Source of the DNA: an uncultured archaeon
GTDB lineage: Archaea > Asgardarchaeota > Lokiarchaeia > Sigyniarchaeales > SOKP01
Length of the DNA: 64,000 nt
Reading direction: 5' to 3'
Assembly (NCBI GenBank): GCA_964486045.1
Contig: CAZALK010000015.1
Span: forward strand, 32,001 to 96,000
Below the pieces are notes generated by a model. That model was not told where the DNA came from. It was given only the letters and a program-made list of their open reading frames with translations, and did not search any database. Shown here piece after piece: positions 1 to 64,000 of this stretch (position 1 is its first letter; the number at the start of each line of letters is the position of its first letter). The translations under genes were made by a program, and so were the position numbers.

Positions 1-2211
1 ATAAGAGAATATGCTGAAGAATTACTCGAAGGGCTAAATTCAGTTGAATGGCCTGAAAAAGTAAAAATAATGCAACGAAATTGGATTGGGAGATCTAAAG
101 GTACCATTATAAAATTCCCGATTGTGGACGACAATGAGACTATAGATATTTTTACAACAAGACCTGATACTCTTTATGGAGTTACATTTATGGTTTTTGC
201 TCCTGAACATCCATGGGTTCGTAAATGGGTAAATGGAACTGACTATAATAAAGATTTCAATAAATTATATAAAGAAGTAATGCATCAAGATAAATTTGAA
301 CGATCAGATATTGAAATAGAGAAAAAGGGTATGTTCATTGGGAAATATGCTATAAATCCAATAAATAGCGAGAAAATACCCATTTTTATTGGAAATTTCG
401 TTATTTATGAATATGGGGCAGGTGCCGTTATGGCTGTACCCGCTCATGACCAAAGAGATTTTGAGTTTGCTAAAGAATATGAAATTCCTATTAGAATAGT
501 CATTCAACCACATGACTACGAATTGAACATGGTCAAAATAACTCGAGCTTATGAGGGTGATGGAGTCCTCGTAAACTCCGATGAATTTAATGGGATGGAA
601 AATCGTTCTGCGATTAATAAAATTACTGAAAAATTGGTTGAAAAAAAAATGGGAAATGCTACAATTAATTATAAACTAAGAGATTGGGGGATTTCACGTC
701 AACGTTATTGGGGTTGCCCAATTCCCATTATCTATTGTGATGAATGTGGAATGATTCAAGTACCATATGCGGATTTACCAGTTTATTTACCAAAGGATGT
801 ATCTTTCACCGGGGAGGGTAATCCATTAGAGAGAAGCGAAGATTTTATTAATACCAAATGTCCTAAATGTGGTAAAAGCGCAAAACGTGAGAGTGATACC
901 ATGGATACTTTTATAGATAGCTCTTGGTACTTCTTCTCTTTTTGTGATCCACCTTCTGTTGAATCAGATGTCCCATATAACAAAGATATCGTAAATTATT
1001 GGGGTAATGTTGATCAATATATAGGTGGGATAGAACATGCAGTTATGCATTTAATATACGCAAGATTTTTTACAAAAGTTGCACGAGATCTGGGTCTTCA
1101 CAAATTTGATGAACCTTTTCAATCTCTTCTTACTCAAGGAATGATAAATAAACTTCACCCCTTTTGTCTTAATTGTAATGCCTTCTTAATGGAAACCGAA
1201 TTAGAACTGATGAAGTGTAAAAAATGCGGCAATGCAAACCTAATTGAAAAATCCGTTAAAATGAGCAAAAGCTACGGGAATACCGTGGATCCTAGTGATA
1301 TAATTGGCAAATATGGAGCAGATGCCGCAAGATTCTTTATACTATTCGGTGCTAGCCCTTCCTCGGGATTAGAATGGTCCGATGAGGGTGTTGACTACGC
1401 TTATAGGTTTATAAAGAATATTTTTACATTGTTAACAGAACCTTTAAAAAATGTGAGGAAATATTTAACAATTAGAGATACATTGATTAAGTATTATCTG
1501 AATAAGACCATAAAGGAATTTACTGAGAATATGCAGAATTTAGCAATAAGAAGTGCGGTTAATAATTTAATACAATTTACATCAGAACTTGGTAAGTATA
1601 AGGCAGAAGGTATAAAAGAAGAAATTTTCAAAGAATGTCGAGAAAATTTAATTGTTCTTCTTCATCCAATTGCTCCACATATGACGGAAGAAATTTGGGA
1701 GATCATTGGTAAGAAAGGATATTTAAGTTTAACTTCCTGGGTCGATTATAATAAAGACCTTTTAACAGAAGAATCAGATTTTAAGTGGAAATTAATGAAT
1801 ACCATATTAGATGATATTAATAATATAAAAACAGTAATGGGAGAAGAAAAAATAAAAAATATTTCAGTTATCATAGCAGATGAGTGGAAATTGAAGTTTT
1901 ATAGAAAAACTATGTCAATGTTAGAAGAAACTAAAAATAACGGGGAAATTATGAATAAATTGATGCAGTTTGATGATTTAAAGAAGCATAGTAAACAAAT
2001 AGGTAAAATCCTTAGCAGAATACTAAAAAATATTGGTAAATTTCCAAAATTTTCTTTATCTTCAGTTGAAGAATATGAATTTTTCGATGAGATTAAACCA
2101 ATTATTGAAATGAAGTATAGTTGTAAAGTAAAAGTAATTTTTGAGAAAGATTCTCTCGAACAAAAAGCATCTCAAGCTCTCCCAAGTAAACCTGCAATTG
2201 TCATTTTGTGA
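1..2211 (+). CDS. leuS: Leucine--tRNA ligase (5'-truncated by window edge)
   Basis: Frame is open from position 1 (IREYAEELL...WPEKVKIMQRNWIGRS). Motifs: FTTRPDTLYG, GAVMAVPAHDQRD (editing domain), DWGISRQRYWGCPIP, DTMDTF, YIGGIEHA, KMSKS. Confidence 0.97.
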   Translation: MREYAEELLEGLNSVEWPEKVKIMQRNWIGRSKGTIIKFPIVDDNETIDIFTTRPDTLYGVTFMVFAPEHPWVRKWVNGTDYNKDFNKLYKEVMHQDKFERSDIEIEKKGMFIGKYAINPINSEKIPIFIGNFVIYEYGAGAVMAVPAHDQRDFEFAKEYEIPIRIVIQPHDYELNMVKITRAYEGDGVLVNSDEFNGMENRSAINKITEKLVEKKMGNATINYKLRDWGISRQRYWGCPIPIIYCDECGMIQVPYADLPVYLPKDVSFTGEGNPLERSEDFINTKCPKCGKSAKRESDTMDTFIDSSWYFFSFCDPPSVESDVPYNKDIVNYWGNVDQYIGGIEHAVMHLIYARFFTKVARDLGLHKFDEPFQSLLTQGMINKLHPFCLNCNAFLMETELELMKCKKCGNANLIEKSVKMSKSYGNTVDPSDIIGKYGADAARFFILFGASPSSGLEWSDEGVDYAYRFIKNIFTLLTEPLKNVRKYLTIRDTLIKYYLNKTIKEFTENMQNLAIRSAVNNLIQFTSELGKYKAEGIKEEIFKECRENLIVLLHPIAPHMTEEIWEIIGKKGYLSLTSWVDYNKDLLTEESDFKWKLMNTILDDINNIKTVMGEEKIKNISVIIADEWKLKFYRKTMSMLEETKNNGEIMNKLMQFDDLKKHSKQIGKILSRILKNIGKFPKFSLSSVEEYEFFDEIKPIIEMKYSCKVKVIFEKDSLEQKASQALPSKPAIVIL

Positions 2212-2376
2212 TAGAATATTAAATAGTACCATCTTTATATTACTGATTTGGTGTGTTGGCAATAGTATTTTATTAACTTAAGATTAAATAAATTTTTTTT
2301 ATTCAGAAAACATATAATCTAATTATAAAAAGGATCTATTCAAACTCAAAGAAAAATACCAAGGATCATAATTTAA

Positions 2377-3246
2377 ATGACAATATATGAACTCAGTATC
2401 ATTTCAACTACTGGTTTCCCATATTTCAATAAATCTATCAAGCCTATACCTGAAGGGGTGAAAATTTTTCTTAGATTTTTTGATTTTTCTGAAGATAAAT
2501 CTATTATTCATGACCAATTAGATCCCGATTCAAAATTTGATCTCACAGCTGGTTTAATTTCCGCATTATTCGAATTTGCTCGAAATATTGATAAAAAAAT
2601 TGAAAGACTTGAATTTAAAGCCAAGAAATCGGTTGAAAAGAAAAAAAACCTTAAAGAAAAAATACAGTTTAAAGGAGACGTATTGGTTACAGCACAAACA
2701 GAGTCCTTTTTGCTTCATAAATCAGTGCGAGAAAAGATCAGACTGATCTATAATAATTTTATAAACGCTAAAATTCCTCTCGATGCTGCTGATTCAATTA
2801 TAGAGAATGAGGAAAATAAAATTGTGGATATTTTAACAGATACAAAAGCGAGACTAACAATTTCTGATCACCAAAGTGAAATCAAACATGCAGCAAATAA
2901 TTTTATGAATGAAATGAAAGATTATGGTCTTTGGGGAATTTGTATAACATCATTTGATCTCTCCCCTATTAGTATCTATGGTAATAAATATTCTCTTAAG
3001 GATGTGAATGAAATTTTAAGACATATAGGATATATCCCTGAAATAGATCCCTTTGAATGGATATACCGGCAATCTTTCTTTTCTGATGAACAAATTCAAG
3101 TTTGTTTTATCAAATCAGGGATAGGACCAACTGTTGAAGGTTCCTTATTTGAACCTTATTTTTATTTGCTTTTTGCAGACCCACAAAGTTATTTCGGAGA
3201 ATTTCCCGCTAAGTTAACTGCTGCGTTTAATAAAATTCTGGGTTAG
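2377..3246 (+). CDS. Hypothetical protein with longin-like N-terminal domain
   Basis: 289 aa. 'IYELSIISTTGFPYF' and 'LTAGLISALFEFARNIDKKIERLEF' match the pattern of Asgard longin-like domains. Fold assignment is an inference. Confidence 0.55.
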   Translation: MTIYELSIISTTGFPYFNKSIKPIPEGVKIFLRFFDFSEDKSIIHDQLDPDSKFDLTAGLISALFEFARNIDKKIERLEFKAKKSVEKKKNLKEKIQFKGDVLVTAQTESFLLHKSVREKIRLIYNNFINAKIPLDAADSIIENEENKIVDILTDTKARLTISDHQSEIKHAANNFMNEMKDYGLWGICITSFDLSPISIYGNKYSLKDVNEILRHIGYIPEIDPFEWIYRQSFFSDEQIQVCFIKSGIGPTVEGSLFEPYFYLLFADPQSYFGEFPAKLTAAFNKILG

Positions 3247-3275
3247 GAAGCCGAAGTATAAAAGAGGATATTAAT

Positions 3276-4097
3276 CTATTTATATATCTTATCAGCAGCC
3301 AAAATAATTTCAGCTAAGGAATTTGCTTGAAGAGAAGCTCCGCCAACTAAACCTCCATCAATATTTTCCTTACTAAACAAAATCTCAGCATTATTTGGTT
3401 TTACTGAACCTCCATATTGAATTCTGACTAAATCAGCTGTTTCCTGGTCATATTTTTGAGATATTAATTCACGTATAAATAGATGAATCTCTTCGGCTTG
3501 CTCAGGAGTAGCAGTTTTTCCAGTGCCTATTGCCCATATTGGTTCATAGGCAATTACAGTTTGAATCATCAGATCTTTAATAAGACCTTTAAACGTTTCA
3601 TTTATCTGGAATTTTATTATTTCTTTAGTTTTACCCTCTTCTCTTTCTTCTAAGTGTTCCCCTATACAGACAATGGGTTTTAAACCAACTGAAAAGGCTT
3701 TTTTTAGTTTTTTATTTATCAAAACATCTGATTCATTGAATATATCTCTTCTTTCGCTATGTCCAAGTATAACATATTCAACCCCAATTTCTTTTAAAAA
3801 TCTTGGTGATATTTCTCCTGTAAAAGCCCCCACCTCTTCATAGTACATATTTTGAGCTCCTAATCTAACTTTCGAATCTTTTAAAACTTCAAAAGCACTT
3901 ATTAATGATGTAAATGGAGGTGCAATCACAACATCGACGTTTTCTATATCCTTCATTAAAGGGACAAAATTCATTAACATCTTTTTACATTCGGTAGGGG
4001 TACCTCGATTCATTTTCCAATTTCCTCCAACTATTGGTTTTCTCAACTTATTAAACCTCAAAATATTTTTCAATTTCAATTTTTCGTTATAAATCAA
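3276..4097 (-). CDS. tpiA: Triosephosphate isomerase (bacterial/eukaryotic-type sequence; true start probably TTG at 4046)
   Basis: GGNWKMN, GAFTGEIS, ILGHSERR, AYEPIWAIGTG, YGGSVK, LVGGASL motifs. Confidence 0.97.
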   Translation of the reverse strand: MIYNEKLKLKNILRFNKLRKPIVGGNWKMNRGTPTECKKMLMNFVPLMKDIENVDVVIAPPFTSLISAFEVLKDSKVRLGAQNMYYEEVGAFTGEISPRFLKEIGVEYVILGHSERRDIFNESDVLINKKLKKAFSVGLKPIVCIGEHLEEREEGKTKEIIKFQINETFKGLIKDLMIQTVIAYEPIWAIGTGKTATPEQAEEIHLFIRELISQKYDQETADLVRIQYGGSVKPNNAEILFSKENIDGGLVGGASLQANSLAEIILAADKIYK

Positions 4098-4168
4098 TTA
4101 AGATTAAGAAACTATTAAATCCTCACGAAAACAATTAAAAAAATAAAATCAAAAAGAAGAGGTTAGGC

Positions 4169-4672
4169 TTATTCAGATTTAGGAAGTTTCCCAGGTAATT
4201 TAGTTGCTTCCAAAATCTTTTTTACTTCTTCAATATCAGGTGCAATTATCGGTGGCAAACCCAATTGTGTTCTCCTCCTTTCTATGGCAGGTTGCGATGG
4301 AATTGCTTTCCCATACTCTAACACCGCTGATGCTTGACCTGTATAATGAGTAGGGGCTTCACCTCTCTCTACACTCATATTTTTTAATATCGTAAAAATC
4401 TCTGTTAACTCAACTTTTTGCGGACAGACCTCATCACAGGTATCACATACAGTACATCCCCAAATATTAAAAGAATTTTCCGGTCCAAATATTTTCTCTT
4501 TAAGACCTAGTAAAGCATCTAAAATCAAACGTCTTGGGTTATATCTACCCTCAGTAACTTGCGCTACTGGACACGCTCCACTACATGTTGCACATTGATA
4601 ACAATATGCTAATGTACCTCCAATATCATTTCCAAGAATTTGGTTTCTGAATTCAAAATCTATAGTTGCCAT
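4169..4672 (-). CDS. hdrC: Heterodisulfide reductase subunit C-like 2x[4Fe-4S] protein
   Basis: CYQCATCSGACP and IWGCTVCDTCDEVCPQ motifs, 'YNPRRLI', and a C-terminal 'RRTQLGLPP' typical of HdrC. Confidence 0.88.
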   Translation of the reverse strand: MATIDFEFRNQILGNDIGGTLAYCYQCATCSGACPVAQVTEGRYNPRRLILDALLGLKEKIFGPENSFNIWGCTVCDTCDEVCPQKVELTEIFTILKNMSVERGEAPTHYTGQASAVLEYGKAIPSQPAIERRRTQLGLPPIIAPDIEEVKKILEATKLPGKLPKSE

Positions 4673-4988
4673 TTGAGCTGATCTGTTTATCTTATTATTA
4701 TGTAGTATAACTCATTGTCGATTTTAAAATTAATTCTTTTAAAATTTAGTTTTAAACCGATTTATAAATAAATCTAAATTTGTTAAGAAAGAAAAATTTA
4801 ATAGTGTTTCATTTTAAATTACGAGAACCTAAAAATTTCTATACGAAATTTCTACTTAAGATTTATTACATTTTATAAAATTCCGCTGTTAAATCCTAAT
4901 TAAAATAAATAAAAGAAATTAAATATGTATTCTCACAATAGTATTACAAAAACAATACTAATACTATAACACAAAATTTTGATGTATC

Positions 4989-5345
4989 ATGACAAATATT
5001 AATGAACTAAAAGAATTTGGATTGGATATCCCTGACACTATGCAAGAAGGCAAGGTCATCTTAGATGTATATACCGAGTGGTGTGGCCCCTGTAAATTCG
5101 TTAGCCCAATTCTCGAAAAGTTGAAGGAAGAAGGATTAATTAAATTAATAAAGGAAGACCTAGATAAGAATAGGCGACTCGGTGAGCGTTTTGGAATTAC
5201 AGCAATACCAAGTTTTCTTTTCTACAAAAACGGGGAACTTCTAAACCATCCTATAGAAGTTCAAGGCCAGGTCTTGGTGAAGAATGGGCTTATGGTGGGT
5301 GCTAGTGGGGAACCCGTTTTAAGGCAAATAATAGAGAAAATGTAG
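4989..5345 (+). CDS. Thioredoxin
   Basis: WCGPC active site; FGITAIPSFLFYKNG (cis-Pro loop). Confidence 0.92.
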   Translation: MTNINELKEFGLDIPDTMQEGKVILDVYTEWCGPCKFVSPILEKLKEEGLIKLIKEDLDKNRRLGERFGITAIPSFLFYKNGELLNHPIEVQGQVLVKNGLMVGASGEPVLRQIIEKM

Positions 5346-5462
5346 TCTTTGTTAAGAATATTATATTTTTTTCATTAAATTTTTATTAATGCCATAGATA
5401 TTACTACATTTTATGGATCCATTATAAATTTCTAATTTTATAATTTATGAATTAATATCATC

Positions 5463-8237
5463 TCAATCATACTGAAATGCTAAATCCTTTATGTAATTCA
5501 GCAAAAAAAGTTGATTTTTTGATCTTAGGAAACCTTCAAGTTCAATTTGAGAGAAATTGAATGATATCTTTATTGTTGAAAGTGCCTTCAAAGCAAGCTT
5601 TTTTAATTTATTTAAATTTTTTTTTTTATACATTGCAGATTTTGCTAACTTTATACTTCTCAAGATTTTTCTGATTAAATTTGAACTAAATCCAAAAAAA
5701 TCTAAAAATGTTTCAGTGTCTATAACTTGGACATTTGACCTAAATGGAATTGCGAGTGGTGTTGGTAAAGGTCCTTTTGCTGTTAAAGAAACGATAAATA
5801 AAAACTTATTCGAACTTTGATAACTTCTAAAACACTTGGCTCTAATATCACTTAAAGAACTACCGAAATGGTAATCAATTGTTATCATTTTAGTATTTTG
5901 GTGGATTTCTGCAAATACTGAAGCTAACTTCGATAATTCCTGAAAATTATCGTTGACCATAATTGCATTATCACATTTTCTTAAGGAATATCGCTCGGAC
6001 TGCTTGCTTGGAGAGATCTCATAAAATGAATCACCCCCAATCAATCGAGTATTCTTTAGAAATAAGTATTCAAGAATCCAATGGAGATATGTACCGATTC
6101 TAGATAGAATTCGAGTTTCAGTTGCTTGAAGACCCCCAGCATTAATTATTTCTTCATAAAAAATATCTCGGTTCAAATACGCATTAATAAAATTACTATG
6201 TCCATTCCGTTCTAGTTGTCCTGTGGTAGGAGCATGACCTTCAGGTATTTTTCTTTTTATCTGCAGATTGGGAATGATCTTCTCGGTTAGGAATTTTGAA
6301 AATGCTTTAATTTGATTTTCACGAGTCTGTTTTTCATTATTATCATCATAATCAATGAAGCGCCATACATTAGGATCATAATTAATATCGATCCCAGAAT
6401 AAATTAACAATTTATTATAAGTAATTTTATACTTTCCTTTAAGTAAAAAATTTAAAAAACCTTTATATCCCCCATCTTCTAGTTGGGATTGTTTTGGAAC
6501 TTCATTTTTTGCAATAATTCCTTTTCCAACTAAATTTGGAATAATAGTTTTTATTAAGTAATTAGATGCAGTAAGTAGTGATTGTTCTCTATCAAATGGA
6601 TTCCCTTCTTCGTCCTTTCTCAAAAAATCAAATTTTTTATTATCATGGCGTAGATTAAAGCCAAGAGCTTTTAAAACGGCATTATAAGGAATATATCTTG
6701 ACTCTATTGCACTTAAAAAATTCACATGCCCATTACTTCTCAAATCTTTATATTTCGGAATTTGTCCAGATTTAAGTATCCTCTTTTCGATTAGATCTGG
6801 TATGATAATGTCTTTTAGATAATTAATAATCTTATTTATACGTTCACTTCGAGACAAAATTTGTCCACTTGGACCAAAATCAAGAAAAATCCATTTTTTT
6901 GGATCAAGATTTAGTTTAAATCCTCCCTCTCTTAATAGCTCATTGTAAGTTACCTTTGGATTTTTTGCTATTAGAATAGCCATAAAACCACCGTAAGAAT
7001 TTTTCTCTAAATGATACTGTTTTGGGGTTTCATTTTTTTTAATAATTCCTTGATCTACTAAGTCAGGGATAATCACCTTTTGTAAATATTCTAAGGCTTT
7101 TTCAATTTTTTTTTCGAAGGATATATGATTTCCAAATTCATCCTTTCTTAAGAATTTCCATCTGTCAAAATCCATTGAAGGTTTTAACCCCATCTGCTTT
7201 ATTAAGGTTGTATACCTTATTTTTCTGTTTCGAAGTGCTTTATAAAATGCTTTAAAACCATTTTTCTCCAAATCTATTCCCATGGGGGGATCAGCTTCTT
7301 TAATAACTCTTTTTCTAACTAAATCTGGGATTATCACTTCTTTGATAAATTGAACTATCAACTCAGGATGATGATTCATCCATTCCCAACGAGATTTTAA
7401 TTCTTCATAAATAATGTTCTTATTTCTAAGAAATTCTTTCTCAATTTTTATGATATTATTATTTCTAGAATTTTCTTTTAATTTCAATTGGTTTTCGTTC
7501 AAGTTATAATCAAATTCGTCTGATATGAGATCTTGTGAAATTCTAAAATTTTCAATGTTAAAATTTCTCAGATCTTTGAGTATGGTTTGTTCAAACTTTG
7601 GAAGGCTCTCCGGTTCATCATTATAAGACACAAGCTCATAAACCATATTTATTAACCATCGTAGGAAAATCTTAAAATTATTCCTAAAGCGCGTGCTTCT
7701 TTTTATTTTCGACTGGAATCTCCTGAGGTGGTTTTCAAACACCTTTCGGGGGATTTTATGTAGATTAGTCAAGAAAGCATCATTTATTTTCATATTCATG
7801 GTAGGTTCTAAATTGTCTTCAATTTGGCTTATAAGAGTTTCAGAGAGTTCAATTTGGTCTGCCTTCAGCTGTGAAATATCTACTAAATCTCTGAGTGAAT
7901 CAAAAATTATGCGACAAATGACAATATTAAAGTTTTCTTTAAAAATTAGGGGGAAATCAGAGTCGCCAAGCATTTTATCGATAGGATCCTTTTCAATTCT
8001 CACTTTTTCATAAATTCGGCTTACCCTAGATTTCTTTTTATTCTTTCTTTTAGAGTTTGAATCGACTTTAGCTTTAATTTGGCTCTTATTTATATTATTT
8101 ATTGGATAATCATTGGAATTAAAGATTTCAGTTCCGCAATTTTCACAGAATACAGAATCGCTATTTTCAGCAATGTTTTGAGGGAAATCAGCTGGAAATT
8201 TCCACCCACAATAATTACAATTCTTATTTTCTAGCAT
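5463..8237 (-). CDS. Large hypothetical protein: N-terminal Zn ribbon, five ~88-aa helical repeats, possible C-terminal PD-(D/E)xK-like domain
   Basis: CNYCG...CENCG at the N-terminus; five IIP(D/N)L-containing repeats; C-terminal 'GTYLHWILE...YEI...CDNAI...TIDY'. Confidence 0.6.
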   Translation of the reverse strand: MLENKNCNYCGWKFPADFPQNIAENSDSVFCENCGTEIFNSNDYPINNINKSQIKAKVDSNSKRKNKKKSRVSRIYEKVRIEKDPIDKMLGDSDFPLIFKENFNIVICRIIFDSLRDLVDISQLKADQIELSETLISQIEDNLEPTMNMKINDAFLTNLHKIPRKVFENHLRRFQSKIKRSTRFRNNFKIFLRWLINMVYELVSYNDEPESLPKFEQTILKDLRNFNIENFRISQDLISDEFDYNLNENQLKLKENSRNNNIIKIEKEFLRNKNIIYEELKSRWEWMNHHPELIVQFIKEVIIPDLVRKRVIKEADPPMGIDLEKNGFKAFYKALRNRKIRYTTLIKQMGLKPSMDFDRWKFLRKDEFGNHISFEKKIEKALEYLQKVIIPDLVDQGIIKKNETPKQYHLEKNSYGGFMAILIAKNPKVTYNELLREGGFKLNLDPKKWIFLDFGPSGQILSRSERINKIINYLKDIIIPDLIEKRILKSGQIPKYKDLRSNGHVNFLSAIESRYIPYNAVLKALGFNLRHDNKKFDFLRKDEEGNPFDREQSLLTASNYLIKTIIPNLVGKGIIAKNEVPKQSQLEDGGYKGFLNFLLKGKYKITYNKLLIYSGIDINYDPNVWRFIDYDDNNEKQTRENQIKAFSKFLTEKIIPNLQIKRKIPEGHAPTTGQLERNGHSNFINAYLNRDIFYEEIINAGGLQATETRILSRIGTYLHWILEYLFLKNTRLIGGDSFYEISPSKQSERYSLRKCDNAIMVNDNFQELSKLASVFAEIHQNTKMITIDYHFGSSLSDIRAKCFRSYQSSNKFLFIVSLTAKGPLPTPLAIPFRSNVQVIDTETFLDFFGFSSNLIRKILRSIKLAKSAMYKKKNLNKLKKLALKALSTIKISFNFSQIELEGFLRSKNQLFLLNYIKDLAFQYD

Positions 8238-8303
8238 TGACTTTTAGACTAATCCAAGATATATAAACAAAAAAAAAAAACCAATTTCGAGTAAAACATA
8301 GCT

Positions 8304-10295
8304 TTATCTTTTCAAACGATTTTTAACTTGGTAAATCAATATCACACCTAAAATACCAATCAAAATCCATAATCCAAACACTATAAAGTTATTTAAGATT
8401 TCTGAGTTTCCCTCGGCGTTATTATCGTCATCGTTATTAATAGAATTTCTACTGTACTTAAAAATATAAAGAGTGGTCCATGGTGCGGTATTTCCGGCAT
8501 TATCTTTAGTGCTGATCCTTAAGTAATACCTGCCTGAAGTAACTGCTGGAGGATTATAAATTCTGTTTGTAGTAAAAGAATTGGACGTTCCATTAGGGTT
8601 CAATCCCCAGTAATAATAATAACCCGCAACACCGGTATCGGAATCCACTCCGTCACTCCAAATGAAGAAGGGGTCATCTACATCTCCTTGCCATACATCA
8701 CTTTCGGTTGATTCTGCCAATTGATCGACGGTGAGTGGATTTGTTGGTGCGGTGCCATCATACTTGAACACATAGAGCGTAGTCCATGAAGCGTTATTTC
8801 CTATGTTGTCTTTTGCTTTTACGCGCAAATAATAGGTCCCAGTATTCACGGGTGAAGGTTCAAAATTAGAGACCGTGGTAAAAGAAGAGGATGTTCCATT
8901 TGGTTCGATTCCCCAGTAATAGTAATACCCTGCAACACCCGTGGTGCCATCAAAACCACTACTCCAGCTAAAGGAAGGAGCATTTACTGAATTTTGCCAT
9001 TCCTTACTTATCGTGGAACCAATTAATTGATCACAGGCTATGGGGTTGATAGGAATGTCAGCGTCCACCTTTAGTTTGTAGTCCCAAATAAATTTCCAAT
9101 TGTTATTTTCATTAAATTCATCAATATTGTCATTTGCATCTATAATCCAGCCAACATAGTATTCTCCACTAGGAATAGTGTTAGGCAAAGTCCCAATCCA
9201 ATGTGAATCAGTTGAAACAGTAGGAGAAAGTGAAGAAAGTACATCGGTCCCAATTAAATAATCATCGGTGGAAAAGGTCGTATCTGGTGAGGCGTAGTAT
9301 GATACTGTGAAGGTGTTCGGCGTATTTGTCCCAATATTGCGAACTTTACTCCATACTTCAAAATTAGTTAATCCTGCACCTCCTAATGTTGGTGTGAAAC
9401 CAGCAAAGATATTGCTTTGGGACGTTAAATCTGGCTTATTAGTTGAGCTTGCATCTGCTGTAAGCCAATTCTTAATGCAATCAAATTTGTTTCGATTTAT
9501 CCGTGGTCCATAATTAATATCTAAATCCAGCCTACTATAAGCAACAATAGAGAGAATATAACCGTAAACTCCATCATAAATCCAAACAGGGCTCCCACTT
9601 TGTCCTCCCTCAATATCTAGAAAATACCAATGAATGTATTCACTAGCTAAATCTCCGTTATCATAGTTCCAATACATATTTTCGCCATAATCTAAATCTG
9701 CTGGATAACCTGCAGTATTTAATATCCCAGTATAAGTTGGACTCGAAGGTAGCGTAGTATAGAGCTCCATCCAACCTGTTTGTAAACCAATGTCTCTATC
9801 TAATGTTATAACGGCAAAATCATGTTCCTGTTCTGCATTATTTATCCAATTGGAATAGCTTCGTATATTAATAGCCCATGCATGACCAAATGGTTCATTT
9901 CCATTATCGGCTCCAGGTATTACTTTGACATTGTCAGCCCATCCTCCTCTAGAATGTGAATATACACAATGTCCAGCAGTTAGCACATGATTTTTATCTA
10001 TCATAACACCTGAACCAATATAGATATCTGTCCCCCAGGTCATTGATAGTTTAACAATCGCACTCCAAGGATATGAATTTGTAGCTGTTACTCTTATTCG
10101 ATTATCTTCACCAATAACATTACTACTTAAAAGTCGAGTTTGTTTAGGTTCAACATTTTTATAATTATAAATCCTCCTACCATTGATTAGTGAGGTAGTG
10201 AACATAAGAATCAGAACAAGTGAAAAAACGATCCCCTTCTTACTATGACCTCGCTTTTCCCTTCTTATAATAATGTAATAACCTTTAGCATTCAA
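8304..10295 (-). CDS. Membrane-anchored trypsin-like (glutamyl endopeptidase/V8-type) serine protease with CARDB and two FN3/Ig-like repeats
   Basis: VLTAGHCV (His), HDFAVITL (Asp), GGQSGSPV (Ser). CARDB-like 'VRNIG...IDANDNIDEFNENNN'. Two 'GVAGYYYYWG..PNGTS' repeats. N-terminal hydrophobic segment and C-terminal TM with basic tail. Confidence 0.88.
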   Translation of the reverse strand: MNAKGYYIIIRREKRGHSKKGIVFSLVLILMFTTSLINGRRIYNYKNVEPKQTRLLSSNVIGEDNRIRVTATNSYPWSAIVKLSMTWGTDIYIGSGVMIDKNHVLTAGHCVYSHSRGGWADNVKVIPGADNGNEPFGHAWAINIRSYSNWINNAEQEHDFAVITLDRDIGLQTGWMELYTTLPSSPTYTGILNTAGYPADLDYGENMYWNYDNGDLASEYIHWYFLDIEGGQSGSPVWIYDGVYGYILSIVAYSRLDLDINYGPRINRNKFDCIKNWLTADASSTNKPDLTSQSNIFAGFTPTLGGAGLTNFEVWSKVRNIGTNTPNTFTVSYYASPDTTFSTDDYLIGTDVLSSLSPTVSTDSHWIGTLPNTIPSGEYYVGWIIDANDNIDEFNENNNWKFIWDYKLKVDADIPINPIACDQLIGSTISKEWQNSVNAPSFSWSSGFDGTTGVAGYYYYWGIEPNGTSSSFTTVSNFEPSPVNTGTYYLRVKAKDNIGNNASWTTLYVFKYDGTAPTNPLTVDQLAESTESDVWQGDVDDPFFIWSDGVDSDTGVAGYYYYWGLNPNGTSNSFTTNRIYNPPAVTSGRYYLRISTKDNAGNTAPWTTLYIFKYSRNSINNDDDNNAEGNSEILNNFIVFGLWILIGILGVILIYQVKNRLKR

Positions 10296-10392
10296 ATTAA
10301 ACTATAAACAAATTTTACAAAGCTTACAGTTTTATCTAGGAAAAAGATTAAAAACTAACCAAAAAAATTAAAAAAAAGGAGGAATTAATTAT

Positions 10393-13300
10393 TTAAGACC
10401 ATTTTCCATAATACTTGTTTCTTTTGCGTTTAGGTTTTTTATTGTCATTATTGTAGGTTGGTTTATCTCTTGTATTATTAATAACCTCTCTATTTCTGTC
10501 TTGAGCCAGTTTATTTTTTACCCATCGTCCACCTTTAATTACTAAAGCAGTTAGAGCAACTGAAATAAAAACCCCACCAATAGCTAGGGGCCACCCATTG
10601 ACCTTAATAGGTTTAATTGGATTAGGAATAGAACCTAGTTCCGATCTAGTATCATATTCAAACAGAAATAGTCCATTTGGATAAAATTTATCAACCAGAG
10701 TCGCTTTAAATGTATAATTTCCTTCAACAACATGATTATAAATTAAACTGAAGCGTGAGTAGTCGTCAAAATCCTCCCGAGTGAAATTCCTAAATTCTAA
10801 ATACTCGTCTTCGAGAGATATTTCCACCTCAACCGTAGCATTATATACAGGTGTAAAACCAGAAAAGAATTTCCTTGAAAAATTGACATATAATTCCGTG
10901 CTTTCATCGTTTTTTATAGGTAAAAATTCAGTATTTAGTTCAAAATTCGTTTGAAAAGAGACAGGATATTGACCTATAATCTTCGAATAATCGTAAATCA
11001 CTAATGTCCCCTCAACGACTGGAAAGAACGTAGGGTCTTCAGGCACCATGAAATTAATCTGGTATGAGCCATCGAATTGTTTTTCTAGGTTTAAAATCCC
11101 GAACTGTTCACTTTCAAAGGTCACAGAAGTTAATCGTCCGTATTCAGTGAAAATTAAGTTGCTAAATCGAGCGATGATTGAATTTACATTTCCTAGTTCA
11201 ACTGAATCCTTATAGCTGCATTGAATATATATATTATCGTTTCTTGCCATTTCAGATATCCAAAGAAAAATCTCTTGATCAATTTTTTTATAATCTGTAC
11301 TTAGATAAAATTCATTAAATTCCTCTGAATATAGCTTTCTGATTAAGTTACTAGTCTGGTTCACATCAAAATGAATGTTTAAGCCCAATATATCATTGAT
11401 CTTATAGCAGTAATATACATTTTGGATATTACTATAATCTACATTTTGGAGTATAAATTTTGTTATGTTATTTTTGTCTAGGGAGAACAGGTTAAGTGCT
11501 TTTAGGATGTATACCATATAATAATTATGTTCTAAAATTATTTCGGGAGCAGTTTCATCATGGGGGTTAAAATATACCATATCATTAAAAATGTGCATAT
11601 TACGAGCGATATATCCATATAACGCACCTTTATTAAATGATAAGTCAGCGGTATTTCCGAGATTAAGAAACTCAACAAGTAATTCTAAAGTTTTGATGGC
11701 ATAATAGCTATATTCAAAATGTATATTGTCATTTTGGAATTCAGGTGTTCCTCTAGTAAAAGTAGCAAGCGGTAAAAATGTTCCATACGTTTCAAAATTA
11801 TTATCTAGAAATTGTGAATCGACGATACTATCAACCAAGTCCATTAAATTATAATCGAGCGCAAAATCATCTAATTTAAATAATTTTTTTAGCGAGTCGA
11901 GTGCTTTGAAAGTGAATTTATGGTTAAAAAGATAATTATTTGTACTGTAGTATTCAATGGGGCGAGATCTAAAACTAATGTAACTCACATCCATATCTGT
12001 GCTTCCAGTAAATCCATACAAATTAAAATAGTCGTCTTCTTTGTATGACTTTTCGATTGTAGAATAAAGTCCTAGAACGTCGAGATCTGAAATCCTGTTA
12101 AATAAATCAAACGAATTTACTACAGTGTTTATTAAATCATTGGACATATAATCGATTGAAAGAAGGGAGTATCCGTTATATTGTTGAAATAAATCCATAG
12201 AGCTTGCTATCTGATCCCTTTCTTGTAAGGTTAATTGAGGGATTTCTCCAGATTCTTTTAAGCAGCGAATAATTTGAAAAGTATCAATTAATTCATGGTA
12301 ACTAACTGTAGTTGATTCATCCCATATACCCCATGAATTGCGATTATTTAGAATGAATGTAATAACATTATTTCGACTAATTGTTGTAAATCCTGTAATC
12401 TGAGAGAGATCCAATCCTATAGCTGTAGCTATTAAATTAGTAAAATCATTATTGGTAAAATGTAGTGACATCCTAAAAAAGTAAGACGTTTGTTCATACA
12501 AGGAATCAAGAAATTGATTAAAATTATCAGAGTTGATAGTATTTTCCATCCCAAATATCTCTAAACTTTTAATACAGTAGTAAGAAGATAATAAATTAGG
12601 TTCAAAAAGGGGTGGTATCAGAGTATCAAAACTTGTATCATTATCATTGTAAAATCCACCAAATTTCCAGTTGGCATTGTTTGTAATTTGTAGAGAATTA
12701 ATGTATTGAATTATCTCATTTTTTTCTTGGTTATACGCCACCCAACTCCCCATCAACAAATTTAAAGTTTTTACAGCAAAATAGGTATTGTCCATTGTTG
12801 AAACTTTTCGTTTACTGTATAGAAGTGAATCATAGGTCTGCCCAATAAATCCTGAACTTATTGGATTATAACAACTCCAGATAAAATTAATCGATTCTTG
12901 AACATCTATCAAATCTAATCTATTTAGGATATTTAACGATAAGATTGCATAACAGTTGATTTCCAAGACAGAAGTCAAAGAATAATAGGATGTTGAAAAA
13001 TCCGTTTCTAAATACCTCTTGGAATAATCATCCATAAATATATTTGAATTTTCATCATAATGGGACATAATATAATTCAGTATTTTCGTTTGGTTGATTA
13101 TATTCAGGTATCCGACAGCATCAAGAGTATATAGGGCATAATAAGTGGCTTGTAAGGAGACCTCATAAATTTGAGAAAAATAGCCTTGTGTTTGATATTC
13201 TAGAAGTTTCTCTCCAATAATCTCTTCGATTATCTCATAATTGCTTTTCGAGCTAGAAGTTAATGGTTGCGTGGTTAAATCAGCAAGGTTTTGGTTTTTT

Positions 13301-13416
13301 TGGTGAATTTCCTGATCCTTTTGAAGATAATTATTATTATCTACTTGAACTCGAAATATGGAAGAGATTATCAATAGAATTGTACAACCAATCAAAATTT
13401 TCTTATAGTTCTTCAT
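10393..13416 (-). CDS. Secreted/membrane-anchored prenyltransferase/squalene-cyclase-repeat (alpha/alpha toroid) protein
   Basis: Signal peptide; recurring 'TYYALYTL', 'NTYFAVKTL', 'SSYYCIKSL', 'YSYYAIKTL' helices with 'GGF/SGF' turns; C-terminal TM and basic tail. Confidence 0.7.
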   Translation of the reverse strand: MKNYKKILIGCTILLIISSIFRVQVDNNNYLQKDQEIHQKNQNLADLTTQPLTSSSKSNYEIIEEIIGEKLLEYQTQGYFSQIYEVSLQATYYALYTLDAVGYLNIINQTKILNYIMSHYDENSNIFMDDYSKRYLETDFSTSYYSLTSVLEINCYAILSLNILNRLDLIDVQESINFIWSCYNPISSGFIGQTYDSLLYSKRKVSTMDNTYFAVKTLNLLMGSWVAYNQEKNEIIQYINSLQITNNANWKFGGFYNDNDTSFDTLIPPLFEPNLLSSYYCIKSLEIFGMENTINSDNFNQFLDSLYEQTSYFFRMSLHFTNNDFTNLIATAIGLDLSQITGFTTISRNNVITFILNNRNSWGIWDESTTVSYHELIDTFQIIRCLKESGEIPQLTLQERDQIASSMDLFQQYNGYSLLSIDYMSNDLINTVVNSFDLFNRISDLDVLGLYSTIEKSYKEDDYFNLYGFTGSTDMDVSYISFRSRPIEYYSTNNYLFNHKFTFKALDSLKKLFKLDDFALDYNLMDLVDSIVDSQFLDNNFETYGTFLPLATFTRGTPEFQNDNIHFEYSYYAIKTLELLVEFLNLGNTADLSFNKGALYGYIARNMHIFNDMVYFNPHDETAPEIILEHNYYMVYILKALNLFSLDKNNITKFILQNVDYSNIQNVYYCYKINDILGLNIHFDVNQTSNLIRKLYSEEFNEFYLSTDYKKIDQEIFLWISEMARNDNIYIQCSYKDSVELGNVNSIIARFSNLIFTEYGRLTSVTFESEQFGILNLEKQFDGSYQINFMVPEDPTFFPVVEGTLVIYDYSKIIGQYPVSFQTNFELNTEFLPIKNDESTELYVNFSRKFFSGFTPVYNATVEVEISLEDEYLEFRNFTREDFDDYSRFSLIYNHVVEGNYTFKATLVDKFYPNGLFLFEYDTRSELGSIPNPIKPIKVNGWPLAIGGVFISVALTALVIKGGRWVKNKLAQDRNREVINNTRDKPTYNNDNKKPKRKRNKYYGKWS

Positions 13417-13481
13417 TGTTTTTTCATCATTTTATTAGTTTTATTTCATTAATTTCATAAACATATTTAAAAGAAAAATTA

Positions 13482-13829
13482 TCAAATAGCATCAAAAAGT
13501 CCGAGCACCCCAGCAGCTAACACTGCAACACCCCCCAACAAGAAACTAAAGCTAATAAGTAAGATACTAAGTAACAATAGAACTAACCAATGCCACGGTA
13601 TAGGATCATTGGGTTTAAACGCAGCTAACAACGTTAAAGAAGCAAAGAACATCCCCAGAACATAACCAAAAAATCCATTGAGTTGGACAAGTTGGTTGAA
13701 TAATGTGAATATATTATTAAAGGAGAATGCCATATAAGTTATTTGATAAGCGCCGTATACAAATCCACCAAAACCTCCTACGATTGTTAAGACTTTTATT
13801 ATCTTATTGTGTTTATAATATTTATCCAT
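13482..13829 (-). CDS. Small membrane protein
   Basis: 115 aa with 3-4 hydrophobic segments; SD-like GGAAGGTGG upstream on the minus strand. Confidence 0.7.
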   Translation of the reverse strand: MDKYYKHNKIIKVLTIVGGFGGFVYGAYQITYMAFSFNNIFTLFNQLVQLNGFFGYVLGMFFASLTLLAAFKPNDPIPWHWLVLLLLSILLISFSFLLGGVAVLAAGVLGLFDAI

Positions 13830-13848
13830 CTTGTACCACCTTCCTATT

Positions 13849-14472
13849 TCATTCTAATTGATAATCAATTATTTTTGCTTTCAAGAATGCCAATTTTTCT
13901 TCTAAAAGGTGCTTAGAGTTGTCATTTTCCGTAATTTTCTCTTTTAAATCATTTTTAGTGATTAACTTTTTAGCTCTTTCTGTAATTAGTTGAATGCGCT
14001 TATCTTCAAAATTAATAACTTCCTCTTTTAATTCTTGAAAATATGAGTGTGCTAAAGATTTCAAATCTTCAAAATTACTTATAATATTAATAATCTTCTG
14101 GAGATAATGTCCCTTGGTTAGTTCGTAAGATTCGGAGTCAATATGCCCTTTTTTTTTCTCTCTATTAAGATTTACAATAAATTGGTTATTTTGTTTTAAG
14201 AGTTTAGATAGATTGAATACATTATTCCAATTTTTTACTTGTGATATGACATTTCTATATTTTGCATCGTTTTCAGTAATAATTATTTTCAGAGCTTCAA
14301 ACTTGTGTTTAATCTTTGTGTGATCTTCAGATTTTAACAATTTTTCAATAGATTTTAATTTGGAATTCAGCCTTTTTCTAATTTTTCTCAGTCTATAAAT
14401 TTCAAATAATAGATCTAATTGATTTAAATGTTCAAATTTTTGAATGGGCTCATTTAATTTTATTTCGGTCAT
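13849..14472 (-). CDS. Coiled-coil hypothetical protein
   Basis: 207 aa, K/E/L-rich heptads; same strand as and directly upstream of 13482-13829. Confidence 0.7.
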   Translation of the reverse strand: MTEIKLNEPIQKFEHLNQLDLLFEIYRLRKIRKRLNSKLKSIEKLLKSEDHTKIKHKFEALKIIITENDAKYRNVISQVKNWNNVFNLSKLLKQNNQFIVNLNREKKKGHIDSESYELTKGHYLQKIINIISNFEDLKSLAHSYFQELKEEVINFEDKRIQLITERAKKLITKNDLKEKITENDNSKHLLEEKLAFLKAKIIDYQLE

Positions 14473-14766
14473 TTTTTCGTTTAAAAATATTTTAGTTGAA
14501 GCAGAAAAATTTCAGAGTATTTAAACAAAAAAATTGAGGTAGTTACATAACTTAGTGATAGGATTTAAATCTCTCAAATTTTCTTCCTTCATAAGGTCTA
14601 CTTAATTTTTAACAATCCATATCTTTCTTTCTTCATTTAACTTAGTATCTTTAACCATTGCTATTAGAAGACTCAATAAATTATATAATATAGCAATGTG
14701 ACAAAAAGGTTTAAATGAGAAAGTCGATTATAGAATTAATATAATTTATCTTCAGCGATAAAAATT

Positions 14767-17700
14767 ATGACAAAAATGCATTATAAGCTTAAAATCGTTG
14801 GCTCCATACTGCTATTCTTATTTATATTTAGCAGTGTTCCTCAATTTTTCTTACATGAAATTAATAATAATTCTATAAAGGGGGAAACCGACAAGAATTC
14901 AGAAGAATTAAAATTATCTGCGACATATTGGACGACAACTGAGGTAGTCTCCACCGAGAGTACAGATCCTTCTATGAACCCAACGATTACTGTGGATGGT
15001 AACGGGAACGTGCACGTGGCATGGCATGACTTAACGAATTATAGTGGTTCTGAAACGGATCAGGACATATTTTACAAGCAATGGAACTCCACTAGTAACA
15101 TGTGGACAACAACCGAGGTAATCTCCACCGAGAGTACTCTTGATTCTAAGGCTCCCACAATTGTAGTGGACAGTGTCGGGAACGTGTATGTTGCATGGTC
15201 TGATTTAACGAACTATAGTGATTCAGGAACGGATCGGGACATATTTTACAAGCAATGGAACGCCACTAACAGCATGTGGACAACAACCGAAGTGATCTCC
15301 ACCGAGAGTACAATTGATTCTGAGGCCCCCACCATTGGGGTGGACGTTACTGGGAATATACACATAGCGTGGTTTGATTTAACGAACTATAGCGGTTCGG
15401 AAACGGATCGGGACATATTTTATAAGCAATGGAATGCCACTAGCAGCACGTGGACAACAACCGAGGTGATTTCCACCGAGAGTACTGAAGATTCTTATAC
15501 TCCCACGATTGCGGTGGACGGTATCGGGAACGTGCATGTCGCATGGTATGATTATACGAACTATAGTGATTCGGGAACTGATTGGGACATATTTTACAAG
15601 CAATGGAACTCTACTAGCAGCATGTGGACCACGACCGAGGTAGTCTCTACCGAGAGTAATGGTGGTTCCTATTCCCCTACGATTGTGGTGGACAGTGTCG
15701 GGAATGCGCATGTTGTATGGGGTGATACGACGAATTATAGTGGGTCGGGAACGGAATATGACACATTTTACAAGCGATGGAACGCTACTAGCAGTATATG
15801 GACCATGACCGAGGTGGTATCTACCGAGAGCACGGGAAATTCTTATATGTCTACGATTATGATGGACGGTGCTGGGAATGCACATGTTACGTGGGACGAT
15901 TATACAGATTTTGCCGGAGCTGGATGGGATCGGGACATCTTTTACAAGCAATGGAACGCCACTAGCAGCACGTGGACAACAACCGAGGTGATCTCCACGG
16001 AGAGTATGGATGATTCTTATTTTTCTACGATCGCGGTGGACGGTACTGGGTATGTGCACGTCGCGTGGTGCGATCTAACATATTACGACGGGGCGGGATG
16101 GGATTATGACATATTTTATAAACGAATGAAACTCCTTCGCCAAATTACGATTAATTCCCCAAGTCAAAATGACCTTTTAGCAAGTGTAGCCCCAAATTTC
16201 AATATTACTGTAATAATTTCTAATTTAGATACTATGTGGTATACTTTAGATGGTGGGATAATCAATATAACATTTAGTGGATTAACTGGAACAATTGACC
16301 AAACAGAGTGGAATAAGAAAGGTGATGGCCCTGTTATAATTAGATTTTATGGAAATGATACTATTGGTTTTGAAGTGTATGATGAAGTGACTGTTATTAA
16401 AAGCGTTCCGATTCCTAGTATTATTTCCCCAGAAAATAAAACTTACACCGCTCCGATGAGTGGGTATTACCCTGCAACATTTGGATTTGAAAATGATTTA
16501 AATGGCACCATTCCGGAAGGTTGGTATCAAGTTTTAACATATGGGGGAAGTTCTGAAATCTTAAATGAATATACCAATCATTTTAAGGTAGTTTCTCTTT
16601 ATGATTATAATTCTACAGATCAGATAGATATTATTCACAATTTTACTCAACAAATTTCGGGAGACATCGAATTTTATTTTTACACTAATGATTCTTTTCA
16701 GAGGTTTCATATCTGTATTTCCGAAGATATAAGTGGACTTGTTGATGGTATTTATTTAGATGTTGTTGATGGTAAGGTTACATACAGAGTAGGGCCTGGA
16801 ATTGGTACATGGTATGACATAACTACGCTTTCAAATAACACATGGCACCACTTTTTAATTCAATTTGATTCCACACTTGATAAATTTTGGTTAACACTTG
16901 ATGGGGTAGTATATGGGGGTGTAGGTGGTTTTGATTATCGCATTCCTACTTCAAATTTAAAATCAATTATGTTCAGGAGTGGGACACCGGAATCAAATTT
17001 TAGGGTTTATCTTGATGCGATTAGTTTTTCATGGGATCCTAATTATAATGTTGGTGATAATTTAAATGAAGGTTTATTGCTAAGCTTTGAGAATACTACT
17101 ACACTTGATTGGATTAGCTATTCCTTAGATAATCAACCTAGTAGAACTATATTAGGAAATGCAACTGTTTCAATGCCGGAAGATGGAGTCCATACAATTC
17201 AAGTTTTTGGCAACGACTCAGTAGGAAATTTGTTTCAATCTAATGTGAGATATTTTTCAGTTGATACTAGATCACCACAAATAACTATTAAATCACCAAA
17301 CCAGATTGACTTTTTCGGAACTTTTGTACCCAGTTTTGAAATTGCTATCGTAGAACCTAATTTGAATACTATCTGGTACACACTAGACGATGGGTTGATA
17401 AACAAAACCTTTACCGGATTAAACGGAACAATCGACCAAACAGAATGGGATAAGAAAGGTCACGGAGCTGTAACTATAAGGTTTTATGCTAATGATTCCT
17501 TTGGGAGAGTTGGGTATACGGAAGTGGTTATTAATAAAGATTTAACTCCGCCAACATCTTTAGTTTCTTTCTTTCCCCATAGGGGAATAAATGAAGTAAA
17601 CACATCCACAACATATATTTTAACGGCTGATGATGGATTAGGATCTGGAGTTTCAATAATTAGGTACAAAATAAATAATTCTACTTGGGCGGATTACACT

Positions 17701-17922
17701 GGTCCTTTTGATTTATCTAGTTATGAATATGGATATTATTATATTTCCTACTACGCAATTGATTTAGTGAATAATATTGAAACTGACAATACTCTTTTAG
17801 TTTTATTGGTAAAATTACATAGTGAACAGGTCGTGCCAGGATATCATACGTTTCTGCTGATTGGTATAATATGTGTGGTTTCTGTAATTCTCATTAAAAA
17901 GCGTAATAAAAACAATCTATGA
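14767..17922 (+). CDS. Cell-surface glycoprotein: 7-blade beta-propeller repeats, Ig-like and LamG-like domains, Loki-CTERM-like anchor
   Basis: Signal peptide; seven 58-aa repeats (WTTTEVxSTES...GNVHVAW...DIFYKQWN); Ig-like 'WYTLDGG' repeats; ends VPGY-TM-KKRNK; many N-x-S/T sequons. Confidence 0.85.
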   Translation: MTKMHYKLKIVGSILLFLFIFSSVPQFFLHEINNNSIKGETDKNSEELKLSATYWTTTEVVSTESTDPSMNPTITVDGNGNVHVAWHDLTNYSGSETDQDIFYKQWNSTSNMWTTTEVISTESTLDSKAPTIVVDSVGNVYVAWSDLTNYSDSGTDRDIFYKQWNATNSMWTTTEVISTESTIDSEAPTIGVDVTGNIHIAWFDLTNYSGSETDRDIFYKQWNATSSTWTTTEVISTESTEDSYTPTIAVDGIGNVHVAWYDYTNYSDSGTDWDIFYKQWNSTSSMWTTTEVVSTESNGGSYSPTIVVDSVGNAHVVWGDTTNYSGSGTEYDTFYKRWNATSSIWTMTEVVSTESTGNSYMSTIMMDGAGNAHVTWDDYTDFAGAGWDRDIFYKQWNATSSTWTTTEVISTESMDDSYFSTIAVDGTGYVHVAWCDLTYYDGAGWDYDIFYKRMKLLRQITINSPSQNDLLASVAPNFNITVIISNLDTMWYTLDGGIINITFSGLTGTIDQTEWNKKGDGPVIIRFYGNDTIGFEVYDEVTVIKSVPIPSIISPENKTYTAPMSGYYPATFGFENDLNGTIPEGWYQVLTYGGSSEILNEYTNHFKVVSLYDYNSTDQIDIIHNFTQQISGDIEFYFYTNDSFQRFHICISEDISGLVDGIYLDVVDGKVTYRVGPGIGTWYDITTLSNNTWHHFLIQFDSTLDKFWLTLDGVVYGGVGGFDYRIPTSNLKSIMFRSGTPESNFRVYLDAISFSWDPNYNVGDNLNEGLLLSFENTTTLDWISYSLDNQPSRTILGNATVSMPEDGVHTIQVFGNDSVGNLFQSNVRYFSVDTRSPQITIKSPNQIDFFGTFVPSFEIAIVEPNLNTIWYTLDDGLINKTFTGLNGTIDQTEWDKKGHGAVTIRFYANDSFGRVGYTEVVINKDLTPPTSLVSFFPHRGINEVNTSTTYILTADDGLGSGVSIIRYKINNSTWADYTGPFDLSSYEYGYYYISYYAIDLVNNIETDNTLLVLLVKLHSEQVVPGYHTFLLIGIICVVSVILIKKRNKNNL
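14929..16125 (+). repeat. Seven intragenic tandem repeats, 174-nt period
   Basis: The tgg-acN-...-gagGT-tcNacNgagag unit recurs at 14929, 15103, 15277, 15451, 15625, 15799 and 15973. Confidence 0.92.
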
Positions 17923-18068
17923 TTTTTTTTATATCTCATTTCTTTATATTAAAAAAAAGAAGAGGGAGAAAATTTTTATATAAAAATGGAAATGATTAAT
18001 TAAGTTAAGACAAAAAATTTAGAAAATTCATTTAAAATTTACTAAAAGATAAAAATAAGAGAAAGAAA

Positions 18069-20687
18069 ATGACAAAGACGAGTTGTAAAATACTTAAATC
18101 AATTTTATTATTCATAATGATAATTGGTTCTTATCAAGGCTTGATATTTTCTGAAACTAACAAGAATTCATCGAGGAGCGAGACTATCAATAATTTAGAC
18201 GACTTTGCACAAGACTTAGCTACTTCAACTACAAATTGGGCGACCACAGAAATCCTCTCAAATAGTAGTATAGTAGATTCTTATATACCGGCTGTTGCAT
18301 CAGATGGTGCAGGAAACATTCATGTGACATGGTATGATTGGACAAATAATTATAGTGTATTATACAAGTTTAAGAATGCTACAACTGGAGCATGGGCTGT
18401 AACTGAACTAGTCTCAACAGAGACCATAGATGACTCTTATAGACCTACAATTGCAGTGGATAATGTTGGGAATGTCCATATTGCATGGGAGGATAAAACA
18501 GATTATAATGGTTCTGGAACTGATACTGATATATTTTACAAGTTTAAGAATGCTACTACGGGAATATGGACTAATACTGAAGTAGTATCCACCGAAAGTA
18601 CAGGAGGTGGTGGTTCTTGGTGTCCAGCAATCGCTATCGACGGTATTGGGAATATTCATGTAACATGGTACGATTACACATATCTAGGACCAGGAGCGGG
18701 GCCAGACATATTTTATAAGTTTAAGAACGTCACTACAATGGCATGGACAACAACTGAGGAGATTTCTAACGAGAATTACGGTATTTCTTTGCAGCCGGTG
18801 ATTGTAGCGGATGGTATTGGGAATGTTCATATTGCATGGTTTAACGGCTCTGGTGGGGATATGGGGGATGTGTATTACATATTTAAGAACGCTTCCACAG
18901 GTTTATGGACTACTGTTGAAGAGGTTTCTGCCGAAAGTACAAATGACTCCTCATTACCAACGATTGCATTGGATGGTGTTGGTAATATCCATCTTGCATG
19001 GGAAGATTACACGAATTATAGTGGTTCTGGAACGGATGCTGATATATTTTACAAGTTTAAGAATGCTACCACAGGAACATGGACTAACACTGAAGTAGTA
19101 TCTACCGAAAGCACGGGTGGTTCTAGAGCTCCCGCTATCGCTATAGACAATCTCGGGAACATTCATGTGGGATGGATGGACAACATGTTTTATGATGGTC
19201 ATTTCGGAGCGAATATATTTTACAAGCTTAAGAATAACTTTACTAAAACGTGGACGAAAACCGAGGTAGTCACCACGGAGGGCCCAGATGCTTCTGTTAA
19301 TCCTACTATCACTGTGAATGGTGATCGGAATATTCATATAGTGTGGATGGATAACCTTAATTATTCTGGCGCGGGAACAGACTGGGATATATTTTACAAG
19401 TATTATGAAATGGATTTAACTCCACCAAGCTTAACCGATATACAGGTGAGTAGTGATCCATTATTCTTAAATGGAACCCAAACAATCACATGCAACGTTT
19501 CTGATCCATCTGGGATTTTTAGTATTACTGCTTATATTGAACACCCAGATGAAATTATCATAGCTACAATGGTATTATATGATGATGGACTAAATGGCGA
19601 TGGAAATTTCAATGATGGTATTTATGGAAATATATGGGATTCTAATGGTGTTGCTCTCGGGACATATTTCGTTGATATTCTTGCGTTAGACAATAGTTCA
19701 TTTCAAAATAAGGAACTCATTAACAACGGAGTTAGCTTTATAATAGAAGAAGGACCTCCAATAATCACGATCAATTCTCCTACACCAAGTGCAGTATTTG
19801 GAAATGATGCTCCATCTTATAATGTTTCCATACCTGGGCTCTATCATTCGATGTGGTATACGTTAGATGATGGAGTTACAAATATAACTACAAGTGGACT
19901 AATTGGTATCATAAATCAAACTGAATGGGATAAAGAAGGAGATGGAAATGTTACCATCACATTTTATGCAAACAACACCTTTGGTAAAATTGGTTTTAAT
20001 TCAGTAAAGGTAATAGTAGATAAAAATATCCCCATAATCGATATAAATTCGCCAACAACTAACCAGTTGTTTGAGAATAATATTCCAAGCCCAACATTCA
20101 ATATATGGATTAACGAGACTAATCTAGTAGAAATGTGGTATACATTAAACTCAGAATCATTTAAATATTTCTTTTTAACAAATTCATCAATAAATCAGAA
20201 TGCTTGGAACACTTTGTCAGATGGTACGGTAACAATTAGATTTTATGCAAATGATTCATTAGGAAATATAGGATTTGCAGAAGTAACAATCGGTAAAGAT
20301 ATTAGCGCCCCAATAATAACCATCAATAATCCACAAAATGGTGATATTAATGGAGCTACAGCACCCAATTTTAATATATCTATTATTGAACCATTTTTAG
20401 CTAAAACTTGGTATTCATTAAATGGAGGGAACAACATTACTTTTATGGGGCTAACTGGGACAATAAATCAAGCTTTATGGGATGCTTTATCAGAAGGAAA
20501 CGTTATAATTAGATTTTATGCTAACGATACTTTAGGAAGAATAAGCTTCACTGAAGTTGCTGTTGTAAGGATAATTTCTCAATCAAATCTTCCTGGGATT
20601 CCTGGATACAATATATTATTAATTATTGGAATTGTTTCGACTATAACCGTAATAATCATCAAAAAAAGACTAAATCATATAGGTTAA
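18069..20687 (+). CDS. Cell-surface glycoprotein paralog: beta-propeller repeats, Ig-like domains, Loki-CTERM-like anchor
   Basis: About seven more diverged 'GNIHxxW...DIFYKFKNATT' repeats; 'LYDDGLNGD...NDGIYG' Ca-binding-like motif; three Ig-like repeats; ends IPGYNILLIIG...KKR. Confidence 0.85.
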   Translation: MTKTSCKILKSILLFIMIIGSYQGLIFSETNKNSSRSETINNLDDFAQDLATSTTNWATTEILSNSSIVDSYIPAVASDGAGNIHVTWYDWTNNYSVLYKFKNATTGAWAVTELVSTETIDDSYRPTIAVDNVGNVHIAWEDKTDYNGSGTDTDIFYKFKNATTGIWTNTEVVSTESTGGGGSWCPAIAIDGIGNIHVTWYDYTYLGPGAGPDIFYKFKNVTTMAWTTTEEISNENYGISLQPVIVADGIGNVHIAWFNGSGGDMGDVYYIFKNASTGLWTTVEEVSAESTNDSSLPTIALDGVGNIHLAWEDYTNYSGSGTDADIFYKFKNATTGTWTNTEVVSTESTGGSRAPAIAIDNLGNIHVGWMDNMFYDGHFGANIFYKLKNNFTKTWTKTEVVTTEGPDASVNPTITVNGDRNIHIVWMDNLNYSGAGTDWDIFYKYYEMDLTPPSLTDIQVSSDPLFLNGTQTITCNVSDPSGIFSITAYIEHPDEIIIATMVLYDDGLNGDGNFNDGIYGNIWDSNGVALGTYFVDILALDNSSFQNKELINNGVSFIIEEGPPIITINSPTPSAVFGNDAPSYNVSIPGLYHSMWYTLDDGVTNITTSGLIGIINQTEWDKEGDGNVTITFYANNTFGKIGFNSVKVIVDKNIPIIDINSPTTNQLFENNIPSPTFNIWINETNLVEMWYTLNSESFKYFFLTNSSINQNAWNTLSDGTVTIRFYANDSLGNIGFAEVTIGKDISAPIITINNPQNGDINGATAPNFNISIIEPFLAKTWYSLNGGNNITFMGLTGTINQALWDALSEGNVIIRFYANDTLGRISFTEVAVVRIISQSNLPGIPGYNILLIIGIVSTITVIIIKKRLNHIG

Positions 20688-20947
20688 AATTTTTAGATTT
20701 AACTTTCATTTTATTAATTTTATATTTAAATACTTAATTAATTTGCTCCCAAGTGAAGAAAAACATAAAGATTCTTGATTCTTGAGCACTTACCTAATTT
20801 AAATTGGTGGAGAAAAATTTTGAAAGTAAACGAGTCAGGTTGAACAAGCTAAAAAAGTCTCATTGAACACTCTTTAAATAAGATCCACAATATACCACAT
20901 TATATTAATTTTTTCCTTCATATATATTATGTTATCGGGAAAAAACC

Positions 20948-21037
20948 GTTCCAGGATATAAAGTATTTCTGCTGATTAGTACAATTTGTGTTGTTTTTGT
21001 AATTCTTATTAAAAAACGAAATAAAAATAAAGTTTAA
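20948..21037 (+). pseudogene. Orphan 3'-end copy (Loki-CTERM tail) of the 14767-17922 gene
   Basis: Reads VPGYKVFLLISTICVVFVILIKKRNKNKV* versus VPGYHTFLLIGIICVVSVILIKKRNKNNL* at 17833-17922. Same 90-nt length; downstream 'tttctttatatt' is also shared. Confidence 0.85.
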
Positions 21038-21353
21038 TATTTTTAATTTATCGTTTCTTTATATTCTCGAAAAATTTAGCAGGGATATTACTTAAATTAC
21101 CAGCATAATGGAGTTTTCCATCCTGCTAATTCTGCTTGCTATTAAATAGTCATTTTTAGGTTGTGGTAAAGTAGGAAAAACATATCTGGAGTCCTTTATT
21201 CTATTTTAATAGGAGTTAGGATTCATACCCAACACAACCCAGATCGAATCAACTAGCTATCAATTAATTTTGGATCCATCCAAAAATTGTGAATTTTTTA
21301 TTTATAAAAGGAAAATTTAATTCCTCTTCAAAATTAAACGATTATTGTAACTT

Positions 21354-22619
21354 TTGAAAATGAGAGTTAAATTAAAGAGTTTAATACTGTATATCTTATT
21401 TCTTGCTTTTATTCAGACCCCAAATACTTCCTTATCATCATATTTCAGTTATAATTATCCATTAATCTCTTCTCCTAGTCACGGTGTTTCTAAATATGAT
21501 ATAACCCAGAGCGTGAAATATCAAGTAGAACTTAATTTTTCATTAACACATAAAGCAGGCATAGGTAGCTATATTTTCCAATTTGCTAGGTTAGGTAATC
21601 GCATTCCCAATTCAACCTTTACTAAATATACTCCTCCTTATCAAGAAAGTGCCCTTTTAATAAATGAGATAAGGGGGCCTAAGCCAATTAGTATTAGAAA
21701 GGGGCATCTTGATAAATTCAATAATACATATGACTCATTCAATGCTACATTGTTACCTTATACTCCGAGATTGTCTAAAATAATCCCAAAAGTAACATTT
21801 AGTCAAATATATGTTATAGAATTAAACGCCATCGAATTTCAGGGTATCGAGGACACTGAAATTGGATCGTATGATCCATCTGATAAAATCTTTGAATTAT
21901 ATTGTAATAATCCAGAACAATATTATGAGCGGGACAATCCTGACTTAATTTCCTTATCAAATAGTATCGTAAATTCTGATGATAATCCTATCGAGAAAGC
22001 AGAAAAAATATTTAACTGGGTCTCTGACAACCTTGATTATAATGGGAACCTGCCACCTCAAGAAAAAGGTGCATTATGGGCTTTTAATAATTTAGAGGGT
22101 GATTGCAGTGAGTATTCAAGTTTAATGATTACTTTATTACGGATACAAAATATTCCCGCTCGAAAGATAACGGGATTCCTATTATCTAACGATCCATCAA
22201 TACATCCTAACACAGGTGATACATGGACTTTCTATGCTTCTGAATCAACTTCAAACATCATAGCGCATGCTTGGGTCGAATATTATGTTCCTAATATAGG
22301 GTGGGTTGCTTGTGATCCTACTTGGAATTCCGGGTCAAATTATTTTAACAGAATAGACTTTCTCAGGTTTAACTTAAACATTGGGGCGAATTTCTTCTTT
22401 CCTCCCTCTAATACTGTGAGTGAGTATTTAAATCCACTATTCAGTTATTCCTTTGGTGCCTTGTACGAATATGATTATACTATAAAAATTACTGTGATTG
22501 AATCTAATATTACAAAATTAAGTTCTTTTCCGCAAGTTGTTTTTCTGATTATAATAGTAGGGATCATTGGGATTATCATAGCTACTGTATTTTTTAAAAA
22601 GAAAAGGTATAGAAAGTAA
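21354..22619 (+). CDS. Secreted transglutaminase-like (TGc/cysteine protease-like) protein with C-terminal TM anchor
   Basis: GDCSEYSSLMITLLRIQNIPARKITG (Cys), HAWVEYY (His), GWVACDPT (Asp). Confidence 0.92.
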   Translation: MKMRVKLKSLILYILFLAFIQTPNTSLSSYFSYNYPLISSPSHGVSKYDITQSVKYQVELNFSLTHKAGIGSYIFQFARLGNRIPNSTFTKYTPPYQESALLINEIRGPKPISIRKGHLDKFNNTYDSFNATLLPYTPRLSKIIPKVTFSQIYVIELNAIEFQGIEDTEIGSYDPSDKIFELYCNNPEQYYERDNPDLISLSNSIVNSDDNPIEKAEKIFNWVSDNLDYNGNLPPQEKGALWAFNNLEGDCSEYSSLMITLLRIQNIPARKITGFLLSNDPSIHPNTGDTWTFYASESTSNIIAHAWVEYYVPNIGWVACDPTWNSGSNYFNRIDFLRFNLNIGANFFFPPSNTVSEYLNPLFSYSFGALYEYDYTIKITVIESNITKLSSFPQVVFLIIIVGIIGIIIATVFFKKKRYRK

Positions 22620-22740
22620 GTCATTTATTTTCAATGATAATTATGTTACAAAAATTTTATAAATTTCATATCACATCATTTGATATGCAAAAATTCAATA
22701 TTGCATCAGTTAAAATACGAAATTAAAAAAGATAAAAAAA

Positions 22741-22746
22741 AGGAGG
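22741..22746 (+). promoter_or_regulatory. Shine-Dalgarno-like site
   Basis: AGGAGG ending 10 nt upstream of the ATG at 22757. Confidence 0.55.
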
Positions 22747-22756
22747 ATCAGACGAA

Positions 22757-23332
22757 ATGGCTAATAACGGGAAGAATTTATGGCTATTATTTACAATTTC
22801 GGGGATATTAGGCACAATATCCTTTTTTTTTCCTTTCATCACAGGTCGATTTGATTGGTATTGGGTTTACTATTATCAAAACATGGAGTATTACATAGCA
22901 ATCTTGTTGATTTTGGGAGGAATTTTATTATTACTGATACCAGGAATTTACAGTAAAATAACAGAGAAACATAGTTTAGATCCATTAGGATTTTTTGGGG
23001 GTTTATTTCTACTATTTGCCCCATTAGTATATTTTATGGGAATACCATTCATGCCATTATTTTTTATATGGGTTCAACCAACATTCTTGATTTCTCTCGC
23101 TGGTGGGATTTTAGGATTAATAGCATGGGTACTTGGACTCAAATATAATAAACTAAATAAGATAAGTAAAGCTGGAATGACTCTAACATCCTATGGATTT
23201 ATGGCTTATCTAGTTAACTTTATTATACCTTCACCATCTTCTTGGGCTTTCTATTTTGTGGTAGGTCCAGTTTGGATTTTAATCGGCTTTGTTATCTTTG
23301 GAATTGGACTCATAAAATCAATGTTTAAATAA
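22757..23332 (+). CDS. Multi-pass membrane protein of unknown function
   Basis: 191 aa, about 6 Gly-rich TM segments, own SD site, T-rich tract after the stop. Confidence 0.8.
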   Translation: MANNGKNLWLLFTISGILGTISFFFPFITGRFDWYWVYYYQNMEYYIAILLILGGILLLLIPGIYSKITEKHSLDPLGFFGGLFLLFAPLVYFMGIPFMPLFFIWVQPTFLISLAGGILGLIAWVLGLKYNKLNKISKAGMTLTSYGFMAYLVNFIIPSPSSWAFYFVVGPVWILIGFVIFGIGLIKSMFK

Positions 23333-23530
23333 TTCAAACTTTTTTTTCTTTTTATCTAAAATTAGTCCGTTTTGATTTATAATAGATATTTGAATCTTTT
23401 CTAAAAATCTAATTATTTTTTTATTTCATTTTTATATAATTTTCAATTCAAAAATAAGGTTGTAAAATTAACAATCCCAATTTTTATCAAATTTCATCTG
23501 ATTTTTCAATCCACCAACAAAATCAGGTTA

Positions 23531-23586
23531 TCTAGAAAATAAAAAATGAATAAGAAATAATACTAATAATCTGTTAAATAGATTAC
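23531..23586 (+). repeat. Direct repeat copy 1 (~55 bp, 22-bp exact core with palindrome)
   Basis: tctagaaaataaaaaatgaataagaaataatactAATAATCTGTTAAATAGATTAC aligns with 26302-26356. The core at 23565-23586 is identical to 26335-26356. Confidence 0.88.
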
Positions 23587-23590
23587 CGAC

Positions 23591-23899
23591 TCAAATTATT
23601 TTAACAGAATTGATTTTCTCAGATTTAACTTAAATATCGGTGCAAATTTCTTCTTTCCTCCTTCTAATACGGTAAGTGAGTATTTAAATCCGCTATTTAG
23701 TTATTCCTTTGGTGCCTTGTATGAATATGATTACACATTAAAAATTACTGTTATTGAATCGAATATTTCAACCTTAGATTCATTTCCCGATGTTGTTTTC
23801 TTGATTATTATTGTAGGGATCATTGGTGTTATCATAGCTATTGTAGTTTTAAAAAAGAAAAGTCATAGAAAGGATGTTAAAATATATCCAAAGTATTAA
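23591..23899 (+). pseudogene. Orphan 3'-end copy of the transglutaminase-like gene
   Basis: Aligns in frame to 22335-22619. The first 49 codons are identical in amino acids with 15 synonymous changes. An in-frame TAG lies just upstream (23579-23581). Confidence 0.92.
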
Positions 23900-24008
23900 G
23901 ATATTTTATATTTTCTTGAAGACTTGGAAAAAGGAACAATAATTCAATCAATTTTATAAATCTTTTGCTATTATTTCTATATATTTAAAAGACAGAGATA
24001 AAAGAATT

Positions 24009-26264
24009 ATGAATTTTAATCAGAAATCTGGGGTTAAGTTATGTCTCATCTTCTTTATTTTTGTTATGACAATAATCTTGCCAACGCAAACCTTTAATCA
24101 GGATAATTTGGATATCCAAAAAGATCTCCAAATCTCTTCACCGGATAGTTTAACATCTGATTTCCATGAACTTTGGGGTGGCAGTCAATATGACACTTCA
24201 GAGGCAATCGCACAAGATTCTGAGGGAAATATATACATTGGAGGATATACCTCAATTGCTAGCAGCTTCGACTTTTTTTACGTGAAATATGATCATTTTG
24301 GGGAAGTGATCTTTAACAGAACATGGGGGGGAGGAAATAATGATCAAAGTCATGATTTAATTGTTGATGCATCCAGTAATCTCTATCTCGCAGGGTGGTC
24401 AGTCGATTATGGGGGTGTATTAGTACAATTTGATCAGAACAACAATAAACAGTGGCATAGATCAATAAATGGGGCAATTTATGGTATCGCTTTAGATACT
24501 TTAAATAATATATATGTAGTTGGGAGACTTGATAACACATCAGGCTGGCATGATGATTATTTTCTTGCAAAATACAATACTATAGGAGATCAACTATGGA
24601 ATAATTCTTGGGGAGGACCAGATGATGACATTTGCTTTGATCTGGTTGTTGACTCATTTAATAACATATATATAACTGGTACTACTGAAAGTCTTGGATC
24701 ATTTAATTATGATATATCTATAGCAAAATATAATAATGTAGGAGATTTACAATGGCATACTACCTGGGGGGGAACAGAAAACGAGAGAAGTAATTCTATA
24801 GCAATGGATTCCAACGGAAGTATATATATTACCGGTTTCACTTATAGCTATGGTGAGGGGGAACGTGATGTTGTGTTATTAAAATATAATAACTCTGGAA
24901 CCCTACAGTGGAATAAAACGTGGGGAGGCCCTCTCCCAGATGAAGGAAAAGGAATTGATATTGATGCGCAAGATAATATTTTTATAACTGGGGGTACATA
25001 TAGTTTCTCAACGGATTTTAAAAGCGAGTTATTCATTGTTATCTTTGATAGTTCTGGTGAATTTAAAGATTCTTTTTTTTGGGGAGAGGAAAATTCTCAA
25101 ACAAGCGGGAATGATCTAATAGTAGACTCTTATAACCTTTATATTGTTGGATCTACATCTGGTTTTGGTGCAGGTGGTACGGGAGATGCGTGTTTACTGC
25201 ATATAGTTTATAATCCAATTCAAATGACAGTACCGAGTGATAATTCTATTAATCCCCTTATTATATTGCTAATTATTCTATCTATTATTCTCCCAACTTC
25301 AATTGGATCGTTTGTTATCTTATCAAAAAGAAAAAAGATAAAAAAAAGAGGATTAATAATAGAACCACTTCCCTTCAATAAGAAAACCACTGATCCAATC
25401 AAGGTTTCTGACAATCTAAAAGCCCTAATTATATCAAATGTTAGGTATGGTAGTAATAGATCTAAAACTATTAAACACTTTATCAAATTTTTTAAATTAA
25501 AACTCCCCTCAGAATTGAACGAAGTCTATGAATTAATAATAGAACTATTAAGTATTAACTTCGCCTTTTTTTGGAACAGCATATATAATAAATGTGCCGA
25601 AAAATTAGAGAAACAAGTTCCTCTTAACGAATTTTTAGATTTTGAAAAAAAACTTGTAGAAGATCTTTTTTTAATTGAAGAAATTAATGAAGTTATCCAA
25701 ACTCATTTACTAGGAAAATTTACCTTCCCGCGAATTGAAGCATCTATTAAAGGACATATTTTTATCACTAATTATCGGATTATTTTACCAAGAGGTCATC
25801 AATTATCCACATTAACTTCTGCAGATGCTCTCAGTATGATACCACTGATGAGGGGAACTGCACAAAGAAGAGCTAACAAGATAAATAGAAGAAGAAAAGA
25901 ATTTAATAATGTTATTGCTCAGCAAAAACAGTTTAAGTCATTATACAAACCAGGTGAAGCCTTTATTTTTGGGGTTCCATTCAATCTTAAAGTTGCTTAC
26001 GACATGTCCTTTTCAATGATTTACAAATATAAAACAAAAAAACTAGAAGAAAAAAATTACAAACTAGATTTAAAAATAAAACCAATCGCATACAAAAATG
26101 AATCCCAGCAAGAATTCTTTGAAAGAAAAAAGTTTATTTTTTCCACCATAACTGATGTTTTTTCTCAATATCCTACAATTATATGTCATAAATGCTTTCA
26201 AGTACAGGATAGAACCTTAGATTCCTGTGTTAAATGTGGGACCACACTAAAACCGAAGATTTGA
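24009..26264 (+). CDS. Single-pass receptor-like protein: extracellular SBBP beta-propeller, TM, cytoplasmic GRAM/PH-like domain, C-terminal Zn ribbon
   Basis: Repeats 'WGG...D....I..D...NIYI.G.T'; TM 'PLIILLIILSIILPTSIGSFVIL' followed by KRKKIKKR; 'GHIFITNYRIIL'; terminal CHKC...CVKCG. Confidence 0.78.
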   Translation: MNFNQKSGVKLCLIFFIFVMTIILPTQTFNQDNLDIQKDLQISSPDSLTSDFHELWGGSQYDTSEAIAQDSEGNIYIGGYTSIASSFDFFYVKYDHFGEVIFNRTWGGGNNDQSHDLIVDASSNLYLAGWSVDYGGVLVQFDQNNNKQWHRSINGAIYGIALDTLNNIYVVGRLDNTSGWHDDYFLAKYNTIGDQLWNNSWGGPDDDICFDLVVDSFNNIYITGTTESLGSFNYDISIAKYNNVGDLQWHTTWGGTENERSNSIAMDSNGSIYITGFTYSYGEGERDVVLLKYNNSGTLQWNKTWGGPLPDEGKGIDIDAQDNIFITGGTYSFSTDFKSELFIVIFDSSGEFKDSFFWGEENSQTSGNDLIVDSYNLYIVGSTSGFGAGGTGDACLLHIVYNPIQMTVPSDNSINPLIILLIILSIILPTSIGSFVILSKRKKIKKRGLIIEPLPFNKKTTDPIKVSDNLKALIISNVRYGSNRSKTIKHFIKFFKLKLPSELNEVYELIIELLSINFAFFWNSIYNKCAEKLEKQVPLNEFLDFEKKLVEDLFLIEEINEVIQTHLLGKFTFPRIEASIKGHIFITNYRIILPRGHQLSTLTSADALSMIPLMRGTAQRRANKINRRRKEFNNVIAQQKQFKSLYKPGEAFIFGVPFNLKVAYDMSFSMIYKYKTKKLEEKNYKLDLKIKPIAYKNESQQEFFERKKFIFSTITDVFSQYPTIICHKCFQVQDRTLDSCVKCGTTLKPKI

Positions 26265-26286
26265 GAAGAATCAGGTTCCACAACCC

Positions 26287-26309
26287 TTACTAAATATGAG
26301 ATTTAGTAA
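26287..26309. other. Perfect 9-bp inverted repeat downstream of 24009-26264
   Basis: TTACTAAAT-atgag-ATTTAGTAA; could be a terminator or a binding site. Confidence 0.45.
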
Positions 26310-26356
26310 ATAAAGAGTGACAATAAATCATACAAATAATCTGTTAAATAGATTAC
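26302..26356 (+). repeat. Direct repeat copy 2 (upstream of V4R gene)
   Basis: tttagtaaataaagagtgacaataaatcatacaAATAATCTGTTAAATAGATTAC; palindromic core TAATCT-N7-AGATTA. Confidence 0.88.
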
Positions 26357-26419
26357 AAATCTTTTATTTGATGAATTTTTTTCAATATTAAATTAATTAA
26401 GAGTTTACACAAGAGAGAG

Positions 26420-26932
26420 ATGAATTATTCGAGAGAAGAATTAATACAAACGGATGCAACAATGAACCAAATGAGAAATGCAGTATATGAATTAGCGCGA
26501 TTCATGAAGAAAAATGGGTTGACTAATTTAAAAGAGAAATTAAGGAAAATGGGAAATAATATATCCAGAACTTTTATCCGATACTGGAAACCTATAGACA
26601 TAGTCAACCTTTCCAATTTAAAAGATGTTTTGACTACTATTTATCAAAAAATACTCAATAGTTCTGTCTCTATTGAAATCGTTGAGGTTGAAAATTTAGT
26701 CAAAGTTCGAGATTATAAATGTGCTTTATGCAAATATCAATATGATGATGTGGAAATAGCCGGGTGCGAAATTATTTTGGGAATGGTATCTGAAATCATA
26801 AAGCTTATCAACGGAGATGTGGAAGATCTCTCTTCTGTATTAATAGAACCACTTAAAGTAGCAGAATCTCGATCATATGGAGATAAAGTATGTACTCAAG
26901 TTTACAAATATAAAAGTAGTGAGAGGGGCTAG
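26420..26932 (+). CDS. V4R/Bet3(TRAPP)-like domain protein
   Basis: 'LRKMGNNIS' helix; CALC...GCEIILGMVSEI...C pattern typical of the V4R/HNOX/Bet3 fold. Confidence 0.65.
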   Translation: MNYSREELIQTDATMNQMRNAVYELARFMKKNGLTNLKEKLRKMGNNISRTFIRYWKPIDIVNLSNLKDVLTTIYQKILNSSVSIEIVEVENLVKVRDYKCALCKYQYDDVEIAGCEIILGMVSEIIKLINGDVEDLSSVLIEPLKVAESRSYGDKVCTQVYKYKSSERG

Positions 26933-26934
26933 AG

Positions 26935-28404
26935 ATGGGAGCTTTTCAATGGTTAATGAAAAAAATAACTAAGGTCTTTGGACATTCTACAAATGCTCTA
27001 TTTTACACACTTCTTTATCGGGAAATTCTTAAGGAGATTAATGAAATCACCAAGAAGGAAGAAGACAGTCTTGTTGTTCTTAAAGAGATGGGTAAACGGG
27101 CTGGGTATGAATCATGTGAACGTCATTCAAGCGTTTTTAAATTTATGCCTGGATCTCCAAAAAAGATCCTAGAATATTTCGAGATTCTTTGGGTTGTTGT
27201 ATTTGGAAGAGAGTTAGATGATTATTCTTATGAGGAAATTTTTAAAGAAGATTCAAAGTATAATGATTATGTATTAAGAATCAGTAAATGTCCTTTATGC
27301 GCTGGTTACGGGCAAGATATTGAAGATACATTTGATTTTAGTAAAACAAAAAATAAAGAAACAGAAGGATTAGCTTGTGGATTATGTGGAATGTTGGAAA
27401 GTGTTGCTAATTTTATATTAAAAATAAAAAGAAATGATTATAGAATTCAAATAACAGAACAAACCTGCATAGCGAAGGGTGGAGATTCTTTACAATTTAT
27501 CTGTAAAATATATGACTACAATCAATGGAAAAAACTTGTGGATTCAAGAGCTCAAGAAAAAATGACAATAGACGCTTATTTTGGAGATCGATTAGAAGAA
27601 GAGATTATTCAAGAAACGAAGTTTGATATTATTGATAAACTCCAAGATGTTATTTCAATTGATAAATTAGAGGAATATCTTGATGAGCCATTCGAAACTA
27701 TTAAGGAGCGTGTATCTGACATTATTAGAGATAAATTGAACATGGAACCAGAGCATTTTTTTGATTATTTTCGAAATTATGAGGATGATATGATTAGAAT
27801 AATTGGATATTTAGGAATTCATCTTCTAAACGAGTATGGTGGTTTATTAGAAAGATCTCTCAAGAATGAGTGGTTTGCAAAAGTTTTTGGATACATTTTT
27901 AAACAAGTTAAAGAAATGGTTTTGTTATTCATTCCGCTAGATGTGATCCGAGATTACAATGATTTATTAGTAAATTTTTTAGAAGGTTTAGCACCAGTTG
28001 AAATGGTTGATAATATTAGACATTTTACAGGAAGGGATACAATAAATCTATTGTTTGAAGGAGCCAAAATGGCTCTTGAAAACTTAGGAATTGAGTTTAC
28101 TGAATTGAAAGAAAATATTTGGGAAGAATTGAAGAAGGAAAGAGAAGATGGATTACTCCCATCTGAATCAACAACAGTTGATAAGACTCGTGAAAGAGTT
28201 CCACATATTCTCAATATCATTCAAGAAATGTTGATGATAATCACTGATATTTTTACTCTTCCAATTCGTGTGTTAATTTCTGAAAGCCATTACGGGTTAA
28301 AGACAGCAATAAACTCCATTATTTCCGAAGAAGAAGGATTATATGGCTCTATAAAGGAACGGTTTGACAGCATCTTTGATCAGATCGAAGAGATTAGAAA
28401 GTAA
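26935..28404 (+). CDS. V4R/Bet3-like N-terminal domain plus acidic helical C-terminal domain
   Basis: 'LKEMGKRAG', 'LWVVVFGRE', CPLC, 'ACGLCGMLESV', 'EQTCIAKGGDSLQF'; starts 2 nt after the previous gene. Confidence 0.68.
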   Translation: MGAFQWLMKKITKVFGHSTNALFYTLLYREILKEINEITKKEEDSLVVLKEMGKRAGYESCERHSSVFKFMPGSPKKILEYFEILWVVVFGRELDDYSYEEIFKEDSKYNDYVLRISKCPLCAGYGQDIEDTFDFSKTKNKETEGLACGLCGMLESVANFILKIKRNDYRIQITEQTCIAKGGDSLQFICKIYDYNQWKKLVDSRAQEKMTIDAYFGDRLEEEIIQETKFDIIDKLQDVISIDKLEEYLDEPFETIKERVSDIIRDKLNMEPEHFFDYFRNYEDDMIRIIGYLGIHLLNEYGGLLERSLKNEWFAKVFGYIFKQVKEMVLLFIPLDVIRDYNDLLVNFLEGLAPVEMVDNIRHFTGRDTINLLFEGAKMALENLGIEFTELKENIWEELKKEREDGLLPSESTTVDKTRERVPHILNIIQEMLMIITDIFTLPIRVLISESHYGLKTAINSIISEEEGLYGSIKERFDSIFDQIEEIRK

Positions 28405-28407
28405 CAA

Positions 28408-29844
28408 TTAAATTTTTTTAACAAGCTTTTTCCTTTCTTCAGTGTATATATTATAGAACCAATCTACGATGTATTGGTAAAAAAATCTTTCTCGTAAAAC
28501 ATCATAATGTGATTTTCCTCTTAGGCTTGTTAATTTTGCTATATCTTCAGACTTTATCTTTCCCTTTTCTACTAAATCCATACGTGTAATAAATTGATCT
28601 TTTAGTTTGATCTTTCTAAGGATTAAAGTAACAGCTTTGGAAATCTTACTGATGAGTTCTTCCAATTCATATTTTTTAATAAGTTGAAATCCGTCAATCT
28701 GATACAAATTGAACTTAATTTTTTTTAAAATTGAGTCTTTATCATAATAATTAATTAAATTCTTATTAGCAAGAAATTCTGATAAAAATTCAATGATTTT
28801 ATTCCCTGTATCATTATTAATACCTAAATTTGATAACTCCATTTCAAGTTTATAAAGAAACTTTTTTCTTAGAAATTGCTTAAATTTTACTATTATAGCT
28901 TCAGTTTCTTTCTGATCTGAACAGATTTCAATAATTTCTCCTTTTGGTGTAGAATACGTAAAACCTAGTCCTTGTGGTCCTAAACCTCCAAGAAGAACCA
29001 TCGAAATACTATAAAAATTATAGTTATCATTTGACCTGATATTATCTAAATTTCTTAAAATATTCTCAGGTGATACAAAATGTTTTTTGATTTCACGATA
29101 TTCATGATTTTCTTCATCCCCATAATAAATCGTTCTATAAATTACATTGAATTCAAAGAATTTCTTTCCTTTATAATTTGGATTGGTTTGTTCCCCATTC
29201 TCCTGGCTTTTTTGCAAAGGGTAGAACTTGTTGAAAGCATCAATAAATTGCTTTTTAGAGCTTAAATATCTCACACTTAATCCATAAATGGTATATTGGT
29301 TAAAAAAATTGTTCTTAATATATTGCATTAATCCCTCTCTATCAGAGAAATATTCATTCGGTCTACTAATGAAGTAATCATAGAGATTTCTAGGTAACCC
29401 TAAGCAAACATAAGAAATAAACGAGTCTGTTATTTTACCAAATAAATCAAATAGGTTTGCAATAAATAAATTATCTTTTTTGATTTTTTCGACTGAATAT
29501 CTTTCAGCTTTAGTTAATTCTTTTTCAAATAAGTTAAATTCATTGCAAAACCCTAATATATCGATTTGTTCTCCCAGAGCTGAAGTTTGGTATTCTGTTG
29601 AAATCCTTTCAATACATTCTGAAATTAATTTAGAAATTAATTCGAATCTGCGAGGGATTTTTTTTACTTCAATAAAAATATTAAAGTCAACTGAAGCGTT
29701 GAATAATTTTCTGAAACTATTAAAATATCCAAATCTAAGACAATTTGCTAATCCCTCATAATAATTTCTTTCAAGAGATTTTCTATCCTTTGAAAATGAG
29801 ATCTTTTTTTTAAGCTGCTCAAACACTTGATTTGAACGTGTCAT
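28408..29844 (-). CDS. Conserved-looking hypothetical protein
   Basis: 478-aa ORF with a Gly-rich core 'MVLLGGLGPQGLGFTYSTPKGEIIEICSD'. Confidence 0.75.
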   Translation of the reverse strand: MTRSNQVFEQLKKKISFSKDRKSLERNYYEGLANCLRFGYFNSFRKLFNASVDFNIFIEVKKIPRRFELISKLISECIERISTEYQTSALGEQIDILGFCNEFNLFEKELTKAERYSVEKIKKDNLFIANLFDLFGKITDSFISYVCLGLPRNLYDYFISRPNEYFSDREGLMQYIKNNFFNQYTIYGLSVRYLSSKKQFIDAFNKFYPLQKSQENGEQTNPNYKGKKFFEFNVIYRTIYYGDEENHEYREIKKHFVSPENILRNLDNIRSNDNYNFYSISMVLLGGLGPQGLGFTYSTPKGEIIEICSDQKETEAIIVKFKQFLRKKFLYKLEMELSNLGINNDTGNKIIEFLSEFLANKNLINYYDKDSILKKIKFNLYQIDGFQLIKKYELEELISKISKAVTLILRKIKLKDQFITRMDLVEKGKIKSEDIAKLTSLRGKSHYDVLRERFFYQYIVDWFYNIYTEERKKLVKKI

Positions 29845-29915
29845 GTAATTATAAGGGGATTAAGGTTTTTAGAAATCAAAATTTCTTAAATTAATTTAAA
29901 TTTGCTTAAAAGCTT

Positions 29916-30287
29916 CTAATCTAATAATTCAGCTATTTTGTTTGAAACACTTTGGATATTTAAGAAAACCATTCCAAGTGAAGCTTCACTTTTAGCTAAA
30001 GTACATAATATTGCGTTTTCCCCCGCTTTAGAGAGTATTATAATACCATCAACACCCTCTATGAGAATTCGCTTCAAGTCTCCTCGTGCCAACTCCTCAA
30101 CAGCACGTTCGGAAACGCTTAAAATTGCAGCACTCATCGCACTCACTATCCCGTCATTCACATCCCTTGCAAGCGCGCTACATATCGGAAGGCCTTGAAC
30201 ACTCACTATTGCTGAACCTTGAATATTTGGATTTACAGCTTCCATTTGCCTTAAAAGATCGGTAAGTTCAGAGATGTTTTCACTCAA
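29916..30287 (-). CDS. Roadblock/LC7 (MglB-like) domain protein
   Basis: 'IQGSAIVSVQGLPICSAL...VSAMSAAILSVSERAVEELARGDLKRILIEG...LGMVFL'. Confidence 0.93.
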   Translation of the reverse strand: MSENISELTDLLRQMEAVNPNIQGSAIVSVQGLPICSALARDVNDGIVSAMSAAILSVSERAVEELARGDLKRILIEGVDGIIILSKAGENAILCTLAKSEASLGMVFLNIQSVSNKIAELLD

Positions 30288-30445
30288 AGAATATTCAACT
30301 TGAATATATAGTGCTTATAATTCTAATAAGAAAATTATATTATAAAATTATTTTTATTTTTGATCGAATTTTAATGTTAACTTTATTATTAAAGTTAATT
30401 CATATTTAAAAAATATTTTTATCGAAGTCCATATTAGTAATTTTA

Positions 30446-31423
30446 ATGACAGACAATCAAAAAATAAATGATAAAGCTCAAGAAGAAAAAGGAAAGGAAG
30501 AGCTAGAAAAGGAAGAAGAAGAAAAAATTAAAATTGAGTCACTAAGAAAAGCAGGGAAAATAGCAAAAGAAGTTAAAGCGTATATAACACCAAAAATTAA
30601 TGTAGGTACTAAAGTTTTAGATATAGTTTCTATAACTGAAACTAAAATTGAAGAGCTAAATGGATTATGTGCATTTCCAGTAAATTTTTGTATCAACAAT
30701 ATTGCAGCACATTATACTTCTCCCTTAAAGGATGATGGTTTATTAATCGAAGAAGCAGATATAGTTAAAATTGATTTAGGAGTTCATGTAGAAGGTTATA
30801 TTGTTGATACTGCTTTTACTATTAATTTCAATGAGGATTCCTCACTTGAAAATTTAATCCAAGCCACTGAGGTAGCACTTGATGCTGCAAAAATGATTGT
30901 AAAACCAAAAGCGAATACAAAAGAAATAGGGCAGAAAATTGAAAGTATTGTAAAGGGATTCAACTACAACCCAATAAAAGAGCTAGGTGGCCATCAAATT
31001 GAGAGATGGACAGTTCATGGGAAAAAGCGATTACCTGAATTGGGCTCTCAGGGAGGTGATATAATGGACGAAGGAGAAGTGTTTTCAATAGAAATATTTG
31101 CAAGCACAGGTGAAGGATCAGTTCATAATACCCAACATTCACATATTTATGAGTTAAACCCGTATTCAGGAAGAGTTCCTTTGCGTAGAAAAACTTCTAA
31201 GCAGCTCTTAGGTTTCATAAATAAAAATTATAAATCTTTACCATTTGCCGAAAGATGGTTAGCAAAAGAATTTAAGCTGGGAGTTGCATTTGGGTTGCAA
31301 GAATTAGTACAACAAGGGAAATTACAAGCACACTTCGTACTTTCAGAAAAGAAAGGAGCCTATGTAGCACAGGTAGAGGAAACTATTTTGGTTACTGAAG
31401 ATGGATTTGAACAATTAACTTAA
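30446..31423 (+). CDS. map: Methionine aminopeptidase type II
   Basis: AFPVN, AAHYT, KIDLGVHVEGYIVDTAFT, LGGHQI, SIEIFASTG, VAQVEETI; contains the type II helical insert. Confidence 0.95.
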   Translation: MTDNQKINDKAQEEKGKEELEKEEEEKIKIESLRKAGKIAKEVKAYITPKINVGTKVLDIVSITETKIEELNGLCAFPVNFCINNIAAHYTSPLKDDGLLIEEADIVKIDLGVHVEGYIVDTAFTINFNEDSSLENLIQATEVALDAAKMIVKPKANTKEIGQKIESIVKGFNYNPIKELGGHQIERWTVHGKKRLPELGSQGGDIMDEGEVFSIEIFASTGEGSVHNTQHSHIYELNPYSGRVPLRRKTSKQLLGFINKNYKSLPFAERWLAKEFKLGVAFGLQELVQQGKLQAHFVLSEKKGAYVAQVEETILVTEDGFEQLT

Positions 31424-31465
31424 AATCATTGTTACCATTTCTAAAAAGATATTTAAAATATTTCA

Positions 31466-32566
31466 ATGAAAAAACTCAAAATTTGTCTTATTTCTTTGAA
31501 AATCGCCCCAGACCAAGAGCGTTCTGGTTTTGAGGGGATTTTTGATTATTTAAAGAAACAGAATCATGATGTTATATTAATTACTGGTAAATGGAATATT
31601 AAGATTGATGATACAAGAGTAATACAATTCGATTTATTAAAAAGACGTTTTACTTGGATGCCTCAATTTATAGTTAAAGTTGCCAAGTATCTTCGAAGTA
31701 ATAAATTTGACATTATTCATGGAAATGGTCCTAGAGGAACACTACCTATTCTTTTTTCAAATGAAAAGAGATTCATATCAACGATTCATGATTTAGGTCC
31801 TTTTGAAACAAAATTTACAACAATTCCTGTGGAGAAATATCTAATAAAATATATTATTAGCAAAGCAACTTACATTACAACCGTATCCAATTATTCCAAG
31901 AATGCAATTAAACACTATATTCAAAAGGCTAATTTAAACAAAATTAAAGTGATTTATAACGGTATTGGAAATTGGTTTAAACCTTACCCAAATAAAGCTC
32001 AGGAATTAAAAGAAAATTTAAACATAAAAGGCCGGGTGATGTTGACTTTTGGACGGATTACTAGCTATAAAGGTGTCAACGATATAATAGCGGCTTATAA
32101 ATTAGCCAAAAGAAAGATCCCAGATCTTAATTTAATCATTGGTGGGGCTCCGGATTTTAAAATGATAAATATTTATAACAAATGGAGAGTTTATTATAAA
32201 GACATTAAATTTTTAGGCTTTGTACCTGAAAAATCAGTTCCGGCTTATTATACAATGGCGGATATATTAGTGCAATATTCACATGGTGCTGAAGGATTTG
32301 GCAATACTCAACTAGAAGCACTTGCTTGTGGGACTCCTGTTATAAGTTCATCATTAAAAGTCTATCGTGAAATTTTGCAAGATAATGCAATCTTTATTCC
32401 TCCTAAAAGACCCCAATTACTTGCTGAAGCAATTACCAAACTTATTAAAGATGGTACTCTAAGGGAAAGTTTGATTAAAAAAGGACAGGAGTTTGTAAAA
32501 AGATATTCCTGGGATGCTGTAGGTAAAAGGTTAGAAAAAATTTATCAAAAGTTTTTACAAAAATAA
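31466..32566 (+). CDS. Glycosyltransferase family 4
   Basis: GT-B; 'STIHDL', 'VIYNGI', 'GRITSYKG', 'EGFGNTQLEALACGTPVI'. Confidence 0.92.
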   Translation: MKKLKICLISLKIAPDQERSGFEGIFDYLKKQNHDVILITGKWNIKIDDTRVIQFDLLKRRFTWMPQFIVKVAKYLRSNKFDIIHGNGPRGTLPILFSNEKRFISTIHDLGPFETKFTTIPVEKYLIKYIISKATYITTVSNYSKNAIKHYIQKANLNKIKVIYNGIGNWFKPYPNKAQELKENLNIKGRVMLTFGRITSYKGVNDIIAAYKLAKRKIPDLNLIIGGAPDFKMINIYNKWRVYYKDIKFLGFVPEKSVPAYYTMADILVQYSHGAEGFGNTQLEALACGTPVISSSLKVYREILQDNAIFIPPKRPQLLAEAITKLIKDGTLRESLIKKGQEFVKRYSWDAVGKRLEKIYQKFLQK

Positions 32567-32606
32567 ATTCTTTACTAATATCTTATGATTTTAGAAAAAA
32601 ACATAC

Positions 32607-33716
32607 TCAAACTCCATTCAATTTATTTCTTACGTAGTTAAAGCAAATTTCAATAGGATTTTCAAATTTTCTTATTTTCTCTCTAAAAGGACCAACTTGA
32701 AATCTCTCTGCTGATGGACCCTTATTGAGTATTTCAATTGCACTTTCAATTAATTTATCTGTTTTTCTAATATGTTTTAATGGGAATCCATTCTTCATCA
32801 AAAAATTCTCTTGAGGCGCTGAATCACCAGGAAAGAACTCTATACTAGGAACATTCAAAAGACTCGATTCTCTTACAATCGTCCCTCCTCCGCTAATGAC
32901 TAGTGCCCCATAAAAACATAAATCCACGATATTCGGTAAATATTGAGTGACCCGAATATTTTTACTTTTCTTTAAATCTTTTAATTTTTTTAATAGGAAT
33001 TGTTCTTGTTTATCAGAGCGAACTAAGAGTAGATATGTATGATTCGGAAATTGTTTATAAATTCCCGGAAGGAATTCACTTATCATTGTTTCTTCGGGTT
33101 TAAGTTTATCAATAAAATAACTAGCATGAACAGGCTCACTTCTTATCAAAACAAAATTTCCCTTCTTTAAGCCAAATTTATCAAGAATGTTCGAGTCGGG
33201 TTTATACTCTGAGAGCCAAGCAATTTCATCTAGACCATTATACCGTATTATTTTTTCGATGTCAGCGTGGAGTCGTATATACCATTCAATAGGAATACAT
33301 TCCGGGGTTATGATATTTTCAATAAATGGGTGAAATAATTTACAAACGGGTTCATTTCGTGGTTCATCATTAATCCCAATTGAAGGAATTTGTAGCCCAT
33401 AAGCAATTCTAGTACCTTCTAATGATAAAAATGTTGCAAAATATTCTGGTGAAAATTTTTTTACAATTGGAAAAAGAGCTTTTAAGCGATTTACATATGT
33501 TTCTAATTTATCTTCTAATTTCTCTCCACCATGTTTACCAATCTTTTTATAATCAACACTCTTATCATCTAAAATTTGATACGTTGATTCATAATCTCGT
33601 GCTGTTATAAGAAGATTCGATTCTTCGTTTTCAAATCTTTTAATTAGCGAATGAAGCATGATAGCAGTTTTCGGTTGCTCGATGTCTATCCAAATCCTCT
33701 TGTTTTTAAGAATCAT
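32607..33716 (-). CDS. DUF354 family (GT-B-like) protein
   Basis: 'RIWIDI...LLITARDY...IGKHGG', 'RIAYGLQIPSI..NDEP', 'ISGGGTIVRESSLLNVPSI'. Confidence 0.8.
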   Translation of the reverse strand: MILKNKRIWIDIEQPKTAIMLHSLIKRFENEESNLLITARDYESTYQILDDKSVDYKKIGKHGGEKLEDKLETYVNRLKALFPIVKKFSPEYFATFLSLEGTRIAYGLQIPSIGINDEPRNEPVCKLFHPFIENIITPECIPIEWYIRLHADIEKIIRYNGLDEIAWLSEYKPDSNILDKFGLKKGNFVLIRSEPVHASYFIDKLKPEETMISEFLPGIYKQFPNHTYLLLVRSDKQEQFLLKKLKDLKKSKNIRVTQYLPNIVDLCFYGALVISGGGTIVRESSLLNVPSIEFFPGDSAPQENFLMKNGFPLKHIRKTDKLIESAIEILNKGPSAERFQVGPFREKIRKFENPIEICFNYVRNKLNGV

Positions 33717-33842
33717 TGTTCGATCAAAAAACTCATCATAATTATTGCGTTTATAAGTAAAACTAAGTTATTTTTTAGAAATTTTGACGGTTTATAGTGT
33801 TTTCTATAATTATGTGTTTTTATTCTTATAAGCAACCAAACT

Positions 33843-34136
33843 TCATTTCCCACAAATACATGGATTGGATTCGCATTTTAAACACATATTGGGATACTTT
33901 TTGAATAAGGAATATTCGAGGTCAATGTCTAATAGGTTTGCTAAGGAAGTTGTCCAAGCAATAATATCTGCTAATTCTTCTGAGACTTTACTCGTTTTAA
34001 TTTCTTGATTCTTTAAAATATGTGCTAATTCTCCTATTTCTTCTATTAACCAGGTAAATGTTTTCTGTACTCCTCTTTTTTGATCCCGTTCAATATAAAG
34101 GTTCTTAATCAGTTTCTGAAATTCGGATATTTTCAT
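33843..34136 (-). CDS. MazG-like nucleotide pyrophosphohydrolase
   Basis: WLIEEIGELA...EELADIIAWTTSLANL; C-terminal CxxC..PCxC. Confidence 0.88.
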   Translation of the reverse strand: MKISEFQKLIKNLYIERDQKRGVQKTFTWLIEEIGELAHILKNQEIKTSKVSEELADIIAWTTSLANLLDIDLEYSLFKKYPNMCLKCESNPCICGK

Positions 34137-34181
34137 TTAAGATGAGCAAGAATGTAAATTAATGTTGAATATTAATTCTGA

Positions 34182-34418
34182 TTAGCCCCCACCTGGTGTA
34201 AAAAGCCAGTTAAAAACTCCCACATGCGCTAAGATTACGAGCATAATTAAAGTAACCGATAAGATAATTGTGCTTATTGGTCCGACCTTAATACCAATTG
34301 AACTATCTTCAAAGAATCTCATTAATCCTGCTCCACCCATAGGCATAGGAGCATTTCCACTTCTTCTTTTCTTACGTCTAGATTGAGTACGACTAGTTGA
34401 CATTGCAAATATAGTCAA
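34182..34418 (-). CDS. Preprotein translocase subunit Sec61beta
   Basis: 'GAGLMRFFED..GIKVGP' followed by a single TM ending 'LAH'. Confidence 0.9.
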   Translation of the reverse strand: MTIFAMSTSRTQSRRKKRRSGNAPMPMGGAGLMRFFEDSSIGIKVGPISTIILSVTLIMLVILAHVGVFNWLFTPGGG

Positions 34419-34556
34419 TATTTGTTTAGTATTATAATATGCATAAATACTTAAAAAAATATAAAACTATATCTAAAAGTTTTAAATTTATCTTTTAATA
34501 AATTTTTATATCTTGTATTCATTTTTTTTAGATAATTCTATAAAGTTTAAATAATC

Positions 34557-36401
34557 ATGAAAAGAAAAATCTCTGCATTAATTTCAATTTGTTTTTTATT
34601 ATCCATAATTTATGTTTCATTTATTTCGATACCCTCTGAATCACTTAATATTAGACAGGATGATATAAAACATCCAAATTTAGCAGCTAGCCTAGAAGAT
34701 GCAGAAAATATTGTGATAACAGACATGGTTAGAAGGGTAAACATAAGCGGTTACGGATTAGTGATATTTGAAGATTACCTATCAATTAAAAACTTAAACA
34801 ACAATCCAATAAATTCAATCTTAATAGGAATTCCAATTGCTCAGACAGATGATTTAATTTTTCTTGAGGCCACTGGAATTAGTCAGAATACCTTGTTTAT
34901 TGAACGCTTAGATATGATAATGAAAGACTATGAGATGTATGCAATATACTTTGATTCTCCATTATTGCCACACCAAACAAAATCAATTTACTTTATACAC
35001 CAATATAAGAATCTTTTATCGTACTTCCAATTTGAAAATCAGTTTATTGAGTTTACCGGTTTTGTTTACCCAATCTTACCATACAGATCAGAGGGAGAAA
35101 TAAATGCCCATTTTTTCGTACCAGATGGTTCTAGTGAAATAGAAGGTGGTTGGGGTCTTGAATTTACTGACGAACACTTTATATTATATGGTATCGCCAC
35201 TGTGAAAGAGTTGATAGGGGAATCTATTCTTGAACCCTTTTTGGAAAATTTGCACAATCTTAAAACAATTATTATCAATTTTACTCATGACCAAACATCG
35301 AAAATGGAAGTAAAAGAAGTTAACCGTGAAATATTCATCTCCCCATGGGGAATAATTCGAGTAAACGAAGAACTTACAATAGAAAACTTAGGATTACTAA
35401 CAACAAGTTCTATAACTGTAAACTTACCTCATGACGCTAAAGAAATATACGTGTCAGATGATATAGGAGAAATAATGGGAGTTAGAATTAGGTCTTTAGG
35501 GAGCTCAAATTCTAAGCAAGTAATAATTGATTTATCTGTAAATCGTGTAGTAATGTTACCTAATTCGAAGTATCGATTTAAGATTAGGTATTTTTTACCA
35601 TTTGAGGAGTACGCTTCAATAAATTGGTTTCATGAATCAATTAAAGTTGATCTCTACTCCACATACTACGAATTTTTGAGTAACCAACAATCTATTAAAA
35701 TCATTATAGAGGGATGTTTTAATGTTGATTACATTACAGAAGCTCCTGAAGCTATAAATAGAGCTCATGGTACTACTACGTTGGTTTATTCTTCTAGCAC
35801 CGTTAGTCCCAAGGAAAAAAGAATTATACAGTTCACCTTTAGCATTAATTATTTTGACTTACTTCTAAGACCTATTCTTATAATACTCACAATCTCTCTA
35901 ATATTATCGATCTATGTACTTACAATTAAAACAAGAAAGAAATATTATGGCGTACCAATATTAAACAGGGAATTTATCCCTTTGAACGAAATTCGAGAAT
36001 TTTGTGCTTTATATGAAGAAAAAAATGCACTAATATTAGAAATAAGACAAGCTGAAGAAGATGCTAAAAAGAAGAAAATTGCTAAGAAGAATTTAAAAAA
36101 TATTTTAAATAAAAATACTTCAAAAGTAGATGAAATTCAAAATGAAATAATCCCATTTAAGAGAATTTTAATGGAACCTGGTAAAGTTTTTAGAACTGTA
36201 GTAGAAAGGTTGGATCTTTTAGAAGCTGAGAGAATTAGTATCAAAGACAGCTTAAATCTTTTAGAATCTCGGTATAAACGAGGAAGATTACCTTCAAGAG
36301 CAGCTTTTAGGAAGTTATCAGAAGATTTCAAGAAAAAACGAAAGAAAATTGATAGGAGCATAGACAAATACTTGCAGCAATTAAGAAGTTATCTTATTTA
36401 A
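34557..36401 (+). CDS. Ribophorin I (OST1)-like protein
   Basis: Signal peptide; two homologous luminal domains ('RRVNISGYGLVIFEDYLSIKN', 'REIFISPWGIIRVNEELTIEN'); TM; cytoplasmic coiled coil. This matches RPN1 architecture. Confidence 0.75.
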   Translation: MKRKISALISICFLLSIIYVSFISIPSESLNIRQDDIKHPNLAASLEDAENIVITDMVRRVNISGYGLVIFEDYLSIKNLNNNPINSILIGIPIAQTDDLIFLEATGISQNTLFIERLDMIMKDYEMYAIYFDSPLLPHQTKSIYFIHQYKNLLSYFQFENQFIEFTGFVYPILPYRSEGEINAHFFVPDGSSEIEGGWGLEFTDEHFILYGIATVKELIGESILEPFLENLHNLKTIIINFTHDQTSKMEVKEVNREIFISPWGIIRVNEELTIENLGLLTTSSITVNLPHDAKEIYVSDDIGEIMGVRIRSLGSSNSKQVIIDLSVNRVVMLPNSKYRFKIRYFLPFEEYASINWFHESIKVDLYSTYYEFLSNQQSIKIIIEGCFNVDYITEAPEAINRAHGTTTLVYSSSTVSPKEKRIIQFTFSINYFDLLLRPILIILTISLILSIYVLTIKTRKKYYGVPILNREFIPLNEIREFCALYEEKNALILEIRQAEEDAKKKKIAKKNLKNILNKNTSKVDEIQNEIIPFKRILMEPGKVFRTVVERLDLLEAERISIKDSLNLLESRYKRGRLPSRAAFRKLSEDFKKKRKKIDRSIDKYLQQLRSYLI

Positions 36402-36421
36402 AATATTATTTTTTAATTTAT

Positions 36422-37054
36422 GTGAAATCTATGAAACCTTGGTTATTTGACATATTAGCCTGCCCAATTGACAAGTATTTTCCATTGCAATTATATATCT
36501 TTTCTTTTGAGACTAAAGAAATAGATTTTCGTACTTTCATCGAAATTTATCAGAAAAGAAACATCGATTTTGATAAAAAAGAGGAAATAATAGAGGTTTA
36601 TAGAGAAGATGAAACAATTTTCATAAAAGATAATGTTATTATAGAAAGAACTGAACTTAAAGACTATATTAATCTTGTTATTTTGAGTATAAAAGAATTA
36701 GATAATATTTTCGATAGAACCTCCAATAAACTTAGCAAAAAATGTTTTGAAATTTTGAAATCAAAAATAAAGCTTAAAATTTTAGAATTTTCTGAAAAAA
36801 TGAATCCTAACCAACTTGAAGATATATTACCCGAGTTGTATTTCTTAAATAAAATAAAAATGGAAACTGAAATTGAATCTGGATTATTATTCTGCAAAAA
36901 ATGCTATCGCTGGTATCCAATTATCGAAACCATACCGCAAATGCTCCCTGATGAGTATAGAAATAAGGAAAAAGAAATTGAATTCTTAAAAATCAATAAA
37001 AATTTATTAGATGAAAAATTTTTAAATCAAGATCTTAAACCATTTAATTTATAA
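36422..37054 (+). CDS. Trm112-like methyltransferase activator with long helical insert
   Basis: 'LFDILACPIDK..PLQL' ... 'EIESGLLFCKKCYRWYPIIETIPQMLPDE'. Confidence 0.85.
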   Translation: MKSMKPWLFDILACPIDKYFPLQLYIFSFETKEIDFRTFIEIYQKRNIDFDKKEEIIEVYREDETIFIKDNVIIERTELKDYINLVILSIKELDNIFDRTSNKLSKKCFEILKSKIKLKILEFSEKMNPNQLEDILPELYFLNKIKMETEIESGLLFCKKCYRWYPIIETIPQMLPDEYRNKEKEIEFLKINKNLLDEKFLNQDLKPFNL

Positions 37055-37070
37055 TTCAAGATCTAAAAAG

Positions 37071-37172
37071 AGCCCGGTGGTGTAGTGGCCAAGCATTTGG
37101 GGCCTTGAACCCCGCGACCACGGTTCGAGTATTAATAAGTTTGCTTGTTAATTGAAAATCCGTGCCGGGCTA
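37071..37172 (+). tRNA. tRNA-Gln(UUG) with 29-nt T-loop intron (37130-37158)
   Basis: Acceptor stem AGCCCGG/CCGGGCT (A1-U72, as in archaeal Gln), D stem GTGT/GCAT, anticodon stem TGGGG/CCCCG with TTG at 37105-37107, T stem CACGG/CCGTG interrupted by a BHB intron. CCA is not encoded. Confidence 0.9.
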
Positions 37173-37330
37173 TTTTTATATAAAAAAAGGTCAAAGAAAT
37201 AAAGATATGAATTTATTTCTTTTAAAATTTGATTTTAATGTATCAGAAAAAAAATAGTAAAAATTAATCCATTATAAGAGAATATAACTAAAATAAATTT
37301 AATCATTAAATATTAAAAGATTTCAAAAAA

Positions 37331-38695
37331 ATGTATCCTCTCACGCAATTAAATTGGGGCTTTTTAGAAATATTCTATTTAGTAATTATCTTTTTAGTAG
37401 GTTTTTTGGTAACTTATATAATTCTCCCTTATGTTATTGAATTTATGAAAAAGAAAGAGTATGTAGGCTATGATATACATAAAAATTCTCGACCTAAGGT
37501 AGCCGAATCTGGCGGACTTGTTTTAATTATAGGTTTCACAGCTGCTTCAATTTTTTTAATGTTATTTTTTCAAAGATTTCTTAATGAAATCATCATTTTT
37601 CTTTTAACTGTTATTATCGCTGGAGCTATAGGGTTTATTGACGACCGAAAAAAATTGAGATCACGATATAAAATTACTCTCTCGATTTTCTCTGGAAGTG
37701 CACTTTTTTTCGCAAATATCTTTGGTTTTATAACTATTTCTTCCCCAACAATCCCTTTTCTTGATAAGACCAGGTTAACCGTTATTTACCCACTTATAAT
37801 TCCTCTAATTATCGCCGTCTTTACAAATACAGTAAATATGTTAGAAGGTTATAATGGAGAAGGTGCTGGAACTTGTTTAATCGCAGTTAGCGCTCTATTT
37901 ATATGTGGTATAATCTGGAATTCTGCTGAGGCTGTGATTTTTACTATCCCTGTAATTGCGGTGCTTATCCCATTTTTTATATATAATAAATTTCCTGCCA
38001 AAGTTTTCCCTGGAGATATAGGAACATTAAGTATGGGGGCAATGATTGCATCTATTATGTTTTTTGGTTCACTTGAAGTTGCTACATTTGTCGCACTTTT
38101 AACTCATATTTTTAATAGTTTTTATGTTATCTATTCTGCACGAGGATTTTTTGAAAGTAGTGATATTCATGAGGATAAGAGTGATATTATTTTGCTAAAA
38201 GATGATCGAATTAAGGCTTCAAGTCAAAAAGATGCGGCATTAACTTTACCTCGATTGATTTTAGCTAGAGGTCCATTAACAGAACCAGAGTTAGTAAAAA
38301 ATTTCTTTGCTATCTCAGTAATCTCTGGATTCTTTTCTATTTTCTCAGTTATTATTTTACAAGTTTCTATAGGAAATTTCGAACTGATATCTCTCATTAT
38401 ATCATTAAGCATACTTATACCTCCTACTGGTTTTATATTATATAAATTTCCCAGAATCAGAGGAATAATTGTGCTAATGATCATTTTATTGGTATCTGTT
38501 GCAATATTCCTAGTAATTGTACAAACTTTAATTATGCCTTTGCCTATTGAAGATATTACATTCGGGATAATAATAATTCCCATCAATCTTTTAATATCTA
38601 TTCTCTTAATTGTTCCAGGATTACTGATTTGGTATTTTTTTACTATTAAATATTTTTGGTCAGTAATTAAGAAAATGAAAAGGAAAAACAATTAG
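37331..38695 (+). CDS. UDP-GlcNAc:dolichyl-phosphate GlcNAc-1-phosphotransferase (AglH/Alg7/MraY family)
   Basis: 'DIHK...VAESGG', 'GFIDD', 'NTVNMLEGYNG', 'PAKVFPGDIGT'; multi-TM. Confidence 0.88.
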   Translation: MYPLTQLNWGFLEIFYLVIIFLVGFLVTYIILPYVIEFMKKKEYVGYDIHKNSRPKVAESGGLVLIIGFTAASIFLMLFFQRFLNEIIIFLLTVIIAGAIGFIDDRKKLRSRYKITLSIFSGSALFFANIFGFITISSPTIPFLDKTRLTVIYPLIIPLIIAVFTNTVNMLEGYNGEGAGTCLIAVSALFICGIIWNSAEAVIFTIPVIAVLIPFFIYNKFPAKVFPGDIGTLSMGAMIASIMFFGSLEVATFVALLTHIFNSFYVIYSARGFFESSDIHEDKSDIILLKDDRIKASSQKDAALTLPRLILARGPLTEPELVKNFFAISVISGFFSIFSVIILQVSIGNFELISLIISLSILIPPTGFILYKFPRIRGIIVLMIILLVSVAIFLVIVQTLIMPLPIEDITFGIIIIPINLLISILLIVPGLLIWYFFTIKYFWSVIKKMKRKNN

Positions 38696-38754
38696 AAATA
38701 AAAAAAACAGAATTTCATTTTTTTTTCCAAGAAATCTAAAGAATTAAATTTATT

Positions 38755-41346
38755 TTGTATGTTTTATTAGAAAATAAGCAAAGAGAAAAAAATAAGGTAT
38801 TACAATTGAAAAAGTTCTCAAGGAATTTACTATTGATTATTTATCTTTTTACATCCATCGGATTATTTGTCATATTGAATTTTCTTTTTTTTCATTATAA
38901 TTGGCTAAGACTCATAACAGATTGGAGTTTTTTAATAACAATTTTATTGTATTTGTTAACAATTGAAGAATTTTATCATTGGGTTCGAAATAATAAAAGA
39001 AGTGAAATGAGTGATATTGTAGCAATAGTATTTTTCTTTTTCCTCATTTTTTTCTTTACTAAGGACTTTTTAACTTCTTTAATGGGGGCATTCTCAATTT
39101 ATCTGTGGATTGGAATTTTTGAATTAAGAGAATATCCAATACTAAATAAAATATTAATTATCTCATTAGTTACTTATAACATTATATTTGTTGCAGGTAT
39201 TCTTTCTTTCTACCAAAATAATTCTGTATTTATTGATACTGCTTTTGCATTTTCTTTCTGGATTATTCTTATTATGGGATTTATATTATTTGGGAGAAAA
39301 TATTTAATTGTATGGAGATTTATGAGCCCAGAATATTTAACGCTATTTTTATACATAATTGCATGGTTAGCAATCGTCGTTATCAATCAGTATACACCAC
39401 TCAACTTCATTAGTAATAAACCGTTGATTTTTGGTCAATTTAATATTCTAGATTTTTTTATGAATATATATATCATCCTAATCGGGGTGAATTGGTTAAT
39501 TTACTTTGTTTCGGGTCCAATTTTAGACAAAATGCTTGGAATTAAGAGAGTAAAAGATAAAGAAATCCTAAGTAAAGTAAAAAAAGTAAAAGACAAAATT
39601 GGAATTAAAGGTAAGGTAAAAGTTGGGTATGGAAAGTATCCAATTCTGAATGCCATGGCTTATGGCTCATTGTTTGACAAAAGAATTGCTATTATTGCAG
39701 AAGATCTGAACCAAATTCCAAATGATGAGTTGGATGGTATTTTAGCTCATGAATTGGCCCACACAAAAGGAAAACATACACTTGTTTTAACTTGTATTAC
39801 AACAGGAGATTTAATTGTTAGAATGTTCTTAGGCATACCTGCAACTATGTACGACTACACTTTTGGAAATCCTCAAATTCCAATGATCGTTTTCATAATT
39901 TTAAACTTAGGTATTTACCTTCTTCTTTTTATATTTGTGAGAATTTTAGAAGGAAGAGCAGATTTAAAAGCGAAAAAAGTAGGATATGCAAATGAGCTAG
40001 CTAAAGCACTTTATAATTTGGAAAGTTTTTATGCTACTGGACGAGAAATTGGATTTAATACCATGCTTTTATGTGATGAGAAAATAACAAAAGATAATCA
40101 GCTGCTAGATTATATGAATACCGCTATTTATTTAAATCGTTCAATGATCAAACCCTCAAGATTATCTCTCATAGGTAATTTTATTAATTCACATCCACCG
40201 AGTTATTTTAGAATTGCAGCATTATTAGGTGATGAATTAAAACCAAATAAAGAAGCCATTCTTCCATTTATATGCTTGAAAAAATCTCGTCAAAAAAAAT
40301 ACGCTCGGAAATTTGAAAATGCAAGACGAAAATTTAAAATTATAGCAAATGAAAAGTTTAAACAATCGTTTCAAGTTAAAGATATCTCGTTATTAATGCA
40401 AAACCTGAGGAGAAAAGAAGGATATAAATTTGATCTAACGAAAAACTTTATTTTTAGAAATAAAATTACAGATGAGATTATAGTAGGAAAATTAAATGAT
40501 ATACATTTTCTTGATGATCTATGTGAGGGAGTACAATTTATTATAACTAATCTAAAAAGCAATCAAAAAGAAATCCTTAATACGTCAATATATACTCATT
40601 CTCAAATCGAATTTAACGAAACATATTTCTTACAAAAGAATACACCATTAAAATTAGAAGATATTGATATAAAAAGGGATAATGATATTATTGAGAATTT
40701 CTATGTTTTTTTAGATGAAGAAAATAACAAAATTCTAAAACCAATTCTAAAAACTAAATTACCAAATTCCCTGGCTTTACTTAAAAATTTTAAAGAACGA
40801 GATATTTTCTTAAAATCTAAAGGCGAATTGAATATCTCAAGATGCTTTAATGTTTTAGAAGCTAATGACTTAAGTAAGTATAAGCTAATCTTTTCAAATT
40901 CTGATACTAGTGAAAAACAAGAACAAAAACAGTTTACTTATACAATTAATGAATTAATAATTAGACCTAAAACGATAAATTTGACTATACATAAAAATAA
41001 AAGATTTCGTAAATCTGAATACCAAATAATAGAATGGCTGATAAATAAAGAGCTTCTAACTTATCTTTATCTTAAAAAACCAGTAAATAATCTAGAAATT
41101 GGATTTATCCAAAAAATAAAAAGAAATTTTGAAAATTCTAAAAAAGAGGGGAACAGTAATAAAGAGACTCTAATTCTAAAAAATATTTTTGACAAAACAA
41201 TAGAAATTCCATATAATAAAATAGAATTAATCATGTTTGAATTTAATAGTGCTACGATTCAAGTTAAATCTGAAACAAGCTTAACAAGTCGCTTAGGTTA
41301 TAAAATATTGAAGAAATTTAAACCAGCGAGAATTATAATAACATAA
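38755..41346 (+). CDS. M48 (HtpX/Ste24-like) membrane zinc metalloprotease with extended N- and C-terminal domains
   Basis: 'LNAMAYG', 'ELDGILAHELAH', 'EGRAD', 'SHPP'; about 8 N-terminal TMs and a ~330-aa soluble C-terminus. Confidence 0.85.
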   Translation: MYVLLENKQREKNKVLQLKKFSRNLLLIIYLFTSIGLFVILNFLFFHYNWLRLITDWSFLITILLYLLTIEEFYHWVRNNKRSEMSDIVAIVFFFFLIFFFTKDFLTSLMGAFSIYLWIGIFELREYPILNKILIISLVTYNIIFVAGILSFYQNNSVFIDTAFAFSFWIILIMGFILFGRKYLIVWRFMSPEYLTLFLYIIAWLAIVVINQYTPLNFISNKPLIFGQFNILDFFMNIYIILIGVNWLIYFVSGPILDKMLGIKRVKDKEILSKVKKVKDKIGIKGKVKVGYGKYPILNAMAYGSLFDKRIAIIAEDLNQIPNDELDGILAHELAHTKGKHTLVLTCITTGDLIVRMFLGIPATMYDYTFGNPQIPMIVFIILNLGIYLLLFIFVRILEGRADLKAKKVGYANELAKALYNLESFYATGREIGFNTMLLCDEKITKDNQLLDYMNTAIYLNRSMIKPSRLSLIGNFINSHPPSYFRIAALLGDELKPNKEAILPFICLKKSRQKKYARKFENARRKFKIIANEKFKQSFQVKDISLLMQNLRRKEGYKFDLTKNFIFRNKITDEIIVGKLNDIHFLDDLCEGVQFIITNLKSNQKEILNTSIYTHSQIEFNETYFLQKNTPLKLEDIDIKRDNDIIENFYVFLDEENNKILKPILKTKLPNSLALLKNFKERDIFLKSKGELNISRCFNVLEANDLSKYKLIFSNSDTSEKQEQKQFTYTINELIIRPKTINLTIHKNKRFRKSEYQIIEWLINKELLTYLYLKKPVNNLEIGFIQKIKRNFENSKKEGNSNKETLILKNIFDKTIEIPYNKIELIMFEFNSATIQVKSETSLTSRLGYKILKKFKPARIIIT

Positions 41347-41363
41347 TAAAATTTATTATCAAT

Positions 41364-42311
41364 GTGCCTTTCAATGGATTATCGATGCCGAATAAACTCA
41401 AAAGTATTTTAAACCTTCTGCGTATCCGGCAATACTATAAAAACTTACTGATATTTGTTGGAATTTTTTTTAGTGAAAGGCTTTTTGAAACAGATCTTTA
41501 TAATACTCTAATAATAGGCTTTCTTCTATTATGCTTCACCTCATCTTTTAACTATATTATTAATGATATAATAGATATCGAAAGAGACAAAAATCATCCA
41601 GAAAAAATCAAAAAGAAACCTCTGGCATCAGGTGACATCTCTATATATTTCGCGATATTAATATTGGTCATATTGGGAGGAACCACTATTTTGTTTCTGA
41701 TTTTTTTAATCCCAAATTTGGGTTTTGCTTTAATGATAGTCATGATAATTGTTACAGGTCAACTTTATACCCATCTTTTTAAGAAATTTGCTTTTATCGA
41801 CATTTTAATTTTATCGACGGGATATTTATGGAGAACTTTAGCAGGATGCGCAATTATTGAAGAATATGTTTCTGCTTGGTTATTTTTAGCCATTTTTGAA
41901 GTAGCTATGTTTTTGAGTATTGCAAAAAGAAAAGGTGATTTGAGTTTTCTTGGAAAAGAAAAAGCTTTTGAGCATAAGAAAGTATACGATCAATATTCTC
42001 TTAAATTACTAGATCAATTTTATGTAATAATCGCGGGGTCATTGTTTATGACCTATTCTTTATATCTTCTTATTAATTTTAATTTGACAGGGACTCAAAA
42101 TCCTAATTTTTATGAATACCTAGCGATTTTTACAATACCACTTTCACTATATATAATTATGCGCTTTATGTATTTAACTTCTGCGAAACCAGAAATCGCA
42201 AGAAGCACTGAGAGAGCCTTTTTAGATAAAGGAATAATTATTACCAGCATAATTCTTATTACGATTTTATTTTTCTCATTCTATTTTGATACTTTATTTT
42301 TGACCTTATAA
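41364..42311 (+). CDS. UbiA-family prenyltransferase (decaprenyl-phosphate phosphoribosyltransferase-like)
   Basis: 'LRIRQYYKNLLIF', 'YIINDIIDIERDKNHPEK..KPLASG', 'KRKGDL'. Confidence 0.85.
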   Translation: MPFNGLSMPNKLKSILNLLRIRQYYKNLLIFVGIFFSERLFETDLYNTLIIGFLLLCFTSSFNYIINDIIDIERDKNHPEKIKKKPLASGDISIYFAILILVILGGTTILFLIFLIPNLGFALMIVMIIVTGQLYTHLFKKFAFIDILILSTGYLWRTLAGCAIIEEYVSAWLFLAIFEVAMFLSIAKRKGDLSFLGKEKAFEHKKVYDQYSLKLLDQFYVIIAGSLFMTYSLYLLINFNLTGTQNPNFYEYLAIFTIPLSLYIIMRFMYLTSAKPEIARSTERAFLDKGIIITSIILITILFFSFYFDTLFLTL

Positions 42312-42649
42312 TAGGTATTCTAAATTAACAAATAATGGAATCCCTGTCCTAATGTAAATAACAAAATCGAAGCTTAGATTTCAATCAATTCTTTAAATTT
42401 AGATATGATTTGATCTCACTCGATGGTTTAATACTTTTATTGTACAAGCTTAATGGGATACAGACATTTATTATTCATGTTTTGCCTTTTCAAGAAGTTT
42501 AAGAATCAGTTAACTAAATCAAATTATATATTTCATTATTAATTCACTATTCTCCCATAAGATTTGAGTTTATCATTCTTTTCAGGTCGTTAAAAAACGT
42601 GCCTAATGCTCTAAGCAACAAAATTTAGTGATTCTTAATTTCTCTGGTA

Positions 42650-43222
42650 TCAATGGGGACCTTTAAGGCTAATGATTAAAATTGAAGAGAAAATATTAAT
42701 AGTTCCCACTATGATAAATAGTAATCTCCAAAATCTAACACCTATTAGCATGAAGATAAAACCGAAGCTAATTAACAATATAACTATAGTTAAAAGTAAG
42801 AATATTAAATAAGGACCATTACTCCGATCCGATGGCAAAGCTCTAATAATTATCATTATGAAAATAGGCAATATAAATCCGATTCCTACACCCGTGATGA
42901 GAAAATTCAAAAAATAAATTTGCCAATTCCATGAAAAGCTTGTATAAATAAGGCTAAAACCGGTGAGTACTACGCATATAATGAGAGTCGACTTATGAGC
43001 TATTTTATCAATAAACTTTATTGTTATCAAAAGGATAATGGTAAATACAATAAAGGTTATAGCTAATAAATCTGAAAAACTTAGAGAAGTGATAAACCAT
43101 GATCCGACATAATCAACTATTGTGGGATTAATAAAGGATAGGAAATTAAAAACAATCCCAACAAAAATGCTAGATAAGATAAGAACTGGTATTATAAACT
43201 TCACAATTAATTGTCTGTTCAT
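42650..43222 (-). CDS. Membrane protein resembling half an MFS transporter
   Basis: About 6 TMs; 'FIDKIAHK', 'ITGVGIG', 'PSDRS', 'WRLLFII' resemble the MFS N-domain. Confidence 0.55.
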   Translation of the reverse strand: MNRQLIVKFIIPVLILSSIFVGIVFNFLSFINPTIVDYVGSWFITSLSFSDLLAITFIVFTIILLITIKFIDKIAHKSTLIICVVLTGFSLIYTSFSWNWQIYFLNFLITGVGIGFILPIFIMIIIRALPSDRSNGPYLIFLLLTIVILLISFGFIFMLIGVRFWRLLFIIVGTINIFSSILIISLKGPH

Positions 43223-43550
43223 ATTATCTTCTTAATTTAAACTCAATAAAAAAAGTTTGTTTTTTACATAAAAAATACAGTATAATTCTAAACCATCTCT
43301 TTTTCATCTTTTGGGTAGAGGAAACTTTGTTTAGAAGAAAATTACGTGAGATTTTGTTGAAATTAATACTTAAGATTTTCTTATGCTAAATGTGAAGAAA
43401 AAATTCAAAGCAACTTCCTGTTTTATTAAATACTTCTGTTACATAATTTTAGATTTAAAAAATTAAGACTCTTGATTGTCATTAATTAATAGTAGGACTT
43501 AAGTGTTATCTTAGAAGAAAATTTATATAAAACAATTCAAAATATTTATT

Positions 43551-46442
43551 ATGTTAAATAAAACAAAATTAAATATTGCAGTAATTTTATTAGCTACTGG
43601 CATAGGTTTAGCACCAACTGGTTTTTTCATGAACGGATATTTTAGAGATCAAGTTCGTGCTAATGTTCCTGAAACACTTTTAATCATTAATAATGCTGCA
43701 ATTCCTGTAATAGAGGCAAATTTTTCTGGATTAGGTATACCAGAGGTTTTAGAAGCGCTTCGAGAACAGGAAACTCAAGATATTGAGGACGAAATAGTTA
43801 AAGTGCGTTCTATTCCTAATATTCTCTCATTTCTCAAAAATTTATCAATGCCGATTTTCCTAGAAAGAGTTAACACTTCGATGACTAGCACTATAATAAG
43901 TGATAGCCTTGATTCTGTAGCCGCCGTTGTCCAAGAAAGGATTGAAGGCTCAAGGTCAGCTCAGATTATTAACCAAACTTTGGAACAAGTAATAAATTCT
44001 AATTCGACTACTCTAATAAATGCTATGGAAGTGTTTTTTAATAATTACACTTTTCAAGAGAATTACACAACTTCAATAGAAGGTGTCTCAGAATTTGTTA
44101 CAAGAGGTTTAAATAAACTCAATTATACTGCTACTGCCCAACAAAGTTTATTATTTGGAAATGCATCTTCTCCTGGATTAACCCAAGATCTTGTAAACGG
44201 TACTGGGGTTCAGGATTTTTTAGAATTTTACGATAATGCTACTCAAGATCCCGCAACATACAATCTTACTATGCAGATATCATATAATTCTACTTGGGGG
44301 CAACTTACATCTGTAGCAGAATATGTTACTGATTATTTGATCGCTTCTGTAGTTTCTGGTGAATATGTTACAAACTTTAGCATAACTCCATCCAAGTATG
44401 CACTCTTAAACATAACGGAACAATTCTTCAATGATGATAACTGGTCAATTACTACACAAGGAATAACTACTATTAGTGGTATTTCTGAGTTTGGAACAAG
44501 CGGCTCATATAACCTTAGTTATACTAATACCACTCAACAAAGATTATTATATGGTGAGGATAATGGGGAAATTTATCCGGGAATTCTAGAAGATCTTGCA
44601 TTAGGTACCGGAATTTCTTATTTTCTCGATCTCTATAACGAGACTTCTGGGGATTCTTCAATGCAATTACAATATAATGCTACTTTTTACCAATTAAAAA
44701 ACTTAACTTCTTATTTAACTCAATACATGTTTGATTTGATTATACCTGCTCAATTGGCTTTAAAAGGCTTAACTTTAGATTCTGCAGCAGAGAATGATTT
44801 CCATATGCAATGGGCTAATGGTACAATTTTCACAAGTGGAATATTCCTGAGAGATTTAAGTGAGGAGCTTGGATCCATGCTAAAAGCCTCCAGTGCAGTA
44901 AGACTTATTCAAAACACAATAAACCAAGTTGTAACTCAAAATTCTACAACTCTACTAAATGCTACGGATAATTTTTTTAACAATTATGAGTTTCGAACTA
45001 ATTATTCGGTCGAAATAGAGGGCGTATCAGAGATGACGACTTTTGGAATTAGTAGTCGGGACTATTCTATTACTGCTCAAGAAAGAATTTTATATGGGTA
45101 TGGAGACGCACCGGGATTGTTAACAGACACTGTATCGGGGTTAGGTTTTATAAAATGGCTAGATTTTTATCAAGCAGCAACATTAAATATTGGAAGTAAT
45201 AGAACCTTGATGGAATCTACTTATAATGCAACCTGGCTCGATCAACTCTATTATATGGGAATATATCTCCAATATCACATTTTGGAGCAACCGATCGTCT
45301 TATCAGGGCAAAAAGGTTTAGAAGTAGGAATTCCTAGCCCCTCATATATTTCTTTGGATGACTCCAAAAGTCTTTGGGACCCAGTAAACTTGTCTGGGTT
45401 TGCTAATGATGTTGGAATTCTAAAATGGTATGATGCTGTAAATGGAAATTTAACTGCTCAAAGTGAAATTAATGCAACCCATAATTTAAGTGATGCTAAA
45501 TTCGGGAAAATTTATAATTGGTTATTTTCAACCATCAAAGATGTTGTTTTGCCAATAATTTTTATTCTCCAGGCTCCTACAGGAACAAGAATTACAACTA
45601 CTCAATATGCCGAAATCCTCTTTTTGGAACAATGGGCAAATGCCACTGTTGTACCAGAAGGTCTTGATCTTGGAGCTGGACTCAAGGGATTTGAGGTAGG
45701 CATTCCGGTAACATCTAACATTTCCCTTTCAATAACTACTTCTTTCTTTGAAACAGGAAATTCTTCATCATTCATCAATAAGAATGGACTTTTAAAATGG
45801 ATTGACGCTGAAAGTGGAGATATTGCCTCTCGGACAGATTTAATCACCACATTTAATTTAGATCCAAATCAATTAGATTTAATCCTTAATTGGTTATTTA
45901 CGACATTTAAAGTAAATGTTGTTCCTAATATTGTTCTTAATATAACAGGATACACTATGACAGAACTAGCAGGATTTGAATTCTTTCGCCAATGGGCTAA
46001 TGGTTCACTCTTTACTAACGGAATTGACCCAGGGCCAGCCTTTGGCCTTGATTCTCTCAGTGGTTGGGAAATTGGTCTTCCAATTGCGAGTAAAATAGAT
46101 TTAGACACCGCTATGCAATTATGGTCTGAGGAAAATCCTGAGTCATTCGTAACACCAATTGGAAATACTAAATGGTTTATCGCAGTGGAAGCACCTAACA
46201 CATATAATAATTTGAAATTGCTTTTTCAATTGAGCGATGATCAAATGCATACAATTTTCGGGTGGTTAGCAAAGATAAGAGATGAATTTGCATTATATTT
46301 TTCGCAAGTAGAAGGAGGTTTACTAATTAACGCTTATGAGCTTGGAAATATACTACTGATGGGATGTGCAATTAGTGGGTTTGGTCTTGCTGCCATGGGT
46401 GTTCTTACTTTAGTAGTGACGAAATTGTCTAAACGTCGATAA
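43551..46442 (+). CDS. Large doubly membrane-anchored glycoprotein with two families of internal repeats
   Basis: N- and C-terminal hydrophobic helices; three 'FFN...GVSE...Y..TAQ.R.L.G..PG...D...G.G' repeats; three 'G.E.G.P..S.I' repeats with associated QWAN motifs; many sequons. Confidence 0.75.
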   Translation: MLNKTKLNIAVILLATGIGLAPTGFFMNGYFRDQVRANVPETLLIINNAAIPVIEANFSGLGIPEVLEALREQETQDIEDEIVKVRSIPNILSFLKNLSMPIFLERVNTSMTSTIISDSLDSVAAVVQERIEGSRSAQIINQTLEQVINSNSTTLINAMEVFFNNYTFQENYTTSIEGVSEFVTRGLNKLNYTATAQQSLLFGNASSPGLTQDLVNGTGVQDFLEFYDNATQDPATYNLTMQISYNSTWGQLTSVAEYVTDYLIASVVSGEYVTNFSITPSKYALLNITEQFFNDDNWSITTQGITTISGISEFGTSGSYNLSYTNTTQQRLLYGEDNGEIYPGILEDLALGTGISYFLDLYNETSGDSSMQLQYNATFYQLKNLTSYLTQYMFDLIIPAQLALKGLTLDSAAENDFHMQWANGTIFTSGIFLRDLSEELGSMLKASSAVRLIQNTINQVVTQNSTTLLNATDNFFNNYEFRTNYSVEIEGVSEMTTFGISSRDYSITAQERILYGYGDAPGLLTDTVSGLGFIKWLDFYQAATLNIGSNRTLMESTYNATWLDQLYYMGIYLQYHILEQPIVLSGQKGLEVGIPSPSYISLDDSKSLWDPVNLSGFANDVGILKWYDAVNGNLTAQSEINATHNLSDAKFGKIYNWLFSTIKDVVLPIIFILQAPTGTRITTTQYAEILFLEQWANATVVPEGLDLGAGLKGFEVGIPVTSNISLSITTSFFETGNSSSFINKNGLLKWIDAESGDIASRTDLITTFNLDPNQLDLILNWLFTTFKVNVVPNIVLNITGYTMTELAGFEFFRQWANGSLFTNGIDPGPAFGLDSLSGWEIGLPIASKIDLDTAMQLWSEENPESFVTPIGNTKWFIAVEAPNTYNNLKLLFQLSDDQMHTIFGWLAKIRDEFALYFSQVEGGLLINAYELGNILLMGCAISGFGLAAMGVLTLVVTKLSKRR

Positions 46443-47272
46443 CTTTAAGTTATTAGATACTTCATTTTTTTTAAATTTTATTTCAAGAATTTATTTTCCC
46501 AAATAAATAAAATCTTACAAAAATTCCTCTTAAAAAATTTTAAAATTGCCATTGACACTGTTTTGGGCAATCTAATCTAAATTTTTTTAAAAATTTTCAA
46601 TAGAATATTAGGTTAATTTACGTATAGTTGAATTCTTGTCAAATAAAGAATTACTAATTAAAAAAGAACATTAATAAATTCAAATTGATTAACGTGAGTG
46701 ACTCATTAAGGCTACGATTCCATGAATTGTATAATTTAAAACAAAAATTAAATATTAAATATCCCATTTAGATAAAGTAAGTGATTTATTAACTTTCTGT
46801 AAACCCTCAAGAGTTTAAAAATGTCTTTCTTCATTACTATGAATGAAGAATTTAAAAATCAAGAATTCTATATTCGGAAGCGCGCCTTGAGCAAGGAGTA
46901 CAATCTTTCTGAGACACGGGAGCCGGATGACCATTAATGTAAATAACTTGGATAAAAATTTCTATTGATTCGATCTGTTCCAGAAATTTCTCATTAGAGT
47001 ATTACGAAGCTTATCTTTACCAAAAAGCATTTTTCTGGTTGAAAATGCACTTACTACTCAACGTATTAAGAAAATGACGTGCCTTTTGGAACCGCTTATA
47101 TCTCCAAAAATAGTAATTAATACCCACTTAAATCCCCCATTAAAAGATAGTTATTACTTTTCCTAATATTTTCAAATGTTATTTTTAAAAAGATAAAACT
47201 TATAAGCTTTTGAAACAAAAAAACTATTTAACCACAAATCTAAAAAAAAACAATTAAACCTAAAAAAATAAA

Positions 47273-48994
47273 GTGATTAAATTTATGGAAAGAAAAACTT
47301 TAGCGATAGGAATCGTAGTTATCATAGCAATTGCAGCTGGTACCACTGGTGCCGTAATATTTTTTGTACAACCACCAGCAGGAGCAGGTGGAAAGACACT
47401 TGTTGCCGCAACAATGTATGGTCCTGTTGATCTTGATCCAATAGTAGCTTGGGATAGTGCATCAATTGATGTAATTGATCAAGTGGTTGAGGGTTTATAT
47501 AGATATGATTTAGGTGACCCTTCCCTTGCTCAAATTCCGGCCCTCGCTACTGACGACGGCTCATGGAACGGCCCGGCTACCGAATTTACAGTTACCCTTA
47601 GACAAAATGTTAAATTCCATGATGGAGCTGATTTTAATGCGGATGCGGTAATAGCTCACTGGGATAGAATGGCTTGGGCTTTAAACACTACTGGTACTAA
47701 CACAGTTATTATAACTCAAACAGCAGAATTATATGAATTTCCAGATGGTACTCCCATTGTATCTAGTATTACAAAAAACAGTGATTACAGCGTAACCTTT
47801 GTTTTAAGTGGTCCATTTATTCCATTCAAAGCTCTTTTGTCATTCAGCGCTTCTTATATTCAATCACCATTACATTACGCCAGCCTTACGAATCAATACA
47901 TTGATACGGCTACTGGAGATATAATCGGCACTGGCCCATTCACCTATGATGGATATGAAGTTGGTGTAGAAGTTATCTTTACTGCTTTTGATGGTTATTG
48001 GGACGGACGAGCTGCTCTTGATATAATAGTTCTCTCAGAAATTGTCGATGCAAATGCCAGAAACTTAGCTCTATTATCCGGTGACATTGATCTTTTATTG
48101 GATCCTATGGATGAGTTACTCGATATGATAAACAGTACAGCAGGTCTACATGTAGAACAAGGTCCACAAGGTACGGTTGTTCAATATCTAGGGATGAATA
48201 ACAATTTGATAAACGTAACCTTTAGAGAAGCAATTTCTTATGCATTGGATTATGATTACATTCTTAACGAACTTCGACAAGGCAATGCTTTGAGAATGAA
48301 ATCTCCTGTTCCAGAAGGTATTATGTATGCTGACACCACATTTAATGCACCAATCTTAAACATTACTCATGCGAGAATGAAAATGCAAGACATGGGTTTT
48401 GGAACAGCTTTAGATGCAACCTCTCCAGGTCCAGATGACTGGCTATGGCGAAATTCTAATTTTGCTTCATTCAGCTATACTTACAACATCGGTAATAACT
48501 TCCGGGAGCAAATGTTAGTCTTATTACAAGACAATCTCGGAGACATTGGTGTTACAGTAACAGATGATGGTATGACATGGGGAGATTTCATTTACAGGCT
48601 TTACGAAATAGGAAATCTTACTAGGAATATGTTAGAACTGTACTTCATCGGATGGGGTCCAGATTATAACGATCCGAGCAACTTCATTAATCCCTTGTTT
48701 ACCAATAGATCTGTTGCTTCTAATGGAGCACAATACAATGGATGGCTTTCCTCAGGTAATTCAAGCGTTCTAAATGATAATGTCCAACTCTTAATGGAAG
48801 CGGCTCTAGCAGAGACCAATCCTGTTACAAGAGAAGCTCATTATAACAGGATTCAAGAACTACTGGTTGAAAGAGATTTTCCATGGGCTTGGTGCTATGT
48901 TGGTATGAGTTTCCGCGCGTATGTTGACAACATGATTGGATACGATCTTAACCCAATGGGTAGAGAGTGGTGGTATCCTATCGACTTTACCTAA
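47273..48994 (+). CDS. dppA: Peptide ABC transporter substrate-binding protein (family 5; start probably ATG 47285)
   Basis: 'LRQNVKFHDGADFNADAV', 'IGTGPF', 'FREAISYALD', 'GWGPDYNDP'; N-terminal anchor. Confidence 0.9.
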   Translation: MIKFMERKTLAIGIVVIIAIAAGTTGAVIFFVQPPAGAGGKTLVAATMYGPVDLDPIVAWDSASIDVIDQVVEGLYRYDLGDPSLAQIPALATDDGSWNGPATEFTVTLRQNVKFHDGADFNADAVIAHWDRMAWALNTTGTNTVIITQTAELYEFPDGTPIVSSITKNSDYSVTFVLSGPFIPFKALLSFSASYIQSPLHYASLTNQYIDTATGDIIGTGPFTYDGYEVGVEVIFTAFDGYWDGRAALDIIVLSEIVDANARNLALLSGDIDLLLDPMDELLDMINSTAGLHVEQGPQGTVVQYLGMNNNLINVTFREAISYALDYDYILNELRQGNALRMKSPVPEGIMYADTTFNAPILNITHARMKMQDMGFGTALDATSPGPDDWLWRNSNFASFSYTYNIGNNFREQMLVLLQDNLGDIGVTVTDDGMTWGDFIYRLYEIGNLTRNMLELYFIGWGPDYNDPSNFINPLFTNRSVASNGAQYNGWLSSGNSSVLNDNVQLLMEAALAETNPVTREAHYNRIQELLVERDFPWAWCYVGMSFRAYVDNMIGYDLNPMGREWWYPIDFT

Positions 48995-49055
48995 ATGGAT
49001 TCGTATATAATAAGATAACAAATTAATCTACAAAATTTTTTTTTTTTAAATTTTT

Positions 49056-49928
49056 TTGGTATTTCAAATGAGCCCAAAATATTCTTTTTTTAATTCCCCC
49101 GTTAAATTAAAATCATTCAAAAGAGACCTTGCGCCTATAGGTTTTTATTTTGATATATTTGCATCAGAAATATTTAAAATTCCCGTGATGCCAGTTCCAA
49201 TGAGAATTGATAAATTAACAAACGGGGATTTGACATTATTTATATTCCCTGATCTTGAAAATTTGAATAAACTGTTAAAAAAGCTTGATTTGACCGTTAA
49301 TGTTAAAAAATTTTTCATACTTGGAATCACTAATTTTATAAATTTCGCAAAAGGAAAATATAAGGAAATTATACACCGAAATTTAAAACATGAAATGATA
49401 ATAAAATGGTTTGAAATTTCACGCCTAATAAAAACAGAAATCCCTAGCATTATAGAAGCCTTTACTTACCTGCTTCTTGAATTTTTGAAAACTTTTTCTA
49501 ACATTGAAGAAAAAAGATTAAAACCACACCTTGAGGGATATACTACAGAACTGTTAACATATTGTGATAAAATTATTACTTATATGAAAGAAAAAATAGA
49601 AAATAATTTAATCCTAATTAAAGAGGAAGGGTCAATAAAAACAGTACAGTTATATTTAGAAAAAAAAGAGAAATATTATCCACAAATAATTTCCATTAAA
49701 ATCGATAAGAAAACAAAAATGAACTTTATTCCCTATTTAATCTATGACGATATTCTTGATATTTTTTCTTATAATAAACAAATTTTACATGAGGGTAAAC
49801 AAACCCCCGTTGATATGACGATTTGGAAATGCAAGGGAATAATTAATAAGAGATCGAATCTAAATTATAGTAACGATTTTATAAGAGATTTTGACTTGGA
49901 AAAGATTGATATAGAGAAAGTTTTATGA
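49056..49928 (+). CDS. Hypothetical protein
   Basis: 290-aa ORF; overlaps the next gene by ATGA. Confidence 0.7.
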   Translation: MVFQMSPKYSFFNSPVKLKSFKRDLAPIGFYFDIFASEIFKIPVMPVPMRIDKLTNGDLTLFIFPDLENLNKLLKKLDLTVNVKKFFILGITNFINFAKGKYKEIIHRNLKHEMIIKWFEISRLIKTEIPSIIEAFTYLLLEFLKTFSNIEEKRLKPHLEGYTTELLTYCDKIITYMKEKIENNLILIKEEGSIKTVQLYLEKKEKYYPQIISIKIDKKTKMNFIPYLIYDDILDIFSYNKQILHEGKQTPVDMTIWKCKGIINKRSNLNYSNDFIRDFDLEKIDIEKVL

Positions 49929-50377
49929 AACTCAAAATCGAATTAAGTAGACAAGGAAATTTTATTCTGGCAATTTTATTGATTCATTTCGTGTTTTTCG
50001 GTTATATAAGCAATATTTTTCAAAAAAATATTGGGGAAAAAATATTATTTTTATATCAAATTTTATTTAATCCAAGTTCTTTTATTTCATTAATAATTCT
50101 TTTTGTAATTGTGTTTATAATGGTATATCGAGAAAAATTCTTTGAATATGGAATTAGAAATAGCATTTGGCTTACACCAATTACGATATTGCAATCTTGG
50201 ATATGGAATTGGATCATATTTGGTTTTGATATCGCTCCTATTGGTGCATTTTTTATTCGTTATGAAGGATATCTTACAATTTTATCCATATTATGTATAA
50301 ATTTGTTATCTGCTGTTTTAGCAACTGTAGCTAAAGAGCAATATGAAAAACGTATTAAGAGAATCAGAACCTTTTAA
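49925..50377 (+). CDS. Hypothetical membrane protein
   Basis: 150 aa, about 4 TMs; translationally coupled to the upstream gene. Confidence 0.72.
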   Translation: MKLKIELSRQGNFILAILLIHFVFFGYISNIFQKNIGEKILFLYQILFNPSSFISLIILFVIVFIMVYREKFFEYGIRNSIWLTPITILQSWIWNWIIFGFDIAPIGAFFIRYEGYLTILSILCINLLSAVLATVAKEQYEKRIKRIRTF

Positions 50378-50401
50378 AAAAGATCAGGAGATCAAATATC
50401 A

Positions 50402-51418
50402 ATGAGTATGATTAAATATATAATCCGAAGGCTTTTAGTACTATTACCGGTATTATTTGGAGTAATTACATTGACATTTATATTATCTAGATTAATGCCA
50501 GGAGATCCGGTTTTAGCACATCTTCCTAGAAATTTTTCGGCAGAGGATTATACTAACGCACTCCGTGCACTCGGACTTCATCTCCCCATACTTCAACAAT
50601 ACGTAATTTTCCTTGGAGATTTGTTTACTGGTAATTGGGGTACTTCCGTTTCGGTTGCCCAAGGTGCTCCAATATGGGATCTCGTTTTAGAGCGATTTTT
50701 TAGAACTTTTGATATTGCGATATTCGCTATTGTTATTGCTGCATTTTTGGGAATTAAAACTGGAGTGATTTCAGCAACAAACAGAAATAAAGCTAAAGAT
50801 ACAGTATTAAGGGGATTTGCCCTTGTAGGAGTTGCCATTCCAGTATTCTGGATGGGAATGTTGCTCCAATACTTTTTAGCTTTTAGAATACCCATTTTTC
50901 CTGGGGTTGGATATAAAACAGCGGGTATTGGTGATCCTCCGAAAATTACTTATTTTAGGATAATTGATAGTATCTTAGCTGGAGATATGCGTTTACTCGT
51001 AGATTATATACAGCATCTAATTTTACCTGTAGCATGTTTATCCTTTATAACTCTTGCATCAATTACTAGACAAACTCGTTCGAGTATGTTGGAAATTTTA
51101 CAGCAGGATTATGTAAGAACTGCTAGAGCGAAAGGTTGTAAAGAAAAAGATGTGATAAAAACCCATGCCCGTAAAAATGCGTTAATTCCAACTATGACAA
51201 TTATAGGATTAAACTTTGGAGGTTTGTTAACGGGAGCTATTCTTACTGAGACGACTTTTAATTTGCATGGATTAGGTGAATTATTAATTGTGGCGATACG
51301 GAATACGGATTATTGGGTACTTAACGGAGTTGTATTTGTTACTACAATTACCTTTATCACTGTGAATTTAGGTGTTGATATTCTTTATGGATTTGTAGAT
51401 CCAAGAATAAGATTCTAA
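50402..51418 (+). CDS. dppB: Peptide ABC transporter permease
   Basis: 'YIIRRLL...PGDP', 'QDYVRTARAKG' EAA loop, 'DPRIR'. Confidence 0.95.
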   Translation: MSMIKYIIRRLLVLLPVLFGVITLTFILSRLMPGDPVLAHLPRNFSAEDYTNALRALGLHLPILQQYVIFLGDLFTGNWGTSVSVAQGAPIWDLVLERFFRTFDIAIFAIVIAAFLGIKTGVISATNRNKAKDTVLRGFALVGVAIPVFWMGMLLQYFLAFRIPIFPGVGYKTAGIGDPPKITYFRIIDSILAGDMRLLVDYIQHLILPVACLSFITLASITRQTRSSMLEILQQDYVRTARAKGCKEKDVIKTHARKNALIPTMTIIGLNFGGLLTGAILTETTFNLHGLGELLIVAIRNTDYWVLNGVVFVTTITFITVNLGVDILYGFVDPRIRF

Positions 51419-51450
51419 TTCAAACTTACAAAATTATAGGTGAAAAATTT

Positions 51451-52464
51451 ATGGGACAAAGATATGAACAAGAACTTACAGAAGAAGAGGAATTGGGGGA
51501 GGAGAAGAAAGAGAGCGTACTAAAAAATACAGTCTCTTGGATTTTCACCAATATTAAATTCCTCCTTATTCCAGGTTATCGATTAGAAGAATTATCAAAT
51601 CGGGAAAAAGACTACGAAAAATCTATAAGTAAAAGAAAATTCATTCGAAGATTAAAATCAGTCTTAACTATCTTGGGTATTGTAATTATTTTTGTAATTA
51701 TAACTTTTGCCGTTTTAGGACCCTGGCTTGCTCCATACACTTTTGAGGAAGCAAATGGAGTTTTCGATAATTGGTGGGCAGCTGCATCACCAGAACATGT
51801 ATTAGGAACAACTATGTTTGGACGTGATATTTTATCAAGATTAATTTATGGGGCCAGATCTTCATTAACCATTGCTTTACCGGCAATATCATTTAGTGTT
51901 ATTCTTGGTGTTATACTTGGTGTTATTTCCGGATATTACGGCGGATGGATTGATTCATTAATAATGAGAATTGCGGATGTCTTTTTTGCTTTCCCTGGAA
52001 TTATTCTGGCTCTAGTCTTTGTTGCAATTTGGGGACAAAGGATGGAGTACATAATGCTGGCTTATGGAATACTTGGCGTACCTTATTATTCACGTATAAT
52101 TCGAGGATCTGTCTTACAAGCTCGAGAATTACCCTACATTGAAGCGGCAAAAGCATCGGGGGCAGGAAATTGGAGGATTATGTTTAAACATATACTTCCA
52201 AATACTATTCAACCCATTATAATTTCATTTACATTCGATATCGGTGGCATCATTTTAAGCTTGGCAGGTCTTAGCTTTTTGGGGTATAGTGATTATAGGC
52301 TAATTGAATGGGGAAACGACATTAGTGCTGCTAGGCTTCATCTATATGATGCTCCATGGACAGCTCTTTGGCCCGGATTTATGATCTTAATAACTGTACT
52401 AGGTTTTATGTTAGTCGGTGATGGATTAAGAGATGCCCTAGATCCGAGATTAAGAAACTTGTAG
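51451..52464 (+). CDS. dppC: Peptide ABC transporter permease
   Basis: 'HVLGT..FGRDILSRLIYGAR', 'YIEAAKASGA', 'GDGLRDALDPR'. Confidence 0.95.
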   Translation: MGQRYEQELTEEEELGEEKKESVLKNTVSWIFTNIKFLLIPGYRLEELSNREKDYEKSISKRKFIRRLKSVLTILGIVIIFVIITFAVLGPWLAPYTFEEANGVFDNWWAAASPEHVLGTTMFGRDILSRLIYGARSSLTIALPAISFSVILGVILGVISGYYGGWIDSLIMRIADVFFAFPGIILALVFVAIWGQRMEYIMLAYGILGVPYYSRIIRGSVLQARELPYIEAAKASGAGNWRIMFKHILPNTIQPIIISFTFDIGGIILSLAGLSFLGYSDYRLIEWGNDISAARLHLYDAPWTALWPGFMILITVLGFMLVGDGLRDALDPRLRNL

Positions 52465-52563
52465 AACGTTATCAATATATTACCGAGTCAATAGTTATTA
52501 CTGGTTGAAAAAGAAAATAGTGAATCTGGTTAAAAAAGAAATAGATTTATTGAAAATAAGAAA

Positions 52564-53799
52564 ATGAATCAAACGAAATTAGATGTAGAAAAAGAGTCAA
52601 GAGACCTGCTTGAAATTAAAGATCTTAAAACAAATTTCTATACAGAAGAAGGGATTGTTAAAGCAGTAGACGGTGTTTCATTTGATATATACCAAGATGA
52701 GATCCTTGGCCTTGTTGGTGAAACGGGGTGCGGAAAATCAGTCACAGCACTTTCTATTTTACGCCTTGTGAGAGCACCAGGAAAAATAATCAACGGGACC
52801 ATAAAGTTTAATGGTGTCAATTTGCTGGAGTTATCTGAAGGACAAATGAGGGAATATCGTGGCAACAACATAACTATGATATTTCAGGATCCACTAAATT
52901 CACTTAATCCAGTAATGTCAGTTGGAAAACAAATATCGGAAGTATTTTTATTACATCAGGAAGAAGAACTTAAGAAAATCATTGATAAACGAAATTCAGA
53001 GCGAAAAATACAGAAACTAGAAATAAAAGAACTAAAAAGGGAATTTAAAATAAATAAAGACCGTTTAACAGAAGATGAAAGGAGCGATTTTAGAGTAAAA
53101 ATAAAAGATCTAAAAGCCAAAATACCTAAAAAACCTTACCTGAAAAATATTGCATGGGAAAGATCGGAAGATATTATTAAAGAAGTAGGAATTGCAGATG
53201 CAGCAGGTATCCTAAAAAGATATCCGCATGAGTTAAGTGGGGGTATGAGACAACGTGTAATGATTTCAATGGCACTATCTTGTAACCCCCAACTGCTAAT
53301 CGCAGATGAACCTACTACTGCCTTGGATGTAACTATCCAAGCTCAGATTCTTGATTTAATGAAAATTTTGAAAAAGAAATTTAAAACATCAATTCTAATG
53401 ATAACTCATGATTTAGGTATAATTGCGGATTTGTGTGATCGGGTAGCTGTCATGTATAGTGGAAACATTGTTGAATATGCAACGGTAAAAGATTTATTTA
53501 AAAATCCTCGGCACCCCTACACGAAAGGACTTATTGGTGCAATTCCAAGCATAGAAAAGAAAGATCAAAAATTACTTACTATTCGAGGAATGGTACCAAA
53601 CTTGATTTTTCCCCCGTCTGGCTGCAGATTCCACCCAAGGTGTGATTATCGATTGGAAATCTGTAATAAAATAAGACCTAAATGGATTGAAATCGCAAAG
53701 AAATACTTAGTTGCTTGCCACCTTTTCGATCCTGATCATAAAAATTCCCCAAAACATGAGTGGGGTAAAGCGGAAGATAAAGAATCTTATAAAATATAA
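52564..53799 (+). CDS. dppD: Peptide ABC transporter ATPase with charged insert
   Basis: GETGCGKS, YPHELSGGMRQR, IADEPTTALD, HPYT, GCRFHPRC. Confidence 0.95.
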   Translation: MNQTKLDVEKESRDLLEIKDLKTNFYTEEGIVKAVDGVSFDIYQDEILGLVGETGCGKSVTALSILRLVRAPGKIINGTIKFNGVNLLELSEGQMREYRGNNITMIFQDPLNSLNPVMSVGKQISEVFLLHQEEELKKIIDKRNSERKIQKLEIKELKREFKINKDRLTEDERSDFRVKIKDLKAKIPKKPYLKNIAWERSEDIIKEVGIADAAGILKRYPHELSGGMRQRVMISMALSCNPQLLIADEPTTALDVTIQAQILDLMKILKKKFKTSILMITHDLGIIADLCDRVAVMYSGNIVEYATVKDLFKNPRHPYTKGLIGAIPSIEKKDQKLLTIRGMVPNLIFPPSGCRFHPRCDYRLEICNKIRPKWIEIAKKYLVACHLFDPDHKNSPKHEWGKAEDKESYKI

Positions 53800-53840
53800 C
53801 AATTAAAATTGGTAGACTAGTTGAAAGGAAATAAAAAAAA

Positions 53841-55187
53841 ATGATTAACCATAACGACGAAATAAACAATTCAATGGCAGAAAATATAAAAACTTCGAGT
53901 AAAAAGAAAGAAGTTATTCTAGCCGTTAAAGATCTCAAGACATATTTCCCCATATATGGTGGAATTTTTAAGCGGACAATTGGATATGTCAAGGCAGTAA
54001 ATGGGGTCACTTTTGACCTTTATAAAGGAGAAACACTTGGTTTAGTTGGAGAGAGTGGTTGCGGAAAAACTACTATCGGGAACAGTATATTAAATCTTGT
54101 ACCAGCTACCTCAGGAAAAATTTTCTATAAAGGACATAATATCGTATTAGGAAAGACTGAAAGAAAAGAAAAAACTCAAAAATTACGAGAAGAAAATGAT
54201 TTAAAGAATATTATATTAATTCCAGTAATTCGTTTTGCTCTAATATTTTTAGGTGCATTCCTCAGACGAACAAAAACAAACTTAAAGCAAATCTATCAAA
54301 CCACAAAGAATTATTTAGCTAAATTACACCCATCTTTAAGGGATGCATTTACTGCTATGATATCTTTCTCAAAACGAAATTATCTTAATATAAGTAGAAT
54401 AAAGCGCGGATATAATAAAGAATTACGAAGGAAAATTCAAATTGTGTTTCAAGATCCTGATTCTTCATTAAATCCACGTTGGAAAACAGTTAATATTATA
54501 GGAGAACCGCTTAGAATTCTCTTAGGAATGAGAAAAAGGAGAAAAATTCGTAGACGTGTCCTTGAAATTCTAGAAACCGTTTCAATGAAGATGGAGCACT
54601 TGGATAGATATCCACATGAATTTTCTGGTGGTCAAAAACAAAGAATTGTAATAGGTAGAGCTCTAGCACCTAATCCTGAAATTGTGATTTTAGACGAACC
54701 AACTTCCGCTCTAGATGTGTCCGTTCAAGCCCAAATTTTAAATTTATTAAAAGACCTCCAAGAAAAATTTGATTTTTCCTATTTATTTATTACTCATGAT
54801 TTAAGCGTAATACAACATATAGGAGATAGAATTGTAGTAATGTACCTTGGTAAATTCGTAGAGACTGGAAACATTGATGATGTATTTTACGATCCTAAAC
54901 ATCCATATACCAGAGCACTATTGTCAGCTCGACCTACATTCGATCCTACAACAAGACAAACCAGAATTATATTAGAGGGTGATGTACCTAGCCCAATTAA
55001 TCCACCTATTGGATGTGCTTTTCACCCTAGATGCCCAGAAAAAGATAAACATATTGGATGTGATGTAGACGAACCTAGGAAAATTCATATCGGGGGTGAC
55101 CATTACATTTATTGCCTACCATACAAGCATGAACAAGGCTCCTATGAAGGAAAGACAGTTATCTCAGATACTTGGAGAAAATCTTAA
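53841..55187 (+). CDS. dppF: Peptide ABC transporter ATPase with insert
   Basis: GESGCGKT, YPHEFSGGQKQR, LDEPTSALDVSVQAQ, GCAFHPRC. Confidence 0.95.
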   Translation: MINHNDEINNSMAENIKTSSKKKEVILAVKDLKTYFPIYGGIFKRTIGYVKAVNGVTFDLYKGETLGLVGESGCGKTTIGNSILNLVPATSGKIFYKGHNIVLGKTERKEKTQKLREENDLKNIILIPVIRFALIFLGAFLRRTKTNLKQIYQTTKNYLAKLHPSLRDAFTAMISFSKRNYLNISRIKRGYNKELRRKIQIVFQDPDSSLNPRWKTVNIIGEPLRILLGMRKRRKIRRRVLEILETVSMKMEHLDRYPHEFSGGQKQRIVIGRALAPNPEIVILDEPTSALDVSVQAQILNLLKDLQEKFDFSYLFITHDLSVIQHIGDRIVVMYLGKFVETGNIDDVFYDPKHPYTRALLSARPTFDPTTRQTRIILEGDVPSPINPPIGCAFHPRCPEKDKHIGCDVDEPRKIHIGGDHYIYCLPYKHEQGSYEGKTVISDTWRKS

Positions 55188-55408
55188 TTCTATCCTAAAT
55201 GGCATAAATTTTAATGTCTTGTACTAAATTTGTATAAAAATTATTTTAAACAACTTGGATTTATTTTGATCCCTCCTCAAATATTGAAGATATCTTTTTA
55301 TTTCACTCTATTTTTATTTTTTACCTAAGATTTACGGAACATTTATTGAAATTTATCGATTAATTAATGAAAATAAAAAAGTTAAAGGATTATGATTTTA
55401 AATAGATA

Positions 55409-56581
55409 ATGACTTCAAAAAATTCCCAAATATTTGTATTAAAAACTTCACCTGAAACAATCTTAGAAGATTATAAAGATTTAATGCATTTAGCAAATTA
55501 TGAACGATTTTATAATAAGGATAGTAAGACTATTATCAAACTCAATTTAAGCTGGTCAAAATTCTTCCCTGCTTGCTCAAGCCCTCCTTGGCAGGTAGAG
55601 GGTATCTTAAAAACGATGACGGATGATGGGTACGATCCACAAAGACTTTTCCCCTCAGAAAACCGTACGGTTGTCACTAATATCGAGCGAGGCTTAAAAG
55701 GTAATAAGTGGGGTCCAATTATTAAAAAATATAATACCAGGTTTATCCCCTTAACACGAATACCCTTTGTTCCATATGAGTCTTTAAGACGTAAATTTCT
55801 TAGCTTAAAAAATCAAAAATTGCATGTTTTAGATTCTGAAATATTTCCAGAGGGTTTTAAAATTCCAAAATTTTATGTTGGTAAACAGATTATTCATGCA
55901 CCCACCATCAAAACACATGGTCATACTGGAGCTATAGGGGGTAGTTTAAATCACACTAAAGGAGAATTAAAGCATGGTGGTATCACATGCGCTATGAAAA
56001 ATGCATTTGGTGGACTTTTGACCAAAAGAAGGCATTTTTCACATCAATTTATGTCAGAAGTACTCGTTGATCTCTTAATTATTCAAAAACAAATTCATCC
56101 GAGCGTAATGGCAATCGTAGACGGAACAGTTTGCGGAGATGGTGCTGGTCCAAGAACCATGATACCTCGAATAAAAAATTATTTAATAGCAGGTTATGAT
56201 CAAGTTGCGATTGATACCGTTATCGCTAAAATGCTAGGTTTTCAGCCATTAAAATTACCTGCAATAAAATTAGCAAACGATGAAGGATTAGGTTGCGGTG
56301 ATTTTGATCAAATTGAAATAATAGGAAAAGATATCTCAAGTATCAATTGGAATTTTAAAGTTAAACGTAGTTTAGTTATATGGGGTGATCAAATGGTAAG
56401 AAAAGGCTCGCTAAAATTTATTAATCCACTTCTTAAGAATAAGATCTTTTTTATGGGACCGATTTTAGGTTCTTTAATTTATCATGATTTGTTTTGGTAT
56501 CCAATAATAGGAAAGCGTAGAATAAAGAATTTTATGAAAACTAAATGGGGGGATGTATTTAAAAATTATCCAGAGAGTTAA
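55409..56581 (+). CDS. DUF362 domain protein
   Basis: 'IIKLNLSW', 'PTIKTH', 'TCAMKNAFG', 'IVDGT..GDGAGP', 'DQVAID..AKMLG'. Confidence 0.85.
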   Translation: MTSKNSQIFVLKTSPETILEDYKDLMHLANYERFYNKDSKTIIKLNLSWSKFFPACSSPPWQVEGILKTMTDDGYDPQRLFPSENRTVVTNIERGLKGNKWGPIIKKYNTRFIPLTRIPFVPYESLRRKFLSLKNQKLHVLDSEIFPEGFKIPKFYVGKQIIHAPTIKTHGHTGAIGGSLNHTKGELKHGGITCAMKNAFGGLLTKRRHFSHQFMSEVLVDLLIIQKQIHPSVMAIVDGTVCGDGAGPRTMIPRIKNYLIAGYDQVAIDTVIAKMLGFQPLKLPAIKLANDEGLGCGDFDQIEIIGKDISSINWNFKVKRSLVIWGDQMVRKGSLKFINPLLKNKIFFMGPILGSLIYHDLFWYPIIGKRRIKNFMKTKWGDVFKNYPES

Positions 56582-56823
56582 GAAAGTCAATTCCAGTTAA
56601 TAATTATCTTATCATAGAGTACATTATCTGGTTTTGGTCAACTAATACGGTATCTAGCATAGTGTCAATTTAAAAGGTTAATCACTTATTTGTGCTATTT
56701 ATGAGAATAAAAACACTTTACAGACAATTTATCTTAATTTTTATAATATTACAATAATCTTGATATATAATTTTAAATTTTGAGCTTTAACGTAGGAAAT
56801 TTTTTTTAGCAAAAAGCAATACG

Positions 56824-58080
56824 ATGGATATTTCGGATTTAAAACTACATCACAATAAAGGGATAATACAACACATAAATCTATTAATGTTTGAGCGTAT
56901 AGCAGGAACAAAAGGAGAAACTAAAGCGATAAATTATATTCAAAAAGAATTAAATAATGAAAATGTTGATAACATTCTTGAATCTTTTAAATGGTCTAAA
57001 ACGATAGATATTTTGGTTAAATCGATAGCCATTTGTATCTTTTGGTCAACCATCCTTTTTGAGGTAACTATTTTATTAAACCTTGCCTGGTTAATGGTTA
57101 TTCTTGATTTATTTTTTATTGGGGTTATTTATTTTCTTGTAATAAACTTCTACGATATGACTCATTTAATGTTACTAGGTAAAAGGAAAAAATCAAAAAA
57201 CATTATCGCTAAAGTATCCGCAGTGGAAAAAAAAGATAAAAGTCCTCTTATTATTTTTACTGCTCACTATGATTCAATTTCAGCAAAATATCCTTATAAT
57301 TTAAAAAAATTTTTTTATTTATTGGTAATAACCATAAGTTTTCCAATTATTTTTTCAACACTTATTATATCTGAATGGACAGTTTTAACATACTTTTTTG
57401 ATTCTTATAAAACTAATTCATATGCAGCTTTATTGTCTAAATCCATCGATTTTTCCCATATGTCCCTTATTTTCTTGATTGTCGCCATCCTTATACTTCT
57501 ATTTAATAGAGAACGAAGTCAGTCGTTGGGTTCAATTGACAATGCCAGTGGAGTTTCAATTTTAATTGAGCTTGCAAAAATTTTAAACAAAAATCCTCTG
57601 AAGCACATCGATATTATATTCTTATGGAGCGGGGCTGAAGAATGGGGTTTATGGGGTTCAAAGCAATTCTGTATAAAGCATTTTGACGAATTAAATGAGG
57701 AATATGATCTTAATAAATCTTATAACATCAATATTGATATGGTAGGGACATACGTCGGACTTATAAACAAAACAGGCATAATCAGGAAAAAAGAGACTGA
57801 AAAATTAATCAATTTTTTAGATTCCTCAGCAAAAAAATTAAACGTGCCCTTAGATAAATATAATTTAGCTTTAGAACCAAGAAGCGACCATAATACATTT
57901 CGATCATTTGCTAAAAAAACCAGAAAAAAAATGCAATCATGTTGCTTTTTATCTAATCAAGATTCAAAATACATTCATTCTTCGAGAGATACCCCAAATA
58001 AGTGTTCATCTAAAAATCTTAATTGGTGTGTCGATATTTGTTATGATGCTATTAAAAATTTAGATTTGGAAACAATGTAG
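56824..58080 (+). CDS. M28-family peptidase with inserted TM segments
   Basis: 'AHYDS', 'GSIDNASG', 'GAEEWGLWGS', 'INIDMVG', 'SDH', 'IHSSRD'; four hydrophobic helices. Confidence 0.88.
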   Translation: MDISDLKLHHNKGIIQHINLLMFERIAGTKGETKAINYIQKELNNENVDNILESFKWSKTIDILVKSIAICIFWSTILFEVTILLNLAWLMVILDLFFIGVIYFLVINFYDMTHLMLLGKRKKSKNIIAKVSAVEKKDKSPLIIFTAHYDSISAKYPYNLKKFFYLLVITISFPIIFSTLIISEWTVLTYFFDSYKTNSYAALLSKSIDFSHMSLIFLIVAILILLFNRERSQSLGSIDNASGVSILIELAKILNKNPLKHIDIIFLWSGAEEWGLWGSKQFCIKHFDELNEEYDLNKSYNINIDMVGTYVGLINKTGIIRKKETEKLINFLDSSAKKLNVPLDKYNLALEPRSDHNTFRSFAKKTRKKMQSCCFLSNQDSKYIHSSRDTPNKCSSKNLNWCVDICYDAIKNLDLETM

Positions 58081-58308
58081 ACTAAATGAGGCAAAATATC
58101 TTATGAAACCTTGAATTAATATTAATTGTTAGACTTTAACCATATTCTTTTGTTAAGAATTTCCGCCTACAAGCACTATATTGTATTTTCTCCTATTTTT
58201 TGGTAATAATCACTTTTAAAATAATCCAACTCCAAAGGGGGAAATTTGAAAAACAGCGCTAAGCTAATTTTTTTCTTTTAGCAGCACTAAAAATATAAAT
58301 AATTCCGA

Positions 58309-58791
58309 TTACCACACTATAGGTAGACGGTAATCTGGAAAGAGTGCTGAGTAAATTGCTAAAAAAATAAAGATTATTGCCGTTAATATTATTATAAGAA
58401 CGATTAATCCCGTAATATCTCGTGGTGAAAACCGAGTTCTAGTTTTTATTTTGTGTTTAGGGATTGCAACTTTCTCAATTAACCAATTTTTATAAGATTT
58501 TGTTAACTTTCCCTTTTCTAATGGATTTTCTCCTGAAGATCCCTTAAAAAATTCTTGAGTTTCTACAGAATTTATCGCAAGATATGCTTTTTTGATTCTT
58601 ACTCTCTCAAATGCAAAATCAATACTTGAAAAGCTGATGATTATAATGGGTACTGATATATACCAATAAAAAAATACGAGCAATACAAAACGAATAACAA
58701 ATTGGAAATAAAATGTTGCTACCATGATGGATATAATAATAACACCAATAAAAGCAAAACATTTTGTGTCTTCCTTAGATGGTAAAGGCAT
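58309..58791 (-). CDS. Hypothetical membrane protein
   Basis: 160 aa with 3 TMs. Confidence 0.7.
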   Translation of the reverse strand: MPLPSKEDTKCFAFIGVIIISIMVATFYFQFVIRFVLLVFFYWYISVPIIIISFSSIDFAFERVRIKKAYLAINSVETQEFFKGSSGENPLEKGKLTKSYKNWLIEKVAIPKHKIKTRTRFSPRDITGLIVLIIILTAIIFIFLAIYSALFPDYRLPIVW

Positions 58792-59148
58792 GAAAATAAT
58801 CTCTTTTTTATATAAAGACTTTTATTGTTTTGTGTTAATTAAATTTTCATTTAATTATTTATCTTACCATTTTAAAGCATAAAAAAGTTTGATATAAAAA
58901 TTCTAACTTTAAATTAGAGATGATCAGATGGAAGAAAAATTATGGGGAATTTTAGGCTTGTACAAACTCCTACATGATATTTTTACTGAAATCTTTAATA
59001 AAATAATCTAAACTTGAAAATCATGGATTATTTCAATGATTTTATATCTTAACATGGAAATTTCTCTTCTATTAACAATTATCGATCCTTTCCTTATTTT
59101 CTATTACGTTTTCATTAGGTTGCACCTATCTTTCTCTATACAGACAAA

Positions 59149-59388
59149 ATTAACTGGAATTTTAAAGTTAAACGAAGTTTGGTAATATGGGGGGACCAAA
59201 TGGTACGCAAGGGGCCACTCAGTTTTATTAATCCACTTCTTAAAAATGAGCTCTTTTTTATGGCCCCAATTTTAGCTTCATTAGTCTATCATGATATGAT
59301 TTGGTATCCTACTGTAGGAAAACGTAGAATTAAGAGATTCATGAAAACAGAGTGGGGTAAGGTATTCAAAAATTATCCAAAAAATTAG
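59149..59388 (+). pseudogene. Orphan 3'-end copy of the DUF362 gene
   Basis: In-frame and the same 240-nt length as 56342-56581; 63/79 aa identical with many synonymous changes; no 5' part. Confidence 0.92.
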
Positions 59389-59423
59389 CATCTTACAATC
59401 CTAATAATACATTAAGTGGGTAA

Positions 59424-60206
59424 TCAGTTTAATAATGTTTTTAGAATCTCTGTAAAATTAATAGGTATTTTTTGCTCCTCAATGCGTAAATGCACAAGAA
59501 ATTCAATTGAGTTTTTAATATCTGAAAGTAGTGCTTTAATTATTCCAAACGGATTAAATTTATTCTTAATACACCATTCAATTAAATCGACAAGAATATG
59601 ATAAAGAAATGAAGAATTTTCCGCAATTCTAAATTTTTGCTTTTTCCTAAATTGACTCTCAAACAAAGGTTTTACTAATGCTAAAATATCCCCATCTTTC
59701 TTTAAAAATTGCTTTACATTAGGGAGGATAGATTTCAGTGAAGTAAAGGTAACATCTATAGTACAAACATCAATTTTTTCATTAATATCAATCATTTCAC
59801 GTGCATCCACGCCTAGAAACGGAATCACTTTTTCCTTCATCTTCTCACACCGGAAAGAAGGATGTAACCGATCTAAGGTGATATCTACAGCGTAAATCCT
59901 TTTAGCTCCACGTTGCAGTAGGCAATCTGTAAATCCTCCTGTTGAAGCCCCAATATCAACACAAATTCTATCTTCAACCCGAATCGAAAATTCATCTAAT
60001 GCTGCTTCTAATTTCAATCCACCACGACTCACATAGGGAAATTTTTTTTGAAGTTGTATCTCGTAGGAATTGTCAACTTTTTTACCTGGTTTTGTTATTT
60101 TGATTCCATTTACAATTACATGCCCCTTCCTTATTAGCCATTGTGCTTTTGTCCGGCTCTCTACTAGCGCTCTGTTGACTAATAATATATCAATTCTCTC
60201 TTTCAT
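59424..60206 (-). CDS. tlyA: TlyA-family rRNA 2'-O-methyltransferase (S4 + FtsJ)
   Basis: 'ERIDILLV..L.ESRTKAQ.LI', 'YVSRGGLKL', 'DIGASTGGFTDCLLQRGA', 'LVKPLFE'. Confidence 0.92.
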   Translation of the reverse strand: MKERIDILLVNRALVESRTKAQWLIRKGHVIVNGIKITKPGKKVDNSYEIQLQKKFPYVSRGGLKLEAALDEFSIRVEDRICVDIGASTGGFTDCLLQRGAKRIYAVDITLDRLHPSFRCEKMKEKVIPFLGVDAREMIDINEKIDVCTIDVTFTSLKSILPNVKQFLKKDGDILALVKPLFESQFRKKQKFRIAENSSFLYHILVDLIEWCIKNKFNPFGIIKALLSDIKNSIEFLVHLRIEEQKIPINFTEILKTLLN

Positions 60207-60209
60207 AAG

Positions 60210-61325
60210 TTATGGCTTAGCATCTCTTTTATTTATTATTACCTCAATTTTCCGTGTCAGTGCTAGACTTAATCTACCCACTTGTACTTTTAATGAGGCC
60301 TTTCTTTCAAATTTCTTATAAATTTCCCTTAATATAAATCCCATTGAAAAAAATGCTGTGGCTGCAAAGACCCAAATGCTAATCAAATCTAGTTTGTTTA
60401 AGAAAAGAAAATACAATAAGTTATGAGCTAGGTAAATTGTGAGAGAATAGTACGAGTAGTAGAATATTAATTTATAGCTCCTTTTTGTTCTAAGAATATT
60501 AAATTTTTCGATCGTTAATAAGATAGAAAGCAAAAATAAATCAATTCCAATCGAATATACTACCCATGACAAACTTTCCCTTATCAGAAATTGAGGAAAC
60601 TGGATAAGAACACCAGACATTATCATAAAAATTCCAATTAAAGTTGTGGGAATTAACAATCTTTTTTTAAAGACTGAATTATTATTCTCTTCCTTATTCA
60701 TAGAACTAGTCTCATGGATTAAATCTCCTATAACAGTTCCGATTATGAAAAATGGGAAAAATATTAGAATCGGATCCTGGTGGATAATATTATACAGTAT
60801 ATGGAATATTAAACCAATAATATTCGATTCACCTTGAAATGGTAATAACCATGAAACAATAATAAAATGGACAAATAAAATTGCAAATGCAATGAAGATC
60901 CTAAAATATTTGTGAATCTTTAGTAGTGGCCAAGTTAAAAAAATTGAAACCGCCGAGGTTAATAACACAAACCACGTCCAAATCATAGTTGGATCTTTTA
61001 GTACAATCGCGGTTGGTATGTTGTAAATAATGGCGATTATGAAAATAAAGAATGCTCGAAGAAAATATGAATTTTTCACCATTCTATAATTAAATTCTTT
61101 CGATTCTTTTACTTCATTTAATCTACGTCTATGTGAAATAGTAATACTAACCCCTGAAATGAATAAAAAACCTGAGGCACCAATAGGGTCTATTATCATT
61201 ATCACTACCGTATGTAGCCAACTGTACTCAGTCTTTAACCACCAATCAATTAAATGAGCTAACACCATCCATCCCATACAAGCTCCACGAAATATATCAA
61301 TACTCCTTAATCTGCTAGGTTTCAT
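60210..61325 (-). CDS. DUF1624/HGSNAT-like membrane acyltransferase
   Basis: 'RLRSIDIFRG...M.L.H', 'FLFISGVS', 'SLTIYLAH'; about 10 TMs. Confidence 0.8.
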   Translation of the reverse strand: MKPSRLRSIDIFRGACMGWMVLAHLIDWWLKTEYSWLHTVVIMIIDPIGASGFLFISGVSITISHRRRLNEVKESKEFNYRMVKNSYFLRAFFIFIIAIIYNIPTAIVLKDPTMIWTWFVLLTSAVSIFLTWPLLKIHKYFRIFIAFAILFVHFIIVSWLLPFQGESNIIGLIFHILYNIIHQDPILIFFPFFIIGTVIGDLIHETSSMNKEENNNSVFKKRLLIPTTLIGIFMIMSGVLIQFPQFLIRESLSWVVYSIGIDLFLLSILLTIEKFNILRTKRSYKLIFYYSYYSLTIYLAHNLLYFLFLNKLDLISIWVFAATAFFSMGFILREIYKKFERKASLKVQVGRLSLALTRKIEVIINKRDAKP

Positions 61326-61427
61326 GTTTAAAAAGTTTTAATTATTGACTGTTTTTTGACCTCCAGTAAAATCAGTCTATTAGGAAGATTTAAAGCTGAA
61401 TATAATTAATATTGTTCCTTTAATACC

Positions 61428-62288
61428 TCAAATTGGCTTAATTCTCAATCCATTAATCAATTCGGAAGATTTACTTAGTGAAATGTCATTATCTAATAGT
61501 TTTTTCAAAATTTCTTTCAAAATTAATGTTTCATCCTGAGCTTCATTTAAATCATATGCTTCATTTTTTTGGTAGTTTATATTCTTAGATTTATTCTGTT
61601 TTATAATTTGGTAATAATTTTGAGAATTAACTTCAATACCTTTACGCGTTGCAATTAATAATGCAGAAATTTCATGCTTGGTCTTTACCCGTTTTCCTTT
61701 ATCTTGGATTTTAATTTTAGAAGTTTTTGATTCATCAATTAAATAAACTTTAATAGATTTTCGGTTTTTAAAAGTTTCATAAACTCGCTTTAATAAATCA
61801 ATAGTTACTGGTATGATCCCCCTACCAAATTTGAAGGTAAAACGCATAGGTTTTGAACCTTCCTTTTGAAAACAAAGAATATAATCATTAATAATTTCAA
61901 GAAGTTTTTCTTTTTTATAGATTGTGTGAGATTGTAAATAAAAATCATCCAAAAAAACGACAATTCCAATTTGGCTTGTACCTGGATCAATAGAAAATGT
62001 TAAATTTGAATAACTCTCCTTAAATTCTATTTTATATGCCGCTAATATTTTTAAAATATAATGGTGAAAATTTTCATTCTTGTCGTACGGAAGAATTTTC
62101 AATTTTTTATAGTTATCGTCAAATTTATGAATTTCTTCAGATGTTGTAAGAACTATCGAAGGAAGAGTATGGAATTTTCTTTGTACAGTTAGAATTTTGA
62201 AATTAACATTCAATCGAATCAATTCTCTGTTTAACTTATAGAAAAAATTTAAATTTTCAGTGAAGATGTATAATAATTTCTTAATCAT
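61428..62288 (-). CDS. RNase H-like (YqgF/RuvX-type) domain protein
   Basis: 'FSIDPGTSQIGIVV', 'LIDESKTS', 'HEISALLIA.RKG'. Confidence 0.65.
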   Translation of the reverse strand: MIKKLLYIFTENLNFFYKLNRELIRLNVNFKILTVQRKFHTLPSIVLTTSEEIHKFDDNYKKLKILPYDKNENFHHYILKILAAYKIEFKESYSNLTFSIDPGTSQIGIVVFLDDFYLQSHTIYKKEKLLEIINDYILCFQKEGSKPMRFTFKFGRGIIPVTIDLLKRVYETFKNRKSIKVYLIDESKTSKIKIQDKGKRVKTKHEISALLIATRKGIEVNSQNYYQIIKQNKSKNINYQKNEAYDLNEAQDETLILKEILKKLLDNDISLSKSSELINGLRIKPI

Positions 62289-62418
62289 GATTAACTGTCG
62301 TTAAATATATTATTATACAAAGGGAAAAAAAGTCTTTTGTAATACAAATGAGATATGTAGCAACCAAACGTAATACAATTGAAAGCAAGAATTTGAATAT
62401 AATAAATCTCTTTAAAAA

Positions 62419-62781
62419 TTAATCTTGAAAGTTTTTTAATAGAAACTTAAGGGCTTTAATTCCTTTATCTGATATTTTATACTTTATATATCCATCTTCT
62501 TTTCTCTTTCTATCACTTTTATCAATTAAATCATATCTCAAAAAGCATTTTATATATCTGAAAACCGAACTCCTTTTCATTATAGACATTTTAGAAATTT
62601 CTTCAATTAGGTTTTTACATAAAAGTTGAGGCTGTTCATTTATGAATTTAAGTAAAGTGATTCCTTTCTCGTTTAAAAAATTAATAATCGGAAGTCGATT
62701 ATCAAACCTGAACGTCAATGATTTTCTCATAACTAAAATATGGAGGTATTTTATAAAAATATATCTCAAAATTTGACACAT
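62419..62781 (-). CDS. Winged-helix DNA-binding protein
   Basis: 'RSSVFRYIKCF...DLI...Y.ISDKG..AL' wHTH pattern; start uncertain. Confidence 0.65.
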   Translation of the reverse strand: MCQILRYIFIKYLHILVMRKSLTFRFDNRLPIINFLNEKGITLLKFINEQPQLLCKNLIEEISKMSIMKRSSVFRYIKCFLRYDLIDKSDRKRKEDGYIKYKISDKGIKALKFLLKNFQD

Positions 62782-63017
62782 GTCAAAAAAATGTACATCT
62801 CTGAAATTTGTCGAGGAATCTAAAACATCTAATTTTATATTTTATTTTCAAATTTGATTTATATGGTTCACCCAATATTAACATAAAATTATCTAATAAG
62901 GGAAAATCCAAAATTTTGGGTAGAGTTTATATTTTTTAAAAATAATAATTATTATTAAATAATTTTAAATAAAATAATTGTTTACATATTATTTAGCATC
63001 TAAGAGATGGAGAGAGA

Positions 63018-63323
63018 ATGGAAGTATATACACCTGCTTTTATAAAGATTAGGGAATTACTTCAAGTAGAACTACTAAAATATATTGGCGAAAATATTGC
63101 CGTTAATTCCAATGATATAAATGAATTTATAATGGTTCTTAAAGAGAAAAGTAAACATGATAACAAAAATTTTAATTTAATTGAATTTACATATAGTTAC
63201 CCATATAGTTCTCAAGTTCAAGATTTATTAGTTGATTTAGTCAGACGATGTATCGTAAAGCAAACAAGAGATGGATATCAATTAACTAGCCATGGTCTAA
63301 GCTTGATTGGAAATGATATATGA
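63018..63323 (+). CDS. Small wHTH protein (YwgA-like)
   Basis: 'F..SYPYSSQVQDLLVDL....IV......YQLTSHG'; overlaps the HD gene by ATGA. Confidence 0.55.
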   Translation: MEVYTPAFIKIRELLQVELLKYIGENIAVNSNDINEFIMVLKEKSKHDNKNFNLIEFTYSYPYSSQVQDLLVDLVRRCIVKQTRDGYQLTSHGLSLIGNDI

Positions 63324-64000
63324 ACCTCAATAGCAAAATTAATGATATTATTAATTTTATTTTTGATAAATTTGGAATGACAGAAGATTTTCCAGAGAAA
63401 CCCAAATTACATATTCATGATAATGTTTTTGGAACCTTAACTTTTACTGATTATGAGCGAAAGGTTGTTAATTCTCCACTTTTACAGAGATTGACTCAAA
63501 TAACACAAATGGGATTAGCCAATTTTGTATATCCTGGTGCTGTTCATAATAGATTTTCTCATAGTCTAGGGGTGTCTCATATTTCTGCAAAAATTTATCG
63601 TCAATTAATGGAATCAGATACTGGACGTGACAAAACAAATATAAAAGAAGACATTAATACTTTGAAGTTAGCGGGATTACTTCATGATATTGGGCATTGT
63701 CCGTTCTCCCATGTTTCTGATGATGTTATCAAAACTTCAACTCATTTTAATGATATCCCTAAAGCTAATATTGATTCTGAGATTTGCTCTCGAACAGGTG
63801 AGCAAGGTGATAACAAAAATATCCATGAGTTTTTAGGGTTTCACCTTTTGAAATCTAATCGAGTAGAAAATTTAATAAATACAATTTATAAATGTGTCCC
63901 ATTTGATTTTGAATTAATTCCTTTATGTGTTACAGGCAATTTATTACCTTTTAATAATGAAAATGGTCTATGTCACCAAATTTTCGATGATAAATATAAG
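63320..64000 (+). CDS. HD-domain dNTP triphosphohydrolase (SAMHD1/YwfO-like), 3'-truncated by window edge
   Basis: Not in the ORF track. Translates MNLNSKIND...IHDNVFG...LQRLTQITQMGLANFVYPGAVHNRFSHSLGV...AGLLHDIGHCPFSH. Confidence 0.92.
   Translation, partial: MNLNSKINDIINFIFDKFGMTEDFPEKPKLHIHDNVFGTLTFTDYERKVVNSPLLQRLTQITQMGLANFVYPGAVHNRFSHSLGVSHISAKIYRQLMESDTGRDKTNIKEDINTLKLAGLLHDIGHCPFSHVSDDVIKTSTHFNDIPKANIDSEICSRTGEQGDNKNIHEFLGFHLLKSNRVENLINTIYKCVPFDFELIPLCVTGNLLPFNNENGLCHQIFDDKYK

Follow-up and report, generated by a model that had tools for sequence, protein, structure and literature searches.

Gene-end copies as probable recombinase-free scars of DNA import or duplication in a Loki-type Asgard archaeon

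Described systems and the three loci

Integrative elements such as e14 and phage 21 in the icd gene of E. coli target the end of a protein gene and carry a replacement end, which differs mostly at synonymous sites and leaves the displaced end at the far side of the insert. Diversity-generating retroelements combine a variable repeat at the 3' end of a gene with a template repeat downstream. An integron is composed of an intI integrase, an attI site and an array of cassettes bounded by attC.

Insertion with long target duplication in the absence of mobility genes has been described for bacterial restriction-modification units, which lie between direct repeats of 46–423 bp (PMC2853133). The repeats often overlap the 3' end of a gene, no integrase or transposase is present, and the mechanism has yet to be settled (Nobusato et al. 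2000; Furuta, Abe & Kobayashi 2010, PMC2853133). Hardly any difference separates these repeats from each other or from the empty site, and no archaeal case passed the screen (PMC2853133). Displacement of gene 3' ends at the rhs, cdiA and T6SS effector-immunity loci is ascribed to homology-facilitated illegitimate recombination (Jackson 2009; Kirchberger 2017, PMC5361080). There, successive modules are added without an integrase, one homologous anchor and one illegitimate join having been proposed; the incoming tip, that of a polymorphic toxin, bears no relation to the previous one, and its cognate immunity gene forms the cargo (PMC5361080). A paper on Asgard mobile elements holds nothing on a gene-cargo-orphan-tail architecture (PMC11529989).

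The window analysed here, a stretch of 64,000 nucleotides, comes from an Asgard (Loki-type) archaeon and contains three genes (parents A, B and C) that are each followed by one or two other genes (the cargo) and then by a second copy of their own 3' end (the orphan). These leftover gene-end copies, of which the genome holds about 50, are genuine recombinase-free scars of DNA import or duplication, and a dedicated gene-capture system is not what they represent. The scar type is already known; what is new for archaea is its density, as given by the census of one genome.

The loci share with long target duplications the length of the repeats (119–282 nt, well over 30 bp), the lack of a mobility gene on the contig of the window (C15) and a single-copy target, seen for C in relatives with one DUF362 gene and for A in the sister strain R, which has no island there. 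They differ in their mixed cargo and in the ortholog-like divergence of the repeats (identity of 79.8% for A, 86.5% for B and 80.3% for C); near-identical repeats occur only in other pairs of the genome, and only across 5' blocks. The succession of gene, new downstream genes and old 3' end on the same strand with no integrase is also that of C-terminal displacement, but here the tails are homologous through the stop codon, the cargo consists of ordinary genes (a membrane protein, an M28 peptidase, a surface-protein paralog) and orphan heads are found too. As with icd-type elements, the gene is kept intact, and one island of the genome (C23) has an integrase, whereas A, B and C have no integrase and no long exact core and hold just one or two ordinary genes. 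A 3'-end copy downstream, beyond an accessory gene, is likewise reminiscent of diversity-generating retroelements. These were excluded: the mismatches lie at codon position 3 and are not adenine-specific, and the contig carries no reverse transcriptase. Unlike in an integron, the contig has no tyrosine recombinase and no common repeat bounds the cargos.

Structure and integrity of the loci

An earlier note on this DNA had reported three start-less copies of gene 3' ends. All were found where it had placed them, on the forward strand, in frame and free of internal stops, and no start codon is present at the homology boundary of any orphan. The tail pairs were matched by BLAST within the window with E-values of 1e-23 to 1e-93. 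The features of locus A are the following.

14537–21281, + strand: island A, 6.7 kb, with both surface-protein genes and orphan A; missing from sister strain R
14767–17922, + strand: parent A, 1051-aa surface protein with BNR/SBBP beta-propeller repeats and a C-terminal PGY...KKR membrane anchor
17832–17950, + strand: repeat A1, the final 91 nt of parent A and 28 nt past its stop
18069–20687, + strand: cargo A, 872-aa protein paralogous to parent A, with an anchor of its own
20947–21065, + strand: orphan A, a 30-aa anchor copy (open frame 20909–21037), within the Logan contig

Repeat A1 and orphan A align without gaps over 119 nt at 79.8% identity, the homology extending 28 nt beyond the stop, and the product of orphan A amounts to a 30-aa C-terminal membrane anchor. 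The arrangement of gene, cargo and tail noted earlier holds, with the correction that the cargo is a paralog of the parent bearing an anchor of its own. A frameshifted extension of cargo A is excluded as the source of the orphan, because cargo A ends with its own anchor and a stop. In this genome the island is bordered by an 8-nt direct repeat, AAAAATTG, at 14529–14536 and 21282–21289; homology to L075 stops at 14536 and restarts at 21282, and both ends overlap by 8 nt in L075 (9923–9930). A short contig of run X2 connects 17929 to 21046, which is a hint only because one side measures just 63 nt.

Locus B follows directly.

21354–22619, + strand: parent B, 421-aa transglutaminase-like membrane protein (PF01841, E 5e-25)
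22335–22616, + strand: T1, the tail of parent B
22757–23332, + strand: cargo B1, 191-aa polytopic membrane protein with no Pfam family
23530–23586, + strand: X, a diverged copy (84%) of the 57 nt with which the conserved right flank begins
23591–23899, + strand: orphan B (T2), open frame from 23582, with 9 additional codons at the end
24009–26264, + strand: cargo B2, 751-aa SBBP beta-propeller protein
26301–26356, + strand: X', where the conserved right flank begins; imperfect palindrome AATCTGTTAAATAGATT

T1 (22335–22616) and the matching part of T2 (23591–23872) align over 282 nt, ungapped, at 86.5% nucleotide identity. The slot between the tail of the transglutaminase-like gene and position 26322 holds unrelated genes in three genomes, the place of cargo B2 being taken by three other propeller genes in R and by a 168-aa gene in L077. 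Position 26322 also marks a change in identity to R, from 99.3% rightward to 84–93% leftward over at least 21 kb. Outside this diverged tract the genome is 99.3–99.9% identical to R, which demonstrates import at the B locus. The junction itself lies at the edge of the tract and fuses 57 nt of the right flank to approximately nt 982 of the gene: X stops at GATTAC, 4 nt ahead of orphan B, and abuts T2 with an imperfect microhomology of the GAtTaCCG type. The same succession of T1, cargo, X/T2, cargo and X' is found again at C13:129682-136620. A second flank repeat next to every orphan was considered and fails, such a repeat being present in a minority of cases: B in the window, C13:129682 and, among nine orphan-head cases checked, three (C7:104162, C11:174015, C20:79025). 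Synteny of the transglutaminase-like gene across species representatives was uninformative, with neighbours in common at one of 13 loci.

Locus C lies further downstream.

55409–56581, + strand: parent C (copy a), 390-aa DUF362 protein with orthologs in 41 of 41 relatives
56342–56580, + strand: tail of parent C
56738–59148, strand not assigned: cargo C, comprising an M28 peptidase (56824–58080, +), a 160-aa membrane protein (58309–58791, −) and a 357-nt spacer
59149–59388, + strand: orphan C (copy b), corresponding to gene nt 934–1173
59424–60206, − strand: S4/FtsJ (TlyA-like) methyltransferase, whose gene natively follows DUF362 in most relatives

The parental tail and the orphan (56342–56580 and 59149–59387) share 80.3% identity over 239 ungapped nt. 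The relatives carry one DUF362 gene, and in most of the same-genus relatives examined its direct neighbour downstream is the TlyA-like gene or else the next gene. Orphan C, which ends 36 nt short of the stop codon of the convergent TlyA-like gene, occupies exactly the position of the DUF362 3' end in most of them. The spacer of the cargo is common to the relatives L080 and L083 up to about 59135.

The junctions are not a product of assembly. An independent Logan contig of 7.4 kb, probably from the source run, spans 19040–26464 with 0 differences at a depth of 257, equal to that of the flanks (254–286); since this one contig crosses both the A and the B junctions at even depth, scaffolding did not create them. 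Those of C are found again, at 99.85% identity, in a sister strain assembled from another sample. A chimeric co-assembly, two strains having been joined head to tail, would draw on the minor related strain in the source sample, a contig of which, at depth 12, begins at 26326. It is scarcely credible, given that an independent assembler (k=31) traverses every A/B junction, that the C locus was recovered from a second sample and that the X/T2 junction offers no common sequence able to mislead a graph assembler; we regard a chimera as ruled out. The contigs of run X1 contain no join that skips or circularises the cargo, but contigs drop rare variants and are uninformative on excised forms.

Divergence, age and origin of the copies

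The earlier note had described the divergence of the pairs as that of orthologs under purifying selection, and the substitution pattern bears this out. Third codon positions account for 27 of 38 differences in B and 30 of 47 in C. NG86 estimates of dN/dS are 0.106 (B) and 0.092 (C), and A, a short pair that is in part non-coding, gives about 0.38; a ratio near 1 had been named as the outcome that would refute the idea. The dS of the pairs is 0.5–1.2, and among genome-wide tails of at least 100 nt the median dN/dS is 0.21 (range 0.08–0.5). The absence of stop codons is weak proof of selection, as stop-free orphan frames arise by chance with P of 0.2–0.6 in simulations under the inferred neutral load. 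The argument for selection therefore rests on the amino-acid and third-position counts, which support the view that the copies are displaced gene ends, diverged under protein-level selection.

Orphan C is old. Its structure is fixed in the sister strain, and its decay differs between lineages: in the relative L079 (91%) the orphan is frameshifted and split, and in one lineage it is gone. Orthologous orphans are 85% identical to one another, against 90–91% for the parents, i.e. orphans change faster, and they look like decaying relics. L079 retains other pieces of the second copy (gene nt 717–797 and 1009–1173). Because the first of these pieces lies upstream of the orphan's start, the 5' edge of orphan C may be the endpoint of a later deletion instead of the original junction. 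The junctions of both A and C are old or reworked. A fresh capture of the tail alone, as first envisaged, does not describe C, where the second copy was formerly longer, neither of copies a and b has a nearer relative than the other, and the sister strain carries the same fixed structure.

Among all sequences found, T1 and T2 are closest to one another, as are copies a and b. For neither B nor C did a donor or a single-allele form turn up at near identity, the 54 genomes of the genus offering no closer donor above 77–80% nucleotide identity. For these two reasons an origin within the lineage has to be weighed. Under such an origin, a tandem or segmental duplication left two copies that both functioned for a long time, one of them being recently truncated on the side facing the cargo, and import is unnecessary. 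That cargo A is a paralog within a tandem array, that the second copy of C was once longer and that T1 and T2 are nearest to one another all fit, as do copies a and b, which form sister clades in the tail tree, the support for their joint clade being weak (60%). On the other hand, no duplicate of the cargo lies beyond the orphan in A, B or C; orphan B abuts a truncated copy of the right flank, in two units with unrelated cargo; and B stands at the edge of the diverged tract. In none of the 54 genus genomes does a second DUF362 match adjoin the first (G041 alone has two full-length matches, on different contigs), and no remains of a DUF362 copy were found between the ABC and M28 genes in G014 or G016. 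We consider a purely local origin unlikely. The better-supported reading, held with moderate confidence, is that all three orphan tails are scars without function, left by recombination events in which a gene end gained DNA with no dedicated recombinase at work.

Genome-wide polarity and the proposed mode of gene addition

The census of isolated fragments at most 12 kb from 3491 full-length parents yielded about 50 polarised scars in this single genome of 5.2 Mb, or about 10 per Mb. Isolated same-strand tails lie downstream of the parent in 35 cases and upstream in 3 (binomial p 7e-8), and internal fragments number 4; orphan tails recur across the genome, with a polarity. A specificity for 3' ends was not borne out: same-strand heads form the mirror image, with 18 upstream of full genes and 6 downstream (p 0.02). 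The same polarity of tails and heads would follow from tandem duplication with an intragenic breakpoint, a point in favour of the local origin discussed above.

Recombinases are scarce. PF00589, PF01609, PF01385, PF00239 and PF00665 have no match on contig C15, in agreement with the earlier note, in which neither integrase nor transposase was visible in the 64 kb. The whole genome has 5 matches to PF00589, 2 to PF01609 and none to TnpB, serine recombinase or rve. The cargo of the 30 clean cases holds one tyrosine integrase and one DDE transposase in total, and the 25 most frequent Pfam families of the cargo include no recombinase. Site-specific integrative elements, decayed or mobilised in trans, would offer another explanation, in which an integrase at the gene end brought a replacement end and was then lost or acted from elsewhere. 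One island fits exactly, C23:49483-60113, where a 413-aa tyrosine recombinase sits beside a displaced tail (96.8% amino acid identity). In addition, six other pairs of the genome begin at the 5' edge with an exact block of 25–168 nt and diverge in the tail beyond it, resembling attL/attR. This pattern is not predicted by a simple reciprocal crossover and requires gap repair, gene conversion or a site-specific step. Such elements are nevertheless a distinctly improbable source of the three loci. A tyrosine integrase occurs in 1 of the 30 clean cargos, on contig C15 not at all and five times in 5.2 Mb; the longest exact runs in the window pairs (12 nt in A, 23 nt in B, 20 nt in C) are all internal, with the differences evenly spread in B and C, although a short core may be present; the cargo comprises one or two ordinary genes, and mirror-image heads exist. 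A single integrase acting in trans is unlikely because the targets are many and unrelated in sequence. Repeat identity across the genome ranges from 72 to 97%.

The idea of an integron-like route to envelope diversity, with tails deliberately retained to anchor recombination or to serve as a silent-cassette reservoir, draws on the surface and membrane proteins that make up the cargo of the window and on the still open frames of the orphans. The envelope character of the cargo is real within the window and dissolves genome-wide, where PAS histidine kinases, PIN toxins, LRR and Schlafen-type proteins are found and 75 cargo ORFs have no family in common. Neither a gene nor a conserved site is shared, open frames are expected by chance, and the orphans outpace the live copies, one being frameshifted and split and another lost. 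A dedicated system is accordingly very improbable, and the orphans are better described as decaying relics.

Under the favoured reading, scarring without a dedicated recombinase, locus-homologous DNA of a diverged relative (or of a second copy), carrying a version of the gene end together with different neighbour genes, would be joined through a homologous crossover and an illegitimate join of the microhomology type; a circularised fragment entering by a single crossover would lead to the same arrangement. The result would be a whole gene, other genes and a second copy of the gene end, in that order. Only arrangements keeping one intact gene would survive, which would place tails downstream and heads upstream, and the redundant copy would then slowly decay through deletions and substitutions. 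The geometry suggested in the earlier note, either homology-facilitated illegitimate recombination or a single circular crossover, fits, and both the polarity and the 57-nt flank join at B agree with it. Only by inference can an exact pathway be named or one copy be called native; either tail may be the older, and for C and A the second copy may have come from another lineage or from a long-lived local paralog.

A genome with very few classical mobile-element enzymes still shows genes added beside existing genes by gene-end recombination. The scars date events and reveal where insertions concentrate, as in the slot that ends at 26322, and they lend themselves to counts in further genomes. The near absence of transposases and integrases and the long persistence of relics form the context for a broader, speculative and rather doubtful proposal: Loki-type Asgard genomes would gain genes to a major and countable extent through the additive joining of diverged alleles at gene ends, with no recombinase involved. 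A possible cause is unequal recombination between differing chromosome copies in polyploid or fused cells. If the density of scars is unusual, it would point to a lineage-specific habit of recombination; if it is not, the scars are ordinary relics to be annotated as pseudogene fragments. Asgard genomes are large for archaea, and their mode of gene gain bears on models of eukaryote origin.

Parent tails and their displaced copies

Three start-less copies of gene 3′ ends, which the earlier note placed downstream of their intact parent genes and the intervening cargo, were all found as described. The gap-free alignments lie on the + strand, are in frame and contain no internal stops.

Parent tails and orphan copies at loci A, B and C
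Pair A: parent tail 17832-17950, orphan 20947-21065, + strand, 119 nt, 79.8% identity
Pair B: parent tail 22335-22616, orphan 23591-23872, + strand, 282 nt, 86.5% identity
Pair C: parent tail 56342-56580, orphan 59149-59387, + strand, 239 nt, 80.3% identity

The homology starts at sharp 5′ edges in all three pairs and ends approximately at the stop codon in B and C, and 28 nt past the stop in A. By Pfam, the parents are a BNR/SBBP beta-propeller surface protein (A), a transglutaminase-core protein (B; TGase) and a DUF362 protein (C); the respective cargo is a paralog of parent A that carries an anchor of its own, a 191-aa polytopic membrane protein, and an M28 peptidase with a 160-aa membrane protein (h160). 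An assembly artefact is ruled out by two observations. An independent k=31 contig of the probable source run, a marine-sediment metagenome, covers 19040-26464 with 0 differences at a depth of 257 (254-286 in neighbouring contigs), so that the junctions of A and B, tested against chimeric assembly, lie in one contig of even depth. The entire C locus with its orphan is found again in the sister strain R, from another sample and a separate assembly, with 18 mismatches and 0 gaps over 12 kb.

Differences within the pairs are concentrated in the third codon position (27 of 38 in B, 30 of 47 in C), and the Nei-Gojobori dN/dS is 0.106 in B (dS 0.60), 0.092 in C (dS 1.22) and about 0.38 in the short pair A, which bears out the proposal that B and C diverged under purifying selection. 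The median dN/dS of tails of at least 100 nt across the genome is 0.21. The lack of stops in the orphans is by itself weak evidence (P of 0.2-0.6 in simulation). Given how few amino acid changes have accrued, the neutral phase of the orphans is limited to roughly a tenth of the total divergence; since the split from its parent tail, each orphan has therefore mostly belonged to a functioning gene.

Polarity and cargo of orphan fragments across the genome

We compared 3491 ORF products of at least 150 aa with their 12-kb surroundings throughout the genome holding the window (G000; 5.18 Mb, 45 contigs), with duplicates removed. The census was restricted to isolated fragments, defined as single HSPs whose frame closes within 40 codons on either side. 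Same-strand orphan tails, for which the earlier note had advised a genome-wide scan, lie downstream of their parents in 35 cases against 3 upstream (binomial p 7e-8). Orphan heads, the isolated copies of 5′ ends, show the mirror image, with 18 upstream against 6 downstream on the same strand (binomial p 0.02), and this refutes the supposed specificity of the architecture for 3′ ends. The further fragments are 10 on the opposite strand and 4 internal. The counts of tails and heads together give the layout as either [whole gene]-cargo-[tail] or [head]-cargo-[whole gene].

Divergence is spread evenly along pairs A, B and C, whose longest exact runs are 12, 23 and 20 nt, respectively. Six other pairs in the genome consist of an exact block at the 5′ edge (168, 135, 80, 51, 50 and 25 nt) followed by a diverged tail.

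Tail pairs with exact blocks of 50-168 nt (contig:positions in G000)
C4:66881-68711
C13:131481-133182
C2:310717-314187
C1:31522-32513
C13:50593-51944

These exact-block pairs look recent and appear to involve a different or additional mechanism, requiring either a site-specific step or a crossover within the repeat with gap repair or gene conversion. Separately, C1:858299-875627 holds an array of related membrane-protein genes with other genes interleaved, together with several orphan 3′ fragments that are 250-270 nt long and 80-92% identical.

Classical mobile-element enzymes are very scarce for a genome of 5.2 Mb: profile searches find 5 matches to PF00589 (tyrosine recombinase) and 2 to PF01609 (DDE_Tnp_1 transposase), and none to TnpB, serine recombinase or rve in the whole genome. 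Among 30 clean cases, an integrase lies beside the displaced tail in one (C23:49483-60113) and a transposase in one (C1:834216). The former is a classical island in the 3′ end of a 759-aa gene, with 8.2 kb of cargo and a 413-aa tyrosine recombinase adjoining the displaced tail, which retains 96.8% amino acid identity. Two reverse transcriptases are present (C41:635-1309 and C14:142544-142948); a diversity-generating retroelement is excluded for the repeats of the window. The envelope and membrane theme that the earlier note saw in the cargo is confined to the window, the 75 cargo ORFs of the genome being mixed and matching 71 Pfam families. PAS histidine kinases, PIN, LRR and Schlafen/AlbA_2 are the commonest of these, and the 25 commonest include no recombinase families.

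Histories of the three loci

Identity to R (loci L075/L085; an ENA scaffold, also present in Logan) flips sharply at position 26322, from 84-93% on the left (4871-26322) to 99.3-99.85% on the right.

Identity to R along the window
7565-10112: 86.4%
10321-14536: 93.2%
21282-22504: 90.5%
26322-31766: 99.3%
50309-62279: 99.85%

The switch therefore marks a tract of at least 21 kb, with its right edge at 26322, that one of the two strains exchanged with a diverged lineage. Between the TGase tail and 26322 lies a slot occupied by three beta-propeller genes in R, by one 168-aa gene in a JGI relative, and in this genome by the 191-aa gene, a segment X, the orphan (T2) and a 751-aa gene. Segment X (23530-23586) duplicates, at 84% identity, the first 57 nt of the conserved right flank (X′, 26301-26356); it ends at GATTAC, 4 bases short of T2, and shares an imperfect microhomology with the TGase sequence that immediately precedes the parent tail (T1). 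At its left edge (26330-26356; copy 23559-23586), where homology to three genomes begins, the right flank carries an imperfect palindrome, AATCTGTTAAATAGATT, that may serve as a terminator or be prone to recombination. The junction is as expected if a fragment that reached 57 nt into the right flank was joined illegitimately to the gene at about nt 982, its other side recombining homologously; alternatively, the same product would result if a T-cargo-X fragment had circularised and entered by a single crossover. The layout of T1-cargo-X followed by T2-cargo-X′ also occurs at C13:129682-136620. T1 and T2 resemble each other more than either resembles the corresponding tails in R and the JGI relative, above all in the membrane anchor, and either of them may be the native one.

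At locus A, the 6.7-kb block 14537-21281, comprising both surface proteins and the orphan, is absent from R, where the TGase gene directly adjoins the gene at 13849-14472. In this genome the block is bounded by an 8-nt direct repeat, AAAAATTG (14529-14536 and 21282-21289), which may have arisen by target duplication or reflect a microhomology deletion in R. Within this block a 3.1-kb unit, the paralog, sits between the 119-nt repeats, and a single short contig of another run joins 17929 to 21046, hinting that a form without this unit exists. Locus A is part of a tandem array of paralogs, so unequal exchange between them is as likely an origin as import.

The synteny of locus C was followed in 19 of 54 genomes of the genus and one of the same order. 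The immediate downstream neighbour of DUF362 in most of these relatives is a convergent TlyA-like (S4/FtsJ methyltransferase) gene or the gene after it; M28 and the 160-aa gene lie upstream of DUF362 in G014 and G016. Orphan C stands where the 3′ end of DUF362 natively lies, with 36 nt between it and the stop of the TlyA-like gene. The TlyA-like gene itself (59424-60206, − strand) is variably present, being missing in G001, G005, L079 and L080/L083. Three metagenomic relatives carry a DUF362 gene 91% identical in nucleotides to parent C, all in the order DUF362-M28-h160. One of them, L079, retains the second copy split into two pieces (gene nt 717-797 and 1009-1173) that lie in different frames, and neither L080 nor L083 has kept one. 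Orphans are 85% identical to each other, parents 90-91%, and orphans to parents 76-81%; the tail tree recovers a parent clade (support 99) and an orphan clade (80), weakly joined (60) and apart from 20 other species. It follows that the two-copy state is older than these lineages, and that the second copy was once longer and is decaying independently. A deletion may thus have set the sharp 5′ edge of orphan C; the second copy may have come from another lineage or have been a local paralog. Of the three cases, C at least is an old relic in decay.

Relation to known systems

Gene ends can be replaced by integrase-borne copies, as in e14/icd. Such replacement ends, together with long target duplication (PMC2853133) and C-terminal displacement at rhs/T6SS loci (PMC5361080), are the nearest described phenomena to the scars at A, B and C. 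Insertion with long target duplication is described for bacterial restriction-modification units, with near-identical repeats and no mobility genes, and no archaeal cases passed the screen for it (PMC2853133). Displacement at rhs and T6SS loci has been ascribed to homology-facilitated illegitimate recombination (PMC5361080). The recombination reading of the earlier note is broadly right; its integron-like capture system does not hold, the scars being of a general and passive type. Their interest lies in their density and polarity in one Asgard genome almost without classical mobile-element enzymes.

Follow-up and report, generated by a model that had tools for sequence, protein, structure and literature searches.

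Prokaryotic populations carry flexible ('metagenomic') islands, in which a hypervariable block of genes for secreted or anchored proteins sits between conserved flanks. At the level of single genes, the orphan 'tips' of rhs (and cdiA) have been traced to displacement of the C-terminal end (Jackson et al., 2009; PMC2935791), and in the model proposed for rhs, a fragment acquired laterally, and perhaps circular, recombines homologously and shifts the old end downstream (PMC2935791). [quoted passage not shown] (2002). The locus analyzed here, from the 5.18-Mb genome of a Lokiarchaeia member (Asgard archaeon), is a well-resolved example of this already known gene-end displacement. All coordinates are positions within the window, that is, the whole stretch of 64,000 nt under analysis, and all features lie on its + strand.

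The locus is a variable slot at the right edge of a ~21-kb surface-protein island. The slot lies between the 3' end of a transglutaminase (TGase)-like gene, on its left, and the region upstream of a conserved two-gene operon, on its right, and in different strains it is filled with unrelated genes. The open reading frames (TGase 21354-22619, cargo A 22757-23332, cargo B 24009-26264 and the next gene 26420-26932) agree with the order given in an earlier, sequence-only reading of this DNA, namely TGase, cargo A, repeat R1, TGase 3' copy, cargo B, repeat R2 and next gene. Cargo A encodes a 191-aa polytopic membrane protein without family assignment; it gave no match in Pfam or PHROG, is the sole member of its 90% cluster, and has distant homologues only (≤39%) in 10 of the 53 genus genomes, none of them adjoining a TGase. 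Cargo B encodes a 751-aa receptor-like protein (Pfam PF06739, E=1e-24) in which a signal peptide and an SBBP beta-propeller precede a TM segment and a 320-aa cytoplasmic part without assignment that ends in a Cys4 ribbon. Its C-terminal part gave no match in Pfam or PHROG, and the next-best homologue among 5.8 billion clusters is 38% identical, with the propeller alone covered. Neither cargo matched a toxin or immunity family in Pfam or PHROG, and sequence comparison found no similarity among cargoes A, B and C (the last being that of the sister strain described below).

The TGase-like gene (allele A, 21354-22619; Pfam PF01841, E=5e-25) is an intact ORF of 421 aa from a TTG, which gene callers start at the ATG at 21360 (419 aa), and it has a Transglut_core domain between a signal/TM segment at the N-terminus and, at the C-terminus, a TM anchor with a basic tail. 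Its 3' part (22331-22619), which begins half A of the tandem, is 85% identical to 23587-23875; the same 85% identity holds when 22325-22621 is aligned with 23581-23877 across 297 nt, with a longest exact run of 23 nt. This second copy, the orphan TGase 3' end of allele B (23587-23899), covers codons ~327 to stop and is without start, promoter or 5' part; it is 5'-truncated, since an in-frame TAG at 23579-23581 closes its frame. Relative to allele A, codons 1-49 of the tail show 15 synonymous and 0 non-synonymous differences (dS 0.88), where the neutral expectation for 0/15 non-synonymous is P ~3e-11, and codons 50-94 show 9 synonymous and 12 non-synonymous codon differences, with the tail end 7 codons longer than that of allele A. 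Over all 94 codons, dS is 0.60 and dN 0.063 (dN/dS ~0.1). The tail diverged under purifying selection; our recount returned exactly the figures of the sequence-only reading for the 49 codons, and the synonymous-only divergence there bears out its proposal that the tail derived from a functional ortholog. The nearest known relative of the tail is the resident TGase (88% aa identity, next nearest 78%), yet a dS of 0.6-0.9 points to a diverged functional allele as its source, not a fresh duplicate. As a mild oddity, 0 non-synonymous differences at dS 0.88 is below the ~3-7 expected from orthologue pairs. No further orphan TGase ends were found in ~130 TGase loci.

The two R repeats tie the slot to the operon on its right. 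The operon's conserved upstream region starts, at its distal end, with R2 (26322-26356), which forms the right border of the slot, and R1 (23552-23586) is a truncated copy of the first 35 nt of that region, stopping at the junction. They are identical at 32 of 35 positions, with a 22-nt exact core at 23565-23586 in R1. The longer repeats drawn in the sequence-only reading, from 23531 and 26302, are strong over these 35 nt and weaker, at ~70% similarity, over the remaining ~20 nt; left of R1 and R2 there is a 10-nt AATCAGGTT match. With ≤3 mismatches allowed, the R 22-mer occurs at only two sites in the window (0 expected) and at the same two sites only in the entire 5.18-Mb genome. R is thus no widespread promoter motif but is confined to this locus, as the distal start of one operon's upstream region in 14 relatives, which is the behaviour to be expected of a right border of the slot: R2 is the first 35 nt of this genus-wide conserved region in 14 of 14, the sequences to its left all differ, and R1 matches the same promoter segment in genus relatives. 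R carries an imperfect inverted repeat, TAATCT-N7-AGATTA, which ends 0-4 nt from the breakpoint. This dyad is a promoter-associated element and not the sign of a recombinase site, as it lies upstream of the operon in all of the relatives examined, island-free ones included. The rest of the upstream/promoter region (26357-26419) is single copy and conserved across the genus, and it holds 16 of the first 17 mismatches between the window and the sister strain. The conserved two-gene operon itself (170 aa + 489 aa, 26420-28404) is the fixed right flank, and its 489-aa gene is present in 50 of 53 genus genomes at 76-89% identity, mostly as one match and in a few with extra partial copies. The label 'V4R gene' attached earlier to this flank is not borne out, as Pfam gives no PF02830 match and the only V4R-related match is a sub-threshold one to TRAPP/Bet3 (PF04051, E=0.066) on the 489-aa gene.

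The tandem layout is not common to all relatives. The sister strain (ENA ERZ23500248 scaffold_26; Logan SRR8799000) has a single slot with a third, unrelated cargo, in the order TGase-C, three unrelated propeller genes, one R and the operon, with 0 orphan tails. Its TGase allele C is 84% identical in aa to allele A, and nucleotide identity is 90.5% over 21282-22504 and then drops to <60%. To the right, from 26322 up to at least 48698, sister and window are 99.6-99.9% identical, so that this high identity begins exactly at the left end of R2; to the left of that point it is 88-95%. A single-slot sister with its border at R2 means that the slot, its borders and the third allele are real, and this strain also shows that TGase alleles as diverged as the tail is from A coexist in the population. 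The usual arrangement among relatives is thioredoxin, a ~0.14 kb spacer and the operon; inserts between thioredoxin and operon are carried by the window and the three species closest to it. As for single-occupancy relatives, the search returned the sister with its third cargo; neither haplotype A nor haplotype B was found by itself in any strain, and no TGase was nearer to the tail than the resident gene. Both parental haplotypes are therefore inferred.

When the tail is aligned with allele A and with allele C of the sister, the illegitimate junction falls at 23581-23590. The end of R reads GATTAC and the TGase codon sequence in the sister allele GAATAC, an overlap of 5/6 bases, which suggests a junction microhomology GATTAC/GAATAC as judged from the third allele rather than from the parental B sequence. 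Support for the junction at the assembly level comes from an independent Logan assembly that gives the tandem locus base for base: a contig (k=31, run SRR8799001), which may share reads with the genome bin, matches window 19040-26464 without a single difference, a stretch that takes in R1, the junction and R2.

The analysis demonstrates the layout and borders of the locus, a functional origin for the tail, a third allele in the sister strain and the absence of an integrase. Beyond this, we consider it quite likely that a single recombination in a Lokiarchaeial population, in which two diverged haplotypes of one chromosomal slot took part, left the tandem as its scar. Haplotype A would have carried TGase-A, cargo A and the operon promoter, and haplotype B TGase-B, cargo B and the operon promoter. 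A segment from a haplotype A strain would have entered a haplotype B cell, where one of its ends would have recombined homologously, with the crossover probably within ~1 kb of TGase homology, and its other end, broken 35 nt into the promoter, may have joined TGase codon ~327 by the putative microhomology GA[T/A]TAC. The product would be the order seen today, that is, TGase, cargo A, R1 (35 nt of promoter), the stranded TGase-B end, cargo B, R2 (the full promoter) and the operon, and the intermediate could have been either a circle, as for rhs tips, or linear DNA, as in homology-facilitated illegitimate recombination. The incoming piece was more likely TGase-3'(A) + cargo A + R1, judging from the analogy with rhs displacement and the ~1 kb of TGase homology. 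The event is recent, since the conserved part of the stranded end has 0 changes in 118 non-synonymous sites, which keeps neutral decay to <~2.5%. No integrase took part in the exchange; the 141-kb contig has no tyrosine integrase (PF00589), the genome's five being on other contigs, and no slot gene has a Pfam or PHROG match to a recombinase. We know of no DNA-uptake or cell-fusion route in Lokiarchaeia.

The sequence-only reading of the locus as two alleles in tandem is supported by the sister strain, by R and by the assembly, whereas the circle through which it derived the layout is one of several topologically equivalent routes. A 2.77-kb circle of TGase-B end, cargo B and R (23587-26356), entering TGase-A/cargo A/R/operon by a single crossover in R and perhaps still able to excise, would be exact in topology, the perfect 22-nt core common to R1 and R2 could mark its crossover, and circular intermediates belong to the published model of rhs tip displacement (PMC2935791). 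This route nevertheless seems unlikely to us, as the crossover would need to act on ≤35 nt of homology when the mirror-image event could draw on TGase homology of ~290 nt to 1 kb, and as the newcomer in the rhs model and at this genome's other loci is the piece adjoining the intact gene. The k=31 Logan contig is moreover unbranched through R1 and the tail start, so that no abundant circle or empty site with those k-mers is present in SRR8799001, though this is weak evidence given that assemblers drop rare variants. Site-specific insertion, in which a trans-acting recombinase would use the R dyad as its core site and either tail, cargo B and R or cargo A and R would form an integron-like cassette, would account for an inverted repeat that ends 0-4 nt from the breakpoint and for a right border common to three haplotypes. 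It is very improbable all the same: R with its dyad stands upstream of the operon in 14 of 14 relatives, also in those without the island, R is at no other site in 5.18 Mb and is absent from the other orphan-end loci, no integrase is on the contig (the five of the genome are elsewhere), and the similarity of R1 and R2 extends leftward, decaying, as that of a shared flank would.

An old in-place tandem duplication of TGase, cargo and R, followed by divergence, cargo replacement and deletion of the 5' part of the second TGase, requires at least three events, and a neutral R1 would have had to keep 22 of 22 bases of a perfect core over half of dS 0.6-0.9 (P ~1e-3 or less). Two functional tandem paralogues would likewise diverge synonymously only, and the resident gene is the nearest relative of the tail; against this, nothing links the cargoes in sequence, TGase and R are both single in the sister strain, and ~130 TGase loci hold no other orphan TGase end, so we give this history very little weight. 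A simple tandem duplication was rejected, the shared parts being the TGase end and R alone and whole-length homology being absent. It is very unlikely that the assembler stitched co-occurring A-only and B-only strains into a chimera, even in a metagenome bin with 7.8% estimated contamination and with a sister-like haplotype in the same run (the Logan contig ends exactly 30 nt past the SNP at 26434). R and TGase share ≤6 nt and R1 and R2 only 22 nt, so that no k-mer is shared at the junction and a de Bruijn assembler needs reads containing it; a second assembler (k=31) produced the same 7.4-kb sequence, unbroken, the flanks have no second copy in the bin, and R1 and R2, differing at 3 positions, are not a collapsed repeat.

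The same architecture is present elsewhere in the genome. Within the island, a second orphan gene end (20934-21065, 77% identical to 17819-17950) repeats the last ~30 codons and the 3' UTR of surface gene 14767-17922; it lies behind the next gene (18069-20687), and in the in-frame comparison its upstream frame is closed. This stranded end belongs, with two BNR/propeller surface genes, to a 6.75-kb block (14537-21289) that is missing from the sister and flanked by the 8-nt direct repeat AAAAATTG at 14529-14536 and 21282-21289; the sister alignment leaps from 14536 to 21282 with an overlap of 8 nt. Around ten more loci genome-wide have this architecture, with high dS and low dN, and it is also found at the neighbouring 489-aa gene in other species. 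The idea that gene-end replacement is no occasional accident but a dedicated means by which Asgard archaea acquire genes without an integrase, with an enzyme or a circular-DNA pool targeting 3' ends genome-wide, is speculative and in our judgment doubtful; what it builds on is at least 10 loci of this genome and, in other species, the core gene next to the present locus. If it were true, a transferred unit would be legible at both of its ends for the first time in this locus.

Set beside described systems, the locus resembles elements that integrate at the 3' ends of tRNA or protein genes (att sites) in that the insert lies between direct repeats of the target 3' end and leaves the gene intact, but it has no integrase, its repeats are 85% identical over 290 nt without a long exact core, and the 'element' would be one small gene and a piece of neighbouring promoter. 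An integrase-borne element was rejected in view of a slot without recombinase, an R found only here, and cargoes A and B that are unique in the protein collection; an integron-like cassette array was likewise rejected, the R dyad being present in cassette-free relatives and an integrase absent. As in flexible islands, content varies between strains that are otherwise >99.8% identical, with the adjoining flank more diverged; that concept covers the pattern and not the joining mechanism, to which this locus adds a preserved junction.

The locus also resembles homology-facilitated illegitimate recombination. Homology would anchor one end in a conserved gene and a microhomology of a few bases would join the other, an integrase is unneeded, the old downstream genes stay as orphans, and the donor is a related, diverged genome (dS 0.6-0.9, dN/dS ~0.1). 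The experiments behind that process are all in bacteria with competence or conjugation, whereas the present case is read from sequence alone, and the join here duplicated recipient sequence instead of deleting it. As at rhs and cdiA, the intact gene has behind it a copy of its own 3' end that lacks the 5' part and a promoter; the orphan is conserved at first and diverges towards its end, and a distinct downstream gene comes after each end. The differences are that the gene encodes a TGase-like surface enzyme whose variable end is a membrane anchor and basic tail rather than a toxin domain, that the downstream genes are not recognisable immunity genes, that there is a single orphan and no array, that the host is an Asgard archaeon, and that the far end of the imported piece has also been kept, as R1, whose preservation shows the homologous locus to have been the source of the donor DNA. 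The locus works like an orphan-tip locus but is not a polymorphic-toxin locus.

The contig from which the window is taken is 141 kb long and belongs to a Promethearchaeota (Loki-type Asgard) genome bin of 5.18 Mb; ORF calls bear out the gene layout described by the sequence-only reading. A transglutaminase-like gene (TGase, 21354-22619, Pfam PF01841) is followed by cargo A (22757-23332), a membrane protein of 191 aa, and by cargo B (24009-26264), an SBBP-propeller protein of 751 aa, beyond which lies a conserved operon of a 170-aa gene (26420-26932) and a 489-aa gene (26935-28404). The name "V4R" given there to the gene that follows this variable slot is not confirmed, as Pfam V4R gives no match to the downstream genes. 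No known RNA families were found in 20600-26500.

Each half of the locus ends in a 35-nt repeat, R, with R1 at 23552-23586 and R2 at 26322-26356; the copies are identical at 32/35 positions and share a perfect core of 22 nt. The region upstream of the 170-aa gene was aligned across 14 species of the genus, and conservation extends from the left end of R2 (ATCATACnAATAATCT) through to the start codon of the 170-aa gene, while to the left of R2 each genome is different. Since conservation begins at its left end, R2 is the distal start of the upstream region of the operon, and the alignment indicates that R1 is a copy of this start, truncated after 35 nt. The R dyad is found even in those relatives that lack the island altogether, and is most simply read as a regulatory element rather than a recombinase site. 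A search of the window and the whole genome for the core (≤3 mismatches) returned only R1 and R2, so that R is not scattered over unrelated promoters.

Between cargo A and cargo B, 0-4 nt after the end of R1, stands a copy of the TGase 3' end that is 85% identical to 22331-22619 and whose reading frame is shut immediately upstream by a TAG at 23579-23581. Annotators should be warned against naming the 60-aa ORF inside this tail a gene. The claim that the tail begins with synonymous changes only was recounted and stands: the opening 49 codons carry 15 synonymous changes and 0 non-synonymous ones (dS 0.88), and the full 94 codons give dS 0.60 and dN 0.063 relative to the resident TGase. Decay in place would mostly give non-synonymous changes, and the probability of 0/15 under such decay is P ~3e-11; the tail is therefore derived from a functional gene. 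Its best match anywhere is the resident TGase (88% aa), followed by a second at 78%, with the sister-strain allele at 71%. The 0 non-synonymous changes at 118 non-synonymous sites mean that the tail has been non-functional for less than ~2.5% neutral divergence; the join is thus recent and the two alleles old.

It is also important to consider whether the assembly is correct at this point. A Logan contig from run SRR8799001 (SRR8799001_12551, from an assembler with k=31) is identical to window 19040-26464, and thus an independent assembly runs unbroken over TGase, cargo A, R1, tail, cargo B and R2. R and TGase have ≤6 bases in common at the join, and R1 and R2 share only 22 with 3 differences, so a graph assembler could not have invented the junction, and we judge from these sequences that the tandem is no product of the assembly. 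Neither flank occurs a second time in the bin. The Logan contig ends at 26464, exactly 30 nt past a strain-specific SNP at 26434, as is expected for k=31 where a second haplotype is also present; a sister-like haplotype is thus shown to co-occur in the run. That the contig is unbroken at R1 and at the start of the tail is weak evidence that neither a circle nor an empty site is abundant. R ends in AGATTAC, the junction reads AGATTACCGACTCAAAT, and the sister allele at the join site reads GGAATACCGCTTCAAAT; a 5/6 overlap, GA(T/A)TAC, can be inferred at the join from the sister allele, the upstream sequence of allele B itself having been lost.

Most relatives have a ferredoxin-like gene followed by thioredoxin, an unconserved spacer of ~0.14 kb and the operon; at that point the window carries ~21 kb of genes for secreted or anchored proteins. 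The three closest species have different inserts at the same thioredoxin-operon point. A sister strain was found by exact-protein look-ups (ENA ERZ23500248 scaffold_26, also Logan SRR8799000), in which a 207-aa gene is followed by its own TGase allele (TGase-C), three WD40/PQQ-like propeller genes, a single R and the operon. The tandem layout is thus not universal, and comparison of R with the sister gives the same right border for haplotypes A (to R1), B (to R2) and C (the sister), whose cargoes are mutually unrelated. The proposal that two alleles of one slot lie here in tandem is supported by these slot borders, by the third allele in the sister and by the functional origin of the tail. The single-allele relatives that it would predict, with TGase, cargo A and operon or with TGase-B (the allele of the tail), cargo B and operon alone, were not found. 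Cargo A has no mate in its 90% cluster, the next-best homologue of cargo B is 38% identical, and no TGase nearer to the tail than the resident gene was found. Species-level relatives in the genus are too far (TGase ≤63% identical), their TGase usually lies between prenyltransferase-like and trypsin-like genes, away from the operon, and ~130 TGase loci held no further orphan TGase ends.

The left end of R2 is the exact start of the high-identity alignment to the sister, which reaches 99.6-99.9% nt from 26322 to at least 48698, relative to 90.5% over the TGase (21282-22504), 94.8% over 12547-14536 and 88.6% over 3959-5343. Genes lying a further 16-25 kb to the left encode proteins 94-99.7% identical to those of a second sister contig; the window and the sister therefore represent strains of the same species. 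To the right of R, mismatches become stepwise fewer, with 17 in 26330-26417, 21 in 26434-27169 and then ~1/kb (a divergence of ~30% over 26361-26417, 2.9% over 26434-27169 and ~0.1% thereafter). The steps indicate that several recombination tracts are nested within one another at the edge of the island, and such a stepped mosaic would be expected next to a recombination hot spot.

An unlisted 118-aa thioredoxin gene (4989-5345) lies within the ~490-nt "conserved intergenic" stretch from the ferredoxin-like gene to the island. In the closest species (G013) the thioredoxin adjoins what is left of the N-terminal part of the 207-aa island gene; part of the island was therefore present in this lineage earlier and was lost from it. 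More distant relatives (L046, L127-L131) have TGase between the prenyltransferase-like and trypsin/CARDB genes (compare window 5463-14472), while the window genome and its sister carry it past the 207-aa gene and on the other strand; since position and strand differ, the island has been rearranged.

To produce the observed arrangement, one illegitimate join, which connects the promoter after its first 35 nt with TGase codon ~327, and one homologous exchange between two haplotypes would be needed. This could occur by single-crossover integration of a circularised donor fragment, the model proposed for rhs tips (PMC2935791), by entry of linear DNA via homology-facilitated illegitimate recombination, a route put forward for the displacement of T6SS effectors (PMC5361080), or by unequal exchange of two chromosomes in one cell; all three would yield an identical product. 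We favour the TGase-A end (that of the resident allele), cargo A and R1 as the newcomer, because ~0.3-1 kb of TGase homology would be available for the crossover relative to ≤35 nt in R, and because the newcomer adjoins the intact gene in the published models. The specific circle proposed from the sequence, carrying the tail, cargo B and R, is a candidate only and probably the less likely orientation.

If a tandem duplication had occurred long ago and a deletion later, two TGase ends and two R copies would also be left, but this is unlikely given that the cargoes are unrelated, that the sister strain has a single TGase and a single R, and that a functionless R1 would have had to keep 22/22 bases over half of a dS of 0.6-0.9 (P ~1e-3 or less). 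Nor does the locus fit a simple tandem duplication, an integron-like array or an integrase-borne element; the contig carries no tyrosine integrase or transposase, and the slot genes have no recombinase-like matches. The 924-aa protein at the island edge has a sister homologue with a "faint" precomputed Tyr_recomb_halo_N flag, which hmmscan failed to reproduce. Aloposons, mobile elements of Asgard archaea that integrate at tRNA genes and carry giant genes (PMC8813620), are for these reasons not relevant to the slot.

A gene end left stranded is not confined to TGase. The island holds a second orphan end (20934-21065), comprising the last ~30 codons and 3' UTR of the 1051-aa BNR surface gene at 14767-17922 (77% to 17819-17950), which has a closed upstream frame and is stranded behind the adjoining 872-aa surface gene. 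A 6.75-kb block with both BNR surface genes (14537-21289) is missing in the sister strain; its edges carry an 8-nt direct repeat, AAAAATTG, at 14529-14536 and 21282-21289, present in single copy at the sister's empty site, which would mean either that the block was gained or lost through microhomology or that the target was duplicated. Also within the window, a DUF362 gene (55409-56581) has an orphan at 59149-59387, an 80% copy of its last 239 nt (dS 1.2, dN 0.11), beyond an inserted M28 peptidase gene (56824-58080) and a 160-aa gene. A genome-wide screen for a gene, an insert and a diverged copy of the gene's 3' end gave 32 matches, 16 of which were checked in frame, yielding about ten clear orphan ends with high dS and low dN, that of the DUF362 gene among them. 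Such loci occur on contigs C1, C3, C4, C6, C7, C10, C13 and C23 with the orphan 1-11 kb downstream; an example is C23:49483-51762, whose orphan is at 59931-60122, and on contig 23 the changes counted over 62 codons are 31.5 synonymous against 2.5 non-synonymous. The 489-aa core gene is affected as well in other species of the genus, where its orphan 3' ends come after inserts of 1.7-4.5 kb: in G018 (L243, 17959-18294; 78% nt, dS saturated, dN 0.11), G045 (L244, 18306-18479), G051 and G004. These inserts encode DUF4238 proteins, a HEAT-repeat protein and a 489-aa protein without family (no Pfam, PHROG or PDB match), and similarity of G018 and G045 just past the intact 489-aa gene hints at a related inserted element.

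At this locus, recombination between lineages that had diverged has left a footprint readable to the base in a natural population of Asgard (Lokiarchaeial) archaea. Both breakpoints are kept, one as the stranded end of a gene and the other as 35 stranded nt of the adjacent promoter, and a third allele with the same borders is seen in the sister strain. Surface-protein islands in these archaea can thus grow by allele stacking without integrases, and the locus is tied to a genome-wide pattern of orphan gene ends, which, where dS is high and dN low, are usable as markers of imported DNA. Its worth lies in the completeness with which the event can be read and in the documentation of such recombination in an Asgard population; the mechanism has bacterial precedents, and a known process is extended rather than a new one revealed. 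The locus is no member of the rhs, CDI or T6SS systems, as the variable end here is a membrane anchor and toxin/immunity logic is not visible, but it behaves like the C-terminal displacement of those systems.
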